Positions 1 to 58,989 are shown, counted from the first letter of the stretch. The stretch: 58,989 nucleotides of DNA from Candidatus Thorarchaeota archaeon (GCA_046758445.1 JBHIAE010000016.1:1-58989); one strand, 5' to 3'. The notes: generated by a model not told the origin, from the letters alone. Program-made: numbers and translations.

Positions 1-90
1 CCCAGTGAAAGCTGCTAAGATAATATCGAGAGCGGTTGGTTCTCCAAAGACAAGCTCCACCATTGCAGGAATTGTAGGTAAGGTTGCCAC
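1..90 (-). CDS. Partial CDS running off the window edge, hydrophobic N-terminus
   Basis: Open minus frame from GTG at 90 (or ATG at 63): MATLPTIPAMVELVFGEPTALDIILAAFTG. Divergent from the AbrB gene. Confidence 0.35.
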   Translation of the reverse strand, partial: MATLPTIPAMVELVFGEPTALDIILAAFTG

Positions 91-207
91 ATTTCATTGT
101 TCCTAGTCCTTCTTGCATGCTTATGCAAGGGCTATTCCTAGTAGTGCATTGCATCGATTGTTTTCATTCTACCCAATTGTAGTTTCCATTTCAAGACTCC
201 GAAGTGA

Positions 208-257
208 GGGGTGGCGCCACCCCCGAGATATATTTAAGAAAGCTCCCAAAATGGGAG
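208..257 (+). promoter_or_regulatory. Promoter of the AbrB-like gene with flanking palindromes
   Basis: Perfect 16-bp palindrome GGGGTGGCGCCACCCC (208-223), TATA-like ATATTTAAG (~230-238), and palindrome CTCCCA-AAA-TGGGAG (243-257). Confidence 0.6.
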
Positions 258-287
258 AAAGACCTGACTCTTGGAGTTGGCCTGCCT

Positions 288-899
288 TTGCGTGAGATAT
301 TGAAACTTGATGACCGAGGAAGAATGCTGATACCGAAGCCGGTCAGGGAGTTTCTGGATCTCGAGAAGAAGCTCGAAGAGTTGGAAAAGAGTACAGACAC
401 GATTACAATCGCAGCCGTCCTAAATGCAGGGGCCAGACTCCTACGAATCACGTCTCTCGTGGCTGATAACGATTCACTTACACTTCTTGTCCATTCAAAC
501 CAATACTCTGAATCCCACAAACAAGACATCCGGGACATCAGTGAAGCTCTGTGGGGCAAAAAGGCCGACTTTAGGGCAGGTGCACTCAAGAAAGGGGACA
601 AGTTGATAGCTCTTGAGATCAACAAATCCGGGCGAATCCACGTTCCTAAAGCCATACGTCAAGAGCTGCATCTGGACTTCGACTCATACCTAATGTCCAT
701 AGGGCTGGAGCCTAGTGACGAGGACAGACAGATACAACTCATCCCTTTGATGAGTCCGACGAAGACGCTTCTGATTCGAATTCTCATGAAATCTGGTGCA
801 ACTGAATGGAGAACAATCACTCCAAGGCCCAAGGATGAGAGAAACCTCAAGCGAGAGATATCAAAGGAGAAAGATGTGAAGAAGGTCGAGTTCTTCTAG
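288..899 (+). CDS. Double AbrB/SpoVT (MraZ-like) swapped-hairpin DNA-binding protein
   Basis: Two AbrB-type motifs: KLDDRGRMLIPKPVRE and EINKSGRIHVPKAIRQEL. TTG start at 288 follows GGAG; the ORF-track start at 204 lies upstream of the TATA box. Confidence 0.7.
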   Translation: MREILKLDDRGRMLIPKPVREFLDLEKKLEELEKSTDTITIAAVLNAGARLLRITSLVADNDSLTLLVHSNQYSESHKQDIRDISEALWGKKADFRAGALKKGDKLIALEINKSGRIHVPKAIRQELHLDFDSYLMSIGLEPSDEDRQIQLIPLMSPTKTLLIRILMKSGATEWRTITPRPKDERNLKREISKEKDVKKVEFF

Positions 900-936
900 A
901 TCACTCGCACTTTGACCCAATTCCTGACCAAGGAGT

Positions 937-1743
937 CTAGTCCTTCATCGGCAACGTGAAACCAAAGTACAAGAGAATTGATCCAAGAATCCAGAAGGTC
1001 CACGAGAACCACAGGATTTGGGGCAGATTCATTGTGAGGCCATAATAGATGGCGACGAAGGCTATCTGCAACACAAAGCCTGCTGCCAAGGCAACACCTG
1101 AGAATCCAATCATATGCATGCTTCTCTTTGGTTCAGTCTCCAGCACTCTACGTGAGGCTGTGAAACCTGCCCCGGCAAGTAATGTCGTCGCAAAGACTCC
1201 TGCGACACTAAGAATTGCCGCGCTAACTATCGAGAACAGAATCACTTCTTCCATGATTACCGTCAAGGTTGTTAGTAGCTCCAACGCAACGACAAACAGC
1301 GCACCGACTGCGAGATACATCCTGTTCTTCTTGACGTCCATTCCTCCGTAGAATAAGTCGAGCGTGAACCACATGATGAAGAAGATGCCCGAATAGAGGA
1401 AGAAGCTAGGAAGGCTTCTCCAGAAGAAGTCTAGATTCGAATCCACGAAGTGAAACACTGTCATGAGGGCCCAGGAGGCGGACGCGACAGCAACCGAAGC
1501 TAGGTATAGTAAGAATCTCAGCATCATGCGCAGTCTCTTGGACCTATACCGTGGGATGATTCTCGAAATCAACAATAGATCGGTAACCATGAGCGACAAT
1601 GCGAAGCCAACTGGTATCAGGTCGACGCCTGGTCTAATTCCCATTGAGAAGTCCTGCACGCCCTTGAGAATCACCGTCAGAATCCCTGATATGATAGGTA
1701 TCAGCAAGGAAACAGCGGCGGCAATTCGAGTCCAAGAAGGCAT
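937..1743 (-). CDS. Multi-pass membrane protein, unknown function
   Basis: 268 aa with about 8 hydrophobic segments. Confidence 0.75.
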   Translation of the reverse strand: MPSWTRIAAAVSLLIPIISGILTVILKGVQDFSMGIRPGVDLIPVGFALSLMVTDLLLISRIIPRYRSKRLRMMLRFLLYLASVAVASASWALMTVFHFVDSNLDFFWRSLPSFFLYSGIFFIMWFTLDLFYGGMDVKKNRMYLAVGALFVVALELLTTLTVIMEEVILFSIVSAAILSVAGVFATTLLAGAGFTASRRVLETEPKRSMHMIGFSGVALAAGFVLQIAFVAIYYGLTMNLPQILWFSWTFWILGSILLYFGFTLPMKD

Positions 1744-1947
1744 ATCCGTGTAGATTGTTTCTGCGTGTAAAAAGAGTTCTGCCTGTTCAATAGCGAAGAT
1801 GGTCCATTATGCTCTGCTCGCATCGTAAATGGTGAGATGAGTGGAAGATGCCAGAGTCTGACGACCTTATTAGATCATCTCCTAACGTTTTCTGAGAACT
1901 TTGGTTGCTTAGGAAGATTTATATTTAGATACAGAATTGCAGAAACG

Positions 1948-1978
1948 TCCCAGAATGGGATATTCCCAAAATGGGAAT
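1948..1978. promoter_or_regulatory. Tandem palindromic operator-like sites
   Basis: TCCCAGAATGGGA (1948-1960) and ATTCCCAAAATGGGAAT (1962-1978); same motif as 243-257. Confidence 0.6.
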
Positions 1979-2131
1979 CACGCCTATTCTGCGATTATTG
2001 ACAGCAACGAACGAACCGTTTGGTGCGCAAGTCTTGCCACGAAGCGAACGGTAATGTAAACAAGGGACCGATGGTAATGGGCTCCGCCCTGCCCGGGGCT
2101 CATTACCTTCACACTGTTTCTTCTGACCGAA

Positions 2132-3109
2132 CTACAAGGGCAACCAAGTCCCGATTCCTCTCTCGATTGCCTGCCTGAGGACAAGAGGGGCAACTGCCAT
2201 GTCATCTATGGCAAGACCCAGATTCACCGTCATTGTTCTTTCCTCTGAGGTTTCTCGTCTAGGTTTCTTTCCTGTTGCTAACTCACCAAGATCTGCATGA
2301 ACCTCTGGGATGTCCTGGAAATAGCCTACTTCCTGATAATGCCGAAGCTGTGGCGTATCGTCAGTGCAGAACTTGTCGGCCTCCCTCATAGCATCTGGGT
2401 GCCAGTAAGAGTCAAAGTCAACAAGAGATGCAAACGCCCCACTATCGAACCAACCTGCTTGGATGGTAGCGTGTGGCACCTTCAGAATCGGACCAGCAGT
2501 AACCACTATGTCGCAATTCGTCACTGCCTGGTTAGGACTGTCTACAATTGCCACATCCAATCCGAGGCTTTCTTCAATCTCGTCCGCATAGTCACGGGCC
2601 CCGGCAGCGTCAATATCGTAGGCCATGACCTTCTCTAGCTCAAAGAGTTCGTTCAACGCCTGAACGTTACTGCGACCCTGCACCCCGCAACCCAGCATGC
2701 CTACAATGCGTGAGTCACTACGGGCCAGAAACTTCGCCGCCAGAGCCGTTGCAGCACCCGTTCTCATAGCAGTAATCCAGACACAGTCCATCACCGAGAT
2801 TGGCAGTCCAGTTTCTACGTCGTTTAGAATCAAGAGACCTGTGATGTATGGAAGTCCTCTTCGGCTGTTCTCCGGGAAGCCACTCACCCATTTCACCCCT
2901 GCCGACCGAAGAGCCGGGATGCTTGCGGGCATTGCATGAATGAAATTGTCGCCTCCACCAGGATGAATACCGGGTTTAGGAGGCATCTCTATCCGACCCT
3001 CCCCTTTCTCCTTGAAGGCCACTTCAAGCTCTTTGATTATTCGGGCCATCGTGAGTCCGCTGGCTTCAACGTCTGCCTGTGACAAGTACAGCAGCTTCTT
3101 TTCTGTCAT
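2132..3109 (-). CDS. Ornithine cyclodeaminase / mu-crystallin family (archaeal alanine dehydrogenase-like)
   Basis: Motifs AGVKWVSGFPEN, ITAMRTGAA, GCGVQG, GLAIDDMA. Likely start MTEKKLLYLS at 3109. Confidence 0.9.
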   Translation of the reverse strand: MTEKKLLYLSQADVEASGLTMARIIKELEVAFKEKGEGRIEMPPKPGIHPGGGDNFIHAMPASIPALRSAGVKWVSGFPENSRRGLPYITGLLILNDVETGLPISVMDCVWITAMRTGAATALAAKFLARSDSRIVGMLGCGVQGRSNVQALNELFELEKVMAYDIDAAGARDYADEIEESLGLDVAIVDSPNQAVTNCDIVVTAGPILKVPHATIQAGWFDSGAFASLVDFDSYWHPDAMREADKFCTDDTPQLRHYQEVGYFQDIPEVHADLGELATGKKPRRETSEERTMTVNLGLAIDDMAVAPLVLRQAIERGIGTWLPL

Positions 3110-3132
3110 TTTCCAACACACCCATTGAACCT

Positions 3133-3972
3133 CTATTCTTGACAGCTGGGGCAGAGATACACGTGGCCTCCTCCGTGAGCAATCCTTTGAATTGCGCCAT
3201 CGCATCTGGGGCACGAGAGGCCTTTCATGTTCGGTCCCATTGCTGGTAAATACGAGCCCTGAGTCCCATAGAGATCTACAAACTGATTCTTGCCACCCAA
3301 CCTGAGTCTGTCTCTTACGACGGTCTTAATGGCGTCAAAAAGCTCTTTCACTTCTTTCACTGTCAGGTCTGAGGATTTTCTCTTAGGATGTAGCCTAGCC
3401 CTAAAGATGATGTCTTGAAATGAACTGTTCGAAAGGCCTACAAGGATCGCATCTCTTCCCACGAGCATGGTTTTGACGTTCTTTGTTGATTGAGTCACCA
3501 ACTTGTTGAAACGTTCAAAGGTGAAAGTCTTCTCGTCTGGAGCCATGGTTTCTGAGAAATCCCTGGAATACACATACGACTTCTCAAGTTGTGAGTCTTC
3601 GCATGCATAGATGTGTCCCCAGCCTTTGAGTCTGACTGTCAATGCCGACTTATCTACCAAAGTCAAAGTCAGGTGTGTCTTCTTGGGCAATTGGCTTATG
3701 TCTTCATGGTAGAGCAGCGTTCCGCCATATTCTGGTGCAAGAAGCAGGTTCATCCCACTTTCAAGCTTGATGCGGATGATGTTGCCTCTTGACTGCACAG
3801 ACTCTATGCTTCCTCCCACGAAACCATCAAAGGAGTCCAGATTGCGACCTACCATACCCGACTTCTGAAGCTTCTCCGTGTCCGTCAAGTTCCAAGATTC
3901 AATCTTCTTTCCTACCAGTTCCCTTGACATCTGTAGGGCGAGGATCCTTGCTTCGGGCATTTCATTGCTCAT
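3133..3972 (-). CDS. Fpg/Nei-family DNA glycosylase-like protein
   Basis: N-terminal EMPEAR, SRGN motif, H2TH motif VGLSNSSFQDIIFRARLHP, C-terminal zinc finger CPRC...YLCPSCQ. Confidence 0.85.
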   Translation of the reverse strand: MSNEMPEARILALQMSRELVGKKIESWNLTDTEKLQKSGMVGRNLDSFDGFVGGSIESVQSRGNIIRIKLESGMNLLLAPEYGGTLLYHEDISQLPKKTHLTLTLVDKSALTVRLKGWGHIYACEDSQLEKSYVYSRDFSETMAPDEKTFTFERFNKLVTQSTKNVKTMLVGRDAILVGLSNSSFQDIIFRARLHPKRKSSDLTVKEVKELFDAIKTVVRDRLRLGGKNQFVDLYGTQGSYLPAMGPNMKGLSCPRCDGAIQRIAHGGGHVYLCPSCQE

Positions 3973-3988
3973 CGCATTTCTCCTCATA

Positions 3989-5062
3989 TCAAGCGGCCAG
4001 TGTTCGCATGTCTGCTTTAGCAAAGCGAGAGTACGCCCTCTTTCCATATCTGCTGTCTAGTGTCTTGGCAGATTCTTGAAGAGTCTTCAGCGACTGGAAA
4101 CCTCCAAGAGCCTCATCAAAGGATGCTCTGAGAAGCCAGGCCGATTCCTCAGTCCCAAGTATTCTATCCCTTAGCCAGTTCAATGGCGAGTAAAGTTCCT
4201 TGGTCTGAGGCACAATCTCACACTTGATGCCAGCTTCTCCCATGATGTTGAAGAGTCGCATCCACGAATCTTCTGTATTTGGCATCCCCTTGGTACCCTT
4301 CTTGTGAGTTTGAATCTCAATGGACCCTAAGTTCATCGATGCACCGGTTTCGTCCAGCTCTCCATAGAGGCCAAGAATCCATAGAAGGCGAAATATGATT
4401 GCTCTGCGGGTCTTCAGAACATCCTGTGTGGCTATTGTGTCAGTATCCTTGAGCCCAAGGTCGGACCGGGCCAAGTCCGTAAGAGTTTGATGCAAAATCC
4501 GGTAGGCCTTCATCTCTTTCTTCGATACCGAGAGGTCCTTCGGAAACTCTGTCATCCTAGGAGTCTTGATTTCGACAGTCTTCACTGAAACAAGGTCATC
4601 CGCAGATAGGCTGGCACGTATCTTGTCAAGCTGCTTCATTCCCTGGAAAATCTTCACATAGGCTTCATACTTGTCGTTGGAAAGAGTTTCTCCAATTCGT
4701 TTCTCAACGGACTCTGTCGTGTAGCTTGCGTTCATGATCTCGATCTTGTCGCAGGGATACCTCGAGCAGTATGCACAATTCTCAACGCCACAGTGGAATG
4801 CACACTTACGAGCGGAGCAACCTCTCAGGAAATTGTGAACACCCACATTCTTTGCCAGCTTGTCATCCGGAGTCTGACAACCATGGCATGGATTCTTTGC
4901 AGGTACATAGCCCACATACTTCCTGACTTCTTTCACGTACGAGTCCCATGCGCTTGGTTCTGACCTCTCTCTGACATATCGTGACCAAGGACAGTGACTG
5001 CAGACATTGCCGCACTTACCAAATACCAAATCCAAGACTTCGCCTCCGCTGTCTAGGTTCAT
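3989..5062 (-). CDS. Cys-rich DUF3795-like domain protein
   Basis: N-terminal CGNVCSHC...CHGC...CSARKC...VENCAYCSRYPC pattern. Confidence 0.7.
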   Translation of the reverse strand: MNLDSGGEVLDLVFGKCGNVCSHCPWSRYVRERSEPSAWDSYVKEVRKYVGYVPAKNPCHGCQTPDDKLAKNVGVHNFLRGCSARKCAFHCGVENCAYCSRYPCDKIEIMNASYTTESVEKRIGETLSNDKYEAYVKIFQGMKQLDKIRASLSADDLVSVKTVEIKTPRMTEFPKDLSVSKKEMKAYRILHQTLTDLARSDLGLKDTDTIATQDVLKTRRAIIFRLLWILGLYGELDETGASMNLGSIEIQTHKKGTKGMPNTEDSWMRLFNIMGEAGIKCEIVPQTKELYSPLNWLRDRILGTEESAWLLRASFDEALGGFQSLKTLQESAKTLDSRYGKRAYSRFAKADMRTLAA

Positions 5063-5308
5063 TCGACCACAACAACTGTACGCCGGGTAACGTATGAATC
5101 ACCCTATAATACAAGTCTTCCTAGAGTCGGGAAACGAGTCCTTGGTGAAACCTCTGACAATCCTGCATCGATGCTGCAATGTTCCATAAGCCCAACTGCC
5201 AGAAGACGGAAGCCTTGAAAGGGAACTGAGCATGGGCCACAAATGGAAGTGGTTTCTGAGCGACATGTTATCAAGGACATAACAGTGTTATAGCAGTCAG
5301 TGCTCGTC

Positions 5309-5686
5309 ATGCGGCCTCCGGGTGAATCGATAGCAACGATTGTGCTTCCAGCGTTCCGTTCACTCGTGACAAGAGAACTTGTTGAGCGACTCATTCTCTC
5401 ACAAGTTGAAGCGGCCCGCCGACTTGGCATCACGCAAGCTGCAATCAGTCAGTACCTGAATCAGAAGGGAGGTAGTCATCTGGCGGGCGAACTAGAGTCT
5501 GTTCCTGTGACTAGATCAGCTGTTTTGAAGTTAGCAGAGAACATAGCAGCAGCCCCGTCCACGCCTGTCGAAGACATGATGGTCATATGTAACGTCTGCG
5601 AAGTCCTAAGGACGCAGCGCATGGCATGTTCTCTGCATCATGAAGCTATGGACTTGCCTGACGACTGTCGGGTCTGTCTAGATTGA
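5309..5686 (+). CDS. Archaeal XRE-type HTH regulator with Cys/His-rich C-terminus (COG2522-like)
   Basis: MRPPGE...LPAFRSLV; HTH SQVEAARRLGITQAAISQY; C-terminal CNVC...CSLH...CRVC. Confidence 0.8.
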   Translation: MRPPGESIATIVLPAFRSLVTRELVERLILSQVEAARRLGITQAAISQYLNQKGGSHLAGELESVPVTRSAVLKLAENIAAAPSTPVEDMMVICNVCEVLRTQRMACSLHHEAMDLPDDCRVCLD

Positions 5687-5821
5687 GTATATCACTTTTA
5701 ACCAAGAACTAGAGCGGCGGCAGACTTCCCTGGGGAATGAGCACTTCAGGTTCAGGCTGGAAACGGTATATGTCAAGCTGAAGTTCAGGCATAGATTGCA
5801 TGTGATATGCCAACAAACTTA

Positions 5822-5857
5822 GATGTATCTGACTCGATATATCTTGTCAGACACTCT
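5822..5857. promoter_or_regulatory. GATATATC 14-bp-period array upstream of the HMA-YHS gene
   Basis: GATGTATC (5822), GATATATC (5836), degenerate GACACTCT (5850). Confidence 0.6.
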
Positions 5858-5910
5858 TGCAGGAAACCCACATGAGAAGGAAACAAGATGGCAGAGAGGA
5901 GCACAGCATA

Positions 5911-6323
5911 ATGAACCATCACAAGTTACCGAGAGAGAAGAGTGACCGATTCTCTACAAGTATTGATGATTCCTATTGCCCCTCGTGTTTAGCAGCCATA
6001 GCCCCTGGGCTTTTGAAGTATGAAGGCATTACAAAGGTGGCGGTGCTCCATGCAGGAAGGCAGATTGTCGTTGAGTATGACCCTGACAGAATCAGCCACC
6101 AAGAACTGAAGGAAGCACTGGAATCTGCCATTGCAGAGAACTTTGAGGCTGAAGGGGGCCTAAGTCAGCAATAGATCCCGTATGTCAGATGACGGTGAAG
6201 ACCGACGTGGACGCTCTCTACAGTGACCACAACGGTCAGCGTTACTACTTCTGTGCGTTGTCATGTAAACGTGCTTTCGATGAAGACCCTGCTCTCTTCG
6301 AGGATATCAGTTTCGCCGAATAG
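5911..6323 (+). pseudogene. HMA-YHS(TRASH) metallochaperone fusion split by a -1 frameshift
   Basis: HMA domain (SYCPSC...IVVEYDPDRISHQELKEALE) ends at TAG 6174. The -1 frame, open from 6153 without a start codon, reads PKSAIDPVCQMTV...YYFCALSCKRAFDEDP to TAG 6323. A G5 run sits at 6154-6158. Confidence 0.75.
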
Positions 6324-6348
6324 TCGACCGATTCTCAAAGAGAGGTGA

Positions 6349-6598
6349 AGTGGCGGCGGCAGGGGAGGAGTAAAGGGACCTGCTCCTTTGGCACTGTTGA
6401 GTGGACTTTCCTTGTGCAACGTCTTCAAAGAATTCACCCCGTATGGTTGACGGACTTGGTACAGGGGAATCTACGGAAATAGCACTCGGTGACACGGAGT
6501 TTCTGAAGAGTGTGACTCAGGAACTGAAGACCCGAGGAATGACGTTTCATTTTGAAAGCAATGGTGGGTACGGATTCGTCGTGCTGATTACTAAGTGA
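6349..6598 (+). pseudogene. Possible decayed TusA/SirA-like sulfur carrier
   Basis: GAGGTGA RBS then GTG followed by stops. LSGLSLCNVFKEF in one frame continues as MVDGLGTGESTEIALGD...FVVLITK in another, resembling the TusA layout. Confidence 0.3.
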
Positions 6599-6619
6599 TG
6601 CTGCAAGTGGGGCCTCAAG

Positions 6620-6862
6620 ATGAGTATCATGAAAACAGTGACCTTGAGGATGCTTGCCACACAAGTCACTCTCATGGTTGCCTACATAGTCACTAGGAAA
6701 GTCGTGCTAACAACTAGCGTAGGCATTGGCGACGCAGTATTGAAGACTATTGCCTACTACTCTCATCAGAGATTGTGGAACAAAATAGAACGAGCAAGAA
6801 GCACGGTTGAGTGCAGTGGCCTCAAACTTGAGCAAATCCAGGCAGTTCTAGACAGAAGATAA
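6620..6862 (+). CDS. DUF2061-like small membrane protein (possibly degenerate)
   Basis: SIMKTVTLRMLAT...LKTIAYYSHQRLWNKI matches the KT..WR...YY.HER.W pattern with substitutions. Confidence 0.65.
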   Translation: MSIMKTVTLRMLATQVTLMVAYIVTRKVVLTTSVGIGDAVLKTIAYYSHQRLWNKIERARSTVECSGLKLEQIQAVLDRR

Positions 6863-7123
6863 GAAGCCTCGGACTGAAACTATATCACGATATCGAGCTG
6901 GCACTAATGCGCAATTCACGGAGTTGAGCCCAGTATCGCTTCTTGGGCGGACAGTACTCCGGTGCTCAAGTCTGGCCAACTTGCGATGATCGGTCGAGAA
7001 CAGCTGCTGAGGTTTTGATGCAGTCATACCATGGATTCTCAAGATTGAGAAGGTCTGGATGGAGGCGTCTTATGTATAATCAATTCAAGGATGGTTCATT
7101 CTTGCTGGAATCTATCTAACGCT

Positions 7124-7627
7124 TTACATTCCCTTCATGGCTGTTCCCATATCCCCGCAGAGTGTGCTCCTGTCAGTGGGGCTGAAACGCCCAACAATCA
7201 GTGGGCCATCAAGACCCTTCTTCTCTCTTTCCATTCGGCATTGGAAAGTTATCTCGTCCTCCTTACCGAACTTATAGACCTTTCCGGCGATGTGAAGGTG
7301 TCCTTTCTTTCTTGCAGTGTAGACAGTCGGATGCGGCGAAGCCCACCACCACGTTCCTTTCGGTTTGATGACCCCTTCTCCTAATAGACGTCGGACCTCT
7401 GCCACGTATTCTAGTTCCTCTTGTTGCCAAGGTCTGCCACGCATTACACTGAATCTTATGTCATGTTTTAACTCATCCAGTCTTCCTTCTTTCCGGTATC
7501 TTTCTACAGCATTAGGGTCAGTCACCAAAAACACATCTTCAGAATCGACCGCAGAAACGTCAGCAAAGTACTCCTCAGGCTGATCTTCTTCAATGAATCC
7601 TCTCAGTCTTCTCAACATATCTATCAT
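7124..7627 (-). CDS. Hypothetical protein, paralog of 7624-8292
   Basis: Shares DIRFSVMRG.PW, QC.M.RE..GLDGP..GR, LC..M..AMK with the upstream ORF. 4-nt ATGA overlap; GGAGGT RBS. Confidence 0.8.
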   Translation of the reverse strand: MIDMLRRLRGFIEEDQPEEYFADVSAVDSEDVFLVTDPNAVERYRKEGRLDELKHDIRFSVMRGRPWQQEELEYVAEVRRLLGEGVIKPKGTWWWASPHPTVYTARKKGHLHIAGKVYKFGKEDEITFQCRMEREKKGLDGPLIVGRFSPTDRSTLCGDMGTAMKGM

Positions 7628-8292
7628 ACCTCCATCTTGATGATTCGTCCAGCAGCTTTCATAGCGCCCTCCATTTTCTTACATAACATGGTCATCTTCC
7701 TAGGAGTCAGTCTGCCTATGAAGACAGGCCCATCCAAGCCATGTACTTCGCGACTCATCTGACACTGCCACACAATGTCATCTCCCCTCCTGAATGTATA
7801 CCCGGTGCCGGCTATAGTCATCAGGCCATCTTTCATTGCTCTAAAGATTGTCTGAAATGGACTGGAAAACCAGAAGCTAGTTGTCCTCCGTACTAGTCCG
7901 ACATCGAGCAGACGCCTAATCTCTATCATGTATTCTATGTCTTCTCTGCGCCATGGTTTCCCCCTCATGACACTGAATCGAATGTCTTGCTCTAGTTCTT
8001 CCAGCCTTTTTTCAAACCTGAAGTTGGCCTTCGCAACGATGTCTGTAAAAAGCCAAACATTCTCTGGATCGAAGACTCCTGACTCCAACACATCCTCTTC
8101 CATCACGAAGTCTGCACCATCATGGATAGCAAGCTCGACTCCGCAATTCGGGCAGTTCGTGATATATCTGCTCTTGAGAGGTGCACCGCAGTGGGGGCAG
8201 GAGAACGCTTCTATCTTCAATTCATCATCACCAATCCCGCTATCCTGTTTCATTACGTGAGGATGCCCCCTTGGAAACTGTCCGAGTGCCAA
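7624..8292 (-). CDS. Hypothetical protein with N-terminal zinc ribbon, paralog of 7124-7627
   Basis: CPHCG...CPNCG followed by the shared unknown domain. Start may be ATG at 8253. Confidence 0.8.
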   Translation of the reverse strand: MALGQFPRGHPHVMKQDSGIGDDELKIEAFSCPHCGAPLKSRYITNCPNCGVELAIHDGADFVMEEDVLESGVFDPENVWLFTDIVAKANFRFEKRLEELEQDIRFSVMRGKPWRREDIEYMIEIRRLLDVGLVRRTTSFWFSSPFQTIFRAMKDGLMTIAGTGYTFRRGDDIVWQCQMSREVHGLDGPVFIGRLTPRKMTMLCKKMEGAMKAAGRIIKMEV

Positions 8293-8529
8293 AGCAATTC
8301 TTGCTCAACCTATCTTCCCGATTACTCCACAATTCTGGTACATTATGACAAAGCTCACATGCAGTCGGCGTATGAATCTTGCGAGCGTCTGTGGCACCTA
8401 GAATGTACTTGCCGTTTCGGATTCCCCGTGAAAGAAGAAATCGGACGGAAATTGACACTGAATACTTGTCGCAAGCCTGGTTCATCACTATTGTCCATTC
8501 CGTCCGATTCATACGAGGTCGACTTATCG

Positions 8530-8676
8530 CTAGTGTTTCATGTACTTCATAGGATCTTCGTCAAATCTCTTCTTGCACATCTCTTTACAGAAATAGTACT
8601 TCTTGCCCATATGTTCTGACGTGAACTTCGCAGTATGCTCGTCGACTTCCATTCCGCAAACAGGGTCTTTTACCAT
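8530..8676 (-). CDS. Stand-alone YHS/TRASH metallochaperone (48 aa, not in ORF track)
   Basis: MVKDPVCGMEVDEHTAKFTSEHMGKKYYFCKEMCKKRFDEDPMKYMKH*; GAGGAG RBS. Confidence 0.9.
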   Translation of the reverse strand: MVKDPVCGMEVDEHTAKFTSEHMGKKYYFCKEMCKKRFDEDPMKYMKH

Positions 8677-8738
8677 AGTCTTTTTCTCCTCATTCTCATG
8701 AGAGTTCCATAACTCTCACAATCTTACCGTTGCCGATA

Positions 8739-8782
8739 AGTATATAAATATATCGTCATGGATATATCGTAACTGATAATGG
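8739..8782. promoter_or_regulatory. GATATATC array and TATA box in the divergent YHS/copA promoter
   Basis: AATATATC (8747), GATATATC (8761), GATAATGG (8775). Minus strand reads GATATATC-N6-GATATATTTATA. Confidence 0.75.
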
Positions 8783-8823
8783 GAAGAGTGGCCACTTTGA
8801 CAAGGGCAGCACCTTCTTCCTAG

Positions 8824-11484
8824 ATGGTGAAAGAAATGAACAAGACAACTCAAAAGGCGGAACAACAATCAAGCCTCTCGATGAGAATCGAAGGAATGCA
8901 TTGCGCTTCCTGCGTGAGCACGATTGAGAAAGCACTATTGAAGCAGGATGGTGTGATACGTGCTGCAGTGAGCCTGCTGGATGAAAAGGCAGTAGTTGAC
9001 TACGCACCGGAGAAGGTTGACAGAGCTGTCCTTGAGAAGGCAGTAGAGTCGACCGGATACAAGCCTGTTCGAGCGAAGATGACAATCACACTGACTCCCC
9101 GACCTGAGGAGGACCAGTGGGACTTGATCTTGGAGCATATTGGTCAGATTGAAGGGGTGATTAGTACGACCCCATTCACTGAACGTGGACGTCTTCTTGT
9201 AGAATACGACGAAAGTCTGGTGACTTTCAAGATAATAAAAAGGTCCCTGCAGGAGATTGGATTTGAAGTAGAGCACCATGACAGCATCGATGTTGATAGG
9301 GAAGCATCGACTCGTGAACGTGAGATTCGCTTCTACCTGCGGCTCTTGCTCTTTTCCACTATATTGAGCGTACCCATTCTCATACTGACCTTGGCACCCC
9401 AGATACTTCTACCATTTCTGCCACCTGGTACTGAGCCTGAGGTCCTGAACTTCATCTTAACCACACCAATCCAGTTCATTGCTGGATACCCTTTTTACAA
9501 ATCGACCTTTAGGGCTGCAAGACATGGTAAGGCCAATATGGACACTCTCATAATTCTGGGTACAACCGCAGCATACTTCTATTCTGTGGCAGCCACGTTC
9601 ATCCTTGAGGGATACGTTGCATTCTATGATACTGCCGCTCTGCTAATCACGTTTATCATTCTGGGCAGAGCCCTGGAGGCTATTGCGAAGGGCCGCACCT
9701 CTAAGGCCATAAGGAAGCTCTTGGACCTGCAGGCAAAGGTTGCAGTGATAATTCGAGATGGAGAAGAAATCACCGTCCTCATCGAAGATGTAGAGGTTGG
9801 AGACATTCTCCTCGTCAAACCCGGTGAGAAGGTTCCCGTTGACGGTGAAGTGATTGATGGTCAGTCGTCCGTCGACGAGTCCATGGTGACGGGAGAGTCC
9901 ATGCCAGTAAGTAAGAAAGTTGGAGATCCAGCAATTGGTTCCACAATCAACAAGAATGGCGTTCTCAAGATACGCGCCACCAAGGTGGGGCGGGACACTG
10001 TTCTCTCTCAGATAGTCCGTTTGGTAGAAGAGGCACAGACCAAGAAGCCTCCCATCCAGCGCAAGGCGGATGCAATCGCAGGGGTGTTCGTGCCAATAGT
10101 GATTGTGATGGCCGCAGCAACTTTCCTAGTATGGTATGGTCTCGAACCAGTGGAATGGGTGAGAGCGCTCAGCTTTATGATTGCAGTTCTTGTTGCAGCC
10201 TGTCCTTGCGCACTTGGTCTGGCGACACCCACGTCTCTGATGGTAGGCATTGGAAAGGGGGCAGAACAGGGCGTACTCATCAAGTCTGGGGCTGGTCTGG
10301 AAACCATCCCGAAGGTCGACACGATTGTTTTTGACAAAACGGGAACGCTTACTATCGGGAAGCCTACTGTAACAGACGTAGTAACAGACGGCAGTAGTGG
10401 CTCAGAAGAAATAATCAGGCTCGTTGCTGCCGTTGAGAAAAACAGTGAGCATCCATTGGCAGAGGCTATAGTCCACTATGCTGAGGAGAAGGGAATTGAG
10501 ATTCCGGAAACAAATGACTTCATTTCCGTCACTGGCCGAGGAGTAAGTGCAATTGTCGAAGGATCCAGAGTCCTTGTTGGAAATGACAGATACATGAATG
10601 AGAACAGCATCGACACTGGGAGCCTCCATGAGCATATTATGAGGCTGCAGGATGAAGGCAAGACGACCGTCTACGCCTCAAAGAATGGAGAATCCCCTGT
10701 TCTGATAGCGATTGCAGACACCTTGAAGGACGGTTCCTCAGAAGCAGTTTCGATGCTGCAAGACATGGGGATTGATGTCTTGATGATCACTGGTGATAAG
10801 GAGAGAACAGCTCGTGCAATAGCTCAATCTGTAGGAATACACAGGGTTCTTTCAGAGGTGTTGCCAGGTGATAAGGCCAACGAGGTCAAGAAGCTACAGG
10901 AAGAAGGGCATCTGGTTGCGATGACTGGTGATGGGGTAAACGATGCTCCAGCATTGGCCCAGTCAGATGTAGGCATTGCCCTAGGTTCAGGTACTGACGT
11001 ATCTGTGGAAACGGGTGATATTGTTTTGGTGAAAGACGACCTCTTGGATGTCGTTACTGGAATTGACGTCGGAAGAAAGACCATGAGTAAGATTAGACAG
11101 AACTTCTTCTGGGCTCTTGTCTACAATGTATCCCTGCTACCCATAGCCGCAGGAGTCATCTATCCCTTCACTGGTATTGTATTGATTCCTGAGTTTGCTG
11201 CTCTAGCCATGGCCTTCTCAAGCGTGAGTGTTGTTTCTAACTCCCTTTTGCTGGGACGCTATAATCCAAGTCGGCACAAGCAAATGGAAACGGTGGCAAA
11301 GAGTCCCGAATCCGCGGAAAGCGCAGTAGCAATTGACCCAATATGCAAGATGGATGTGGAGGTAGCCACTGCAGACCTCTATAGCGACTACAACGGCAAG
11401 AGGTATTACTTCTGTGCCGCGAACTGCAAGAATACCTTCGATCAGAACCCTGCTGAGTATGAGAACATGGATGTGAGGAGCTGA
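8824..11484 (+). CDS. copA: Cu(I)-translocating P1B-1 ATPase with N-terminal HMA domains and C-terminal YHS domain
   Basis: GMHCASC, TGES, CPC, DKTGT, SEHP, GDGVND, YN and MAFSS motifs; C-terminal DPICKM...YYFCAANCK. Start may be 8836. Confidence 0.95.
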
Positions 11485-11581
11485 GGAACCAGCTCTCTCA
11501 TCCTCTCTCTTTTTTCAAATTTCGTGCGATGTCATGCAGAGAAGCATGTAGTGTGAAACCATTGCTTAAGGTGAGTCTGAC

Positions 11582-12070
11582 ATGCCCTTGAGAAGAAAGA
11601 AGGATGAGCGGCGGCACAACTCAGAGTCAGAAATGCAGATCATACTCTCGGACTTTTCACAGTTCTACGTTCTTCTGCTACTGAGTGAGGCCGCCTCTCA
11701 TGGGTATGGACTGATCAAGAAGTACAAGCGTAGAACTGGTAGAGAACTGAGCGCAGGCACACTCTACCCATTTCTTCAGTGGCTAAAACAAACTGGACTC
11801 ACACGACATGATGCTGAGTCAACAGGTATAAGGCAAAAGAGAGTCTATTCACTCACTGAGATGGGGAAGGCGTTCTGTGAACGACTGTTTCACAGGTTTG
11901 CCGCAATAACTGCATCCGCTATTGAGTCGAGTTTGGAAGTTTGTGCAAACTGTGGAGTCAAGATTTATGACGGTGGTCATGAAGAAGAGATTGACGGCGA
12001 TGTAATGGCTTTCTGCTGTCCACATTGTGCCACGGCATTCAAGCGTCAACGCCGAAATGCGCACCGCTGA
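11582..12070 (+). CDS. PadR-family wHTH regulator with C-terminal TRASH-like metal-binding domain
   Basis: LLLLSE...HGYGLIK...SAGTLYPFL...KRVYSLTEMG (PadR); CANC...FCCPHC. Confidence 0.85.
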   Translation: MPLRRKKDERRHNSESEMQIILSDFSQFYVLLLLSEAASHGYGLIKKYKRRTGRELSAGTLYPFLQWLKQTGLTRHDAESTGIRQKRVYSLTEMGKAFCERLFHRFAAITASAIESSLEVCANCGVKIYDGGHEEEIDGDVMAFCCPHCATAFKRQRRNAHR

Positions 12071-12671
12071 GTAACCCCCCTCGAGGCCATTTTCAACGAT
12101 GAATCCCTTTTTCTGTTGCACCATTTCTGTAGTATCCAGAAACTTGAGAACGAAGTATGACCTGATAGCTGGCTCGCCTCTGGTGATGCTAACCGCCCGT
12201 AGCTCATCGTAGTCAACCATGTCGGTTGCCCTAAGGACCTCATAGTTGCTGAGTTTTCTGGTCGATGTATCCTTACGGCTGGATGCAAGACACTGAATAC
12301 AGTGCTGGTTTCATCTTGAAGTGACCTGAATACGAACATCGTGAGATAGTATATAGGTCGCTCACTCCCACTTAAGGCGAATAGAGGACGGAAACACGCT
12401 AATCGCATAGACAAGATTGGAAAGGGACACTCGTGAAGACTGTGGTTTGTGACGTGAACTATTCTTCCTGATTCGCTTGTTTTGGAGGATCCTTACTTGG
12501 TCTTGATTTGAGAACGACGCCGACCAATCTTGCTGAAGAGGCTTCATAAGAGACTGTTTGCATTTCTATCTGCACGCCAAAGGACAGAACTCCTACAAGC
12601 TGGAAAAGACTGGGCTTTGATAACTCATGGACGTAACGCAGTGTACAGATTTGCCCGACCAGACAGAAACA

Positions 12672-12741
12672 GACATATCACACAGGATAAGAGCACAGCA
12701 AAGATTATATATCGGTGTTGATATATCCAGTGCGATAGAAC
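12672..12741. promoter_or_regulatory. GATATATC array upstream of the ABC transporter operon
   Basis: TATATATC (12706), GATATATC (12720), GATAGAAC (12734); also GACATATC (12672) and GATAAGAG (12686). Confidence 0.7.
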
Positions 12742-12801
12742 TGAGTAGAACGTCTGAGCACGGTGGTCCTGATCGCTCGGAAGTCCTAATGAGGTATACA
12801 A

Positions 12802-13911
12802 ATGGTCCGCTTGACAAAAGAGAACCTGAAGAGTGAGAAGTCCAAAGTTGGTATCAGCATTGGTGGAGTGGTGCTCAGTGTCTTCCTGATATTGACCATG
12901 ATGGGGCTCTACTACGGATTCGATACGATGATGGATGGTATGGTACGTGGAATAGGGGCAGATCTCTGGGTGACGTCAGAAGGAGCTAGTGGGTCTTTAC
13001 ACAGCCCTTCACTTCTCCCTCTAACGCTCGAGGAGAACATCACAGGAATCGAGGGTGTGGAAGAATGCGTTCCTTTTATTCGAACACCCGTGTCAACAGA
13101 ATCTGATGAGGGGAAGTTACTGCTATACATCAACAGCTACGAGAATGAGTCAGGTATGGGAGGTCCGTGGAGTATCATAGAAGGCAGATCAGAAGTAACA
13201 GATGGTGAGATTATTGTCGACAAGGCCCTTGCCTTCAAACTAGGTCTAAGGATCGGTGGGAATTTCACAATTGAGGACAGGGATTTTCGTGTAGTGGGAA
13301 TCTCCGACGAAACGAATATGATGATAGCCTACTTTGTCTTCATCACGTTTGAGGACGCCAAATCATTTCTATTAGAAGGTGTGACCAACTACTTTCTTGT
13401 TAAGGTTGAATCCAATTCAGACTTAGATACAGTGATGGCCGCAATCGAGAATGCGTTGTCTGACATCTCAGTCAGTACACCCGGCGAAACTGCAGAGTCA
13501 TATAAGAATGAGATTCTTGGCGGCTTTGTACCAATCTTCTATGTACTGAGTATGATTGGATTGCTAGTTGGTATACAGGTAATAGGAGTCATGGTGTACA
13601 GTCTGACCATGGAGAAAGCCAGAGAGTTTGGAATCCTGAAGGCCCTAGGTGCGAGCAATCTGTACCTTTACAGAGTCGTAGTGATTCAGGCATTGGCTGT
13701 TTCACTTCTCGGTTTTGTCATTGGCTCCCTGATTGTGCCTCCACTGATTTCCTTCCTGCAGGTCTATGTTCCTGAGTTTGTAGTGGAGATTACGCTTGAC
13801 ATGGTCATTGGTGTTTCAGCATTGGGTATCGTAACGGGGCTCATCGCCTCAGTCGTCCCTGTCAGGAAGCTGGCGGGACTCGATCCAGCCCTCGTATTCA
13901 AGGAGGCTTAG
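12802..13911 (+). CDS. Type VII (MacB/FtsX/HrtB-like) ABC transporter permease
   Basis: One TM helix, a large extracytoplasmic domain (GADLWV), then three TM helices; EKAREFGILKALGAS and LDPALVFK motifs. Confidence 0.9.
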   Translation: MVRLTKENLKSEKSKVGISIGGVVLSVFLILTMMGLYYGFDTMMDGMVRGIGADLWVTSEGASGSLHSPSLLPLTLEENITGIEGVEECVPFIRTPVSTESDEGKLLLYINSYENESGMGGPWSIIEGRSEVTDGEIIVDKALAFKLGLRIGGNFTIEDRDFRVVGISDETNMMIAYFVFITFEDAKSFLLEGVTNYFLVKVESNSDLDTVMAAIENALSDISVSTPGETAESYKNEILGGFVPIFYVLSMIGLLVGIQVIGVMVYSLTMEKAREFGILKALGASNLYLYRVVVIQALAVSLLGFVIGSLIVPPLISFLQVYVPEFVVEITLDMVIGVSALGIVTGLIASVVPVRKLAGLDPALVFKEA

Positions 13912-13914
13912 AAG

Positions 13915-14808
13915 GTGTCTGACACTGTTAATGCCGGCCAAAGGCATACTGTTGAGCTAACCAACGTCACAAAGGTCTACGGGGCTGGAGCTGCGTCCGT
14001 GACAGCAGTCGATGATATATCACTGCACGTTGAGAGAGGAGAGATGGTTGTCCTGATGGGGCCTTCAGGTTCCGGGAAGACAACTCTGATACAGTTGATT
14101 GGCGCTCTGCTGAGTCCGTCGGCAGGGGAGATCCGTGTCAATGGAAGAAGTTTCACAGGGCTATCGAAGAGGCAGTTATCTATGATTCGCCTGCAGGAGA
14201 TGGGGTTCGTCTTTCAGAATCCTAACTTGCTCTCTTCACTCACAGCATCTCAGAATGTGGAGCTGGTACTGAACCTTTCAGGAGTGAAAGGGAGTCGGGC
14301 ACGGCAGACTGCAGACAGGTTGCTGGACCGAATGGGTCTTGCAGAAAGGCTTGACCACAAACCTAGTCAGTTGAGCGGAGGGGAACAACAGCGAGTGGCA
14401 ATTGCCAGGGCGATTGCCAATGACCCTCAGCTGATACTTGCAGATGAACCCACTGCTAACCTGGACTCAAAGACTGGACACCAAGTCATCGAGCTACTTA
14501 GGCAGACTGCCAAAGAGAAAGGCAAGACAGTGATCATTGCCACACATGACCTTAGAATAAGGGATCTCGCTGACAGGGTCCTGTGGCTGGAGGACGGTGT
14601 CCTGAGTGTGAGATGGTCGAAGGAGTTCATGATTGACCCAGTCTGTCTGATGTTGGTCGATAGGACCACAAGGCTGACGGCTGTTTATCAAAGCAAGAAA
14701 TACTACTTCTGTAACAACACATGCATGGACGAGTTCCTGCGCAGTCCGGACAAGTACGAGGGAAAGGGCTCATGGAACGGAGTTTCAGACAGAAACGAGA
14801 GATCTTGA
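13915..14808 (+). CDS. ABC ATPase (LolD/MacB-like) with C-terminal YHS/TRASH domain
   Basis: GPSGSGKTT, LSGGEQQR, ILADEPTANLD, ATHD; tail IDPVCLMLV...YYFCNNTCMDEFLRSPDKY. Confidence 0.92.
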   Translation: MSDTVNAGQRHTVELTNVTKVYGAGAASVTAVDDISLHVERGEMVVLMGPSGSGKTTLIQLIGALLSPSAGEIRVNGRSFTGLSKRQLSMIRLQEMGFVFQNPNLLSSLTASQNVELVLNLSGVKGSRARQTADRLLDRMGLAERLDHKPSQLSGGEQQRVAIARAIANDPQLILADEPTANLDSKTGHQVIELLRQTAKEKGKTVIIATHDLRIRDLADRVLWLEDGVLSVRWSKEFMIDPVCLMLVDRTTRLTAVYQSKKYYFCNNTCMDEFLRSPDKYEGKGSWNGVSDRNERS

Positions 14809-14933
14809 AGGGAATATCATCAGTAATGAAGTGAATCGGGTCTGCTCGACACTTCAATATACCACACTGTTTCCTGTCAGTGGGATTCATACATTCCTCC
14901 TTCGCCAGATGAACGATGCGAAACGGATGGAGC

Positions 14934-14977
14934 AAAACACAAAAAAAGGAAGGGCACTTGTTTCGTGCCACTTCCCT
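14934..14977 (-). terminator. Hairpin plus T-tract after the cytochrome-like gene
   Basis: Minus strand reads GGAAGTGGCAC-GAAACAA-GTGCCCTTCC followed by TTTTTTTGTGTTTT, just after the stop at 14986. Confidence 0.55.
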
Positions 14978-14985
14978 GAATGATT

Positions 14986-15939
14986 CTAACCCCTTCTTCT
15001 GGCAACTACCGCGACAATGATTACTAATACGACTATAGCTCCTGATGTAACAAGAAGCACCTCAGGAGCAAGCCCACCATCCGTGTCCGTTGGAGAGGTA
15101 GTCGTGTCTCCATAGCCATTTATCCAGACTGATTGCACGAAGCTCACAGAATGGCTTGCCCCTGCTGAACCACTGAAGATGGCTATAGCGAACTCATAGT
15201 ATCCATCGTGGTCGAACTGTACATCCCCAGGATCGTCGGTCACTAGCGGCCTTACCATCTCAATCTGATAGTTCTGCTCATAGTGATCCGTGATGTTCCC
15301 ATGAGCCGCTGCAGTCTGAACATTCTGGAATGTATCCGTATGCCAACCCTCGCTATCGAAGGAATAGTCTATGACACTGCCGGTCACAGTCTTGTTGCCT
15401 CTATTGGCGGTTGGAACCTGTGTCCCAGTTTCACTTGCAGAGGGTTTCCATGTGAAACTGTCAACTGCCTCTCCAGCATTTGGAGTTTCCATACCTGAGA
15501 AGTATGCCGCGGTGAAATTGGCGGCATTTATGTTCCAACAAATCGCGAAGCCATCACTGTCCTGGTACTGGGGAGTATCCGTGCCATTGATGTCGGGATC
15601 CTCCCAGCTCACAAGAATAAACAAATGAGTAGTATTTTGGGCAAATATCATCTTGACCATTTGTTCATTGGCGCCAAACATGCCGCCCACAGGTACTTCC
15701 ATCCGTTTTCCATATGTTTCTTGCCAGAACGGTTCAGTAGCCTTGCCGTCGAGGGTGATTTCCATATCTCCGTATCGTTCATCATACGCAATGGCCGGGC
15801 TGTTGTGACAGAGGCTACAATCGGCGTTTCCGCCGAAGCCCGGAAATGCATGTATCTGCGTTGCTGCGAAACCGCTAAGTAAAACCAACATTGCAATGAG
15901 AACGATGCCGTGAAGAGTTCCTTTTCTTCTCTTTCTCAT
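14986..15939 (-). CDS. Membrane-anchored surface protein with CxxCH heme-c motif and EB_dh/DOMON(CBM9-like) domain
   Basis: Signal peptide; CSLCH; ITLDGKATEPFW, FILVSWEDP, DGFAICW, IEMVRPL..DDPGDVQF, FAIAIF; Thr-rich linker and C-terminal TM with RRR. Confidence 0.75.
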   Translation of the reverse strand: MRKRRKGTLHGIVLIAMLVLLSGFAATQIHAFPGFGGNADCSLCHNSPAIAYDERYGDMEITLDGKATEPFWQETYGKRMEVPVGGMFGANEQMVKMIFAQNTTHLFILVSWEDPDINGTDTPQYQDSDGFAICWNINAANFTAAYFSGMETPNAGEAVDSFTWKPSASETGTQVPTANRGNKTVTGSVIDYSFDSEGWHTDTFQNVQTAAAHGNITDHYEQNYQIEMVRPLVTDDPGDVQFDHDGYYEFAIAIFSGSAGASHSVSFVQSVWINGYGDTTTSPTDTDGGLAPEVLLVTSGAIVVLVIIVAVVARRRG

Positions 15940-15987
15940 TCCTCACACCTTGAGATGATTGACATCATCGAAAGATGGCACCTGGTG

Positions 15988-16009
15988 GATATAACCTCCC
16001 AGATATAAC
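15988..16009. promoter_or_regulatory. Variant 14-bp-period pair upstream of the cytochrome-like gene
   Basis: GATATAAC (15988) and GATATAAC (16002). Confidence 0.5.
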
Positions 16010-16234
16010 AGTTACGTACTATATTTCGATGACTATAGCTATCTTCTGTAATAGCGGAAAAAGGAGCCGCTGATAGCTGACGATAACTAGCACACTGTTT
16101 CTAGATGACCACACTTTGAATCTCTAGTGAAACCTCAAGAAGACGAAACCGATGCGTTAGATATCTCGCTAGGAGTCTGTTACTCAAGGGAGAAGGAAAA
16201 CAGTAGACTATGAACTCGAGCCTCAATTCAACCT

Positions 16235-16276
16235 TTTATATCCAAATGGATATATCCATATGGATGTACTTATAAG
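16235..16276 (+). promoter_or_regulatory. GATATATC array fused to a TATA box
   Basis: TTTATATC (16235), GATATATC (16249), GATGTACT (16263) running into CTTATAAG. Confidence 0.7.
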
Positions 16277-16360
16277 TGGATGTTGGTCTGGCCTTGTGAA
16301 CCGGGCAGCACTCCCAGTGTCAGCTGATGTTCAATACCTGTCATCTATAAAACCAATGGA

Positions 16361-16852
16361 ATGGAAAATCAGCCGAATCAACTGAAAGGTTCAATTCGAT
16401 TGGATGTCATTGCTGTGAGTGAGTACCAAGAACAACCACGAGAAGCATATGTGTTGTCCATAGTGGGCGGAATACTAATCGCTGCAGTAGGACTTTCATG
16501 GATCATACCGATGCTAATGGGATGGAATGAGAGCTGGTTTGATTGGCTTGACAATCTCATGCACGGTGTTGACGATCACAGTCATTTCTGGGGGTTTGGA
16601 GGTTACGGATATGTAATGGGGCTGTCAGGATTTGTCCTAGGAATCGGTGTCGTACTAGCCTCTGTGATGCTCAAGAAACGACCCGATGAACATGGAACTT
16701 GGGGTGTTGTGATAATAATCCTCTCAGCCGTAAGCGTGATTGGCGGAATGGGCGGCATGGTTATTGGACTCCTCCTCGGAATTGTCGGGGGCATTCTCGC
16801 TGTTTTATGGCAGCCTCCAAGCCAGTTCTACATGCATTCAAATCAGGACTGA
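16361..16852 (+). CDS. Small Gly-rich 4-TM membrane protein with His/Met loop (DUF6114-like)
   Basis: AYVLSIVGGILI...MHGVDDHSH...GLLLGIVGGILAVLW. Start may be GTG 16415. Confidence 0.7.
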   Translation: MENQPNQLKGSIRLDVIAVSEYQEQPREAYVLSIVGGILIAAVGLSWIIPMLMGWNESWFDWLDNLMHGVDDHSHFWGFGGYGYVMGLSGFVLGIGVVLASVMLKKRPDEHGTWGVVIIILSAVSVIGGMGGMVIGLLLGIVGGILAVLWQPPSQFYMHSNQD

Positions 16853-16869
16853 ATCGGAGAGTAGAGATA

Positions 16870-17490
16870 GTGTTCCTCGCTGAGTCAGAAACGCTTCTCG
16901 TTTTCACGTTTTTACTTCTAGCAGAGTTGTTCTTCTTGCCAGGCCTCCTCATTTCAATAATCTCTCCTAAATATCGTGTTTGGCCTCCTCCCCATAAGCG
17001 ATCCTGGCAATTCTGGTATGTGTGGATTCTAGCCATAATCGGCATGGTGGGGGTTCCGATTATCGGGATTATCGACTGGGGTAGTTTGCATATAGGGGGA
17101 CCTGTCATCGCTGTGGCGGGTATAACATTGATAGCAACTGGAATGGCACTTGCTGTTTGGGGTGTTCGAACACTCTCATCTGACCAGAGCATGGGAATGA
17201 AGGGCGAGTTTATTACAAGGGGACCATATCGATATACCCGAAATCCACAGTACTTGGGCGATGTTCTCTTGATGATTGGGATTGTCCTAGTAACTGACTC
17301 AGTTATGGCTCTGGTCACTGGCACCTTAGCAATCTTATGGTTCTTGCTTGCTCCACTTGCTGAAGAACCGTGGCTTAGCGAGCAGTTCGGGGAAGAGTAT
17401 GAACAATATTGCCGTAGAGTCCCTCGCTTTGTTTCTCTAAGGTCCTTTAGTCGATTGACCACTGATAGTGCCCTTCCTGAGAAAGAGTAG
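16870..17490 (+). CDS. ICMT/PEMT-family integral membrane methyltransferase
   Basis: ITRGPYRYTRNPQYLG and EE..L...FGEEYEQYCRRVPRF motifs; GTG start at 16870. Confidence 0.85.
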   Translation: MFLAESETLLVFTFLLLAELFFLPGLLISIISPKYRVWPPPHKRSWQFWYVWILAIIGMVGVPIIGIIDWGSLHIGGPVIAVAGITLIATGMALAVWGVRTLSSDQSMGMKGEFITRGPYRYTRNPQYLGDVLLMIGIVLVTDSVMALVTGTLAILWFLLAPLAEEPWLSEQFGEEYEQYCRRVPRFVSLRSFSRLTTDSALPEKE

Positions 17491-17555
17491 TAGTGCACTT
17501 CTTGGGATATGCGTCTTATACGTGCCCGGTTTCTGGATAGCTATATCACTGCGCC

Positions 17556-19805
17556 CTAAATTCTTGCCCGTTTTAGCAACAGTGCGTTGAAAAGCACACT
17601 GATGGAGCTTAGAGACATCGTAATAGCGGCTACCTCAGGCCGCAGGACAATTCCGAGGGGAACAAGTATGCCAGCGGCCAATGGTATAGCTACAACATTG
17701 TAGCCTGTGGCCCACACCAAGTTTTCATTCATTTTGCGTGTGGTCCTTCTGCTCAGACTCATAAGTTTCGAAACATCCCTTGGGTCATTCTTGATCAGCA
17801 CAACGTCTGCTGATTCAACAGCAACATCAGTACCTGCACCAATGGCTATCCCTATGTCCGCTTGAACTAAGGCTGGCGCATCATTGATACCATCTCCAAC
17901 CATTGCAACCCTCTTTCCCTGCCTTTGTAGCAACTTCATTTGGTCCGCCTTTTGATCAGGAAGAACCTCTGCGAAGAACGTGTCCAAGCCTAACTCATCA
18001 GCTACATATGCTGCTGTCTGTCTATTATCGCCAGTGAGCATTGCTATTTCAACGCCTAGATTCTTAAGAACACGAATTGCCTCCCTTGACTCGTTTCGTA
18101 TTATATCCGCCATGGCAATTAAACCATGAAGGCTCTTGTCTGTAGCGACATATATGACTGTCTTACCCTGAGACGAAAGCCTTGAAACTTCCCGTTCATG
18201 TTTCTTTGTTTCCAAACCCAAGTCAGTCATCAGGCGCTCATTGCCAAGATAGACGTTATCATTGGCCACAATGGCCTTGGCACCCTTACCAGGAATGGCG
18301 TTGAATTTCTCGGCCCTGATATTCTGCATGCCTGCATCCTTCGATCTCTTAACTATTGCCTGTGCTATTGGGTGTTCAGAGTTAATCTCAATAGCAGCGG
18401 CCTTTTCCAGAATCTCATCCTCACTCCAAGTAGCTAATCGAACAATATCGGTGACTCCAAACTCCCCTGTGGTTAGTGTCCCGGTCTTATCGAAAACCAC
18501 TATGTCAATTGTCTTTGCAATTTCGAGAGCCTCAGCGTTTTTGACAAGCATCCCGTTGTTCGCAGCCATAGTTGTAGAAATTGATGTTACTGCAGGAATG
18601 GCTATGCCAAGGGCATGGGGACATGTAATGACTATGACTGTGATGGCCAATGTCAGGGCGAAAATGATTCCCGCCCCGATACCAAGCCAGAAGAGGAAAG
18701 TTCCTGTACCAACAATTATGGCAATAAGAGTGAGATAATGGGCTGCTCTATCAGCTAGTTTTTGAACTCGGGGTTTGGAGGTCATGGCTTGTTGCACAAG
18801 CATAATGATCTGGGCAATGGCAGTTTCTTCACCAGTTCTAGTGACCTTTACCTGAATTGCCCCCTCAACGTTGATTGTCCCTCCGATTATTCCGTCCCCT
18901 CTCTTCTTTGTAACTGGCTTTGACTCGCCAGTTATCATGGCCTCATTCGCAGAAGTTTCTCCATCTATCACAACTCCATCTATTGGGACCTTGTCACCTG
19001 GCCTTACTAGAATAAGATCATCCACTTCCAAATCGGATGTGGGGATTTCTTGAATGTCTCCATTCTTCATCAGGTTGGCCTATGGTGGGATGAGTTTCAC
19101 AAGCTCTTTTAGCGCTCCTGATGCGGTTCTTTGAGCCCTCATCTCCATCCAGTGTCCAAAAAGGATGAAAGAGGCTAATGTACTAATCTCCCAGTAGAAG
19201 TCTGGAGCATCAAAGAGAAAGGTGGTTCCTAAGCTGTACAGATATCCAGCCAACAGTGCAATAGTCACTAACACACTCATGTCTAGCGTCCGTATTCTCA
19301 AGGCTCTGAGTGAGCCCTTATAGAAGACAAGACCCCCGTATACTATAACAACCGAGGCTGAAAGGACGAGCAGGATATCTAGGGCAAGATTCGATGGCAG
19401 AGAAAAGCCTAGCCACTGTTGAATTGAAGGTGACAAGATTAAAACTGGAACTGTGAAAAGAGCCGCAACCAAAAAGTGCCTTTTCATCTCTACCTCCATC
19501 ATAGCATGGTGGTCATGAGCAGCCGGCTTATGCATTCTTGTTGCTTCATGTTCGATGTGGGCCATTTCATGAGATGGTTTTCGTTCTTCACAGCGAATTG
19601 CACATTGTCTTAGCCCTTCAATTACTTCTCCTGCAGAAACCATGTCCTGATGAACCTTGACGCTTAGCAAGTGGTTTATAGGATCGAAGGCAGAATCAAC
19701 GACATGAGGAATTGCGTTCACCATGTCCTCAATCTTGCAAGAGCATTCCGGTGAGATGTAGTCATTAACTTTCAGAGAAATCGTTTCATAAGTACCATTC
19801 ATCAT
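17556..19805 (-). pseudogene. copB: CopB-type (P1B-3) heavy-metal ATPase interrupted by one in-frame TAG
   Basis: ORFs 19080-19805 and 17556-19070 are in the same frame (LIPP-TAG-ANLMKNG). His-rich N-terminus; TGES, CPH, DKTGT, SEHP, GDGIND, YN, MSLSS motifs. Confidence 0.88.
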
Positions 19806-20109
19806 TATCCGACCCTCGATAGGATATTATAGGTACTATCCAACCACTTGCCCTCATTGGTTTTCTTTGGGGTTCACCTATAACACTGATAAAAAAGATT
19901 TGGTTCATTGGATGAGATTGGAATGTACCCGTGATGCCACGATGAAGGTCATTCGTTTCTCGAACTAGCATTGTCTTTTGCAGCTCATCTCCCTAGTAGA
20001 TCCGATTTAGCTCCAATCCATCTAATCAGCACCCATAACTTACCGAATCCTACCAGATTCCCTCCATAGATGATTCGACAGATTAGTCAATGGATAGAAC
20101 ATACTGATA

Positions 20110-20595
20110 TTAGTAAATGAGAGGGAGTAGTTTCTTGGTCTTCTTGGCATAGCTCAGGTATTCTATTCCAAACTCTTCGATAAGCATTTTCTCCTCGATT
20201 CGCATCCTGTACAGAATTGCAGGGATTATGGGCAGTGCAACGAGAAAGCCGTAAAGACTGCTGAAGACTAGGGGGACTCCAAAGGCTATCAAGACGAAGC
20301 CAGTGTATGCAGGATGACGAACGTGCCTGTAGATGCCATATTCCTCTATCTTATGGTCTGAAATAACCCTGAGAGCGTATGAGAACCGTCTACCTAATGC
20401 TTTTCGTGCCAGTTGACGCAAAATGATTCCGAACACAGTCATGATGAATCCGACTTGACTAAGTATGTCGAGTCGAAAGATCATTTCTTGAAGCACAAAG
20501 AAGTCCCAGAAAATGACATAGATTGTAGCTATGGATGTTCCAACAGTTACTAACAAGAAGTAACAGTCTTCATGCATAGTTTGAAACATAATCAT
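20110..20595 (-). CDS. ICMT-family membrane methyltransferase
   Basis: GIYRHVRHPAYTG and RMRIEEKMLIEEFGIEYLSYAKKT motifs; GGAGG RBS. Confidence 0.85.
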   Translation of the reverse strand: MIMFQTMHEDCYFLLVTVGTSIATIYVIFWDFFVLQEMIFRLDILSQVGFIMTVFGIILRQLARKALGRRFSYALRVISDHKIEEYGIYRHVRHPAYTGFVLIAFGVPLVFSSLYGFLVALPIIPAILYRMRIEEKMLIEEFGIEYLSYAKKTKKLLPLIY

Positions 20596-20619
20596 TGCCT
20601 CCTAAACAAAGTCTATTGC

Positions 20620-21801
20620 TCATGCCTTCGATTTCTTGCCGTCCGGTATAACGCTCAATGCTTGATCTAGGTCTTCCAAGAGGTCTTCTGAGTCTTCAAT
20701 ACCAACAGAAACTCTCAGCAAGTTGTCGGTGATTCCAAGGCGCTCTCTCTCCTCGATCGGGACGCTAGCATGAGTCATCGATGCAGGATGTTCTATCAGT
20801 GACTCAACTCCGCCCAGGCTCTCAGCGAGGAGGAAGACCTCGAAACCTTCTAGAAATGCCGTGACACCTTCGATGTTCTTGTCAAGTCTGAATGACAGCA
20901 TTCCCCCATATCCCCTCATTTGCCTTTTGGCCAGGTCGTACTGCGAATGACTAGGCAATCCAGGATAGAACACATCAACTACCGATGGATGGTCTTCGAG
21001 GAAAGTCGCAATCTGAAGAGCATTCTGTTCATGCCTCTCCATTCTCAGAGCGAGAGTCTTGCAGCCGCGCAAGACCAAGAAACAGTCGAAAGGTGAAGGT
21101 ACTGCGCCGATGGCGTTCTGGTTGAACTTGATTCTCTCGTAGAGACCCTCCTCTGACACCATCACAGCTCCCCCAACAACATCGCTGTGTCCACCAATGT
21201 ACTTGGTCGTGCTATGAACGACCACATCTGCCCCAAGGTCAAGGGGGGACTGGAAGTATGGACTCATGAACGTGTTGTCCACAACAGTCAGAATGTTCCT
21301 GTTCTGTGCAATATCAGATATCGCTTTGATATCACAAAGTTTCATCATAGGGTTGGTAGGAGTTTCTAGCCAGATCAGCCTTGTTCTCTGACTTATAGCT
21401 CTTTCCACATTCAAGGGGTCTCTCGCATCAACATAGGTGAATCTCAAACCATGGTTGGCAAGGACTTCGTTGAAAAGCCTTCGAGAGCCTCCGTATAGAT
21501 CGTCAAAGGCCACAACATGGTCTCCTTGTTCGAGCAATGAGAGCAACAGAGTGGCTTCAGCTGCCATTCCAGAAGCAAACGCTAGAGCATATTGTGCTCT
21601 CTCAAGCGAGGCAAGACGCTTCTCCAAAGCATGCCTTGTGACGTTTCCGGAACGAGAGTACTCGTAGCCTGCAGTTGGCATGTCCAGTCTATTTCTAGCG
21701 TACGTAGTGGCAAGATGGATAGGGATGACAACATCGCCATATGCGCCCTCTTTCAAGTTGGGCTCTTCCCCAACACGAACGACTCTTGTAGCAGGCTTCA
21801 C
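20620..21801 (-). CDS. Cystathionine gamma-lyase/gamma-synthase family PLP enzyme
   Basis: YSRSGN, FASGMAA, ETPTNP, VDNTF, HSTTKYIGGHSD, AESLGGVESL motifs. Confidence 0.92.
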   Translation of the reverse strand: MKPATRVVRVGEEPNLKEGAYGDVVIPIHLATTYARNRLDMPTAGYEYSRSGNVTRHALEKRLASLERAQYALAFASGMAAEATLLLSLLEQGDHVVAFDDLYGGSRRLFNEVLANHGLRFTYVDARDPLNVERAISQRTRLIWLETPTNPMMKLCDIKAISDIAQNRNILTVVDNTFMSPYFQSPLDLGADVVVHSTTKYIGGHSDVVGGAVMVSEEGLYERIKFNQNAIGAVPSPFDCFLVLRGCKTLALRMERHEQNALQIATFLEDHPSVVDVFYPGLPSHSQYDLAKRQMRGYGGMLSFRLDKNIEGVTAFLEGFEVFLLAESLGGVESLIEHPASMTHASVPIEERERLGITDNLLRVSVGIEDSEDLLEDLDQALSVIPDGKKSKA

Positions 21802-23177
21802 TGAACTGCCTCCGACTGTACATGATTTAACAAATACACGGTGGTGATTGTGTCTACAACCTCGCTGCGACCGTTCACAACAATCAGCAGCCCAGAATCT
21901 CTCAGCAATGGCGATGCAACGCTTATTGTGTCATCGAGGCTCACGGTAGGAATGGGACCATCCATTGCCTCCTCGACTCTTTCTTCAGTATATGTTCTAT
22001 TGTTCTCCATTCTTCTCATCAACGAAAGAGCGCTGATGCTGCCGACTTGAATGCCCCGTCTTACTACAGGAACTAGAGACAGGTTATGCTTCTCCATCAA
22101 CGTAACGGCAGATTGAAGCGTACTCTCCGACTCGACCAGTACAGGATGTTTCTCTCTCCTTGGTCTGTTCTTCAAAAGATCAGACACCCGAATTGCTCTT
22201 TCAGTTCCATTTAGGAAGCCCTTCTCGATCATCCAATCGTTGTCGTAGATTCTGCTTAGGTAGTTCTTACCGGTGTCAGGAAACAGAACTACAATCGTCT
22301 GATTCTCGTCCAAACTCTTGGCCACTTGAAGTGTAGCGAACATGGCTGCTCCAGATGATCCACCGGCCAGGATTCCCTCTTTCTGCACCAGTTCTCTTGC
22401 TAGGAGCATGGCATCTCTATCGCTGACAGTGACAATCTCATCAATTATCTCCATGTCCAGTGTGGATGGCATGAAGTCCTCGCCAATCCCTTCAACTAGA
22501 TAGGTGTGGATGTCGCCCTCTGTTTGATGAAACTCATGATGATACATGGAACCCTCAGGGTCTGCGCCGACGATCCTAACTTCTGGGTTCATCTCCTTTA
22601 GGTATCTGCCGACACCACTGATTGTTCCTCCGGTCCCTATACCTGCTACAAAGACATCTATTTGTCGGTCTGTCTGCTCCCAAATCTCAGGGCCGGTCGT
22701 CCTGTAGTGTATCTCAGGATTTGCCGCATTGAAGTACTGATTTGGCATGAAGGCACGCGGAGTTTCCCCTGTGATTCTCTCTGCCACTTTAATATAGCTG
22801 GATGGGTCGTCAGGCTCCACTGAAGTTGGGGTTACAATCACCTCGGCTCCAAGAGCTTTCAAGAGGTTAATCTTCTCAGTGCTCATCTTGTCGGGGATTG
22901 TGACAATCATCTTGTAGCCTTTGACTATTGCAGCTAGAGCCAACCCAATTCCTGTGTTACCTGATGTAGGTTCAACAATGGTATCGCCGGGCTTGATGAG
23001 GTCCTGTTCTTCGGCAGCCTCAATCATTGCCACACCGATCCTATCCTTGACACTCCCTCCCGGATTGAAGGACTCCAATTTCGCTAGAACCGTTGCTTCG
23101 ATTTCCTTACAGATTCGACCCAATCTTACGAGAGGGGTATTGCCAATTGTTTCCAGAATATCTTGTCTAACTTTCAT
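21798..23177 (-). CDS. cbs: Cystathionine beta-synthase with C-terminal CBS domains
   Basis: NPGGSVKDR, EPTSGNTG, GTGGT, VEGIGEDF, GGSSG, PDTGKNYLS; CBS pair at the C-terminus; 4-nt overlap with the next gene. Confidence 0.9.
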   Translation of the reverse strand: MKVRQDILETIGNTPLVRLGRICKEIEATVLAKLESFNPGGSVKDRIGVAMIEAAEEQDLIKPGDTIVEPTSGNTGIGLALAAIVKGYKMIVTIPDKMSTEKINLLKALGAEVIVTPTSVEPDDPSSYIKVAERITGETPRAFMPNQYFNAANPEIHYRTTGPEIWEQTDRQIDVFVAGIGTGGTISGVGRYLKEMNPEVRIVGADPEGSMYHHEFHQTEGDIHTYLVEGIGEDFMPSTLDMEIIDEIVTVSDRDAMLLARELVQKEGILAGGSSGAAMFATLQVAKSLDENQTIVVLFPDTGKNYLSRIYDNDWMIEKGFLNGTERAIRVSDLLKNRPRREKHPVLVESESTLQSAVTLMEKHNLSLVPVVRRGIQVGSISALSLMRRMENNRTYTEERVEEAMDGPIPTVSLDDTISVASPLLRDSGLLIVVNGRSEVVDTITTVYLLNHVQSEAVQ

Positions 23178-23635
23178 TAGTAGTGAACACCTCTATAGAC
23201 ATTGGCTGAGTGATAGGCCATGATTGATTTCTAACCCCACTCTAGAGCTTGGATGTTGATTAGGAGCCATCATAGATGCTCAAACTCGTTGCCAAAGAGG
23301 CACGCGTCTATCACGCCGTTATAGCTTGAAAAAGATATTCGCAAGATCTGCACCTATCGTGCTCGAAGAATTGCTCTCTGCGCAAGAAGCAGTGTCTTTA
23401 TTTCGAGAGCAAAACTGATTGGACAGTTGTTACGGTTTCCGCGATGTTTCCCAAATGCTCATTCCACGCTTTCGTTATGCTCCTAGTTTCATTTAGGTTA
23501 CTTGTTCTATGGCCTTCGAAATGTAAAGAGAGAGAATCCTCACTCTACCCATCCAGGAATCTGTGAGATTCGCACTTCTTGGATACGACACGGCAACATT
23601 ACGCAGGCAGAACTTTTGAGTATCTTTGAGTCACT

Positions 23636-23661
23636 GATATATCTACGGCGATATATTTATA
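23636..23661 (+). promoter_or_regulatory. GATATATC array fused to a TATA box
   Basis: GATATATC (23636)-N6-GATATATTTATA (23650). Confidence 0.7.
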
Positions 23662-23793
23662 GGAGGTGAACTGTGTCACCTTCGTTGCTTTTGCACACCA
23701 ACTCTGTGGAGAGAAGTAAATGACTGAAGTTCATCTTCATGAGTTGGAACGGAAACATGATGGTTGACATAGAGAAATGGAAGTGTTGTATTC

Positions 23794-24027
23794 ATGACAA
23801 AGACAAGAAACGGACTTCTGAATCTTATCTGGGGCTTGGGGTATTTGGCTATGGGCGAGAGGGTCCTTGGTGTTGGATTGCTAATTGCACTGCCCTTTTT
23901 GCACTGGCCGCTATTGGTAGGAAATTGGGCACTTTACTTGACGTATCCCTTCATTATGGCCCTCATTGGACACTTTATCCTATCTTTTGTGTTTGCGATA
24001 GACGCATACTCCCGAACGCCTGATTGA
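23794..24027 (+). CDS. Small membrane protein
   Basis: 77 aa, hydrophobic, LLNLIWGLGYLAMGE pattern. Confidence 0.55.
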   Translation: MTKTRNGLLNLIWGLGYLAMGERVLGVGLLIALPFLHWPLLVGNWALYLTYPFIMALIGHFILSFVFAIDAYSRTPD

Positions 24028-24473
24028 TTTGTTTCATGGAGAATTACGATCAATGGTAGGATGTGGACAGAAGCAAATGTAACAAGAGAGAAGGTCAAGG
24101 AGGGAATATCCTTTAGGTGAAACACTACTGGCACAAAGACGTCAACTCTACTGATACCCTAAGCTCCGCAGAAACGTTTCAACTGAGCTGAAGGATATAA
24201 GTATGAGTTAGATCGTGAGGGTTGGCAGGCGCCTCACAGGATCTGCATGTACTTTCCCATAGAGAGAGTCTAGCAACGGTTTGGAGAACTTCAACCATGC
24301 TATTGCGACGCGAAGAGTCAATGGGAAGCCAGAGAATTCGATTCCGAAGGCGCAGTATCACTAACCTTATCTAGGCTTCTGCAAACCCCTTATGTTGTGG
24401 CCAACCGGGAGTGCAAGGCGACAAACGAATGGGGGCTAAGTCCCGCGCGTTCGAGAACACGGAGTAACAATGG

Positions 24474-25061
24474 ATGAGAGACCAAGACGACGGTAGCAAG
24501 GTCATGAAGGCGGTCTTGATAGGGGACGGTGCAGTTGGCAAGACCAGCATCAGACGTAACTATCTTGGAGACGACTTCATTGAGGGTCATCTTGCCACCA
24601 TAGGCGTCGATCTCGCAACCAAGAAGGTCCTCTTCGGAGAAGACATTGTGAAGTTCATTATTTGGGATCTTGCAGGACAGCCAACCTTTGAGAAGGTCCG
24701 TGGACACTACTACCATGGCTGTAACGGTATCATTCTAGTCTACTCGGTAGAAGACCGGAGGTCATTCGACAACGCCTCCAAGTGGCTTGTAGAAGCATAC
24801 AAGAACATGGGACCACTTCCTCCAACAGTCATTGTCGGAAACAAGATTGACCTAAGACCTCAGACACCGAAGGATCAAATCGTCACGCCCGAGGAGGGTA
24901 TCAAGTTCATGGAGTACTTCATTGAGAAGCTGGGCGTCCCTGCTGTCTTCAGAGAAACCAGTGCAAAGACAGGAGAGAACATCCAAGACACCTTCCATGA
25001 GCTGCTCAGGATGATGAGTGAGGCTGACGCTGAGAAAGAGTCTGAGATGTTTGTGGGCTGA
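24474..25061 (+). CDS. Rab-like small GTPase (Ras superfamily; eukaryotic signature protein)
   Basis: G1 GDGAVGKT, G2 ATIGVD, G3 WDLAGQ, G4 GNKID, G5 ETSAKTG. No C-terminal Cys. Confidence 0.95.
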   Translation: MRDQDDGSKVMKAVLIGDGAVGKTSIRRNYLGDDFIEGHLATIGVDLATKKVLFGEDIVKFIIWDLAGQPTFEKVRGHYYHGCNGIILVYSVEDRRSFDNASKWLVEAYKNMGPLPPTVIVGNKIDLRPQTPKDQIVTPEEGIKFMEYFIEKLGVPAVFRETSAKTGENIQDTFHELLRMMSEADAEKESEMFVG

Positions 25062-25149
25062 ATCCCTCTTCGCGGTCAATCATCTTTGACCAGACACCTT
25101 GTTCGGTACATCTAGAGTTCTGTTCTTCGTGAACTTCCTGCGCGATTTA

Positions 25150-25240
25150 GATATTTCAAATTGGATATATCTGTCCCGATAGATTTATATGGGACGGGTG
25201 TGTTTATGATACAGTCCCGATATATCCTTGTGGATATAAA
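25150..25240 (+). promoter_or_regulatory. Composite GATATATC/TATA promoter element, copy A
   Basis: Units at 25150, 25164, 25178 (running into TTTATAT), then 25219 and 25233. Confidence 0.8.
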
Positions 25241-25357
25241 AGGCCACCCGTCATTCTGTGAGGGACTCCACGAATCTCCTGTCAAGCGATTGTTTCCTGA
25301 ACGGCGGGCTGGCCACAAAAGCAGGGATATGAGCGCGGGGCGCCAGGTGATAATAAG

Positions 25358-25510
25358 ATGGCGAAATGTCCGGTATGCGGAATGATGGGAAAACCCAATA
25401 TCAAATCGGTCTATAAGGGGAAGACGTACTATTTCATGAATCCTCAGCATAAGGCGATGTTCGAAGCCAATCCTGAGAAATTCAATCTTGAAGTGGGTAT
25501 TGACGAGTAA
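25358..25510 (+). CDS. Variant YHS/TRASH protein (50 aa, not in ORF track)
   Basis: MAKCPVCGMMGKPNIKSVYKGKTYYFMNPQHKAMFEANPEKFNLEVGIDE*; AGGTGA RBS. Confidence 0.85.
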   Translation: MAKCPVCGMMGKPNIKSVYKGKTYYFMNPQHKAMFEANPEKFNLEVGIDE

Positions 25511-25677
25511 TCGACATTGTTAGCTTGACCACACGAACTTCAAGTTTGCTTGGTGCTAACAACTGAGGTCAACCACTTCTCCCCTCTTTTTTTCTATTGC
25601 CTCAGAAACCTCGAATGTGTTTGATGTAAAACAGAATGTGGATCGAGAGTCGAGATTGCTGCGCGTTATTCATAACA

Positions 25678-25768
25678 AATATATCTTCATGGATATATCC
25701 TACCCGATAGTTTTATATGGGTTGGAGTCGGATATAATACGATTGCGATATATCCTTGTGGAAATATA
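25678..25768 (+). promoter_or_regulatory. Composite GATATATC/TATA promoter element, copy B
   Basis: Units at 25678, 25692, 25706 (running into TTTTATAT), then 25747 and 25761. Same spacing as copy A. Confidence 0.8.
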
Positions 25769-25882
25769 TGAACTCAGACCGCCTTATAGAGCCAAAGCAT
25801 TTCCTCCAGTGAAACGCTTTCGCCGAAGAGTCTGGCGGTTTGTGGTCGCAAGGGTATTGACGGAACTCTAGGAGATGGAAAG

Positions 25883-26065
25883 ATGGCAAAGGATCCAGTC
25901 TGTGGGAAGCAGGTGAACGAACAAACAGCAGAATTCACCTCTGAGCATTTGGGCTATAGATACTACTTCTGCGAGGAAAAGTGCAAGGACAAGTTTGACA
26001 GCAGTCCTTTCATGTATACGACTCGAAGAATTACACCAGTGCGAAGAGGCGGATGCTGTGGCTGA
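25883..26065 (+). CDS. YHS/TRASH protein with C-terminal GGCCG tail
   Basis: MAKDPVCGKQV...YYFCEEKCKDKFDSSP...RRGGCCG. Confidence 0.9.
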   Translation: MAKDPVCGKQVNEQTAEFTSEHLGYRYYFCEEKCKDKFDSSPFMYTTRRITPVRRGGCCG

Positions 26066-26103
26066 AATGCAGATGTTAGAATAGAAAGTAAGTAGGTGAT
26101 ATC

Positions 26104-26499
26104 TTGAACCGTTTGTTACAGAAAGCCACCAAGTCCCGCTTGGCTTCGAGCGAAGAAGAAACGAAAAGAAAGTCAAGAAAGACTCAGATCTTCATCAAGC
26201 TCATGAACAGGGGTCTGCGGTATTCTGAGTACGACAAGTTCCCCTTCCATGTACCGCACAGGTCGACCATTAGAGACCTCATCGATGATCTGATGAAGAC
26301 ACGCCGCAAAGAGTTTGAGGCTTATTTTGAGGACAAGAAGAGCAAAGTTCTCAGAAAAGATGTAATTGTGATAGTCAATGGAAGAATAGTTGTTGCAGTA
26401 TGGAAGCTCAACATGGGGCTCGTCCCCGAAAAAGCTTTGGACACCGAGTTCGAAGATGGCGACACTGTTGTTTTCATGATAGCAGTGGGTGGTGGCTGA
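26104..26499 (+). CDS. Ubiquitin-like MoaD/ThiS/SAMP beta-grasp protein
   Basis: STIRDLIDDL, VIVIVNGR, LDTEFEDGDTVVFMIAVGGG C-terminus; AGGTGA RBS before TTG. Confidence 0.8.
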   Translation: MNRLLQKATKSRLASSEEETKRKSRKTQIFIKLMNRGLRYSEYDKFPFHVPHRSTIRDLIDDLMKTRRKEFEAYFEDKKSKVLRKDVIVIVNGRIVVAVWKLNMGLVPEKALDTEFEDGDTVVFMIAVGGG

Positions 26500-26718
26500 A
26501 ATGGAGGGCGAGTCTGCATGGTCCGAGAGGTCGCTCGCAGGGAATCGGGCGCAGGTCATGTGGAAACTCGACCAGCATCACCCAACAACTATTCAGTGGA
26601 ATAGGATTGATGACCCAAGTAGACGTGATTCTCTATTTCGCCACCCCTCGTCAAGGTTGAGCCCGTTGAATGCACCTTCTGACAACGGGATGAAAATGCT
26701 TGGTAGCGAGGTAGTCAA

Positions 26719-27648
26719 ATGATTGTTGCCCCAATTGTAATATCCCTGCGAGAGGGAATTGAAGCTGCTTTGATCATTGCCATAATGCTCTCGTATCTCC
26801 GTAAGACTGGCAGAGAGAATATGACGCGCTTGGTCATTGGCGGAACCTTGCTGGCATTTGCAGCCAGCGCAGGTCTAGCGGCAGTCATGGCAATAGTTTG
26901 GGGCGCTTTTGAAGGACCGATGCTGGGAGTCTTCGAGGGTTTAATCGTCATAATAGCAGCCCTTCTTTTGACCTCAATGATATTCTGGATGTGGAGGGCA
27001 GGCGCTGGAATAGCGAAGGAGATTGAAGAGTCCGTTGAGGAAGGCGCCAAGGTGAGAAACTTCAGTCTGCCCATTCTTGCTTTTGCTCTCGTCCTGCGTG
27101 AAGGTGTCGAGCTAGTTCTATTCACGGCCGCATTGGCGATTCAAGAGGGATACACGACGTATATTGGAGTAACTCTGGGACTAATGCTTGCGGGGGTTGT
27201 CGGATTCGGTATCTATGAAGGCTCCCTACGAATCAGTCTCAAATCTTTCTTCAACTTCACTTCAGTTCTCTTGGTTCTCTTTGCTGCCGGGATGATTGCT
27301 TATGGCATACATGAGTTCCAAGAAGCTGGTTTCCTACTGTTAGGTCCCCTGGAAGTCTGGAACATCAATCCTCCATTGCTTCCAGATGGCAGCTACCCTC
27401 TTCTGCACGAGAAGGGTTTCATCGGCGGCATCGCTAAAGCCCTATTCGGGTACAATGGGAATCCTTCAGCACTTGAGGTCACTGGCTATTTAGTATATCT
27501 GGCCCTAGTTTCTCTTTCGTATCTTAGGGCAAAAGCTCGGTTTCGACTTGCCCCTAGACGATTGGTCATTCGCGTGAATATAGTACGTGCTAAGGAAGAG
27601 CCACTTCGGACTGATCCCACAGACGCCAATTGGATGAGGAATCCCTAG
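26719..27648 (+). CDS. FTR1/EfeU-family iron (lead) permease
   Basis: Two REGxE motifs (LREGIE, LREGVE), HEFQEAG, ALFGY; about 7 TM segments. Confidence 0.9.
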   Translation: MIVAPIVISLREGIEAALIIAIMLSYLRKTGRENMTRLVIGGTLLAFAASAGLAAVMAIVWGAFEGPMLGVFEGLIVIIAALLLTSMIFWMWRAGAGIAKEIEESVEEGAKVRNFSLPILAFALVLREGVELVLFTAALAIQEGYTTYIGVTLGLMLAGVVGFGIYEGSLRISLKSFFNFTSVLLVLFAAGMIAYGIHEFQEAGFLLLGPLEVWNINPPLLPDGSYPLLHEKGFIGGIAKALFGYNGNPSALEVTGYLVYLALVSLSYLRAKARFRLAPRRLVIRVNIVRAKEEPLRTDPTDANWMRNP

Positions 27649-27746
27649 AGGGATAGTTCATTCCAATTGTCATCCATTATGGCAGTGCCAGGTCTATTGC
27701 TGTCCTTGTCCTTGCTGTTTCGTTTCAAAATGCTGGCACTTTAGGA

Positions 27747-28655
27747 TCAGCACTTACATGGAGCACGTTGCATGCCGTCGATATTCTCCAGAACCCTGGT
27801 TGGTGTTTTCGGAAACGCTCTCTCGAGGAGTTCTTTCATTGGGAGCAGGCCGTGGCGTTCGCTACGATAATGGTCAATCTCAACAAGAGTCATGCCAAGC
27901 TCCCTGGCGACAGTTTCGACTACCCAATTGAGGTCCGATGATATCAGAACGTCTACCCCCCAATCAGCCATCTCAATCATCATGTTGTCTACAAAACCTC
28001 CTCCTGGTATATAGCCAACCTTGGATGTCCGACATTGAGGATTGATGATTACTGAAGGACGAACATTCATCGAGTATAGTCTATCAATGAGATCCCCCAT
28101 TGATATATCTCGTTTGAATATTGCTCCCAGTCGAGGAATCAGATGGTCCCGATAGGTCAAATCGACCTTTCTGAATTCATTCTCTGACAATCCAAAGTCA
28201 GAGAGAAACGAATCCATGATTCCACCATCCATGATGTCCCAACCGAGATGAAAGTTGTAGATATTGTAGCGAGCCTGTTTTGCATGCTCAAGCATCTGTG
28301 AATAGATACGGTTGTTGTGTGTCGAGATCTTATGATGACAGATTACTAGGCTGTTTTTAGGGACATGAACGAAGTTCAGTGGATCCGGATTTATCATAAG
28401 GTAAAGAGCGCTGCTGTAGTCAACGGATTTCACTTCATAACCCACATAATCAAATTCGAAAGTTTGAGTGCGCCTTTCCAAAAACTCGACAACGCTATCA
28501 GATGACACCCGGGCTTTAGGTTCTGCAGTTAGCGGCTGCAGTCTCCCAGGATCTATGGGAGTCACCATTGGTCTGAACGATATGGGCTTGTCTATTCTAT
28601 CTAGCTCCATTCTCACGTTAGTAGGAATCGTCAATACTGTTATTCTCCTTGGCAT
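27747..28655 (-). CDS. NIF3/YbgI-family dinuclear metal-centre protein
   Basis: ICHH, NFHLGWD, IPGGG, VLISSD, IDHYRSE motifs; C-terminal PCKC. Confidence 0.8.
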   Translation of the reverse strand: MPRRITVLTIPTNVRMELDRIDKPISFRPMVTPIDPGRLQPLTAEPKARVSSDSVVEFLERRTQTFEFDYVGYEVKSVDYSSALYLMINPDPLNFVHVPKNSLVICHHKISTHNNRIYSQMLEHAKQARYNIYNFHLGWDIMDGGIMDSFLSDFGLSENEFRKVDLTYRDHLIPRLGAIFKRDISMGDLIDRLYSMNVRPSVIINPQCRTSKVGYIPGGGFVDNMMIEMADWGVDVLISSDLNWVVETVARELGMTLVEIDHYRSERHGLLPMKELLERAFPKTPTRVLENIDGMQRAPCKC

Positions 28656-28807
28656 CTAGCAGGCTCTGATGGAGCGGAGAAGAGTCACTGGTGGCCTTCA
28701 TCTCTCTCAGGGACTCGCTTCGATACATGTGCGATTCAATCCAACAAGCTCCATGGAGTCATCCCGGCACGGGAGCCATGATATGTTTCATGGTTGCTCA
28801 CAGATAG

Positions 28808-28897
28808 TATATATCTCCGTGGATATATCGCTTTCGTAGTATATCTCGTCCCCGACTTATAAATCTATCTGGCAAGATATATCCAAAATGACATAAT
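28808..28897 (-). promoter_or_regulatory. Composite GATATATC/TATA promoter element, copy C (NIF3 gene)
   Basis: Minus strand reads TTGGATATATC-N6-GATAGATTTATAA...CGATATATC-N6-GATATATA. Units at 28890, 28876, 28862 and 28822, 28808. Confidence 0.8.
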
Positions 28898-29045
28898 TCT
28901 GTATCGGACGGGGGACTGGGTAGTCTATCCAACTCGTGGATGCAGTTTTGAAACCAGAGTCAGGCTTCTGGCCGATGTCATCATGCAGTCGACATCTGGT
29001 TTTGGCCACACTGACATTGGAAACTTCCGGATGATTTAAGTACGT

Positions 29046-29095
29046 GATATCTCATTAGCGATATATCCTGTATGGCATATCTGGTGCGATATATT
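29046..29095. promoter_or_regulatory. Four-unit 14-bp-period array upstream of the wHTH gene
   Basis: GATATCTC (29046), GATATATC (29060), GGCATATC (29074), GATATATT (29088). Confidence 0.75.
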
Positions 29096-29127
29096 TGAGG
29101 GACGAATGACACCGATTGTCAAGATAG

Positions 29128-29382
29128 GTGAGTAATGAAACGATGAGTGACGGAATCCTTTTGGAACTCGAGAAAACGAAACTCACACAGAGTCAGCTGG
29201 TTATACTTGAAATCGTAAGAGAGAATGGAACAACCGGTACGACCCCGAAAGAGATCCAGGGCATGGTGTCATTTGCCCCAAGAACAATCAGATATGCTCT
29301 CAGAAGTCTCCAGCATAATAATCTAATCAGGAGAATTCCGTGTCTTCAAGATATGAGGCAGTCAGTGTACATTCCCGCATAG
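29128..29382 (+). CDS. Small archaeal MarR-like winged-helix protein
   Basis: LTQSQLVIL...TPKEI...APRTIRYALRSL...DMRQSVY. Confidence 0.8.
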   Translation: MSNETMSDGILLELEKTKLTQSQLVILEIVRENGTTGTTPKEIQGMVSFAPRTIRYALRSLQHNNLIRRIPCLQDMRQSVYIPA

Positions 29383-29572
29383 CAGAGCAAACAGACAAGA
29401 AGGAGAACTATACGCCATCCAAGCCATGAACAACAAATCTCCTCTCCAGTAGTGAAGAGTATGAAATGACAAGGTATACTGAACCCTTGTCACTCCTTTC
29501 TCAATCACACTTCACCTGAATCGTTTTCACCACTTCGGTCAACTAATGTCAATCTGACACGGTATCAACAGG

Positions 29573-31993
29573 TCATGGCAATAATCCGTGATCCACTACT
29601 GGAAAGTTGTACTTCCCCATTATCATGGCCATTCGACACAGGCTCTCATCAACAAGAGCGTTTATGGTTCCAGAAGGATATCTGCCGTCTTCTTGTCGCC
29701 GACCTGCGGGCACGTCGGTCAGCAATTCAATCCCCTCATCCACCGTTTCGATTGCATATATGTGGAACATTTCCGCGTGAACGGCCTCAACCACATCGTC
29801 TGCTAGCATCAGGTTTTGAACGTTAGCCTTCGGAATCAGAATTCCTTGGTCACCGGTCAGACCTTTGGCTTTGCATAGCTGGAAGTAGCCCTCTATCTTC
29901 TCGTTGATTCCTCCTACTGCCTGTATCCTTCCATGTTGGTTGACAGAACCAGTCACTGCGAAACGCTGCTGCACCGGAACGCCGGAAAGAGATGATAGAA
30001 TGGCGAAAAGCTCTGCACTACTGGCGCTGTCCCCGTCAATCTCGCCGTAGCTTTGCTCAAACACAATTCTTGATGAAAGACTGATCGGTTTATCCTTGCC
30101 AAACTTGTTTGCCAAATACCCACCTAGGATGAGAACCCCCTTGGTATGAATTGGTCCGCCGAGATCTGATTCACGTTCGATATCTATGACACGACCATAG
30201 CCCGGAGAAGTGCTTGCTGTGACTCGAGACGTGTGTCCAAAAGAGTAGTCTCCAAGAGTTATTAGGGCGAGTCCATTTACCTGCCCCACGGTCTGTCCCT
30301 CAAGGTCGATCAGGATTACATTGTTCTCAGCCAGCTCACGGATTTTCTCAACACGTAGATTTGACCTATTCAATCGTTGTTTGAGAGCTTTTCTGATGTG
30401 GCTTCTCTCCATCGTGACACTTCCATCTTTTTGAGCATAGAAGTTCGCCTCACGAATAACGTCAGAGATGACATCAAACCTTATGGAGAGCTTGGTCTGG
30501 TTGTCCGCAAGGCGAGAACTGTAATCGATTACCTCCGCTATGGCATCCGCTCGAAGCGGCCTAAGGCCTTCCTTCTGATGAATCATGCATATAAAAGAGC
30601 CAAACACCTTGATGTTCTCGGGTGTGCGTTCCATGATGATATCGAATTCAGCTTTAACCTTGAACAACTGGCGAAACTCAGGATCCTTCTCGTAAAGCTC
30701 GCGATATATCGCGTCATCTCCTATCAGAATCACCTTAACATCAAGTGGGATAGGCTCAGGACGGAGTGTCTTGACCACGAGAGGACTTGATATCTCGGAA
30801 GAATCTTCGATGACTATTTCACTGTGTTCAAGTGCTCGCTTCAATGCCTGATATGTGGGTGGGGAGGACAGTAGCTCCTCGGCGGGTATTACGATATATC
30901 CCCCGTTTCCCTCGTGGAGAGCACCGCGACGTATCATTGAAAAGTCAGTCTTCAGTCCACCGTATTGTGATTCCTTTTCAATAGTTCCGAAGAGATTCTG
31001 GTAGGATGGATTGTTGACGGTGACAACAGGTGCCCCCTTAGTGCCCAGATTGTCCACTATCAGGTTTACTTGATACCTTTTGGCGAACTCCTCGGGTGAG
31101 ATTAGCGCAATTTCAGAGATGATCTGCTCTTTTGAAGAATCACCCGGTATGCCTCCTATGAATTCGTGAAGATTATCTGTGATGTCTCGAGCCACCTCCC
31201 GAATCCATTCAGTGATTCTTGGCAAATCCGAGTGCTTTTCCTCGATCTCTTCAATCATCGGAGAGAGTGTAAAGAGAACGGCTTCTTTCTCCATTTTCCG
31301 AAGCCCCTCCTGGAGTTCAAGCTCAACTGCCCTCATCTTGCGGAAGAGCACTCTCAGAACCTTCTCTAAGTCGTTGCGACGTTCTTCAGTTTCAGCTTGA
31401 ACTGATTGCGGCACACTTGTCATCATTTCTGGAGTCAGTGGTTTACCATCAATCAGCGGTAATACCACAAGTCCAGTCTGGGAGCCTTGGAGGACAAACC
31501 CAGCTTTCTGAGCCTCGTCCTCTATCTGTCTAGCAACAGATTGTTGTTCATTCGTAGACGTTTTCAGTAGGCTATCTCTCTGAGTTGCATATTCATCACT
31601 CTCTAGCATTTTGATGATTGTTGTACGAGCTAGCTCAATGAAACTCTCCATATGTAACGCAAGCTGCCAACCTCTGCTCGATGGCAGCTCAAGTGCTCGT
31701 GGGTGATATGGGTCCTCGAAATTGAATACATAACACCAATCGGAGGGGTCGGAGCGCTTGGCAGCAAGTTCCTTCACAAACCTGGATACAGCAGTGGTTC
31801 GCCCTGTTCCGGGGATTCCTGCCACATAGACATTGAATCCTTTATCCTCTATCATTAGTCCAAATCGCAGTGCTTCGAGAGCTCTGTCTTGTCCGATGAT
31901 GCTATCAAGTGGGAACAACTCAGCACTCGTACCTGAGCCAAATTCCTTGGAATCACAACGCACTCGAATCTCCTCTGAATTCAGCTTCTTCAT
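29573..31993 (-). CDS. Lon-family (LonC-like, S16) protease
   Basis: IGQDRA, degenerate Walker A GIPGTGRTT, GQVNGL, IERES.LGGPIHTKG, FEQSYGEIDGDSASSAE (Ser), GGINEKIEG (Lys); no TM segment. Confidence 0.9.
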   Translation of the reverse strand: MKKLNSEEIRVRCDSKEFGSGTSAELFPLDSIIGQDRALEALRFGLMIEDKGFNVYVAGIPGTGRTTAVSRFVKELAAKRSDPSDWCYVFNFEDPYHPRALELPSSRGWQLALHMESFIELARTTIIKMLESDEYATQRDSLLKTSTNEQQSVARQIEDEAQKAGFVLQGSQTGLVVLPLIDGKPLTPEMMTSVPQSVQAETEERRNDLEKVLRVLFRKMRAVELELQEGLRKMEKEAVLFTLSPMIEEIEEKHSDLPRITEWIREVARDITDNLHEFIGGIPGDSSKEQIISEIALISPEEFAKRYQVNLIVDNLGTKGAPVVTVNNPSYQNLFGTIEKESQYGGLKTDFSMIRRGALHEGNGGYIVIPAEELLSSPPTYQALKRALEHSEIVIEDSSEISSPLVVKTLRPEPIPLDVKVILIGDDAIYRELYEKDPEFRQLFKVKAEFDIIMERTPENIKVFGSFICMIHQKEGLRPLRADAIAEVIDYSSRLADNQTKLSIRFDVISDVIREANFYAQKDGSVTMERSHIRKALKQRLNRSNLRVEKIRELAENNVILIDLEGQTVGQVNGLALITLGDYSFGHTSRVTASTSPGYGRVIDIERESDLGGPIHTKGVLILGGYLANKFGKDKPISLSSRIVFEQSYGEIDGDSASSAELFAILSSLSGVPVQQRFAVTGSVNQHGRIQAVGGINEKIEGYFQLCKAKGLTGDQGILIPKANVQNLMLADDVVEAVHAEMFHIYAIETVDEGIELLTDVPAGRRQEDGRYPSGTINALVDESLCRMAMIMGKYNFPVVDHGLLP

Positions 31994-32044
31994 CAAACCA
32001 TCTCCTCTTCCTGAAGACAAGTCTCCAACATACCAATCACCTTC

Positions 32045-32203
32045 CTATTTCCTTAATTCCTGAACAAGAAAATGCTCAGGGTTGCTGTCGAAGGCCTTCT
32101 TGCATCCCTTCATGCAGAAGTAGTATGTCTTTCCCTTGTGCTCTGACTTATACTTCGAGCTCTTTTCATCTACTGTCATTCCGCAAACCGGGTCTCGAGC
32201 CAT
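32045..32203 (-). CDS. Stand-alone YHS/TRASH protein (52 aa, not in ORF track)
   Basis: MARDPVCGMTVDEKSSKYKSEHKGKTYYFCMKGCKKAFDSNPEHFLVQELRK*; GAGGTGA RBS. Confidence 0.9.
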   Translation of the reverse strand: MARDPVCGMTVDEKSSKYKSEHKGKTYYFCMKGCKKAFDSNPEHFLVQELRK

Positions 32204-32279
32204 TCTTTCACCTCTGTTATTTCAGACATTATGCGCCATAAGACATGTGGCGTTCTATGTAATGACGGACCAACATAGT

Positions 32280-32315
32280 AATATATCTGTTTCGATATAT
32301 CCTGTATGATAGTTA
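32280..32315 (-). promoter_or_regulatory. GATATATC array upstream of YHS-lon
   Basis: AATATATC (32280), GATATATC (32294), GATAGTTA (32308). Confidence 0.75.
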
Positions 32316-32402
32316 CATAGGGCTCAGGAACTAGTCTGTCAAATAGCTTCAAACAGGCATCATGCCAGAAGTGCACTATTAGGCCGATTCTGAGATGAGC
32401 AT

Positions 32403-32443
32403 CGTTTATCTATGAAGATATATCCCATACGATATATTTATAT
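32403..32443 (+). promoter_or_regulatory. GATATATC array fused to a TATA box upstream of the second PadR-TRASH gene
   Basis: CGTTTATC (32403), GATATATC (32417), GATATATTTATAT (32431). Confidence 0.75.
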
Positions 32444-32653
32444 CGCCTGGGAACAAGCTTCCGTAGGTTCTGGTCCCGGTCGGAATCGAGCTGAGGACTG
32501 AATAGGCCACCAGGCAACTATTATAGGAGAAGCCCCTTTGTTGTAGAACTGAGGTCACAAGGGATTCTGTAGGATTCGACAACGGTGCAGCCTAGGATAT
32601 GCGAGCTCTAATGAATGTGACCACTGTTGACAGAGAGGAAAGTGAACTGAAAA

Positions 32654-33097
32654 ATGACGGAGAAAGATCTTGACATTCAGGATATGCTATCTGATTTCTC
32701 ACATTTCTATGTCTTGCTGATGTTGAGTGAGAAGCCTCTCCATGGCTACGGTCTGATGAAGGGCTTCGAAGACCGTACTGGGAAGAAACTCAGCCCGGGA
32801 ACACTCTACCCGTTCCTGCAAAGGCTTGAAGAAATGAAACTGGTTAGCCAGAAACAGGTGGACATAGGGAAGAAGCGGAAGATTGTTTACTCATTGACCA
32901 AGAAGGGCAAACAGTTCAGTGATAGGCTGTTCAGGCGATTTGCAGCTATAACGGTTTCTGCACTTGGGTCTAGTCTGGAAGTGTGTGCAAGTTGTGGTGC
33001 CAGAGTCTACGAAGGTGCCCATCACGAGGTAGTTGATGGAGTCGACCTCACATTCTGCTGTGTCCATTGTGCGAATGCCTTCAAACGGAGCCAATAG
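32654..33097 (+). CDS. PadR-TRASH regulator, paralog of 11582-12070
   Basis: LSDFSHFYVLLMLSE..HGYGLMK...SPGTLYPFL...LFRRFAAIT...CASC...FCCVHC. Confidence 0.88.
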   Translation: MTEKDLDIQDMLSDFSHFYVLLMLSEKPLHGYGLMKGFEDRTGKKLSPGTLYPFLQRLEEMKLVSQKQVDIGKKRKIVYSLTKKGKQFSDRLFRRFAAITVSALGSSLEVCASCGARVYEGAHHEVVDGVDLTFCCVHCANAFKRSQ

Positions 33098-33717
33098 GTG
33101 TTGATCCATTGGCAGTTTTCCCAATTCGTGGGGTCCACTGAACCCGTTCAAACCTAAACAAGCCATTGCAGTTCCACAAGAGGTTCCGCCGGCAGCGTAC
33201 AAAGAGGGAGAGGTCGCCATGATTCGGTCAGCAGAATGAAAGTTGGTCTATTAATGCCGACCCATTCTGTGACTACAGAGGATTGTGCTACTACTTCTCC
33301 AACCAAGGCCACAAGAACATCTTAGAAACGGAGCCAAAGCAGTAAATTCAACATGCAGCTGAAGCACAGTAGTTAAAGAATGCCTCAGAACAAATTCATA
33401 AGATGAAGGTTGAAATGACAACAACCTTCCTATGTAGCGACCACGAAGTGAGGAGATACTACTTCTGCGCACAGTATTGAATGGATACTTTCGATGCTGA
33501 CCCTGCGATGTACAGAGATCAGGACATCAGACAATGAGTTCTGAGAAAGAGAAGGAGATGCTCACGCCAATACCGGCATGAGCATCTTAGTCTGTATATG
33601 TGAAGTGGTTTTGAAGAAGGAGTAGCTACATTTCTCAAGACCCGAGTCAAGAGAATCATGGAACGAAACCCCAGTGATACACTCGTATACACGCATGAGC
33701 GAATCACCGACTGAGGT

Positions 33718-33828
33718 TTATCTTACGAAAGAGGTCCGATAGACCTCGGATCTGACTACAGCCTTGAAATTGTTAAACTTCTCAGGTACAGCAACGACCT
33801 GCTTCTTCTGTTTCTTTGCAAGTGCCAT
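33718..33828 (-). CDS. Small basic peptide (36 aa, not in ORF track)
   Basis: MALAKKQKKQVVAVPEKFNNFKAVVRSEVYRTSFVR*; GGTGA RBS upstream of the ATG. Confidence 0.5.
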   Translation of the reverse strand: MALAKKQKKQVVAVPEKFNNFKAVVRSEVYRTSFVR

Positions 33829-34029
33829 TCTTTTTCACCGTTTGGTGCGCCCAAAGCTTTAGTTTTTTTGGGCCGCCAACGTTTATCGGCTAGATGAAGA
33901 TACATATAAAGGTTTGGGCACCAAACTATTTAGAAAATGATAGTGTGTTTATGCAAATATGTGGAACGCCAAAGCTTAATAAGGGAGTGATATGCGTGAA
34001 AATCGTAGAAAACCGAGGTGTCATGACAA

Positions 34030-34776
34030 TTGAGTGACGTACTAACAGACACTCTCGTCGAAATCGAACTATCTGAAGAGGCTCTCGTAGACGGGAAACC
34101 TGTGATTCCTGAAGGACTCAAGATCATACGCGATGAAGAGATTGGCAGGATTATGCTGGAACCGGTTAGAAGTAAGATTATGAAGATACTCCACTACGGC
34201 ATTGAAGACACCCTAACCACGGAGGAGTTCAACGAAGAAACAGGCGAGAGGGTCATCCGCCAGAAAGTTGTGAAACGAGAGGCGCTTTCTGTTGCCGAGA
34301 TCGTTAGGATGTCAGAGAAGACCTTCCCTGATGACCCAATCACAAAGAACCAGGTCTACCATCATCTTCCTCTTCTTATTGAGGGCGGCTATGTAGTCAG
34401 GCTTGGTACTGTGACAACTGGCAAACGTACCACTGACTACTTCATTCGAACTCATGGTGGCTTTGTTATTGCTACAGAACCTAGTGATAAGGAGTATGCG
34501 GAAGAGAAGGCAAAGAAGAGGCTTGATGGAATCCTGAGAAGCTTCGCTTTGGACCTTGACGAAGCACAGAAGGCTGAGCTCACTGATCTGATGTCGAAGA
34601 CCCTTCATATCTGGCTGGGAGCAAGCGAGAAGATAACAGAGATGGTCACTGGAGATGTGGCCGACAAATATCTCATAGAGGCATACAACTGGCTGTTGGA
34701 TGTATATGCGTCCAACAATGCTGAGTATCAGAGGTTGATGCAAGATATCCGTTCAATCATATTCAATGGCTCATGA
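34030..34776 (+). CDS. ArsR-like winged-helix regulator
   Basis: EPVRSKIMKIL...LSVAEI...KNQVYHHLPLLIEGGYV...TDYF. Confidence 0.75.
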   Translation: MSDVLTDTLVEIELSEEALVDGKPVIPEGLKIIRDEEIGRIMLEPVRSKIMKILHYGIEDTLTTEEFNEETGERVIRQKVVKREALSVAEIVRMSEKTFPDDPITKNQVYHHLPLLIEGGYVVRLGTVTTGKRTTDYFIRTHGGFVIATEPSDKEYAEEKAKKRLDGILRSFALDLDEAQKAELTDLMSKTLHIWLGASEKITEMVTGDVADKYLIEAYNWLLDVYASNNAEYQRLMQDIRSIIFNGS

Positions 34777-35062
34777 CATGACCAACGCCTGCTAGAACGT
34801 ATCTTGGGGCCCATACTGACAGATTGAACCTCTCAGGAAACTCAAATCTAGGCCACCCAACGCAACCCTCCACTCTGGCGCAGCAGCAAAGATTGGAGGA
34901 CATGTTTCAATGACTCCATTGCACAAGAAGGTCGCCTAGCCTAGTACTGAAATGTAGAGGAGCTCTCTGTGAGATCTTACCCCTTCAACCTCCAAAGTTG
35001 GAAACAGACTTAACGAGCCATGCATATTGTTATTTGGGCCAGTCGGCCCGTGTGTGAGGTCC

Positions 35063-35506
35063 ATGGGAGTCAAATCCAGAGTTGTGGTTCGTTTTGGTGA
35101 ACCAAGAGACCTTGAGTGGTGTGTTGCCGAAGATCCACTTGCCAATGAGATGTTGATGCGCGAGAAGATAATGAAGGATGAGATTTTCATTGCTGAGCTC
35201 GATGGTGAGCCAATTGGTTATATCCGTCTGGAATTCCTCTGGGCCCGGGTCCCATACATTGGACTCATATTCGTCATTGAAGCCTACCAGCATGAGGGAG
35301 TCGGCAGAATGCTGTTGGACCGCCTGGAGTCCCATCTCAAAGAGAATGGGTATGACATCGTGCTCAGTTCTTCGCAGGTCGATGAACCAGAGCCGCAAGC
35401 ATGGCATAGGGCAGTCGGGTTTGAAGAATGTGGCATTCTCCTGGGAGTGAACGAAAGTGGAGTAGGTGAGGTCTTCTTCAGGAAACCTCTATGGTCAAAA
35501 TCCTAG
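35063..35506 (+). CDS. GNAT-family acetyltransferase
   Basis: IFVIEAYQHEGVGRMLL (motif A) and WHRAVGFEE. Confidence 0.85.
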   Translation: MGVKSRVVVRFGEPRDLEWCVAEDPLANEMLMREKIMKDEIFIAELDGEPIGYIRLEFLWARVPYIGLIFVIEAYQHEGVGRMLLDRLESHLKENGYDIVLSSSQVDEPEPQAWHRAVGFEECGILLGVNESGVGEVFFRKPLWSKS

Positions 35507-36297
35507 GCATCAAGCACGAATTGGTTCTTGAATATACTGTCTTGAACGCATGCTCGAATACACTTGCCACACACGTCACGCTTCAGGCCCTGTTTCCCTA
35601 GGAAGACGAGGTACCTTCGGCAATTCTCGCGATAGTCCTTCACTTGTTCTCTGTATCTTATGAACGTGCAAGCATCTTCACACGCCGTGCAATTTCCACA
35701 TCTCGATTTCATCCTAGTCCCATGTAGCAGCGGAAAGGAAGTGACAACAGAAGCGAAACGAAGCGCGCAACTATACTTTTCGTTGATAAGGAGGCCATTC
35801 TTTCCTCGCCAACCAAGCCCTGCGTGTTCCGCGACCACACGATGAGATATCGTCAGAGGGTAATATTGAGTCACATGCTTGACCTTTGCGGCGACGCCCT
35901 CGATCGTGGCTGGAATCGGAACACCCTCGAATCTATCCGCCACCAACTGGGCAGCGGCGTTCAGAAGCCCATTTAGTCGGTGATACTCCTCTGCGTATAT
36001 ATTCCATTTCTCATAATCGACTTTCTTACCGTCTGCCACGTTGATGCAATGAATAATACTTCCACGATAGGCGATGCCAATCGAAATCACGTACCCGGAA
36101 TCAATGAGTGACTCAAATCTCGAATCGGCAAAGCTCCTGAGTCTATCCTGTTGAACTGGCATGAGGTCTTCGTACACTCTTTGGAACTCGGCGACACCTA
36201 GGATACCTTGGCAGGATATCTTCTGTAGATATTCCAAAAAGAACTGTTGCAGAGAGTCAGTGTTGCGTTCCTTCTGACCGAGTTCTGGCTTTGCCAT
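35503..36297 (-). CDS. Epoxyqueuosine reductase (QueG)-like Fe-S protein
   Basis: SHRVVAEHAGLGWRGKNGLLI, RFASVVT, CGNCTACEDAC, CGKCIRAC. Confidence 0.8.
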   Translation of the reverse strand: MAKPELGQKERNTDSLQQFFLEYLQKISCQGILGVAEFQRVYEDLMPVQQDRLRSFADSRFESLIDSGYVISIGIAYRGSIIHCINVADGKKVDYEKWNIYAEEYHRLNGLLNAAAQLVADRFEGVPIPATIEGVAAKVKHVTQYYPLTISHRVVAEHAGLGWRGKNGLLINEKYSCALRFASVVTSFPLLHGTRMKSRCGNCTACEDACTFIRYREQVKDYRENCRRYLVFLGKQGLKRDVCGKCIRACVQDSIFKNQFVLDA

Positions 36298-36391
36298 GGA
36301 TTTCCCTCTTTCGCACCTGAGCGGGATACCTCGATGACATTGCTGTAAATAAGTACTGGGCCCATCATCATGATTGAGATAGACTTCTCCT

Positions 36392-37297
36392 CTACAGATA
36401 GAACTCTCCCTCGGCCACAAGTCTTACTTGACCCGACACGTTCATTCCACTGAAAGATGATCCTCCAATAACGGTCGAGATTAGCCTACTGGGTCTGTTC
36501 AACTCAAATCCCTGTTCTATGATAACAGGTTCCCCAATCTTTGACCTCTCGAGTACATTGTATTTCTCCACATATGCTCCAAGAGGTCCTGCCGCACTTC
36601 CAGTCGCTGGGTCTTCTAGCACACCAAACGCCGGTGCAAACATTCTCGCATGCACGGAGGAGTCCTCATGCACAGTTTCTGTGGAGAAAATGACTACTTC
36701 TTGGCTTGCTCTCCCTGACAGAGCCTTCGCTATCTCGGGGGGATTGGGAACTGCATTTCGAACGGCTCGAAGACTCTCCACTTTGACGATGAGGAATGGG
36801 AATCCAGTTGAAACATATTGAGCCGGACTTCTTTCCGAGATGTCTGAGGCGTCAAGCTGGACTGCTCTTGCGATGGCATCTCTATCATTCACGACAGACA
36901 GGAACTCTGGCTTGTTCTGTTCCATTAGGATTGTGTCAGCTGACAAGTACCCTACAGCAGTCGGTCCAATTCCCAACTCGAGGTTCACACGTGCTTTCTT
37001 TTCAGGCAATAGCCCCTTATGCTTCATGACGAATGCGGTCCCAAGTGTAGGGTGGCCCGCGAATGGTATCTCTTCAGCTGGAGTGAAGATTCTGACTTTC
37101 ACTGCACAGTTAGATTTCTCGGTAGGTACGATGAACGTAGTTTCGGAGAAGTTGAACTCGCGCGTAATCCCCTGCATCTCCTCGTCTGAGAGATTCAGGT
37201 TACCATCTGAGTCCCAGAATGTTGCTAATTGATTCCCCCCGAAGGGGTACCGGTTATCAGTGAAGACGCTTGTTTGGACGTATGGATATGCTCGCAT
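36392..37297 (-). CDS. PhzF-family isomerase
   Basis: GGNQLA, NFSETTF, RIFTPAEEIPFAGHPTLG, EDPATGSAAG. Confidence 0.92.
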   Translation of the reverse strand: MRAYPYVQTSVFTDNRYPFGGNQLATFWDSDGNLNLSDEEMQGITREFNFSETTFIVPTEKSNCAVKVRIFTPAEEIPFAGHPTLGTAFVMKHKGLLPEKKARVNLELGIGPTAVGYLSADTILMEQNKPEFLSVVNDRDAIARAVQLDASDISERSPAQYVSTGFPFLIVKVESLRAVRNAVPNPPEIAKALSGRASQEVVIFSTETVHEDSSVHARMFAPAFGVLEDPATGSAAGPLGAYVEKYNVLERSKIGEPVIIEQGFELNRPSRLISTVIGGSSFSGMNVSGQVRLVAEGEFYL

Positions 37298-37359
37298 TTC
37301 GGAAGCACCTCGCCACCGGAATGTGATGTATCTGCTGATAAGCGCAGCCGTTTGATTAC

Positions 37360-37838
37360 TTAATCGGATATCTTGCCCAGCTCACCTTGGCAAATCTTCT
37401 TGTCGTCAGGATCCTTCAACTCGTCAATTGCCTCCTGAGAAATCTTGATGTACTTCCTGCACTCATCCTTGTTGCCATCAGCCGCGTGAGCCCTTGCCAT
37501 GACCTCGTAGATGAAGGGAATATGCCAGTCTTTCCAATTCGAGTCCTCTTTCTCCGCCTTCTTTGCAAGTTCAAATCCACGGTTGGCATGGAACAGTGCA
37601 GGCTCGCTCCTCTTCACATGTGCATAGACTCTCGAGATCATATACTCAGCTCTAACAGCATTGACAATTGTCCCAACCTTGCCCCAGTGATACCGTGAAT
37701 GTGGGCCATGTGCAATGCCTGCTCAAGCTCTTCAGCTGAGGGATTTGAATTGTCTAAAACAGGCCAGATGCCATTATTCGTCTTCTTCACAATCTTCTTG
37801 TGAAACTCGTTGTCGGTCAGCTTCTCGTCACCGGTCAT
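37360..37838 (-). pseudogene. Conserved helical hypothetical protein split by a frameshift
   Basis: ...ALHMAH in one frame continues as SRYHWGKVGTIVNAVRAEYMISRVYAH...YEVMARAHA in another, switching near 37700. Confidence 0.7.
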
Positions 37839-37944
37839 CAGAACAACCTCCCCCATAAGGAGGATAACTATTGTTAATGAGCTAGCCGGTAGTGATGAAG
37901 AAGCATACACATGGATGTATTGCCCGGGTTCCAAGCTGGGAAAG

Positions 37945-38709
37945 CTAGAACGCCATCCATCCGCCGTCTACAGCCAGCGTGTGCCCAGTGATATACTTCG
38001 CATCATCGCTTGCCAAGAAGCATGCAGCGCCCCTGATCCATTCGTTCTCAGCGAACATGGGGAGTGCCGTCCGATCCTTGATTATCTTGCTAATCTCCTT
38101 GTCCGTCATTGCCTCAATGGACATAGCGGTGGGGAAGAATCCTGGTGCTATACCATTGACTCTGATATTGTGCTCTCCCAGTTCTATTGCAAGAGCCTTG
38201 GTCAAGAGATTCATGCCGGCCTTTGATGTGTAGTAGCTTACTTCGGTGAATCTTGTGGCACCAAATCCAAAGGTGGAGGAGATGTTGATCATGCTCCCGT
38301 GCTTCTTCGGTATCATGATCCTAGCAACCTCCCTCGAAGCAACGAAAGCAGATGTTAGGTTCACGTCCATCACTTTGTTCCAGTCTTCAATTGTCTGCTC
38401 AAGCAGAGGTTTGAAGACGTACATTCCGGCGTTGTTGATCAAGACGTCAACCGTCCCTAGCTTGTCGACGGTGAAGTCAACCATATCTATGACTTCCTTC
38501 TCCTTGGAAACGTCCGCCTTGAACGCGAGGGCTCTGACACCGTAATCTTTGGACACTTTCTTCACAATCTTGTCCAGAAGCTTCTTCCTGCGTGCAGCCA
38601 AGACAACGTGCGCACCAGACTCTGCAAAGCCGTATGCGAACTGCTCTCCAAGTCCTGCTGAGCCGCCTGTGATTATGACGACTCTGTCAGTGAGATCATA
38701 CTTTACCAT
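37945..38709 (-). CDS. Classical short-chain dehydrogenase/reductase
   Basis: TGGSAGLG, NNAG, YYTSK, VNGIAPG, GHTLAVDGG. Confidence 0.92.
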   Translation of the reverse strand: MVKYDLTDRVVIITGGSAGLGEQFAYGFAESGAHVVLAARRKKLLDKIVKKVSKDYGVRALAFKADVSKEKEVIDMVDFTVDKLGTVDVLINNAGMYVFKPLLEQTIEDWNKVMDVNLTSAFVASREVARIMIPKKHGSMINISSTFGFGATRFTEVSYYTSKAGMNLLTKALAIELGEHNIRVNGIAPGFFPTAMSIEAMTDKEISKIIKDRTALPMFAENEWIRGAACFLASDDAKYITGHTLAVDGGWMAF

Positions 38710-38779
38710 TCCTAGCCTCTCCTTTTGTAGTCTATACGGAGCCGAATGTCCAAACCTCCATATAAAGACTGAAAGAAGG

Positions 38780-39397
38780 CTATTCTACTGGTTGTCGAAT
38801 GACAGTCTTGAGTTTCTCTGGAGCCGTTCTCCTGGGGTCTCCTAGGTAAATCTCATGATGCTTCCCCCGTAGTTTGAAGCCTTGTTCCTCGGCGAAGTTG
38901 TGTAGCCTCTCTATTGTAGGAGCCTCCTCCGAGTAAGGACCAATGTGCATGATTTGCACTGACAGTCCCTCGTAGTATGATTCGAGTCTGAGCTTAGAAA
39001 GGGCTGCAAGGTCCTTTTTCTCCCTTACAACCTCAATGGTGTCAGACAGGAAATCAAGAGTGACCTCGTCGGGTTGCATTATCATAGAAGTCCAACGCCA
39101 GTCATCCTTGGCCTCGGGGTCGAACTCTTCTTTTCCCTCAATCCACCAAAGGCTCTCGAGCGGCATAACGACGTAGTCTAGGACTCCACCCTTCTTGAGT
39201 GCAAACTTGAGTGGATATGACACTCCGTACAAGACTTCGATGGCCTCTGTGTACTCCTTCGAGGTGCCCGGATAGCCCTTCCCGTCCACCATTAGGAAGT
39301 TCATCTCTGGAACGTCGATCACAACTGGCTTCTTCGGTGAAGGCCTATACAGATGCTTCAGCTTCTTCTTGAAGTCAATCTTCTCCATTTCACTCAT
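38780..39397 (-). CDS. GyrI-like domain protein
   Basis: KIDFKK..KHLY, PLESLWW, QIMHIGPYSEE, HHEIYLGDPRRT. Confidence 0.85.
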   Translation of the reverse strand: MSEMEKIDFKKKLKHLYRPSPKKPVVIDVPEMNFLMVDGKGYPGTSKEYTEAIEVLYGVSYPLKFALKKGGVLDYVVMPLESLWWIEGKEEFDPEAKDDWRWTSMIMQPDEVTLDFLSDTIEVVREKKDLAALSKLRLESYYEGLSVQIMHIGPYSEEAPTIERLHNFAEEQGFKLRGKHHEIYLGDPRRTAPEKLKTVIRQPVE

Positions 39398-39432
39398 CTC
39401 GTAGAATGTGCCGATGATGTGCAACAAAAGGA

Positions 39433-40410
39433 TTACGAGTCGAAAGGAACATCATCATTCTCTTCTCGGTTCCCGCTAGTCACAACTTTGCGGTTTAGTG
39501 CCAACTTCATTATCCCGATTGGGATTATGATTACCATCCAGACCAAGACATCTCCAAGTGTTGTCAGCATGAAATCTGTTCCAGTTGGGTCAAGAAGCAT
39601 CTGTCCCGCTCTCACCATTCTCACGAGTGGGTACACAAGTACAAGACCGAAGATCTGCTTAAGACGGACTGAATCTACCCGGATTGCAAGTCGCGGTCCG
39701 AATTGGGCTCCAATCACCATGCCCAATCCCAAGGCGAAACTAAAGTAAACGTCAATGCTTCCACTGAGAACGTTCTGGAGAGTACCGGCGCCAGTGGTGA
39801 ATAACATTGTGAACATCGATGTAGCCACAGCTGCGTGCATGGGCAATCCCAGTATTATGATGAGTACAGGAACGATGATTACACCTCCACCGAGTCCCAG
39901 GAGGTTGGCCACAATTCCTCCGCCGAATGCTCCTATCAATGCAAGAATCAACGTTGCCCTAGGAGTCCTAGAGAAATCATAGGCTGCCAAGTCTGCCGCC
40001 CAATCTCCGCTTCCTTTCCTTTTGGCAAACAACATTCTCATCGCGATGGGGAACAGAAGGATGGCGAAGACCCACCTGAGCGCATCGTCACCATATACAT
40101 TGAAGATCGTTAGCCGAAGCCACCCCCCGACCCACGAGCCGGGAATTGTTGTGATTGCAAGAAAGAGTCCAGCCGCATAGACGTTTGGGCTCGGCGTCTG
40201 TCTGTGATACACCCAGGTGCTTGAGATTGCAACAAACATGGCTGCAACAAGGGAGGATGAAGGAGCAAGATCGGTGGTCAACCCAAAGACGATGACAAGA
40301 ATTGGCGTGTTGATGATGCCTCCACCGATACCAATCATTGAAGAGAGGGTTCCGACACCAACCGCGAAGGCAGCTATCAACAGAATCTCCGTGGCAATCT
40401 CTTGCATCAA
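39433..40410 (-). CDS. TauE/SafE (TSUP) family transporter
   Basis: Duplicated GIGGG / GLGGGVIIVP motifs, AVATS, multiple TM segments. Confidence 0.88.
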   Translation of the reverse strand: MMQEIATEILLIAAFAVGVGTLSSMIGIGGGIINTPILVIVFGLTTDLAPSSSLVAAMFVAISSTWVYHRQTPSPNVYAAGLFLAITTIPGSWVGGWLRLTIFNVYGDDALRWVFAILLFPIAMRMLFAKRKGSGDWAADLAAYDFSRTPRATLILALIGAFGGGIVANLLGLGGGVIIVPVLIIILGLPMHAAVATSMFTMLFTTGAGTLQNVLSGSIDVYFSFALGLGMVIGAQFGPRLAIRVDSVRLKQIFGLVLVYPLVRMVRAGQMLLDPTGTDFMLTTLGDVLVWMVIIIPIGIMKLALNRKVVTSGNREENDDVPFDS

Positions 40411-40595
40411 GGTCCACGTCCTGTCTGGCCGGGGCGCACTATCAGCTACTTAAGATGTGTTGTTGGTGGGTGTTTGGCTTCGAACTCTCCTTGTTCTAAG
40501 AATCTAGTCAAGCTACAGGTTTCAGACACAATAGTAATAATCCGGCTTGTTCTCTGGTGTAAGGCGCAAGAACTGCTGACGAGAAGGTGCATCTT

Positions 40596-42053
40596 ATGGC
40601 GAAGATTCCGCTCATCAAGAACTACATCAATGGAGAATGGGTCGATTCCGAATCGAAGGATGTTCGAAACGTATACAATCCGGCTACAGGTGATGTCATC
40701 GCAAAAGTCCCCATGAGCACTGTCGAAGAAACAGAAGCGGCCATAGAAGCCGCCAACAATGCCTTCGATAGATGGCGAAGGACAATTCCAATTACAAGGG
40801 CACGTTACTTCTTCGAGATGAAGACAATCATGGAGGAGAAGTTCGAGGAACTTGCTCGTGAGATCGTAATAGAGAATGGGAAGACAATTGACGAGGCACG
40901 TGGAGAGATAAGAAGAGGCATTGAGAATGTAGAGGTCGCCGCTGGGATTCCAACTCTGATGATGGGTCAAAACGCGGAGGATGTTGCTGTTGGGATTGAT
41001 GAGATTCTCATAAGACAACCCTTGGGTGTCTTCTTCTGTCTTGCTCCCTTCAACTTCCCGAGCATGGTGCCGCTCTGGTTTCTTCCTACGGCTGTCGCTT
41101 GCGGCAACACATACATAGTGAAACCTTCACCCCAGGCTCCGATAAGTCAAGTCAAACTCTTCGAAGTCATGGATGAGGTTGGGTTTCCACCAGGGGTGGT
41201 CAATCTGATTCATGGTGATGTTGAAGTGGCAAACGCCCTGCTTGATAGTCCTGTAACAAAGGGGGTGTCATTCGTGGGGTCCACACCCATCGGTCGGAAA
41301 GTGTATGAGCGTGCAGCTGCAAACGGAAAGCGAGCGCAGATTCAGGGAGGCGCCAAGAACTTCCTGCTTGTAATGCCTGACGCTGACCTAGAGCGAACGG
41401 CTTCTGCCCTGATGACTTCTTGCTATGGATGCGCCGGAGAGAGATGCTTGGCTGGTGCGGTGATTCTGGCAACCGAAGAGATTCATGAGTCACTGATGGA
41501 GATTCTTCTGCAGAAGGCAAAGATGATTCGAGTTGGAAACGGGCTGGAAGAGGGCGTACATATGGGGCCGGTGATATCGGCGAAGTCGAAGGAGCGGATA
41601 CTCGAATGCATTGACGAGGGGGTAAAGGACGGAGCGAAACTCGTTCTCGATGGGCGAAAGATAGAGGTTGAAGGTCATCCGAACGGATTCTTCGTAGGTC
41701 CGACTATCTTCGATGATGTCCGGCCAGACATGGCTATCGCTCAGGATGAGATATTCGGCCCCGTCATGGCCGTTGTCAGAGTGAAAGGCTTTGACGAGGC
41801 GTTGGACATCATACATGCGAATCCGTATGGAAATGCATCCTCTATCTTCACCTCCAGCGGCAAATGGGCAAGAGAGTTCTCATACAGAGTTCAAGCAGGG
41901 AATATAGGGATTAACCTCGGAATTGCTGCTCCGGTTGCTCACTTTCCGTTTTCGGGGATGAAGGACTCGTTCTTTGGTGACCTTCATGGACAAGGGCAAG
42001 ACGCTGTCAGATTCTTCACAGAGTCCAAAGTGGTGATTACTCGCTGGTTCTGA
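40596..42053 (+). CDS. mmsA: CoA-acylating methylmalonate-semialdehyde dehydrogenase
   Basis: PFNFPSMVPLW, FVGST, GGAKN, GCAGERCLA, EIFGPV, FFGDLHGQG. Confidence 0.9.
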   Translation: MAKIPLIKNYINGEWVDSESKDVRNVYNPATGDVIAKVPMSTVEETEAAIEAANNAFDRWRRTIPITRARYFFEMKTIMEEKFEELAREIVIENGKTIDEARGEIRRGIENVEVAAGIPTLMMGQNAEDVAVGIDEILIRQPLGVFFCLAPFNFPSMVPLWFLPTAVACGNTYIVKPSPQAPISQVKLFEVMDEVGFPPGVVNLIHGDVEVANALLDSPVTKGVSFVGSTPIGRKVYERAAANGKRAQIQGGAKNFLLVMPDADLERTASALMTSCYGCAGERCLAGAVILATEEIHESLMEILLQKAKMIRVGNGLEEGVHMGPVISAKSKERILECIDEGVKDGAKLVLDGRKIEVEGHPNGFFVGPTIFDDVRPDMAIAQDEIFGPVMAVVRVKGFDEALDIIHANPYGNASSIFTSSGKWAREFSYRVQAGNIGINLGIAAPVAHFPFSGMKDSFFGDLHGQGQDAVRFFTESKVVITRWF

Positions 42054-42080
42054 TGTAAACAACATGAGAGATGATGGAGC

Positions 42081-42512
42081 ATGGAACTGAGCACAACAGG
42101 GGCCATACTCAGTTTCGCACTTGGAATCGAAGAAGAGGCCCTTTCCTTCTATGAGATGATCCAATCTAGTGGAAAGTGTCAGGGTTGGGGAGAAGTTATT
42201 GATGCCCTGTGTGAGGAACATCGACGAGCAACACGGAAACTTGCCCGACTGAGGAGGGAAAGCGTTACAGAGATGATTCTTGAGCCAATTCATGGCTTCA
42301 GGAGTGACGACTATGAGCTTGATGTCGAGACAAGCTCGGATATTGACGAGCAGGGCTATCTGGCCTTGATGAAGAGGATAGAGGCCAATATGTCCGAATT
42401 CCTCAAGACGGCTGCAGTCAAGACCATGTTCCTCCAAGAAGTGAGCCTAGCTCTTGATAATCTAGCCAAGAGAAGAAACAGGAACCTCAGGTCACTTGAA
42501 CAGTTGGGGTAG
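42081..42512 (+). CDS. Ferritin-like / rubrerythrin-family protein
   Basis: ILSFALGIEEEALSFYE...EEHRR helical pattern. Confidence 0.65.
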   Translation: MELSTTGAILSFALGIEEEALSFYEMIQSSGKCQGWGEVIDALCEEHRRATRKLARLRRESVTEMILEPIHGFRSDDYELDVETSSDIDEQGYLALMKRIEANMSEFLKTAAVKTMFLQEVSLALDNLAKRRNRNLRSLEQLG

Positions 42513-42549
42513 GGACCGCATGCTAGTCCTAGACTTCAGCGTCTGAGAA

Positions 42550-43614
42550 CTACTTCTCATAGAAGTACTTGCCCTTCGAGTAGATGACCTCGTCACCTGC
42601 GGTGATCTCGCCTTCTTTCATAGACTTGATTATGTCCACGTGTACGGCGCTAATGTTCGTGCCATTGCAGTCAGGATATGCGCGTCCGAGCGCACAGTGA
42701 ATGGTGTCACCGATCTTTTCGTCAAATAGCATGTTGAGAGTGTATCTCTTGATTCCGCGGTTGGTCCCAATGGCCATTTCGCCAAGCCTCTTGGAGCCTT
42801 CGTCAACCTCTAGAATCTCCTTCAGTGTTGGCTCTCCCTTCTCAGCTGAGTATTCTACCACCTGCCCTTTCTCAAACTTCAGTCGGACACCCTCGATCAG
42901 CTTCCCTTGGTACAAGAACGGAATGTCAAAGTAGATACTTCCTTCCACTGTATCCTCTACGGGCGCAGTGAAGACTTCACCAGAAGGCATGTTACGCTTC
43001 CCATCTGAAGCCACCCAAATGCGTCCTTCAGTCGAAGCATAGAGGTCGGTTTCAGGTCCAATGTATCTGATATCCTTATGATTCTCCAGATGCTCCTTCA
43101 TGAGGTACATGTTCTTGCTCTCATTCTTCCAATCGATGAGCGTAGCTCCATAGACGAAGTCCCGGTATTGTTCAAGGCTCATATCGGCCTGTTGAGCCAA
43201 GGTCCGGCAGGGATGTACTGTTCCAACCCATCGTTTGGACATTATTATCTCCATGAGTTCCTTTTGTGCAACCTGCCTAGTCAGCTGCCTTTTCGCGTCG
43301 ACTTCTGCAAGCGCCTTTGTGTTCACAGGTGACCTGATGGAGATCAAGACGTCACTCTGCTCTGCTGCAGCCATCATGTGTTTTGGGAAGAGCTGAAGCG
43401 CTTCATCGTCAGCCCCATCGAAGAAGGCACGATCAACTTCCTCACTCGACATCAAGACGAGCGGGCTCGCTCCTGCTTTTGCGACATGCTTCATCACTGC
43501 CACAACAAGGTCATGCGCATCCGGCTGGGCCGATATGACAACCATATCGCCTTTCTTAACTTCGGTCGACCATTCGACGAGTATTCTTGCATGTTCATCT
43601 ATTCGTGAATCCAT
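42550..43614 (-). CDS. M29 thermophilic aminopeptidase
   Basis: NMPSGEVFTAP, LGEMAIG, LFDEKIGDTIHCALG, SAVHVD. Confidence 0.92.
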   Translation of the reverse strand: MDSRIDEHARILVEWSTEVKKGDMVVISAQPDAHDLVVAVMKHVAKAGASPLVLMSSEEVDRAFFDGADDEALQLFPKHMMAAAEQSDVLISIRSPVNTKALAEVDAKRQLTRQVAQKELMEIIMSKRWVGTVHPCRTLAQQADMSLEQYRDFVYGATLIDWKNESKNMYLMKEHLENHKDIRYIGPETDLYASTEGRIWVASDGKRNMPSGEVFTAPVEDTVEGSIYFDIPFLYQGKLIEGVRLKFEKGQVVEYSAEKGEPTLKEILEVDEGSKRLGEMAIGTNRGIKRYTLNMLFDEKIGDTIHCALGRAYPDCNGTNISAVHVDIIKSMKEGEITAGDEVIYSKGKYFYEK

Positions 43615-43727
43615 TATTTATCCGACCTTGGTCCGGCACAAGGATTCAGAGAGATATAGCTTGTGGCCTGCGCCATGAATCCTACATCAAAGACTAGAGA
43701 TATATCTACGAGTCCCTGCCAGAGCAT

Positions 43728-44198
43728 ATGAAGGAAGAACTGGCTAAAGCGCTGATTGACGGCCTCTATGGGAAGCAGATTCATCCTCACCCTTTGAAGT
43801 CACTGAATGGCCTGACCTTTCAGGAAGCCGCCGATCGAATTTCCAAGAACGCACATTCATCATATGACTTGCTTTTTCACATCGTTTTCTGGCAGGACCT
43901 TGTTCTAGAGGCAATGCACGGGGAAAAGGTAGAGTGGCCCAAGAAACCTAATGAGGATTGGCCAGACTCGACATCAAAGACTGACTGGGATGCGCTTGTG
44001 CAGAGATTTGAAGAAGGACTTGAGGAGGGGAAGAGAATCCTGAAGGAGGGTGATTTTGAGCGTCCTCTTCCGTCCTGGCGTAATATCCCGATGCTGAGAG
44101 CTGCGATAGTATTGGCTCAACACAACTCATATCACCTTGGCCAGATAGTGGCCAATCGAATAGCTCATGGTTCTTGGCCTCCACCAGAGAAAGAGTAG
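43728..44198 (+). CDS. DinB-family protein
   Basis: HSSYDLLFHIVFWQ and QHNSYHLGQI. Confidence 0.88.
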   Translation: MKEELAKALIDGLYGKQIHPHPLKSLNGLTFQEAADRISKNAHSSYDLLFHIVFWQDLVLEAMHGEKVEWPKKPNEDWPDSTSKTDWDALVQRFEEGLEEGKRILKEGDFERPLPSWRNIPMLRAAIVLAQHNSYHLGQIVANRIAHGSWPPPEKE

Positions 44199-44199
44199 T

Positions 44200-46587
44200 C
44201 TATTTGCTTAGTCCATCTGACTTGGTAACCCTGACGAGTACCGAATTGTACCCCGGTGTGTGACCAAACGCAGTATGCTTGTCGTCAGTCAGAACGTTGA
44301 CATTGCCGTCCTCGTCCCACCAACCATCACTAGACCAGACAATCCTCGGGTCGATATTGTCGGTGACCTCAAGTCTTATTCCGTCTAGACTTCCTCTTCG
44401 TGACTCCAACGTGACCAAGTCTCCAGTTTGAAGTCCGAGTTCTGCAGCCGTTTCCGGGTGCATGGAGAGAGAAGTTCGGCGCGTGGACGCCTCGCTTTTG
44501 GTAGGCATGGTGATGGTTTCTGTGACCACATCGTATGGACAGACATCTAGCTCACATTCACGGCATCCTATGCACTTGGTCTTGTCCCAGGTTGGAATCA
44601 ACAGCGCAGTCATCATGTCAGGGACCTGAATCGGCTCCGGAGACAACTTCACTGCTAGTCCCTCGACCAAAGAACTCAGCTCAGCACGCATCTTAGCAGA
44701 GGAGTCAGTAAGATCCTTCACACCATCCCTCACTATTTCCAGGCTAGGCGGCGACATCGAGATTGCTTCGTCTGGACATTCCTTCACGCATTCTTGGCAT
44801 GTGGTGCAATGAGAGAAGCTCCTTACCTCTCCACCCACCTCAAGCGAAGTATACTGTGAATGGAGACGATCTCTAAGGCGTCCGGTTATCATTATGAGCG
44901 GGTACTCTGAATAGATGTCTGGGGTCGAAACTGGACTCTCTGCGGGCTCCTCATGGAAGGGGAGAGGGTCATGCCCCATGCTCTCGAGTTCCGTAGAACG
45001 GAGCTCTACTTTTTCAGTGTTAGTGGCGAAGTTGTGATCCGCGAACGGTATTGCCGGGCTGGTTGTTCGGATTCCCTCTGGATGCTCAATCAGTTTCTCG
45101 AGTGTAATGTTTCTACAATGCTCGGACTCAAGGGCAGTTCTGATGGCATCCAGTTCCGTAATTTGGAAATGACTCTCAATCCCCAGTCTTGTGGCAATAT
45201 CCGTCCAGATCTGCAACTCGTGACGGGCCTCACCGAGCGGCTCAACAATCCTAGGGGCGTACTGGACGATTCTGTGAAGTTCACTGTGGACCAAATTAGC
45301 ATGTTCGAAGATGAAGGTCGACGGTAGGACAATGTCGCACAGCTTTGCTGTATCAGTCAGCTCCAAGTCGATACAGACACTGAAAGGTATCTTCTCGAGT
45401 GCTCTCCTTGTTCTGTCTGTACTAGGCCATTGAGTAATGGGACTCGCTGCCTGTATGACAAGCACCTTGAGGGGGCTCTCTTCAGAGCCCAGAACGTACT
45501 CGGGTATATACGTACCAGAAGGTACGACTGGTTCTACCGTGGGATCGAGGAGATGACTAAGCGTTACCCCTTCTCCGTTGAAGGGGCTATTGTCTGAGGA
45601 AAGGTACTGGAATCCGCCTCCAGATACTCCAAGGTATCCACAGATGGCCAAGAGACTATGCACAGCCCTCCCTGCCCAAGTACCATTCGTATAGTGATTC
45701 ATACCTGCGGGTGCCGTTGTGATGAGGGCTGGACCATGAGTCGCAAACGTGACTGCTATCTTTTCGATTGTGTTCTCATCCACCCAGGTTATCTCGCTGA
45801 CACTCTTCTTGTCATACTCGCTAACTCGTTTCCTGTACTCTTCGAATCCATGCACATACTTGCTGACAAAGTCACGATCATAGAGGCCTCGGGTTATAAT
45901 CTCATTTGCCAGGCCAAGTGCTAGTGCACCATCTGTACCTGGCCTGATAGTTGTATGAATGTCGGCCATCTTTGCGTGAGGCGTTTTTCGCGGATCGATG
46001 ACTATCAACTTTGCCCCATTGTCTACTGCCTCCTGAATGAATCTCTTGCAGTGGATGCTTGACTCGAACTTGTTTGTACCCCAGACAACAATGCATCTTG
46101 AGTTTGCCCAATCACTTAGTTCGTGCGGCGAAAAAGGTCCTACATTGAACCTTGCTCCTTCATATGCACCTTGGAAGCAGATCTCCACAATTCCGGGAAT
46201 CATTCTACACCCAAAGGCATTGGCAAATCGAGCAGCATACCTGGGTGCCATGCCATCATTACCAGACCCGGAATAGATCCCCACTGATTGTGGCCCGAGT
46301 CCCTCCTTTGCAGATTCCATCCTCAAAGCGATCTCGTCTAGAGCTTCGTCCCAACTTGTCCTCTTTAACGATCCATCACTCTGCTTTCTCAAGGGGTGTA
46401 GTAGTCGGTCCTTGGAGTACATACGCAGGACATGTCCGTAACCCTTTGGACAGCATCTTCCCAAGGTGTATGGATGGTTGGGATCACCTCTTATCCTCAC
46501 GATTCTTCCATCATCAACTTCTACGATGAAGGCACAGATGTCTGGACAATTGAGTGCACATGCTGAATGGTACTCCTGTAACGGCAT
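44200..46587 (-). CDS. Molybdopterin (DMSO reductase family) oxidoreductase with inserted 2x[4Fe-4S] ferredoxin
   Basis: CALNCPDIC...CPKG, WDEALD, IDPR.T, PGTDGALA, DIVLP, HSQ, MHPETAAELG; insert CTTCQECVKECP and CIGCRECELDVCP. Confidence 0.88.
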   Translation of the reverse strand: MPLQEYHSACALNCPDICAFIVEVDDGRIVRIRGDPNHPYTLGRCCPKGYGHVLRMYSKDRLLHPLRKQSDGSLKRTSWDEALDEIALRMESAKEGLGPQSVGIYSGSGNDGMAPRYAARFANAFGCRMIPGIVEICFQGAYEGARFNVGPFSPHELSDWANSRCIVVWGTNKFESSIHCKRFIQEAVDNGAKLIVIDPRKTPHAKMADIHTTIRPGTDGALALGLANEIITRGLYDRDFVSKYVHGFEEYRKRVSEYDKKSVSEITWVDENTIEKIAVTFATHGPALITTAPAGMNHYTNGTWAGRAVHSLLAICGYLGVSGGGFQYLSSDNSPFNGEGVTLSHLLDPTVEPVVPSGTYIPEYVLGSEESPLKVLVIQAASPITQWPSTDRTRRALEKIPFSVCIDLELTDTAKLCDIVLPSTFIFEHANLVHSELHRIVQYAPRIVEPLGEARHELQIWTDIATRLGIESHFQITELDAIRTALESEHCRNITLEKLIEHPEGIRTTSPAIPFADHNFATNTEKVELRSTELESMGHDPLPFHEEPAESPVSTPDIYSEYPLIMITGRLRDRLHSQYTSLEVGGEVRSFSHCTTCQECVKECPDEAISMSPPSLEIVRDGVKDLTDSSAKMRAELSSLVEGLAVKLSPEPIQVPDMMTALLIPTWDKTKCIGCRECELDVCPYDVVTETITMPTKSEASTRRTSLSMHPETAAELGLQTGDLVTLESRRGSLDGIRLEVTDNIDPRIVWSSDGWWDEDGNVNVLTDDKHTAFGHTPGYNSVLVRVTKSDGLSK

Positions 46588-46748
46588 TAGTGGCTGGCAT
46601 GACACGTAATGAGGTCAATAACTCTTGCTGTATAATCCGGCACTCCAGATTTGAGTGGCTGGTCTAGCCTCCTATGAGTAGCCTTGCCGTTCATCTTCTC
46701 GTTCTGGATTCCACTTTCGAGCCCTAGCAGGGCGCTGAAGAGCCGGGA

Positions 46749-47003
46749 CTACTCCAACAGATAGACTCTGTCCTTTTCTCGGACTCTATCGGCCACTTTG
46801 ATGGCAATTTCTTGCCCGGCTTTCCCCTTCTCAATGTCTGCTCTGTCGATTTGCATTGAGGATACCATCTGCTCAAAACTGGTCGTTGTCCCTTCAATGC
46901 TTATCTTGTTTCCAACCTTCAGCGAGTCTTCGAGCATAATCGCGGCGACATTGATCTTGGCGAAATACCTTGTGACTACTCCAACTAGCTTCTTCTCACT
47001 CAA
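46749..47003 (-). CDS. Small translation-factor-like beta-barrel protein (U32 C-terminal-like)
   Basis: VGVVTRYFAKINVA...FEQMVSSMQID...GQEIAIKV..RVRE.D.VY. Confidence 0.8.
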   Translation of the reverse strand: MSEKKLVGVVTRYFAKINVAAIMLEDSLKVGNKISIEGTTTSFEQMVSSMQIDRADIEKGKAGQEIAIKVADRVREKDRVYLLE

Positions 47004-47115
47004 TGTCGGAGACCTCTTGATGCCCGTTGTGTCCGTGACTGAAAAGTCCTTTGTCCTCTCGGGACTCGAGAATCCACCTAACGTCCTCGCTCGTCAAGGA
47101 GGACTGCGGTAGTCA

Positions 47116-48543
47116 CTAGTGATGCGCATGCGTATGACCGCCGTCTATTGGCGCAAGCCTCCCGATTGCTCTCTGAACAACCTCGGACATTGCGGGGTGA
47201 ATATGCATTGCCCTTAGTGCAGGCATGTATGCACCATCATGCGTATGCATGAGACTGATGATCTCATGGATCAAGATTGGAGAGTATGGACCTATTATCG
47301 TTGCACCAAGGATACGCCGAGTTTCCGCATCCGCTATGACTCTCGCAAAGCCTTCGGGGTTTCCCATTGCAAACCCCTTTGCCACATCTGTGTATTCTGC
47401 TCGGCCAACTAGTAGCCTCTTTCCTGACGCCTTTGCCTGACGAAGAGTCATTCCAACTGTCGCAATAGGAGGATATGAGAAGACTGCCCAGGGAACAGCA
47501 CTGTAGTCCATGGAGATAAGCTCCTGTTCGTGACCACTGCCACCATGTAGAGAACGTCTCCAATTGTACCACACAATCTGACTCTCCTCATTTGCGACAT
47601 GACGGAACAAGTATCGTCCAATTGCATCGCCAAAAGCCCAGATCCTTGGCTTGGACGTCCGAAAGTACTCATCAACCAGAACATACCCTCTGTCGTCGGT
47701 CTTTACCCCCGTCTTTTCTGGCTTGAAGAGGTCGGCATTGGACCTCCTACCAGCCGCTATCAGGAGTGAGTCTGCGGTGAACTCCTTCTCCGCCCCTGTA
47801 TCTCGGTTTCTCGCAATCACCACTTTCTTGCCTTTCGATTCAGAAACCGCCACTCCTTCATGATTCGTCAAAACTTTCATTCTCTTGGAGAGCTCCCGTT
47901 TGAGCAACTCTGAAACATCGTGATCCTCGTTCTTCACCAAATACGGGTTCCTTCCGATAATTGTAACATCGGATCCGACTGCACTGAAGAAGTGTCCAAA
48001 CTCTGCAGCTATGTAGCCGCCTCCTAGGATGATCATTGACTCGGGGAGCTCTGTCAGCTCGAGAGCTTCCTTGTTGGTCATGAAGTCAACCTTGTCCAAT
48101 CCTTTGATCTTTGGGATGAGTGGTCGACTACCTGCCGCAATGAAGATGTGTTCACCCTTAATGGTTTCATCATCTACTTTCATGGTGTAGTTCCCAGTGA
48201 ACTCTCCGGTCGTGTGATACCAATCATAACCCCTGGTTGCATTGATAGCTTGGCCGATGTTGCGTGCATCGGTTCCCACGTGATTCCGCATTCTCTGCAT
48301 TAGGGCTGCGAAGTCAACAGACTCGACCTTCGCACTGAGGTTCAACGTTTCTGAGTGTTGCGTCTGCACGATCATGTCAGCCACATAGGTCAGAATCTTA
48401 GTGGGGATGCAACCTCTATTCAGACACGTCCCACCCATGGGCCCATTCTCGACAATCGCGACCTCCATTCCACTTTCGAACGCTGGTGATGCAAGGTTCA
48501 GCCCCGCCCCTGAACCTATCACAATCAAATCATACTTCTTCAT
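47116..48543 (-). CDS. Dihydrolipoamide dehydrogenase / mycothione reductase-like flavoprotein disulfide reductase
   Basis: GSGAG, GGTCLNRGCIP, GGGYI, GDA, HPAMSE; His-rich tail HTHAHH. Confidence 0.88.
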   Translation of the reverse strand: MKKYDLIVIGSGAGLNLASPAFESGMEVAIVENGPMGGTCLNRGCIPTKILTYVADMIVQTQHSETLNLSAKVESVDFAALMQRMRNHVGTDARNIGQAINATRGYDWYHTTGEFTGNYTMKVDDETIKGEHIFIAAGSRPLIPKIKGLDKVDFMTNKEALELTELPESMIILGGGYIAAEFGHFFSAVGSDVTIIGRNPYLVKNEDHDVSELLKRELSKRMKVLTNHEGVAVSESKGKKVVIARNRDTGAEKEFTADSLLIAAGRRSNADLFKPEKTGVKTDDRGYVLVDEYFRTSKPRIWAFGDAIGRYLFRHVANEESQIVWYNWRRSLHGGSGHEQELISMDYSAVPWAVFSYPPIATVGMTLRQAKASGKRLLVGRAEYTDVAKGFAMGNPEGFARVIADAETRRILGATIIGPYSPILIHEIISLMHTHDGAYMPALRAMHIHPAMSEVVQRAIGRLAPIDGGHTHAHH

Positions 48544-48677
48544 GATGTCTGAGTTAACGATAGTGTACAAGATAAGTCTACCGCTCACTGCGAGTGGCCA
48601 ACCACAATCTATCAGCAGTTCACAGGTCGCCAAGCTTAAGTGCTGAACGACTGACTCGTTACGAAGAGGCTCCAGAA

Positions 48678-50570
48678 ATGAGGATGCTACAGATACACAG
48701 TGATGGTTTTTCCTACGAAGCCAAGAGAAAGGCCATCAAGAATGCGGAGAAGGTTGACTCCAAGACCTATTCCACAGAGGATTCAGTTCTGGTCAACTTC
48801 ATTGCTGCAGAGAAAACTGACCAGAAGGACCTGAAGACCGCCTCGAAGATGACTGCAGATATGATTGCTGAGGCCGCAGAAGAGGTAAAGGAGCAGAACA
48901 TTGTTGTCTATCCGTGGGTCCACCTCACCGAAACCCCGTCTCCACCCAGCACAGCCCTCAAGCTTCTGAAAAATGTGGCAAAGGACTTGGAGGAACGCGG
49001 CTACAGCGTGCTCCGTGTCCCATTCGGATGGTACAAGGCATTCTCGGTACACTGCAAGGGTCATCCACTGGCAGAGCGTTCAAAGGTACTCGACCTCGAT
49101 GTGGACACCAAGCAGGTCAAAGTGGATCATGTCGCCATAAGTGAGGATCTGACTGCCATCGTCGCTGAGGAGAAGTACACTTCGACCTTCCATATCATGG
49201 AGCCCGGCGGTAAACTCACTGACTTTGACAAGTTTGACTATGCAGATTATGAGGAGCTAGATCTATATGTCAAATACGAAACTGCAAAGGACCGAACTGC
49301 ACATGAACCTCCTCCCCACGTTGAGCTCATGCAGAAACTTGAGTTGGCTGATTATGAGCCTGGTTCTGACCCCGGCAACTTCCGGTGGCCGCCTAGAGGT
49401 CTGACTCTGAAGAGAGCTATCGAGCAACGCGTAGTGGCTGAGATGCTTGACTATGGCGCCCATATAGTACAGACTCCTCAAATCTACGACTATGAGCATC
49501 CTTCGCTAAAGTCCTATCTGCAGAGGTTCCCATCACGTCAATATGTCGTGCACTCTGGAGAACGCGACTACTTCGCGAGATTCTCTGCCTGTTTTGGTCA
49601 GTTCCTATTGCTCTCTCAGGCGGTGATATCGCATAGACAGCTACCTCTAAAGATGTTCGAGATTGCCCCCTCCTATCGTCGTGAGCAGAGCGGTGAGCTC
49701 GCAGGAATGAGGAGAGTACGCGCATTTACCATGCCAGACATTCATGAGTTTGTCACAGATGTCAACATGGCGAAACAGGCGGTGTGCAGACAGATAGAGT
49801 TCGTTGAGAAGCTCCACAAAGAGATGGAAATCGACTATGAGGTGTCCTTCCGATTACTCCGCTCCTTTTTCGAGGAGAACCGGGATTTCGTGGTTGGCAT
49901 AGTCGATACTATCGGCAAACCTGTCATGCTGGAGCTGTTTGATCAGCGGTACGCCTACTTCGTCTTCAAAGGCGAATGGAACATAGTCGATGGTCAGCAT
50001 AAGTCAGGTTGTCTCGGCACTGTTCAGATAGACGTCGAGAACGCAGAGAGGTTCGACATTAAGTACATCGATGAGGATGGGAAGGAGAAGAGGCCTCTAA
50101 TCTTGCATACGTCACCTACGGGCTCCATCGAACGGGTTCTGTATGGTGTGCTGGAACAAGCTGCGAAGGACATTGTAAGAGGTAAGAAGCCAAGCCTTCC
50201 TCTCTACATGACTCCAGCTCAGGTCCGACTGCTCCCAGTGGACGAGAACTTTGTCGACTATTGTCTGGAACTTGGCAGAGAGCTTGATAAGTTCGGAGTC
50301 CGTTATGAGATTGATGATAGGTCACAGACTGTAAGCAAGAAGGTGCGCGCGGCAGAGAAGCTGTGGGTACCATACATCTGTGTCGTAGGTGATAAGGAGA
50401 AGAAGAGCGGCAAATTGACAGTCAGACGCAGGGAGGAAGATGACCAAGTGTCAATGACGGTTAGAGAGCTCGGAGAGAAGATTGCGGATAGAACTCAATT
50501 CGCTCCAAAACAGCCCCTGCTTCTGCCCAAACTCGTATCGGCCCAACCCATATTCTCTCGTGAGGTCTGA
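48678..50570 (+). CDS. thrS: Threonyl-tRNA synthetase, archaeal type
   Basis: N-terminal editing domain (MRMLQIHSD, YPWVHL, PFGWYKAF...CKGHPLAE), RFSACFG, YRREQSGE, TVQID, LHTSPTGSIER. Confidence 0.96.
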   Translation: MRMLQIHSDGFSYEAKRKAIKNAEKVDSKTYSTEDSVLVNFIAAEKTDQKDLKTASKMTADMIAEAAEEVKEQNIVVYPWVHLTETPSPPSTALKLLKNVAKDLEERGYSVLRVPFGWYKAFSVHCKGHPLAERSKVLDLDVDTKQVKVDHVAISEDLTAIVAEEKYTSTFHIMEPGGKLTDFDKFDYADYEELDLYVKYETAKDRTAHEPPPHVELMQKLELADYEPGSDPGNFRWPPRGLTLKRAIEQRVVAEMLDYGAHIVQTPQIYDYEHPSLKSYLQRFPSRQYVVHSGERDYFARFSACFGQFLLLSQAVISHRQLPLKMFEIAPSYRREQSGELAGMRRVRAFTMPDIHEFVTDVNMAKQAVCRQIEFVEKLHKEMEIDYEVSFRLLRSFFEENRDFVVGIVDTIGKPVMLELFDQRYAYFVFKGEWNIVDGQHKSGCLGTVQIDVENAERFDIKYIDEDGKEKRPLILHTSPTGSIERVLYGVLEQAAKDIVRGKKPSLPLYMTPAQVRLLPVDENFVDYCLELGRELDKFGVRYEIDDRSQTVSKKVRAAEKLWVPYICVVGDKEKKSGKLTVRRREEDDQVSMTVRELGEKIADRTQFAPKQPLLLPKLVSAQPIFSREV

Positions 50571-50666
50571 GGGCCGAACCTGACAGTCATTTGAGTGTCT
50601 TCATTCGATAGTGTTTTTACCTGCATCTCGACAGCCTACCTTGTCAATGAGAGCAGGTGGTACGTC

Positions 50667-51818
50667 TTGAAGGTGCTTGTACTGGGGTCAGGGCTTATGG
50701 GAAGGGGTGCCGCATTCGATCTCGCAAGAAATGAAGATGTCGACCAAGTGATTGTGGCGGACATAAACAGCAAGGCAGCGGACAACCTCGCAGAAGAAAT
50801 GGGTCCGAAGGTTGTTCCCCGAACAGTTGACGCACGAAACCACAGTCAGCTGGTTTCCTTGTTCTCAGAGGTTGACTCTGTGGTGAGCGCAATCAGCTAC
50901 ACTGTCAATCTACTCCATACTGAGGTCGCCATTGAAACTGGAACCCACATGTGCGACTTGGGGGGAAACCTCTGGGTTGTCGAGAAGCAGATGGAACTAG
51001 ATGGGGCGGCAAAGGATGCCGATATTACCGTAGTTCCAGACTGCGGAGTTGCGCCTGGAATGACTAACATCCTTACACGAGCTGGAATTGACCAGTTCAC
51101 GGTAGTTGATAATGTCAAGATTCGGGTGGGCGGTCTTCAGCAGAACCCTTTGCCGCCTTTGGATTACTCCCTAATCTTCTCGGTTGAGGGTCTGATAAAC
51201 GAGTATGTCGAACCTTGCAGGGTCATTCGGAACGGAAAGGTTGCAATGGAAGATCCTCTCGAAGAGATCGAAACGATTGAGTTTCCGAAGCCGTTCGGGA
51301 CTCTGGAAGCTTTCAACACAAGTGGGGGAACGTCTACTCTCCCTATCACTTACAAAGGCAAGGTACGAGACCTTGACTACAAGACAATTCGATATCCAGG
51401 CCACGGGGACAAGATGTGGTCGTTCTTCAAGCTTGGGCTTATGGACAGCGAGGAACAGGACTTCGACGGAGTGAGGATAGCACCGAGAAGGGTATTGGAG
51501 CGTCTCCTTGAACGGAACCTTCCTCCAACAGGCAAGGATGCAACGCTCATCCGAGTTTCCATAGAAGGTCGGAAAGAAAACGAAACGAGGATCGTGCAGT
51601 ATGAAGTGATAGATTACTTCGATGATGAGTCTGGTCTCACGTCGATGATGCGCACGACTTCGTTCCCAGCGGCAGTTGTTGCTACCATGTGCGCTAAGGG
51701 CACAATCACCGAGAGAGGAGTCTTACCTCCGGAGCTTTCTGTACCGCCCGGTCCTTTCATTGAGGAGATGCAGAAACGAGGAATCCCTATCAAGGAAACA
51801 CTGATTCAGTTGGGATAG
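50667..51818 (+). CDS. Saccharopine dehydrogenase / lysine 6-dehydrogenase family
   Basis: VLGSGLMG, DCGVAPG, GLINEY, TSGGTSTL, YKTIRYPGH, SMMRTT. Confidence 0.88.
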   Translation: MKVLVLGSGLMGRGAAFDLARNEDVDQVIVADINSKAADNLAEEMGPKVVPRTVDARNHSQLVSLFSEVDSVVSAISYTVNLLHTEVAIETGTHMCDLGGNLWVVEKQMELDGAAKDADITVVPDCGVAPGMTNILTRAGIDQFTVVDNVKIRVGGLQQNPLPPLDYSLIFSVEGLINEYVEPCRVIRNGKVAMEDPLEEIETIEFPKPFGTLEAFNTSGGTSTLPITYKGKVRDLDYKTIRYPGHGDKMWSFFKLGLMDSEEQDFDGVRIAPRRVLERLLERNLPPTGKDATLIRVSIEGRKENETRIVQYEVIDYFDDESGLTSMMRTTSFPAAVVATMCAKGTITERGVLPPELSVPPGPFIEEMQKRGIPIKETLIQLG

Positions 51819-51882
51819 CCAAACAAGGCAGTTCTAGCAAGTGTTATCTTCGATTGACCTTCACTTGTTTCGGTGTCATTTC

Positions 51883-53106
51883 ATGGCAGACTACGACGCC
51901 ATCTACGAAAAGATTCTTGATGCTCGCAAAGTCTTGAAGGGAATCAAGCACGTAACAAGACTGGATCGCACCACAACGTTCAGTAGAATGACGGGTGGGG
52001 AAATCTATCTCAAGCTGGAGAATCTTCAGAAGACAGGCTCTTTCAAGGTTCGAGGTGCTGCCTATGCAATGTCTCAGCTCAGTGATGCTGAGAAAAAGGC
52101 AGGAGTCATCGCTGCGTCAGCAGGCAATCACGCTCAAGGTGTTGCATATGCTGCAACCAGACTAGGTATCAAATCTACTATCGTGATGCCTAGGTTCTCT
52201 CCAGTTGCAAAGATACAGGCGACTCAGGGGTATGGCGCCAACGTCGAATTGCATGGAAACACCTTTGACGATGCACTTGCACAAGCACTAGAAACCTCGG
52301 AAGCTTCTGGAGTCACGTTTCTTCATCCATTCGATAATGAGGATGTAATCGCGGGTCAGGGCACAATTGGACTTGAGATACTCGAGGAACTGCCAGATGT
52401 TGACTCTGTGGCTATTCCTGTTGGAGGTGGAGGTCTCTCATCAGGAATTGCCATTGCTATTAAACACAAGAAGCCCGAGGTTGATGTGTACGGCGTCGAG
52501 GCGGCAAGCGCCGCTTCCATGAAGGCTTCATTGAAGAAAGGCAAGATAGTGAAGGTCGAAGGACTCGATACTGTGTGCGATGGCATAGCCGTTAAAGAAC
52601 CTGGCAAGCTCACATATCAAATTGCCAAAGATCTTCTCACTGATGTCGTGACGGTTGAAGAGTTGGAAGTCACGCGTACTCTCTTCCTACTCTTAGAACG
52701 TGCTAAGATAGTTGTCGAGCCTGCAGGATGTGTTGGTCTAGCGGCCTTTCAACATGGAATGATTGATGTCAAGGGGAAGAAAGGAGTTGCGGTCCTATCA
52801 GGAGGCAACATCGACATGAGCTTCTTGTCGCGGGTCGTCGAGAAGGAACTCTTCCGCCTAGGACGCTCAGTCCGGGTCAGAGGTGTCATTTTGGACAGGG
52901 TTGGGAGCATGAATCGAGTCCTCAAGATAGTCGCCGATTCAGGTGTGAGCGTTGTGGAGATAGACCAGGATCGATTCGACCCAGATATCGCACCAAACAA
53001 GGCCGAGTTAAAGATGGTCCTCGAAGTCCCTGATGAGTCTGCTGTCAAACGAATGCTGTCTTTGTTCTCTGATGCAGGTCTCCACTTTGAGGTCTACGAG
53101 GACTAG
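51883..53106 (+). CDS. ilvA: Threonine ammonia-lyase with a single C-terminal ACT domain
   Basis: ENLQKTGSFKVRGA, SAGNHAQG, HPFD, PVGGGGL, LSGGNID. Confidence 0.92.
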   Translation: MADYDAIYEKILDARKVLKGIKHVTRLDRTTTFSRMTGGEIYLKLENLQKTGSFKVRGAAYAMSQLSDAEKKAGVIAASAGNHAQGVAYAATRLGIKSTIVMPRFSPVAKIQATQGYGANVELHGNTFDDALAQALETSEASGVTFLHPFDNEDVIAGQGTIGLEILEELPDVDSVAIPVGGGGLSSGIAIAIKHKKPEVDVYGVEAASAASMKASLKKGKIVKVEGLDTVCDGIAVKEPGKLTYQIAKDLLTDVVTVEELEVTRTLFLLLERAKIVVEPAGCVGLAAFQHGMIDVKGKKGVAVLSGGNIDMSFLSRVVEKELFRLGRSVRVRGVILDRVGSMNRVLKIVADSGVSVVEIDQDRFDPDIAPNKAELKMVLEVPDESAVKRMLSLFSDAGLHFEVYED

Positions 53107-53152
53107 GCCAGCCTAGAGGTACGGGCAGTCGATCCGACTGGGTGGGGACTTG

Positions 53153-54901
53153 CTAGATCAGAGGAACTGTTCCAATGAGGAACCATGCGTATAAGAAGGC
53201 ACCAATAACGATTGCAGGCCATGGGTTTCCAAATTCCACAGATGAGAAGATGTTCAATAGTACCACAAAGGCCGAGATTAATACAAAATGGGACAGAAGA
53301 AGGCCGAGAAGAACGACAGGTGCCAACACAAAACCTAGAGCCGTTGTGCCCAAAACCAGAACAACCGAAAAAGCTGTCACTGGAACCACTCTTAACCCAA
53401 AGACAGTCACAATTCTCCTCGCATACGGAACTCGACCTCCCCAATCTCGTTGTGCAAGCATCAGGCCTCGAGTGAACTGTGCGTCCACAATGGAGAATGG
53501 TAAAGCTAGGCAAGTCACTGCAAGAGTATTCAAGAATCTCTGAAGGTTCGGGAACCTGAAGATAGGAAGAATGGTGATTGAATTCTGGGCTCCGGGCATT
53601 CCTCCGAGAGCAGCCCAGAAAAGAAGCCATCCAATGCAAATCAATCCCACGAGAATCCCCTTGGACACAGCCATCGCAAGGCCTTTCACATTCCCATGTT
53701 CGTATCCCATACTCAGAATGGTCTGGTAGACTACTCGCCTACCGATAATCAACGCCATTGCTAGAAGCCAGATAATTGGACAGACTACAAAGAACAGCAC
53801 AAGTCCAGTGGCGAGCATGCTGTTAGGCCAATTAATGCCCGCAGTTTCCAGATTGAAACCGGCCACTCCCGAGAGTGCGTAAAGGGCGACAAATACGGCT
53901 CCAAGCACACCACTGAGCAATCCGATCCTCGAAAGACTCAGTGTTTCGGTTTCGTTGCCGATTCGTTCGGGTCTTATCTGTTCTGGGAGATGTGTAACAA
54001 CGATGAAGAGCAAAGGAATAATCGACAACAGAAGAGCAGCTGCACCAATGGTGTTGGCTATTGTCCTATTCTCGTAGATTAGTTGAATGAATAACCCCTC
54101 AAGGTCTGGTTCTTCTACATTGTGAAGTGCCTGAAGCATCCATGATACTGATTCAACTACTATCAGACTATCAATGGCCTCAGACACATGATTGGTAGGG
54201 GCTATCACGAGACGATAGGCGGCGTCGCCATCAAAGCCGCCATAAGTTACTCCCGACATAGCAGTGGGGATTCCAGTAAGAGAACGAAGTGTTTCGAGGA
54301 GATCCTCCTCCTGCACTAATTCATCGAACTCGCCTACGGCGAGGAGTAGATTGCCAGGCAGCGATTGTACAGTTTCCATCCAGACGGGACCAATGGCCAC
54401 AAGTGCCTTTGGTTGTACGGGCATGTCATACATCGCTAGTCCTACATGGAACCCTAGAGAATGGGCCACGACACCATAAAGTGTCGGGTCTGTATCATTG
54501 TAGTGGAGTCCAACATATTGGAGCACAGCATAGCAGTCTTCGGCTAAACCAGCATAGTCTTCGATATCAAACGGCATGGAAGAGTCGCCATGGCCTGCCA
54601 GGTCGACAGAAGCTACGGTGATGTACTGGCGAGCCAGCTCAATGTTGAATCCATACATCGCCTCCTTTGAGCCACCCACTCCGTGAATGGTGATTACAAC
54701 GGGCATCAGTCTGGCTAACCTATCCTTCGGTGAGTACACCGTGAAATTGACTGTTCGCCCAGGCTGGGTCTCTATTCCGATTCTATCAACATCCAGAGTC
54801 CCAAGTCCTCTGTCCGTGGCCCACGAGAGATAAAGGGAGGAGGCTATGAGTATCGTTAGAATCAGAAGAGTGTAGTAATGAAGACGCCTGTCCATGCTCA
54901 T
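53153..54901 (-). CDS. Alpha/beta hydrolase fused to a C-terminal multi-TM domain
   Basis: HGVGGS, DLAGHGDS, AHSLG nucleophile, GEFDE, TNH; hydrophobic C-terminal half. Confidence 0.82.
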   Translation of the reverse strand: MSMDRRLHYYTLLILTILIASSLYLSWATDRGLGTLDVDRIGIETQPGRTVNFTVYSPKDRLARLMPVVITIHGVGGSKEAMYGFNIELARQYITVASVDLAGHGDSSMPFDIEDYAGLAEDCYAVLQYVGLHYNDTDPTLYGVVAHSLGFHVGLAMYDMPVQPKALVAIGPVWMETVQSLPGNLLLAVGEFDELVQEEDLLETLRSLTGIPTAMSGVTYGGFDGDAAYRLVIAPTNHVSEAIDSLIVVESVSWMLQALHNVEEPDLEGLFIQLIYENRTIANTIGAAALLLSIIPLLFIVVTHLPEQIRPERIGNETETLSLSRIGLLSGVLGAVFVALYALSGVAGFNLETAGINWPNSMLATGLVLFFVVCPIIWLLAMALIIGRRVVYQTILSMGYEHGNVKGLAMAVSKGILVGLICIGWLLFWAALGGMPGAQNSITILPIFRFPNLQRFLNTLAVTCLALPFSIVDAQFTRGLMLAQRDWGGRVPYARRIVTVFGLRVVPVTAFSVVLVLGTTALGFVLAPVVLLGLLLSHFVLISAFVVLLNIFSSVEFGNPWPAIVIGAFLYAWFLIGTVPLI

Positions 54902-55039
54902 AGCCACCACGTTTCGTGACCACATTAAACGACTAGAACAGAAGCGCTGGTTACAGCGTTTATGATAAGGCTGACGGTTTTCAGCTCATTCTCTCAGCAG
55001 TTTCATTGTTCAGGACTACGGGATTAAGAAACAGTCCGT

Positions 55040-56008
55040 TCAGTACCTGATGCTCAGCCTGTTGGAAAGCTTCTCGAGCATGTCTTTGACCATACCCGCA
55101 AGATTGTAGTCTGGTTTCCAGTCCCATTCGTCACGGGCGACACTGTCATCCAGCGACATCGGCCAAGAGTCCGCAATCTGTTGCCTGAAGTCTGGTTCGT
55201 AGGAGATCTCAAAGTCTGGTATGTGCTCTCTAATCTTCTCTGCAAGTTCTGTCGGTGTGAAGCTGAACGCTGTCACATTGAAAGTCCTATGCTTGAGCCT
55301 GTCATTGTCGGCTTCCATCAAATCGATGGTTGATTTGATGCAGTCTGGCATGTACATCATCGGAAGTCGAGTGTCTGGGCCAAGGAAGCACGTGTATCTC
55401 TTATTCTTCAGAGCCTCATAGAAAATCTCAACAGCATAGTCTGTCGTCCCGCCTCCGGGTAGAGTTTCGGAACTAATAACACCAGGATATCGCAAGGAGC
55501 GAAAGTCGAGTCCGTACCGTCGGTTGTAGTACTCTCCGAAGAGTTCAACGAACACCTTTGTGACTCCGTACATGCTGGTCGGCCTAGTAATCACGTCGTT
55601 AGGTGTGTTCTTTCGAGGAGTGCTTGGGCCAAAAGCAGCAATCGAGCTCGGAACAAGGGCCTGCTTGAGGCCAAGGATCCGAACCGCCTCCATCACATTG
55701 AATGTGCCTTCTACATTGGTTCGGTAGGCTAGCTGCGGGTTCTTCTCTCCAGTGCCTGAGAGAACAGAGGCGTTGTGTATGACGATGTCTATGTCATAGT
55801 CCACGAAGAGAGTATGGAGCTGATTCGTATCAAGGATGTCAAGTCTATAGTACGGTCCGTCTTGAGTGAGAATCTCAGGAGGCTTCTTCCTACCTGTTGC
55901 AATGACGTTTTCGCCACCGTATTTCTTCCTGAGTGCTCCAGTTAGTTCGGTTCCAATTTGACCGTAGCTGCCGGTGACCAGAATGCGCTTCATTATGCTT
56001 CTCACCAT
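55040..56008 (-). CDS. tdh: L-threonine 3-dehydrogenase (extended SDR type)
   Basis: TGSYGQIGTEL, PSSIAAFG, YGVTK, PGGGTTDYAV, RQQIADSWP. Confidence 0.9.
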   Translation of the reverse strand: MVRSIMKRILVTGSYGQIGTELTGALRKKYGGENVIATGRKKPPEILTQDGPYYRLDILDTNQLHTLFVDYDIDIVIHNASVLSGTGEKNPQLAYRTNVEGTFNVMEAVRILGLKQALVPSSIAAFGPSTPRKNTPNDVITRPTSMYGVTKVFVELFGEYYNRRYGLDFRSLRYPGVISSETLPGGGTTDYAVEIFYEALKNKRYTCFLGPDTRLPMMYMPDCIKSTIDLMEADNDRLKHRTFNVTAFSFTPTELAEKIREHIPDFEISYEPDFRQQIADSWPMSLDDSVARDEWDWKPDYNLAGMVKDMLEKLSNRLSIRY

Positions 56009-56100
56009 GAATTGATTTCGTTACCAAACCACGAAGGCCTCTGAACTAGGGCTGGGGCCGAAGACGGCCCGTTAAAAAGCTTCGGGGGAGGTCGTAACCT

Positions 56101-58821
56101 CTACTCGAGCTCTCCGCGCTCCTCCTTAATTGCAGCCTGAGCGGCGGCCAAACGTGCAATTGGGAGGCGGTATGGCGAGCATGAAACATAATCCAGGCCT
56201 ATCTTGTAGAAGAACTCCACAGACCTTGGGTCCCCGCCGTGTTCGCCACAGACTCCAATCTTCATATCAGGTCGAGTCTTTCTGCCTCTCTCAATTGCAA
56301 TCTGCATAAGCTGGCCCATTCCTCTCTTGTCAATGCTCTGGAATGGATCGTTCCTCAAAAGATGCTGATCAAGGTAGTCAGGGAGAAACGACCCAATGTC
56401 GTCACGTGAGAACCCAAAGCCCATCTGCGACAGGTCATTTGTGCCGAATGAGAAGAACTCGGCACTTTGTGCCATGTCGCCTGCTCGCATGCAAGCTCTT
56501 GGAATCTCGATCATTGTGCCATAAAGAAAGTCTACTTCAACCCCTGTTTCTTCCTTGAACTTCTCGTAGACAGCATCTACACGCATCTTCATGAACTTCA
56601 ATTCTGCTGCCCCAATGGTCACTGGAATCATGATCTCTAACTTGATCGTCTTGCCGTCGTTAATCAGTTCTGCAGCCGCGTCCAGAATCGACCTGACTTG
56701 CATCTCATATACTTCGGGGTACGTAATAGCTAGCCGCACTCCTCTATGGCCCATCATAGGATTGCTCTCATGCAGCGACTCTCCACGTGCACGAACTTCT
56801 TCTACTTCGATGCCGAGCGCATGTGCGAGCTTCTCCTGCCCAAACCTGCTCTGAGGAACGAACTCGTGAAGTGGTGGATCAAGCAGTCGAATTGTCACAG
56901 GGAGCCCATCCATAAGCTCCAGTGTGGATTTGATGTCTCGTTTGACATAGGGCGCAAGCTCATCAAGGGCAGCCCTTCTCTCAGCCCTGGTCTTGCTGAC
57001 AATCATCTTTCGCAGCAAGAACAAGGGCTCTTCAGAAGCCGAACCATAGAACATGTGCTCGGTTCTGAAGAGGCCAATCCCCTCAGCCCCAAACTCTAAA
57101 GCAATTCTGGCATCGTCTGGGGTATCGGCATTTGCTCTGACCCCCATCTTGCGGTACTTGTCTACCATCTCCATGAACTCGAGAAGCCTGGGGTTCTTCG
57201 TGGAGTCCATCATTGGAAGCTCGCCCTCGTAGACCAGACCTCTGGTTCCGTTGAGGGTCACCACGTCCCCCTCTTTGTAGGTCTTGCCTTCTATGCTCAT
57301 GTTCTTTGCGAATGGGTCAATCTCAAGACCTGAGGCTCCAACAATGCAGGTCTTACCCCAACCTCGCGTGACCAAGGCTGCGTGGCTGGTCATCCCTCCT
57401 CTGGCAGTCAACACACCAACAGCTGCACGCATACCTTCAATGTCTTCTGGGCTTGTTTCCTCCCTCACCAGAATCACGTTCTTACCTTCATTTGCCCACT
57501 CAACCGCATCTTCCTGCGTGAATACCAGATGCCCAACTGCTCCGCCAGGTCCGGCTGGAAGACCCTGAGCAATCGGCGTCTTCTTCTTCTCAGCTTCGGG
57601 GTCGAGGATTGGATACAGAAGTTGGCCAAGCTGCTCGGGATTGATACGCATGACTGCATCAGAAGTATCAATCGTCCCCTCTTCAAGCATATCCATAGCT
57701 ATGTTCAATGCGGCTGTTGCAGTACGTTTTCCAACTCGATGCTGGACAAGAAACAGACTACCTTGTTCAATGGTGAACTCAAGGTCAAGCATATCCTTTG
57801 AACTGTCCTCGAGAGTCGTACGGATGTCTAACAACTGATTGTAGATTTCAGGCATCTCTTTCTCGAGTGTCGGTAAGTGTTTGTTCTGTTCGTTCTTACT
57901 CTCCTCGTTCATAGGATTCGGAGTTCGAATTCCCGCAACAACATCCTCTCCCTGAGCATTGAACAGACACTCACCATAGTACTTGTTTTCCCCCGTCGCC
58001 GGGTCTCTTGTGAAGGCCACTCCAGTAGCTGAGGTTTCGCCGAGGTTTCCAAAGACCATTGACTGTACTGTGCAGGCTGTGCCCCACTCATCTGGGATGT
58101 TCTCTATACGCCGGTATGCAACGGCGCGCCCGCCCCACCAACTCTTGAAGACTCCGCCAATGGCTCCCCAGAGCTGCTCATAGGGGTCATCAGGAAATTC
58201 CTTTCCCAACGTCTGCTTGACTCTCTTTTTGAACTCGGCACACAACTCCTTGAGATCTTCCACCGTGAGATCAGTATCAGTAAGTCGGCCTCTATCCCTC
58301 TTTCTCCTTGCAAGAATCCATTCCAGCTGCTGTCGAATTCCTTGACCTTCCTCAGGTTCGATTCCTTCGGCTTTTTCCATCACAACGTCAGAATACATCA
58401 TTATCAGACGTCGATAGGAGTCGTATGCAAACCTGTCATCTCCCGACGCCTCAATCAACCCCGGCAAGGTCTTGGTTGTCAGCCCTACATTCAGGACTGT
58501 TTCCATCATTCCGGGCATGCTTTGTCTGGCTCCGGAGCGACACGATACTAGCAATGGGTTCTTAGGGTCACCAAACTTCTTTCCAAGGATCTTCTCCACC
58601 CAAGAGAGAGCCTTCTTAGCTCCGGACTTCACTTCGTCGGAAAGGCCTCCCGTTGCCAGATACTCATTGCATACATCAGTAGCAATGGTGAATCCCGGTG
58701 GGACTGGCAATCCCAGTAGAGTTGCCCCGGCAAGGGACGCTCCCTTTCCGCCCAAAGTGTTCTTCATGTCGGCTTTTCCTTCAGCCTTTCCTGCACCAAA
58801 CTTGAAAACGCGTTTCCCCAA
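56101..58821 (-). CDS. ppdK: Pyruvate, phosphate dikinase
   Basis: LGGKGA, RSGA..SMPGMMETVLN, GGMTSHAA, GLFRTEHMF, SFGTNDL, CGEHGGDP. Confidence 0.97.
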   Translation of the reverse strand: MGKRVFKFGAGKAEGKADMKNTLGGKGASLAGATLLGLPVPPGFTIATDVCNEYLATGGLSDEVKSGAKKALSWVEKILGKKFGDPKNPLLVSCRSGARQSMPGMMETVLNVGLTTKTLPGLIEASGDDRFAYDSYRRLIMMYSDVVMEKAEGIEPEEGQGIRQQLEWILARRKRDRGRLTDTDLTVEDLKELCAEFKKRVKQTLGKEFPDDPYEQLWGAIGGVFKSWWGGRAVAYRRIENIPDEWGTACTVQSMVFGNLGETSATGVAFTRDPATGENKYYGECLFNAQGEDVVAGIRTPNPMNEESKNEQNKHLPTLEKEMPEIYNQLLDIRTTLEDSSKDMLDLEFTIEQGSLFLVQHRVGKRTATAALNIAMDMLEEGTIDTSDAVMRINPEQLGQLLYPILDPEAEKKKTPIAQGLPAGPGGAVGHLVFTQEDAVEWANEGKNVILVREETSPEDIEGMRAAVGVLTARGGMTSHAALVTRGWGKTCIVGASGLEIDPFAKNMSIEGKTYKEGDVVTLNGTRGLVYEGELPMMDSTKNPRLLEFMEMVDKYRKMGVRANADTPDDARIALEFGAEGIGLFRTEHMFYGSASEEPLFLLRKMIVSKTRAERRAALDELAPYVKRDIKSTLELMDGLPVTIRLLDPPLHEFVPQSRFGQEKLAHALGIEVEEVRARGESLHESNPMMGHRGVRLAITYPEVYEMQVRSILDAAAELINDGKTIKLEIMIPVTIGAAELKFMKMRVDAVYEKFKEETGVEVDFLYGTMIEIPRACMRAGDMAQSAEFFSFGTNDLSQMGFGFSRDDIGSFLPDYLDQHLLRNDPFQSIDKRGMGQLMQIAIERGRKTRPDMKIGVCGEHGGDPRSVEFFYKIGLDYVSCSPYRLPIARLAAAQAAIKEERGELE

Positions 58822-58989
58822 CGTATCTACCTTCTCTCTATTCTTGAATCACATTGTATCAAAGATGCGGCGCCCCAGCCCTGTCGGATCCAGCGCGAGG
58901 CAGATCGCTCTAGATTTGGATACTAGTTCATTTGTGCACGAGTTGTCGATTGTTTATTGACCATCCGTTTTTAATGTGTCCCTCTGGCA

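Follow-up and report, generated by a model that had tools for sequence, protein, structure and literature searches.

An archaeal copper regulon governed by a TRASH-type protein has already been described in P. furiosus, with CopR (PF0739) as its regulator, and CopR/CopT homologs are named in Sulfolobus and Halobacterium (PMC7830388). P. furiosus CopR has an HTH of the Lrp/AsnC type and assembles into octamers wrapping ~150 bp; it activates copA and recognises the motif TTNNCAWWWTGNNAA directly upstream of the BRE (PMC7830388). PadR of B. subtilis binds two 6-bp repeats placed 6 bp apart, and its effector releases it by an allosteric mechanism; the PadR DNA-binding motif consists of a pair of conserved Tyr plus one basic residue (PMC5728393). 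The Fur box and the DtxR/IdeR operators consist of overlapping repeats (GATAAT arrays) occupied by two wHTH dimers on different faces of a single short DNA segment (PMC4506495).

The locus compared here lies in a 58,989-nt stretch of Candidatus Thorarchaeota archaeon DNA (the window), and its PadR-TRASH system is a variant on the copper regulators of TRASH type already known from archaea. As in CopR/CopT, a C-terminal TRASH metal-binding domain is joined to an N-terminal DNA-binding domain, and the gene stands beside copA; likewise the sequence predicts autoregulation, multiple target promoters, sites at or beside the BRE/TATA and extended multi-dimer occupancy. PadR-TRASH differs from CopR in its PadR-type HTH and in its predicted site, TATATC-N6-GATATA in 14-bp phase and fused to TATA. 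The Lrp/AsnC profile finds no match in the protein, whose N-terminal domain is PadR, and the window shows no enrichment of the CopR motif (one match, at the unrelated site 1963, vs 0.22 expected). The initial annotation knew of no described archaeal metal regulon with this operator; a TRASH-type copper regulon is known, with another HTH family and another motif. Compared with the PadR family, the protein has an additional C-terminal TRASH domain as presumed sensor, phased overlapping dimer sites and another half-site sequence, and, being archaeal, it would oppose TBP/TFB rather than sigma-RNAP. The predicted sites share with those of Fur/DtxR/IdeR the build of metalloregulator operators from overlapping repeats, although the protein families are unrelated and the metal is a co-repressor there and the proposed releaser here. 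No published paper on PadR-TRASH regulators was found.

Phased operator arrays in the window and genome

In the window there are 20 copies of the word GATATATC vs 0.59 expected, a count reached in 0 of 100 shuffles. The 62 exact copies in the 3.25-Mb genome place one third on a contig that makes up 1.8% of the sequence. The roughly 20 exact 8-mers of the initial annotation were thus found again, but only 14 of them lie within arrays, the remaining six being isolated inside coding regions (8161, 14014, 28102, 30703, 30893, 43699). For ATATC-N6-GATAT the genome count is 21, vs 2–6 with N4, N5, N7 and N8 spacers, so that N6 is specific; the 14-bp period described as exact holds except at the 28836 unit, where one flank is shifted by 16 bp instead of 14. 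The information profile defines the operator unit as nATATATC-N6-GATATATC-N6-GATATATn with free spacers, the flanking units being conserved at exactly ±14 bp, with no conservation past ±22 bp. By its sequence, the array can be read as overlapping TATATC-N6-GATATA palindromes, two or up to four in number, each set 14 bp from the next.

An operator matrix was built from relatives' sequences only, with a hit threshold of at least 14 bits; its anchoring on exact 8-mers in the centre gives the central positions inflated weight. Across the 3.25-Mb genome the matrix found 21 operators, of which 17 lie at 5.8–32.5 kb of the contig and two on contig C7 (a strong one at C7:5517 and a weaker one at 5476), vs one hit in the reversed genome. 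It recovered every unit start of the phased arrays listed in the initial annotation, and the scan agrees that the window holds no arrays beyond 5.8–32.5 kb; a spread over the genome regardless of gene function was not seen. The arrays are usually fused to the TATA box, and the proposal that the last unit runs into TATA is borne out by TATA-like boxes at 23650, 25178, 25706 and 32431 and, on the minus strand, 28862.

Operators and genes along the window. Operator starts are hits of the relatives-only matrix; 25205, 25733 and 28862 are the second hits of the three cassettes, and 29046/29060 are the hits in the four-unit array.
Feature	Position	Strand	Details
Operator, 3 units	5822–5857		21.1 bits; immediately upstream of HMA copper-chaperone gene
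HMA-domain protein, copper chaperone-like	5857–6174	+	Pfam PF00403, 29.5 bits
Operator	8747–8782		30.8 bits; unit 1 fused to TATATAAATATATC; array heads toward copA start
CopA, P1B-1 Cu(I) ATPase	8824–11484	+	N-terminal HMA, C-terminal YHS (Pfam)
PadR-TRASH paralog 1	11582–12070	+	PF03551, 52.8 bits (cut-off 27); PF24273, 33.5 bits
Operator	12706–12741		28.7 bits; upstream of MacB-like ABC system
MacB/FtsX-type permease	12802–13911	+	Pfam
ABC ATPase with YHS tail	13915–14808	+	Pfam
EB_dh/DOMON-like putative heme protein	14986–15939	−	PF09459
Variant operator, GATATAAC twice	15988–16023		18.4 bits; 49 bp upstream of EB_dh gene start
Operator	16235–16270		33.6 bits; upstream of DUF6114 membrane protein gene (16361–16852, +)
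Two-unit operator (23636, 23650)	23622–23657		Last unit GATATATTTATA; upstream of small membrane-protein ORF (23794–24027, +)
Double-operator cassette 1	25150–25240	+	O1 25150–25185, 33.0 bits, TATA-fused; O2 25205–25240, 29.9 bits, centre 55 bp downstream; predicted target YHS gene 25358–25510
Double-operator cassette 2	25678–25768	+	33.3 + 34.2 bits, centres 55 bp apart; predicted target YHS gene 25883–26065
Double-operator cassette 3	28808–28897	−	28.1 + 30.9 bits, centres 54 bp apart; minus-strand TATA, toward NIF3 (27747–28655)
Four-unit array	29046–29095	+	Upstream of MarR-like gene (29128–29382)
Operator	32280–32315	−	35.2 bits; upstream of unit YHS52 (32045–32203) + LonB/LonC-like protease (29573–32020)
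Operator	32403–32438	+	30.8 bits; last unit GATATATTTATA; upstream of PadR-TRASH paralog 2
PadR-TRASH paralog 2, proposed regulator	32654–33097	+	PF03551, 60.8 bits (cut-off 27)

The copper context is given by the HMA and YHS domains of the targets and by CopA, which has CPC at 460, YN at 767 and MAFSS at 796 together with an HMA carrying CASC at 27. The P1B-1 signature, reportedly set out by Arguello in 2003, is CPC in TM4, YN in TM5, MxxSS in TM6 and an N-terminal HMA with CxxC. Paralog 1 is probably co-transcribed with copA, and the matrix scan found no operator between the two (11484–11582). Several operators lie 150–250 bp from the start codon, implying long leaders, and at several promoters a second operator sits ~55 bp downstream, inside the predicted transcribed leader. 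The arrays, at the promoters of about a dozen gene groups, are confined to metal-handling genes. The FTR1 Fe permease, named as a target in the initial annotation, has no operator in its promoter region (26559–26719, matrix scan) and is divergent from its neighbour, which leaves its status as a direct target unsupported.

The PadR-TRASH protein and its association with the operators

Both paralogs share the helix LS[PA]GTLYPFLQ, and sequence matches in the PDB are TA0346, Rv3488 and other PadR proteins. The AF2 model of paralog 2 (pLDDT 83) contains helices 3–26, 31–42, 48–60 and 83–104 and a wing at 64–81, and Foldseek with this model returned Rv3488, LmrR and TA0346 as top matches (TM 0.77–0.83). 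The modelled fold is of the PadR subfamily-2 type, with terminal dimerisation helices and an added C-terminal Cys-rich domain; a wHTH and long alpha1/alpha4 are common to the model and to LmrR, Rv3488 and TA0346, and the conserved tyrosines may be so too. Y32 (HGY) and Y52 (LYPFL) are invariant among 44 homologs, as is C111-x2-C114-x20-C135-C136-x-H138-C139, which has the TRASH cysteine pattern; this is said to have been given by Ettema et al. in 2003 as C-x2-C-x19-22-C-x3-C. TRASH domains were called with PF24273 (TRASH_HVO_1752_C) or PF11494; at the PF24273 cut-off of 27 paralog 1 is recognised, and paralog 2, with 19.1 bits, is below it.

The arrays are kept beyond this genome: in other Thor- and Hermodarchaeota, operators lie upstream of the orthologs of copA, the small YHS genes, YHS-Lon, NIF3 and PadR-TRASH. 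The spacers drift between species and copies, the 8-mers and their N6 phase staying constant. A strict 28-nt pattern was found in 12 of 41 related genomes, all of one family, and not in the reversed control. In relatives, the operator between padR-TRASH and copA is laid out like the one ahead of copA here. The YHS-Lon pair lies downstream of operators in genomes G015 and G020 and in five more loci, the G015 NIF3 ortholog is operator-flanked, and DUF6114 homologs stand beside operators in 2 related loci. The operator ahead of paralog 2 is the sole strongly conserved block of that upstream region (10 aligned relatives) and is, by its sequence, a predicted autoregulatory site.

An operator of at least 14 bits, mostly 25–40 bits, was present in 41 of 45 PadR-TRASH loci (47–90% identity, Thor- and Hermodarchaeota), mostly 50–280 bp upstream of the gene and in four 0.7–3.3 kb off, often with a second operator between the gene and copA; PadR loci without TRASH had none (0/5). 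Within the family, the pattern occurs in 26 of 28 genomes having PadR-TRASH vs 10 of 49 in which none was detected, these ten being incomplete MAGs with one or two hits each, against a background of 5/77 for the reversed pattern. All 16 genomes with at least three hits have PadR-TRASH. In five genomes of 96–99% completeness without PadR-TRASH, the 1.5 kb around the orthologous copA (58–64% identity, the Ras-copA synteny being shared in two) contains no operator. The G019 lineage has the PadR-TRASH gene but, within 1.5 kb of it, no operator. In a distant Asgard family, the PadR-TRASH homolog has the helix ASPTY[IV]YDFL, vs LS[PA]GTLYPFL, and the palindrome upstream of it is TATATAC-N6-GTATATA; judged from these sequences, the changed recognition helix and the changed palindrome co-vary. 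TATATC-N6-GATATA, with its specific N6, consists of two 6-bp repeats and a 6-bp spacer, the 6-6-6 geometry of the solved B. subtilis PadR dimer site (PMC5728393).

A model of copper-dependent repression and its alternatives

The locus link, co-occurrence, joint absence, helix/palindrome co-variation and 6-6-6 geometry assign the arrays to PadR-TRASH among the three local candidates, and support the view of the initial annotation that one regulator would read overlapping palindromes at the BRE/TATA of a copper regulon. This twice-encoded protein probably has the arrays as its operators and would act as a Cu(I)-released repressor; what we infer is the binding itself, how many dimers bind, that the effect is repression and not activation, and that copper is the effector. 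One PadR dimer would occupy each 18-bp TATATC-N6-GATATA palindrome, successive palindromes sharing 4 bp so that their centres fall 14 bp apart and their common junction forms a perfect GATATATC. Most sites would hold two dimers, equal to three 8-mer units, and some one, three or four, with the array end usually being the TATA box itself and, at several promoters, the second operator ~55 bp downstream covering the expected transcript start. When copper is absent, PadR-TRASH would cover TATA and start, block TBP/TFB and RNA polymerase, and repress copA, the HMA chaperone, three small YHS proteins, the MacB-type ABC system with its YHS tail, the EB_dh heme protein, the DUF6114 gene, the YHS-Lon unit, NIF3, the MarR-like gene and the padR-TRASH gene itself; release would follow once Cu(I) binds the four-Cys TRASH tail. 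The crowding of adjacent 18-bp sites overlapping by 4 bp counts against this model, and we know of no PadR precedent for overlapping adjacent dimer sites, the precedents being Fur and DtxR (PMC4506495).

The cooperative wrapping suggested in the initial annotation is not needed; a row of 18-bp sites with a 4-bp overlap, occupied by two to four PadR dimers, fits the data. A related idea, which we regard as somewhat unlikely, is that PadR-TRASH dimers polymerise on the DNA with a 14-bp pitch. The 2–5 units would turn ~120 degrees per step toward a terminal unit that is the TATA box, a second array ~55 bp, or four pitches, downstream would clamp the transcript start, and Cu(I) on the TRASH tails would break up this short filament of protein and DNA, making the same bases available to TBP. 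Such a filament mode of repression, if true, would be undescribed for PadR proteins or archaeal metal sensors; it would also give Asgard archaea their first defined pair of transcription factor and operator, and would connect copper stress with NIF3, a LonC-type protease and possibly a RiPP-like peptide rich in His/Met.

Repression by PadR-TRASH is not assured, since copA is activated by the TRASH regulators characterised so far (P. furiosus CopR). CopR binds whether or not copper is present and keeps its own gene repressed, and PadR-TRASH might likewise be a copper-dependent activator or dual regulator that stays on the DNA and remodels; about half of the promoters have the array upstream of and abutting TATA (23636, 25150, 25678, 32403), a placement also known for archaeal activators. 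This is rather improbable, as the copA, macB, C7 and Hermodarchaeota padR promoters have TATA as unit 1 and the array over the expected start, which is a repressor position, second operators lie within the transcribed leader, and characterised PadR proteins are effector-released repressors. The signal is a separate matter. TRASH and YHS domains could respond to thiophilic metals other than copper, TRASH metal specificity is unreadable from sequence, and the Lon, NIF3, ABC exporter and heme protein of the expanded regulon have the look of general damage control. That the same regulator and operator answer to Ag, Cd, Zn, Hg or thiol/redox stress on the TRASH cysteines nevertheless has a slim chance, given that the conserved regulon core is copA, with its Cu(I) signature of P1B-1 type, together with HMA and YHS proteins, and that characterised TRASH regulators are all copper-responsive.

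Similarly slight is the prospect that another protein reads the arrays, with PadR-TRASH merely a target. The 84-aa MarR-like protein (29128) and the HTH_3 protein (5300–5686) are both encoded next to arrays, a four-unit one in the MarR-like case, and an unlinked factor is conceivable; against this, the MarR-like gene belongs to a multi-copy paralog family found in 74 of 77 family genomes irrespective of arrays, its close orthologs occur only in G010, and operators are flanked by MarR-like genes in 1 of 45 loci and by HTH_3 in 0 of 45, while co-occurrence, joint absence and helix/operator co-variation belong to PadR-TRASH. It is extremely improbable that the arrays are not operators at all, being AT-rich promoter-intrinsic elements or repeated remnants of mobile sequence. 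They are indeed AT-rich and overlap TATA boxes, and a ~90-bp layout is common to the three cassettes; yet the spacers vary among copies and species around constant 8-mers and N6 phase, the remaining promoters of the genome are without sites, and copA promoters lose their sites in genomes without PadR-TRASH.

Phased arrays of a probable operator in the window and the genome

In the 59-kb window, which makes up all of contig C16, the palindrome GATATATC is present 20 times where 0.59 copies are expected, a count reached by no shuffle. The entire 3.25-Mb assembly (113 contigs) contains 62 copies, so that one third of them lie on 1.8% of a genome in which the 8-mer is otherwise not a frequent palindrome. 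Fourteen of the 20 window copies are intergenic and flanked by near-copies at exactly ±14 bp; the other six are isolated within coding regions. For the longer palindrome ATATC-N6-GATAT, the genome has 21 matches, of which 10 are in the window; the same half-sites with an N4, N5, N7 or N8 spacer gave 2–6 matches. All five genomic instances of the three-unit pattern TATC-N6-GATATATC-N6-GATA fall inside the window. Information profiles around the intergenic 8-mers, prepared separately for the window and for relatives, followed nATATATC-N6-GATATATC-N6-GATATATn, with zero information in the spacers and past ±22 bp.

A scoring matrix built from relatives only was used to scan the genome at a threshold of ≥14 bits, with the reversed genome as a control, yielding 21 sites and 1 site, respectively. 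Seventeen of the 21 are in the window (5822 to 32438), two are on contig C7 of the same genome, and two weak ones are elsewhere. Every unit start in the initial annotation, which had described the GATATATC arrays from the sequence alone, was recovered by this matrix, confirming the observation. An Rfam scan of the window gave zero family matches.

Five isolated exact copies of GATATATC lie in coding regions of the regulon stretch (8161, 14014, 28102, 30703 and 30893), where the frequency in the remaining genome predicts ~0.35; neither phased flanking units around them nor conservation of their positions in relatives was found. A further contig carries six GATATC motifs at an exact 12-bp period with overlapping TATC-N6-GATA matches (C2:94748-94810), which were rejected as operators, being a separate repeat.

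Genes and promoters behind the arrays

Genes behind the arrays were placed by Pfam scans and inspection of small ORFs. The regulon of the window appears particularly expanded, with ~13 promoters and 17 matrix hits.

Genes of the window situated behind operator arrays
Gene or product	Position	Strand	Remark
HMA chaperone	5857		
copA	8824		followed by PadR-TRASH paralog 1 (11582)
MacB-type permease and ABC ATPase with YHS tail	12802, 13915		
EB_dh heme-type protein	15939	minus	
DUF6114 membrane protein	16361		
Small membrane protein	23794		
Two small YHS proteins	25358, 25883		
NIF3	28655	minus	
MarR-like protein	29128		
YHS gene, then LonB/LonC-like protease	32203, 32020	minus	
PadR-TRASH paralog 2	32654		

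CopA has the signature of Cu(I) P1B-1 ATPases: CPC, YN and MxxSS. The two PadR-TRASH paralogs combine a PadR DNA-binding domain with a Cys-rich TRASH tail; a matrix scan of 11484-11582 found no operator belonging to paralog 1 itself. The iron permease gene FTR1 (26719) had been put forward as a target, but its upstream region (26559-26719) contains no operator of ≥8 bits and the neighbouring ORF runs divergently; FTR1 is therefore not counted as a direct target.

Promoter geometry was read from the sequence only. At class A promoters, located at 23650, 25178, 25706 and 32431, and on the minus strand at 28862 and 32280, the last unit enters the TATA box as GATATATTTATA, GATAGATTTATA or GATAGTTTTATA. 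At class B promoters (copA, macB, the C7 site and Hermodarchaeota padR), a TATA-like tract is fused with unit 1, from which the array extends downstream over the expected start. Three window promoters have a second operator centred 54–55 bp downstream. Over all loci, spacings between operators of 53–56 bp and of 14 bp were each observed nine times, the latter representing arrays lengthened to 4–5 units.

Several neighbouring features were also recorded. A second P-type ATPase, CopB-like in its CPH motif and His-rich N-terminus, is encoded at 17556-19805 (minus strand) and split by one in-frame stop into ORFs 19080-19805 and 17556-19070; the matrix scan found no operator upstream. A Ras-family small GTPase gene (24474-25061, plus strand), with no operator in front, has orthologs in loci L013-L018, L090 and L091 and is a conserved copper-locus neighbour in many Thorarchaeota, including genomes lacking PadR-TRASH. 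The sole strong operator beyond the window is on contig C7 (L019) at 5517-5552, with a weaker one at 5476; a His/Met-rich ORF of 24 codons (5651-5725; MKEKHRQMEHRQRHGGHHEMMAHE) begins ~100 bp downstream of the strong operator. The stop of this ORF and the ATG of a radical SAM/SPASM gene overlap, and DUF7714 comes next (genes 5718-6818 and 6740-7723); the ORF may encode a RiPP-like peptide under copper control, with the radical SAM/SPASM protein as its maturase.

Conservation of the arrays and association with PadR-TRASH

Loci of relatives were taken from Thorarchaeota, Hermodarchaeota and 'Promethearchaeota' MAGs. Of 41 related genomes, 12, each from the window's family, contain a strict 28-nt pattern; the reversed control matched none of the 41. 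In six relatives, sites lie upstream of orthologous copA, PadR-TRASH, small YHS genes, YHS-Lon and NIF3/MarR, bearing out the conservation upstream of orthologs that the initial annotation had named as a check, and likewise upstream of small genes adjoining a Ras-like GTPase. In an alignment of 10 PadR-TRASH upstream regions, the operator together with the TATA box forms the sole strongly conserved block. A second conserved block, GGCAACT[AT]TTATAGGA (32510-32540), kept in 9 of 10 aligned relatives, sits ~120 nt upstream of the PadR-TRASH paralog 2 start codon, in the ~190-nt stretch between operator/TATA and that start. Candidate explanations are an RNA element and a proximal promoter lacking an operator.

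Among 45 loci of PadR-TRASH homologs (47–90% identity), 41 contain an operator match of ≥14 bits, mostly 25–40 bits, positioned 50–280 bp upstream in most and 0.7–3.3 kb away in four, often with a second operator between the regulator gene and copA. PadR loci without TRASH had an operator in 0 of 5 cases. ORFs flanking the operators encode PadR-TRASH in 35 loci, YHS in 23, CopA in 14 and Lon in 5, counts biased because the locus set is centred on the regulator.

The pattern was then scanned with ≤1 mismatch in 301 genomes of the phylum, giving matches in 84 versus ~22 for the reversed control. An HMM search located PadR-TRASH in these genomes, and the two sets of results were tabulated against each other manually. 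Within the window's family, the pattern is present in 26 of 28 genomes with PadR-TRASH versus 10 of 49 without, and all 16 genomes with ≥3 matches have the protein; in a second, Hermodarchaeota-like family the figures are 12/16 and 1/3, all of these being descriptive because relatives are not independent. Five genomes without PadR-TRASH (96–99% complete) retain orthologous copA (58–64% identity) with zero sites of ≥10 bits within 1.5 kb.

In f9, a distant, AT-rich Asgard family, the standard pattern is not associated with the PadR-TRASH homolog (7/30 versus 12/38) because the palindrome there differs. The f9 homolog (33–42% identity) has the recognition helix ASPTY[IV]YDFL versus LS[PA]GTLYPFL, and its upstream palindrome, TATATAC-N6-GTATATA, has another sequence with the same N6 spacer and is fused to a TTTAAA box. 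This variant operator, GATATATAC-N5/6-AGTATATATTTAAA, occurs 90–135 bp upstream of the homolog in at least 14 of 16 genomes (L070-L085). The MarR-like protein is an unlikely candidate for the regulator: it belongs to a multi-copy family with paralogs in 74 of 77 family genomes irrespective of arrays, a ubiquity that makes its presence or absence uninformative. The HTH_3 protein lies beside no operator in relatives.

Both paralogs match the PadR profile above threshold and have the same recognition helix; a TRASH model is also matched above threshold by paralog 1. Across 44 homologs, neither the tyrosines of HGY and LYPFL nor the residues of C-x2-C ... CC-x-H-C vary. An AlphaFold model (pLDDT 83) shows a wHTH plus a long C-terminal helix and a small Cys-containing, beta-rich domain, with the PadR subfamily-2 proteins Rv3488, LmrR and TA0346 as closest structural matches. 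Public databases name the homologs just 'PadR family transcriptional regulator' or 'TA0938 family protein', and NCBIfam has no dedicated family, giving sub-threshold PadR and Rv3488 matches only. An ortholog on a complete Thorarchaeota chromosome (CP070658.1, G004, locus L016, 8475-8963) has Tyr at the position of the second Cys of C-x2-C (CASYG) and still has its operators.

Proposed mechanism and comparison with known regulators

PadR proteins are dimers. We infer the binding, stoichiometry, direction of regulation and effector of PadR-TRASH in the following model. Two to four dimers would sit on 18-bp palindromes that overlap, each displaced by 14 bp from the one before with a turn of ~120 degrees per step, and would mask TATA/BRE or the TATA-to-start region, and in cassettes the early transcribed region too; Cu(I) at the TRASH cysteines would free them from DNA. 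The initial reading of the arrays as copper regulon operators of one regulator is supported, apart from FTR1 and the 'cooperative wrapping', which overlapping dimers replace. The solved B. subtilis PadR–DNA complex, one dimer on two 6-bp repeats with 6 bp between and released by its effector, has the same site geometry as the operator unit here (PMC5728393). Overlapping dimers on different DNA faces have a precedent in Fur and DtxR (PMC4506495). No PadR precedent is known to us.

In the main mechanistic rival, PadR-TRASH would be an activator, as has been demonstrated for CopR of P. furiosus, an Lrp-type protein (PMC7830388). As proposed, PadR-TRASH would work like the archaeal copper switches CopR/CopT, but with a PadR instead of an Lrp HTH. 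It belongs to the PadR family, to which it adds a presumed sensor domain, and falls outside the CopR/CopT family because of this HTH and the absence of the CopR motif. Literature searches on PadR-TRASH proteins, HVO_1752 and Asgard PadR proteins returned no paper that describes such regulators or the operator.

Most Asgard archaea have not been cultured, and no transcription factor–operator pair defined for them is known to us. The system, with its protein of 147 aa, its site of 36 bp, ~13 promoters in this genome and sites retained across dozens of genomes, is sharply delimited in silico and directly testable with recombinant protein and synthetic DNA. With copper as the putative effector, archaeal copper sensors would have arisen at least twice by TRASH fusion, to Lrp and to PadR, and the TATA box and operator in one would offer a compact copper-responsive switch. 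Copper stress would also provide a functional context for little-understood genes, among them those for LonC-like proteases, NIF3, small YHS proteins and the MacB-type ABC system with YHS tail.

The P. furiosus CopR motif was rejected as the operator, showing no enrichment in the window. Its lone consensus match there (1963-1977, TTCCCAAAATGGGAA) is one of the TCCCA-N3-TGGGA sites noted initially near an AbrB-like gene, unrelated to the copper operator.
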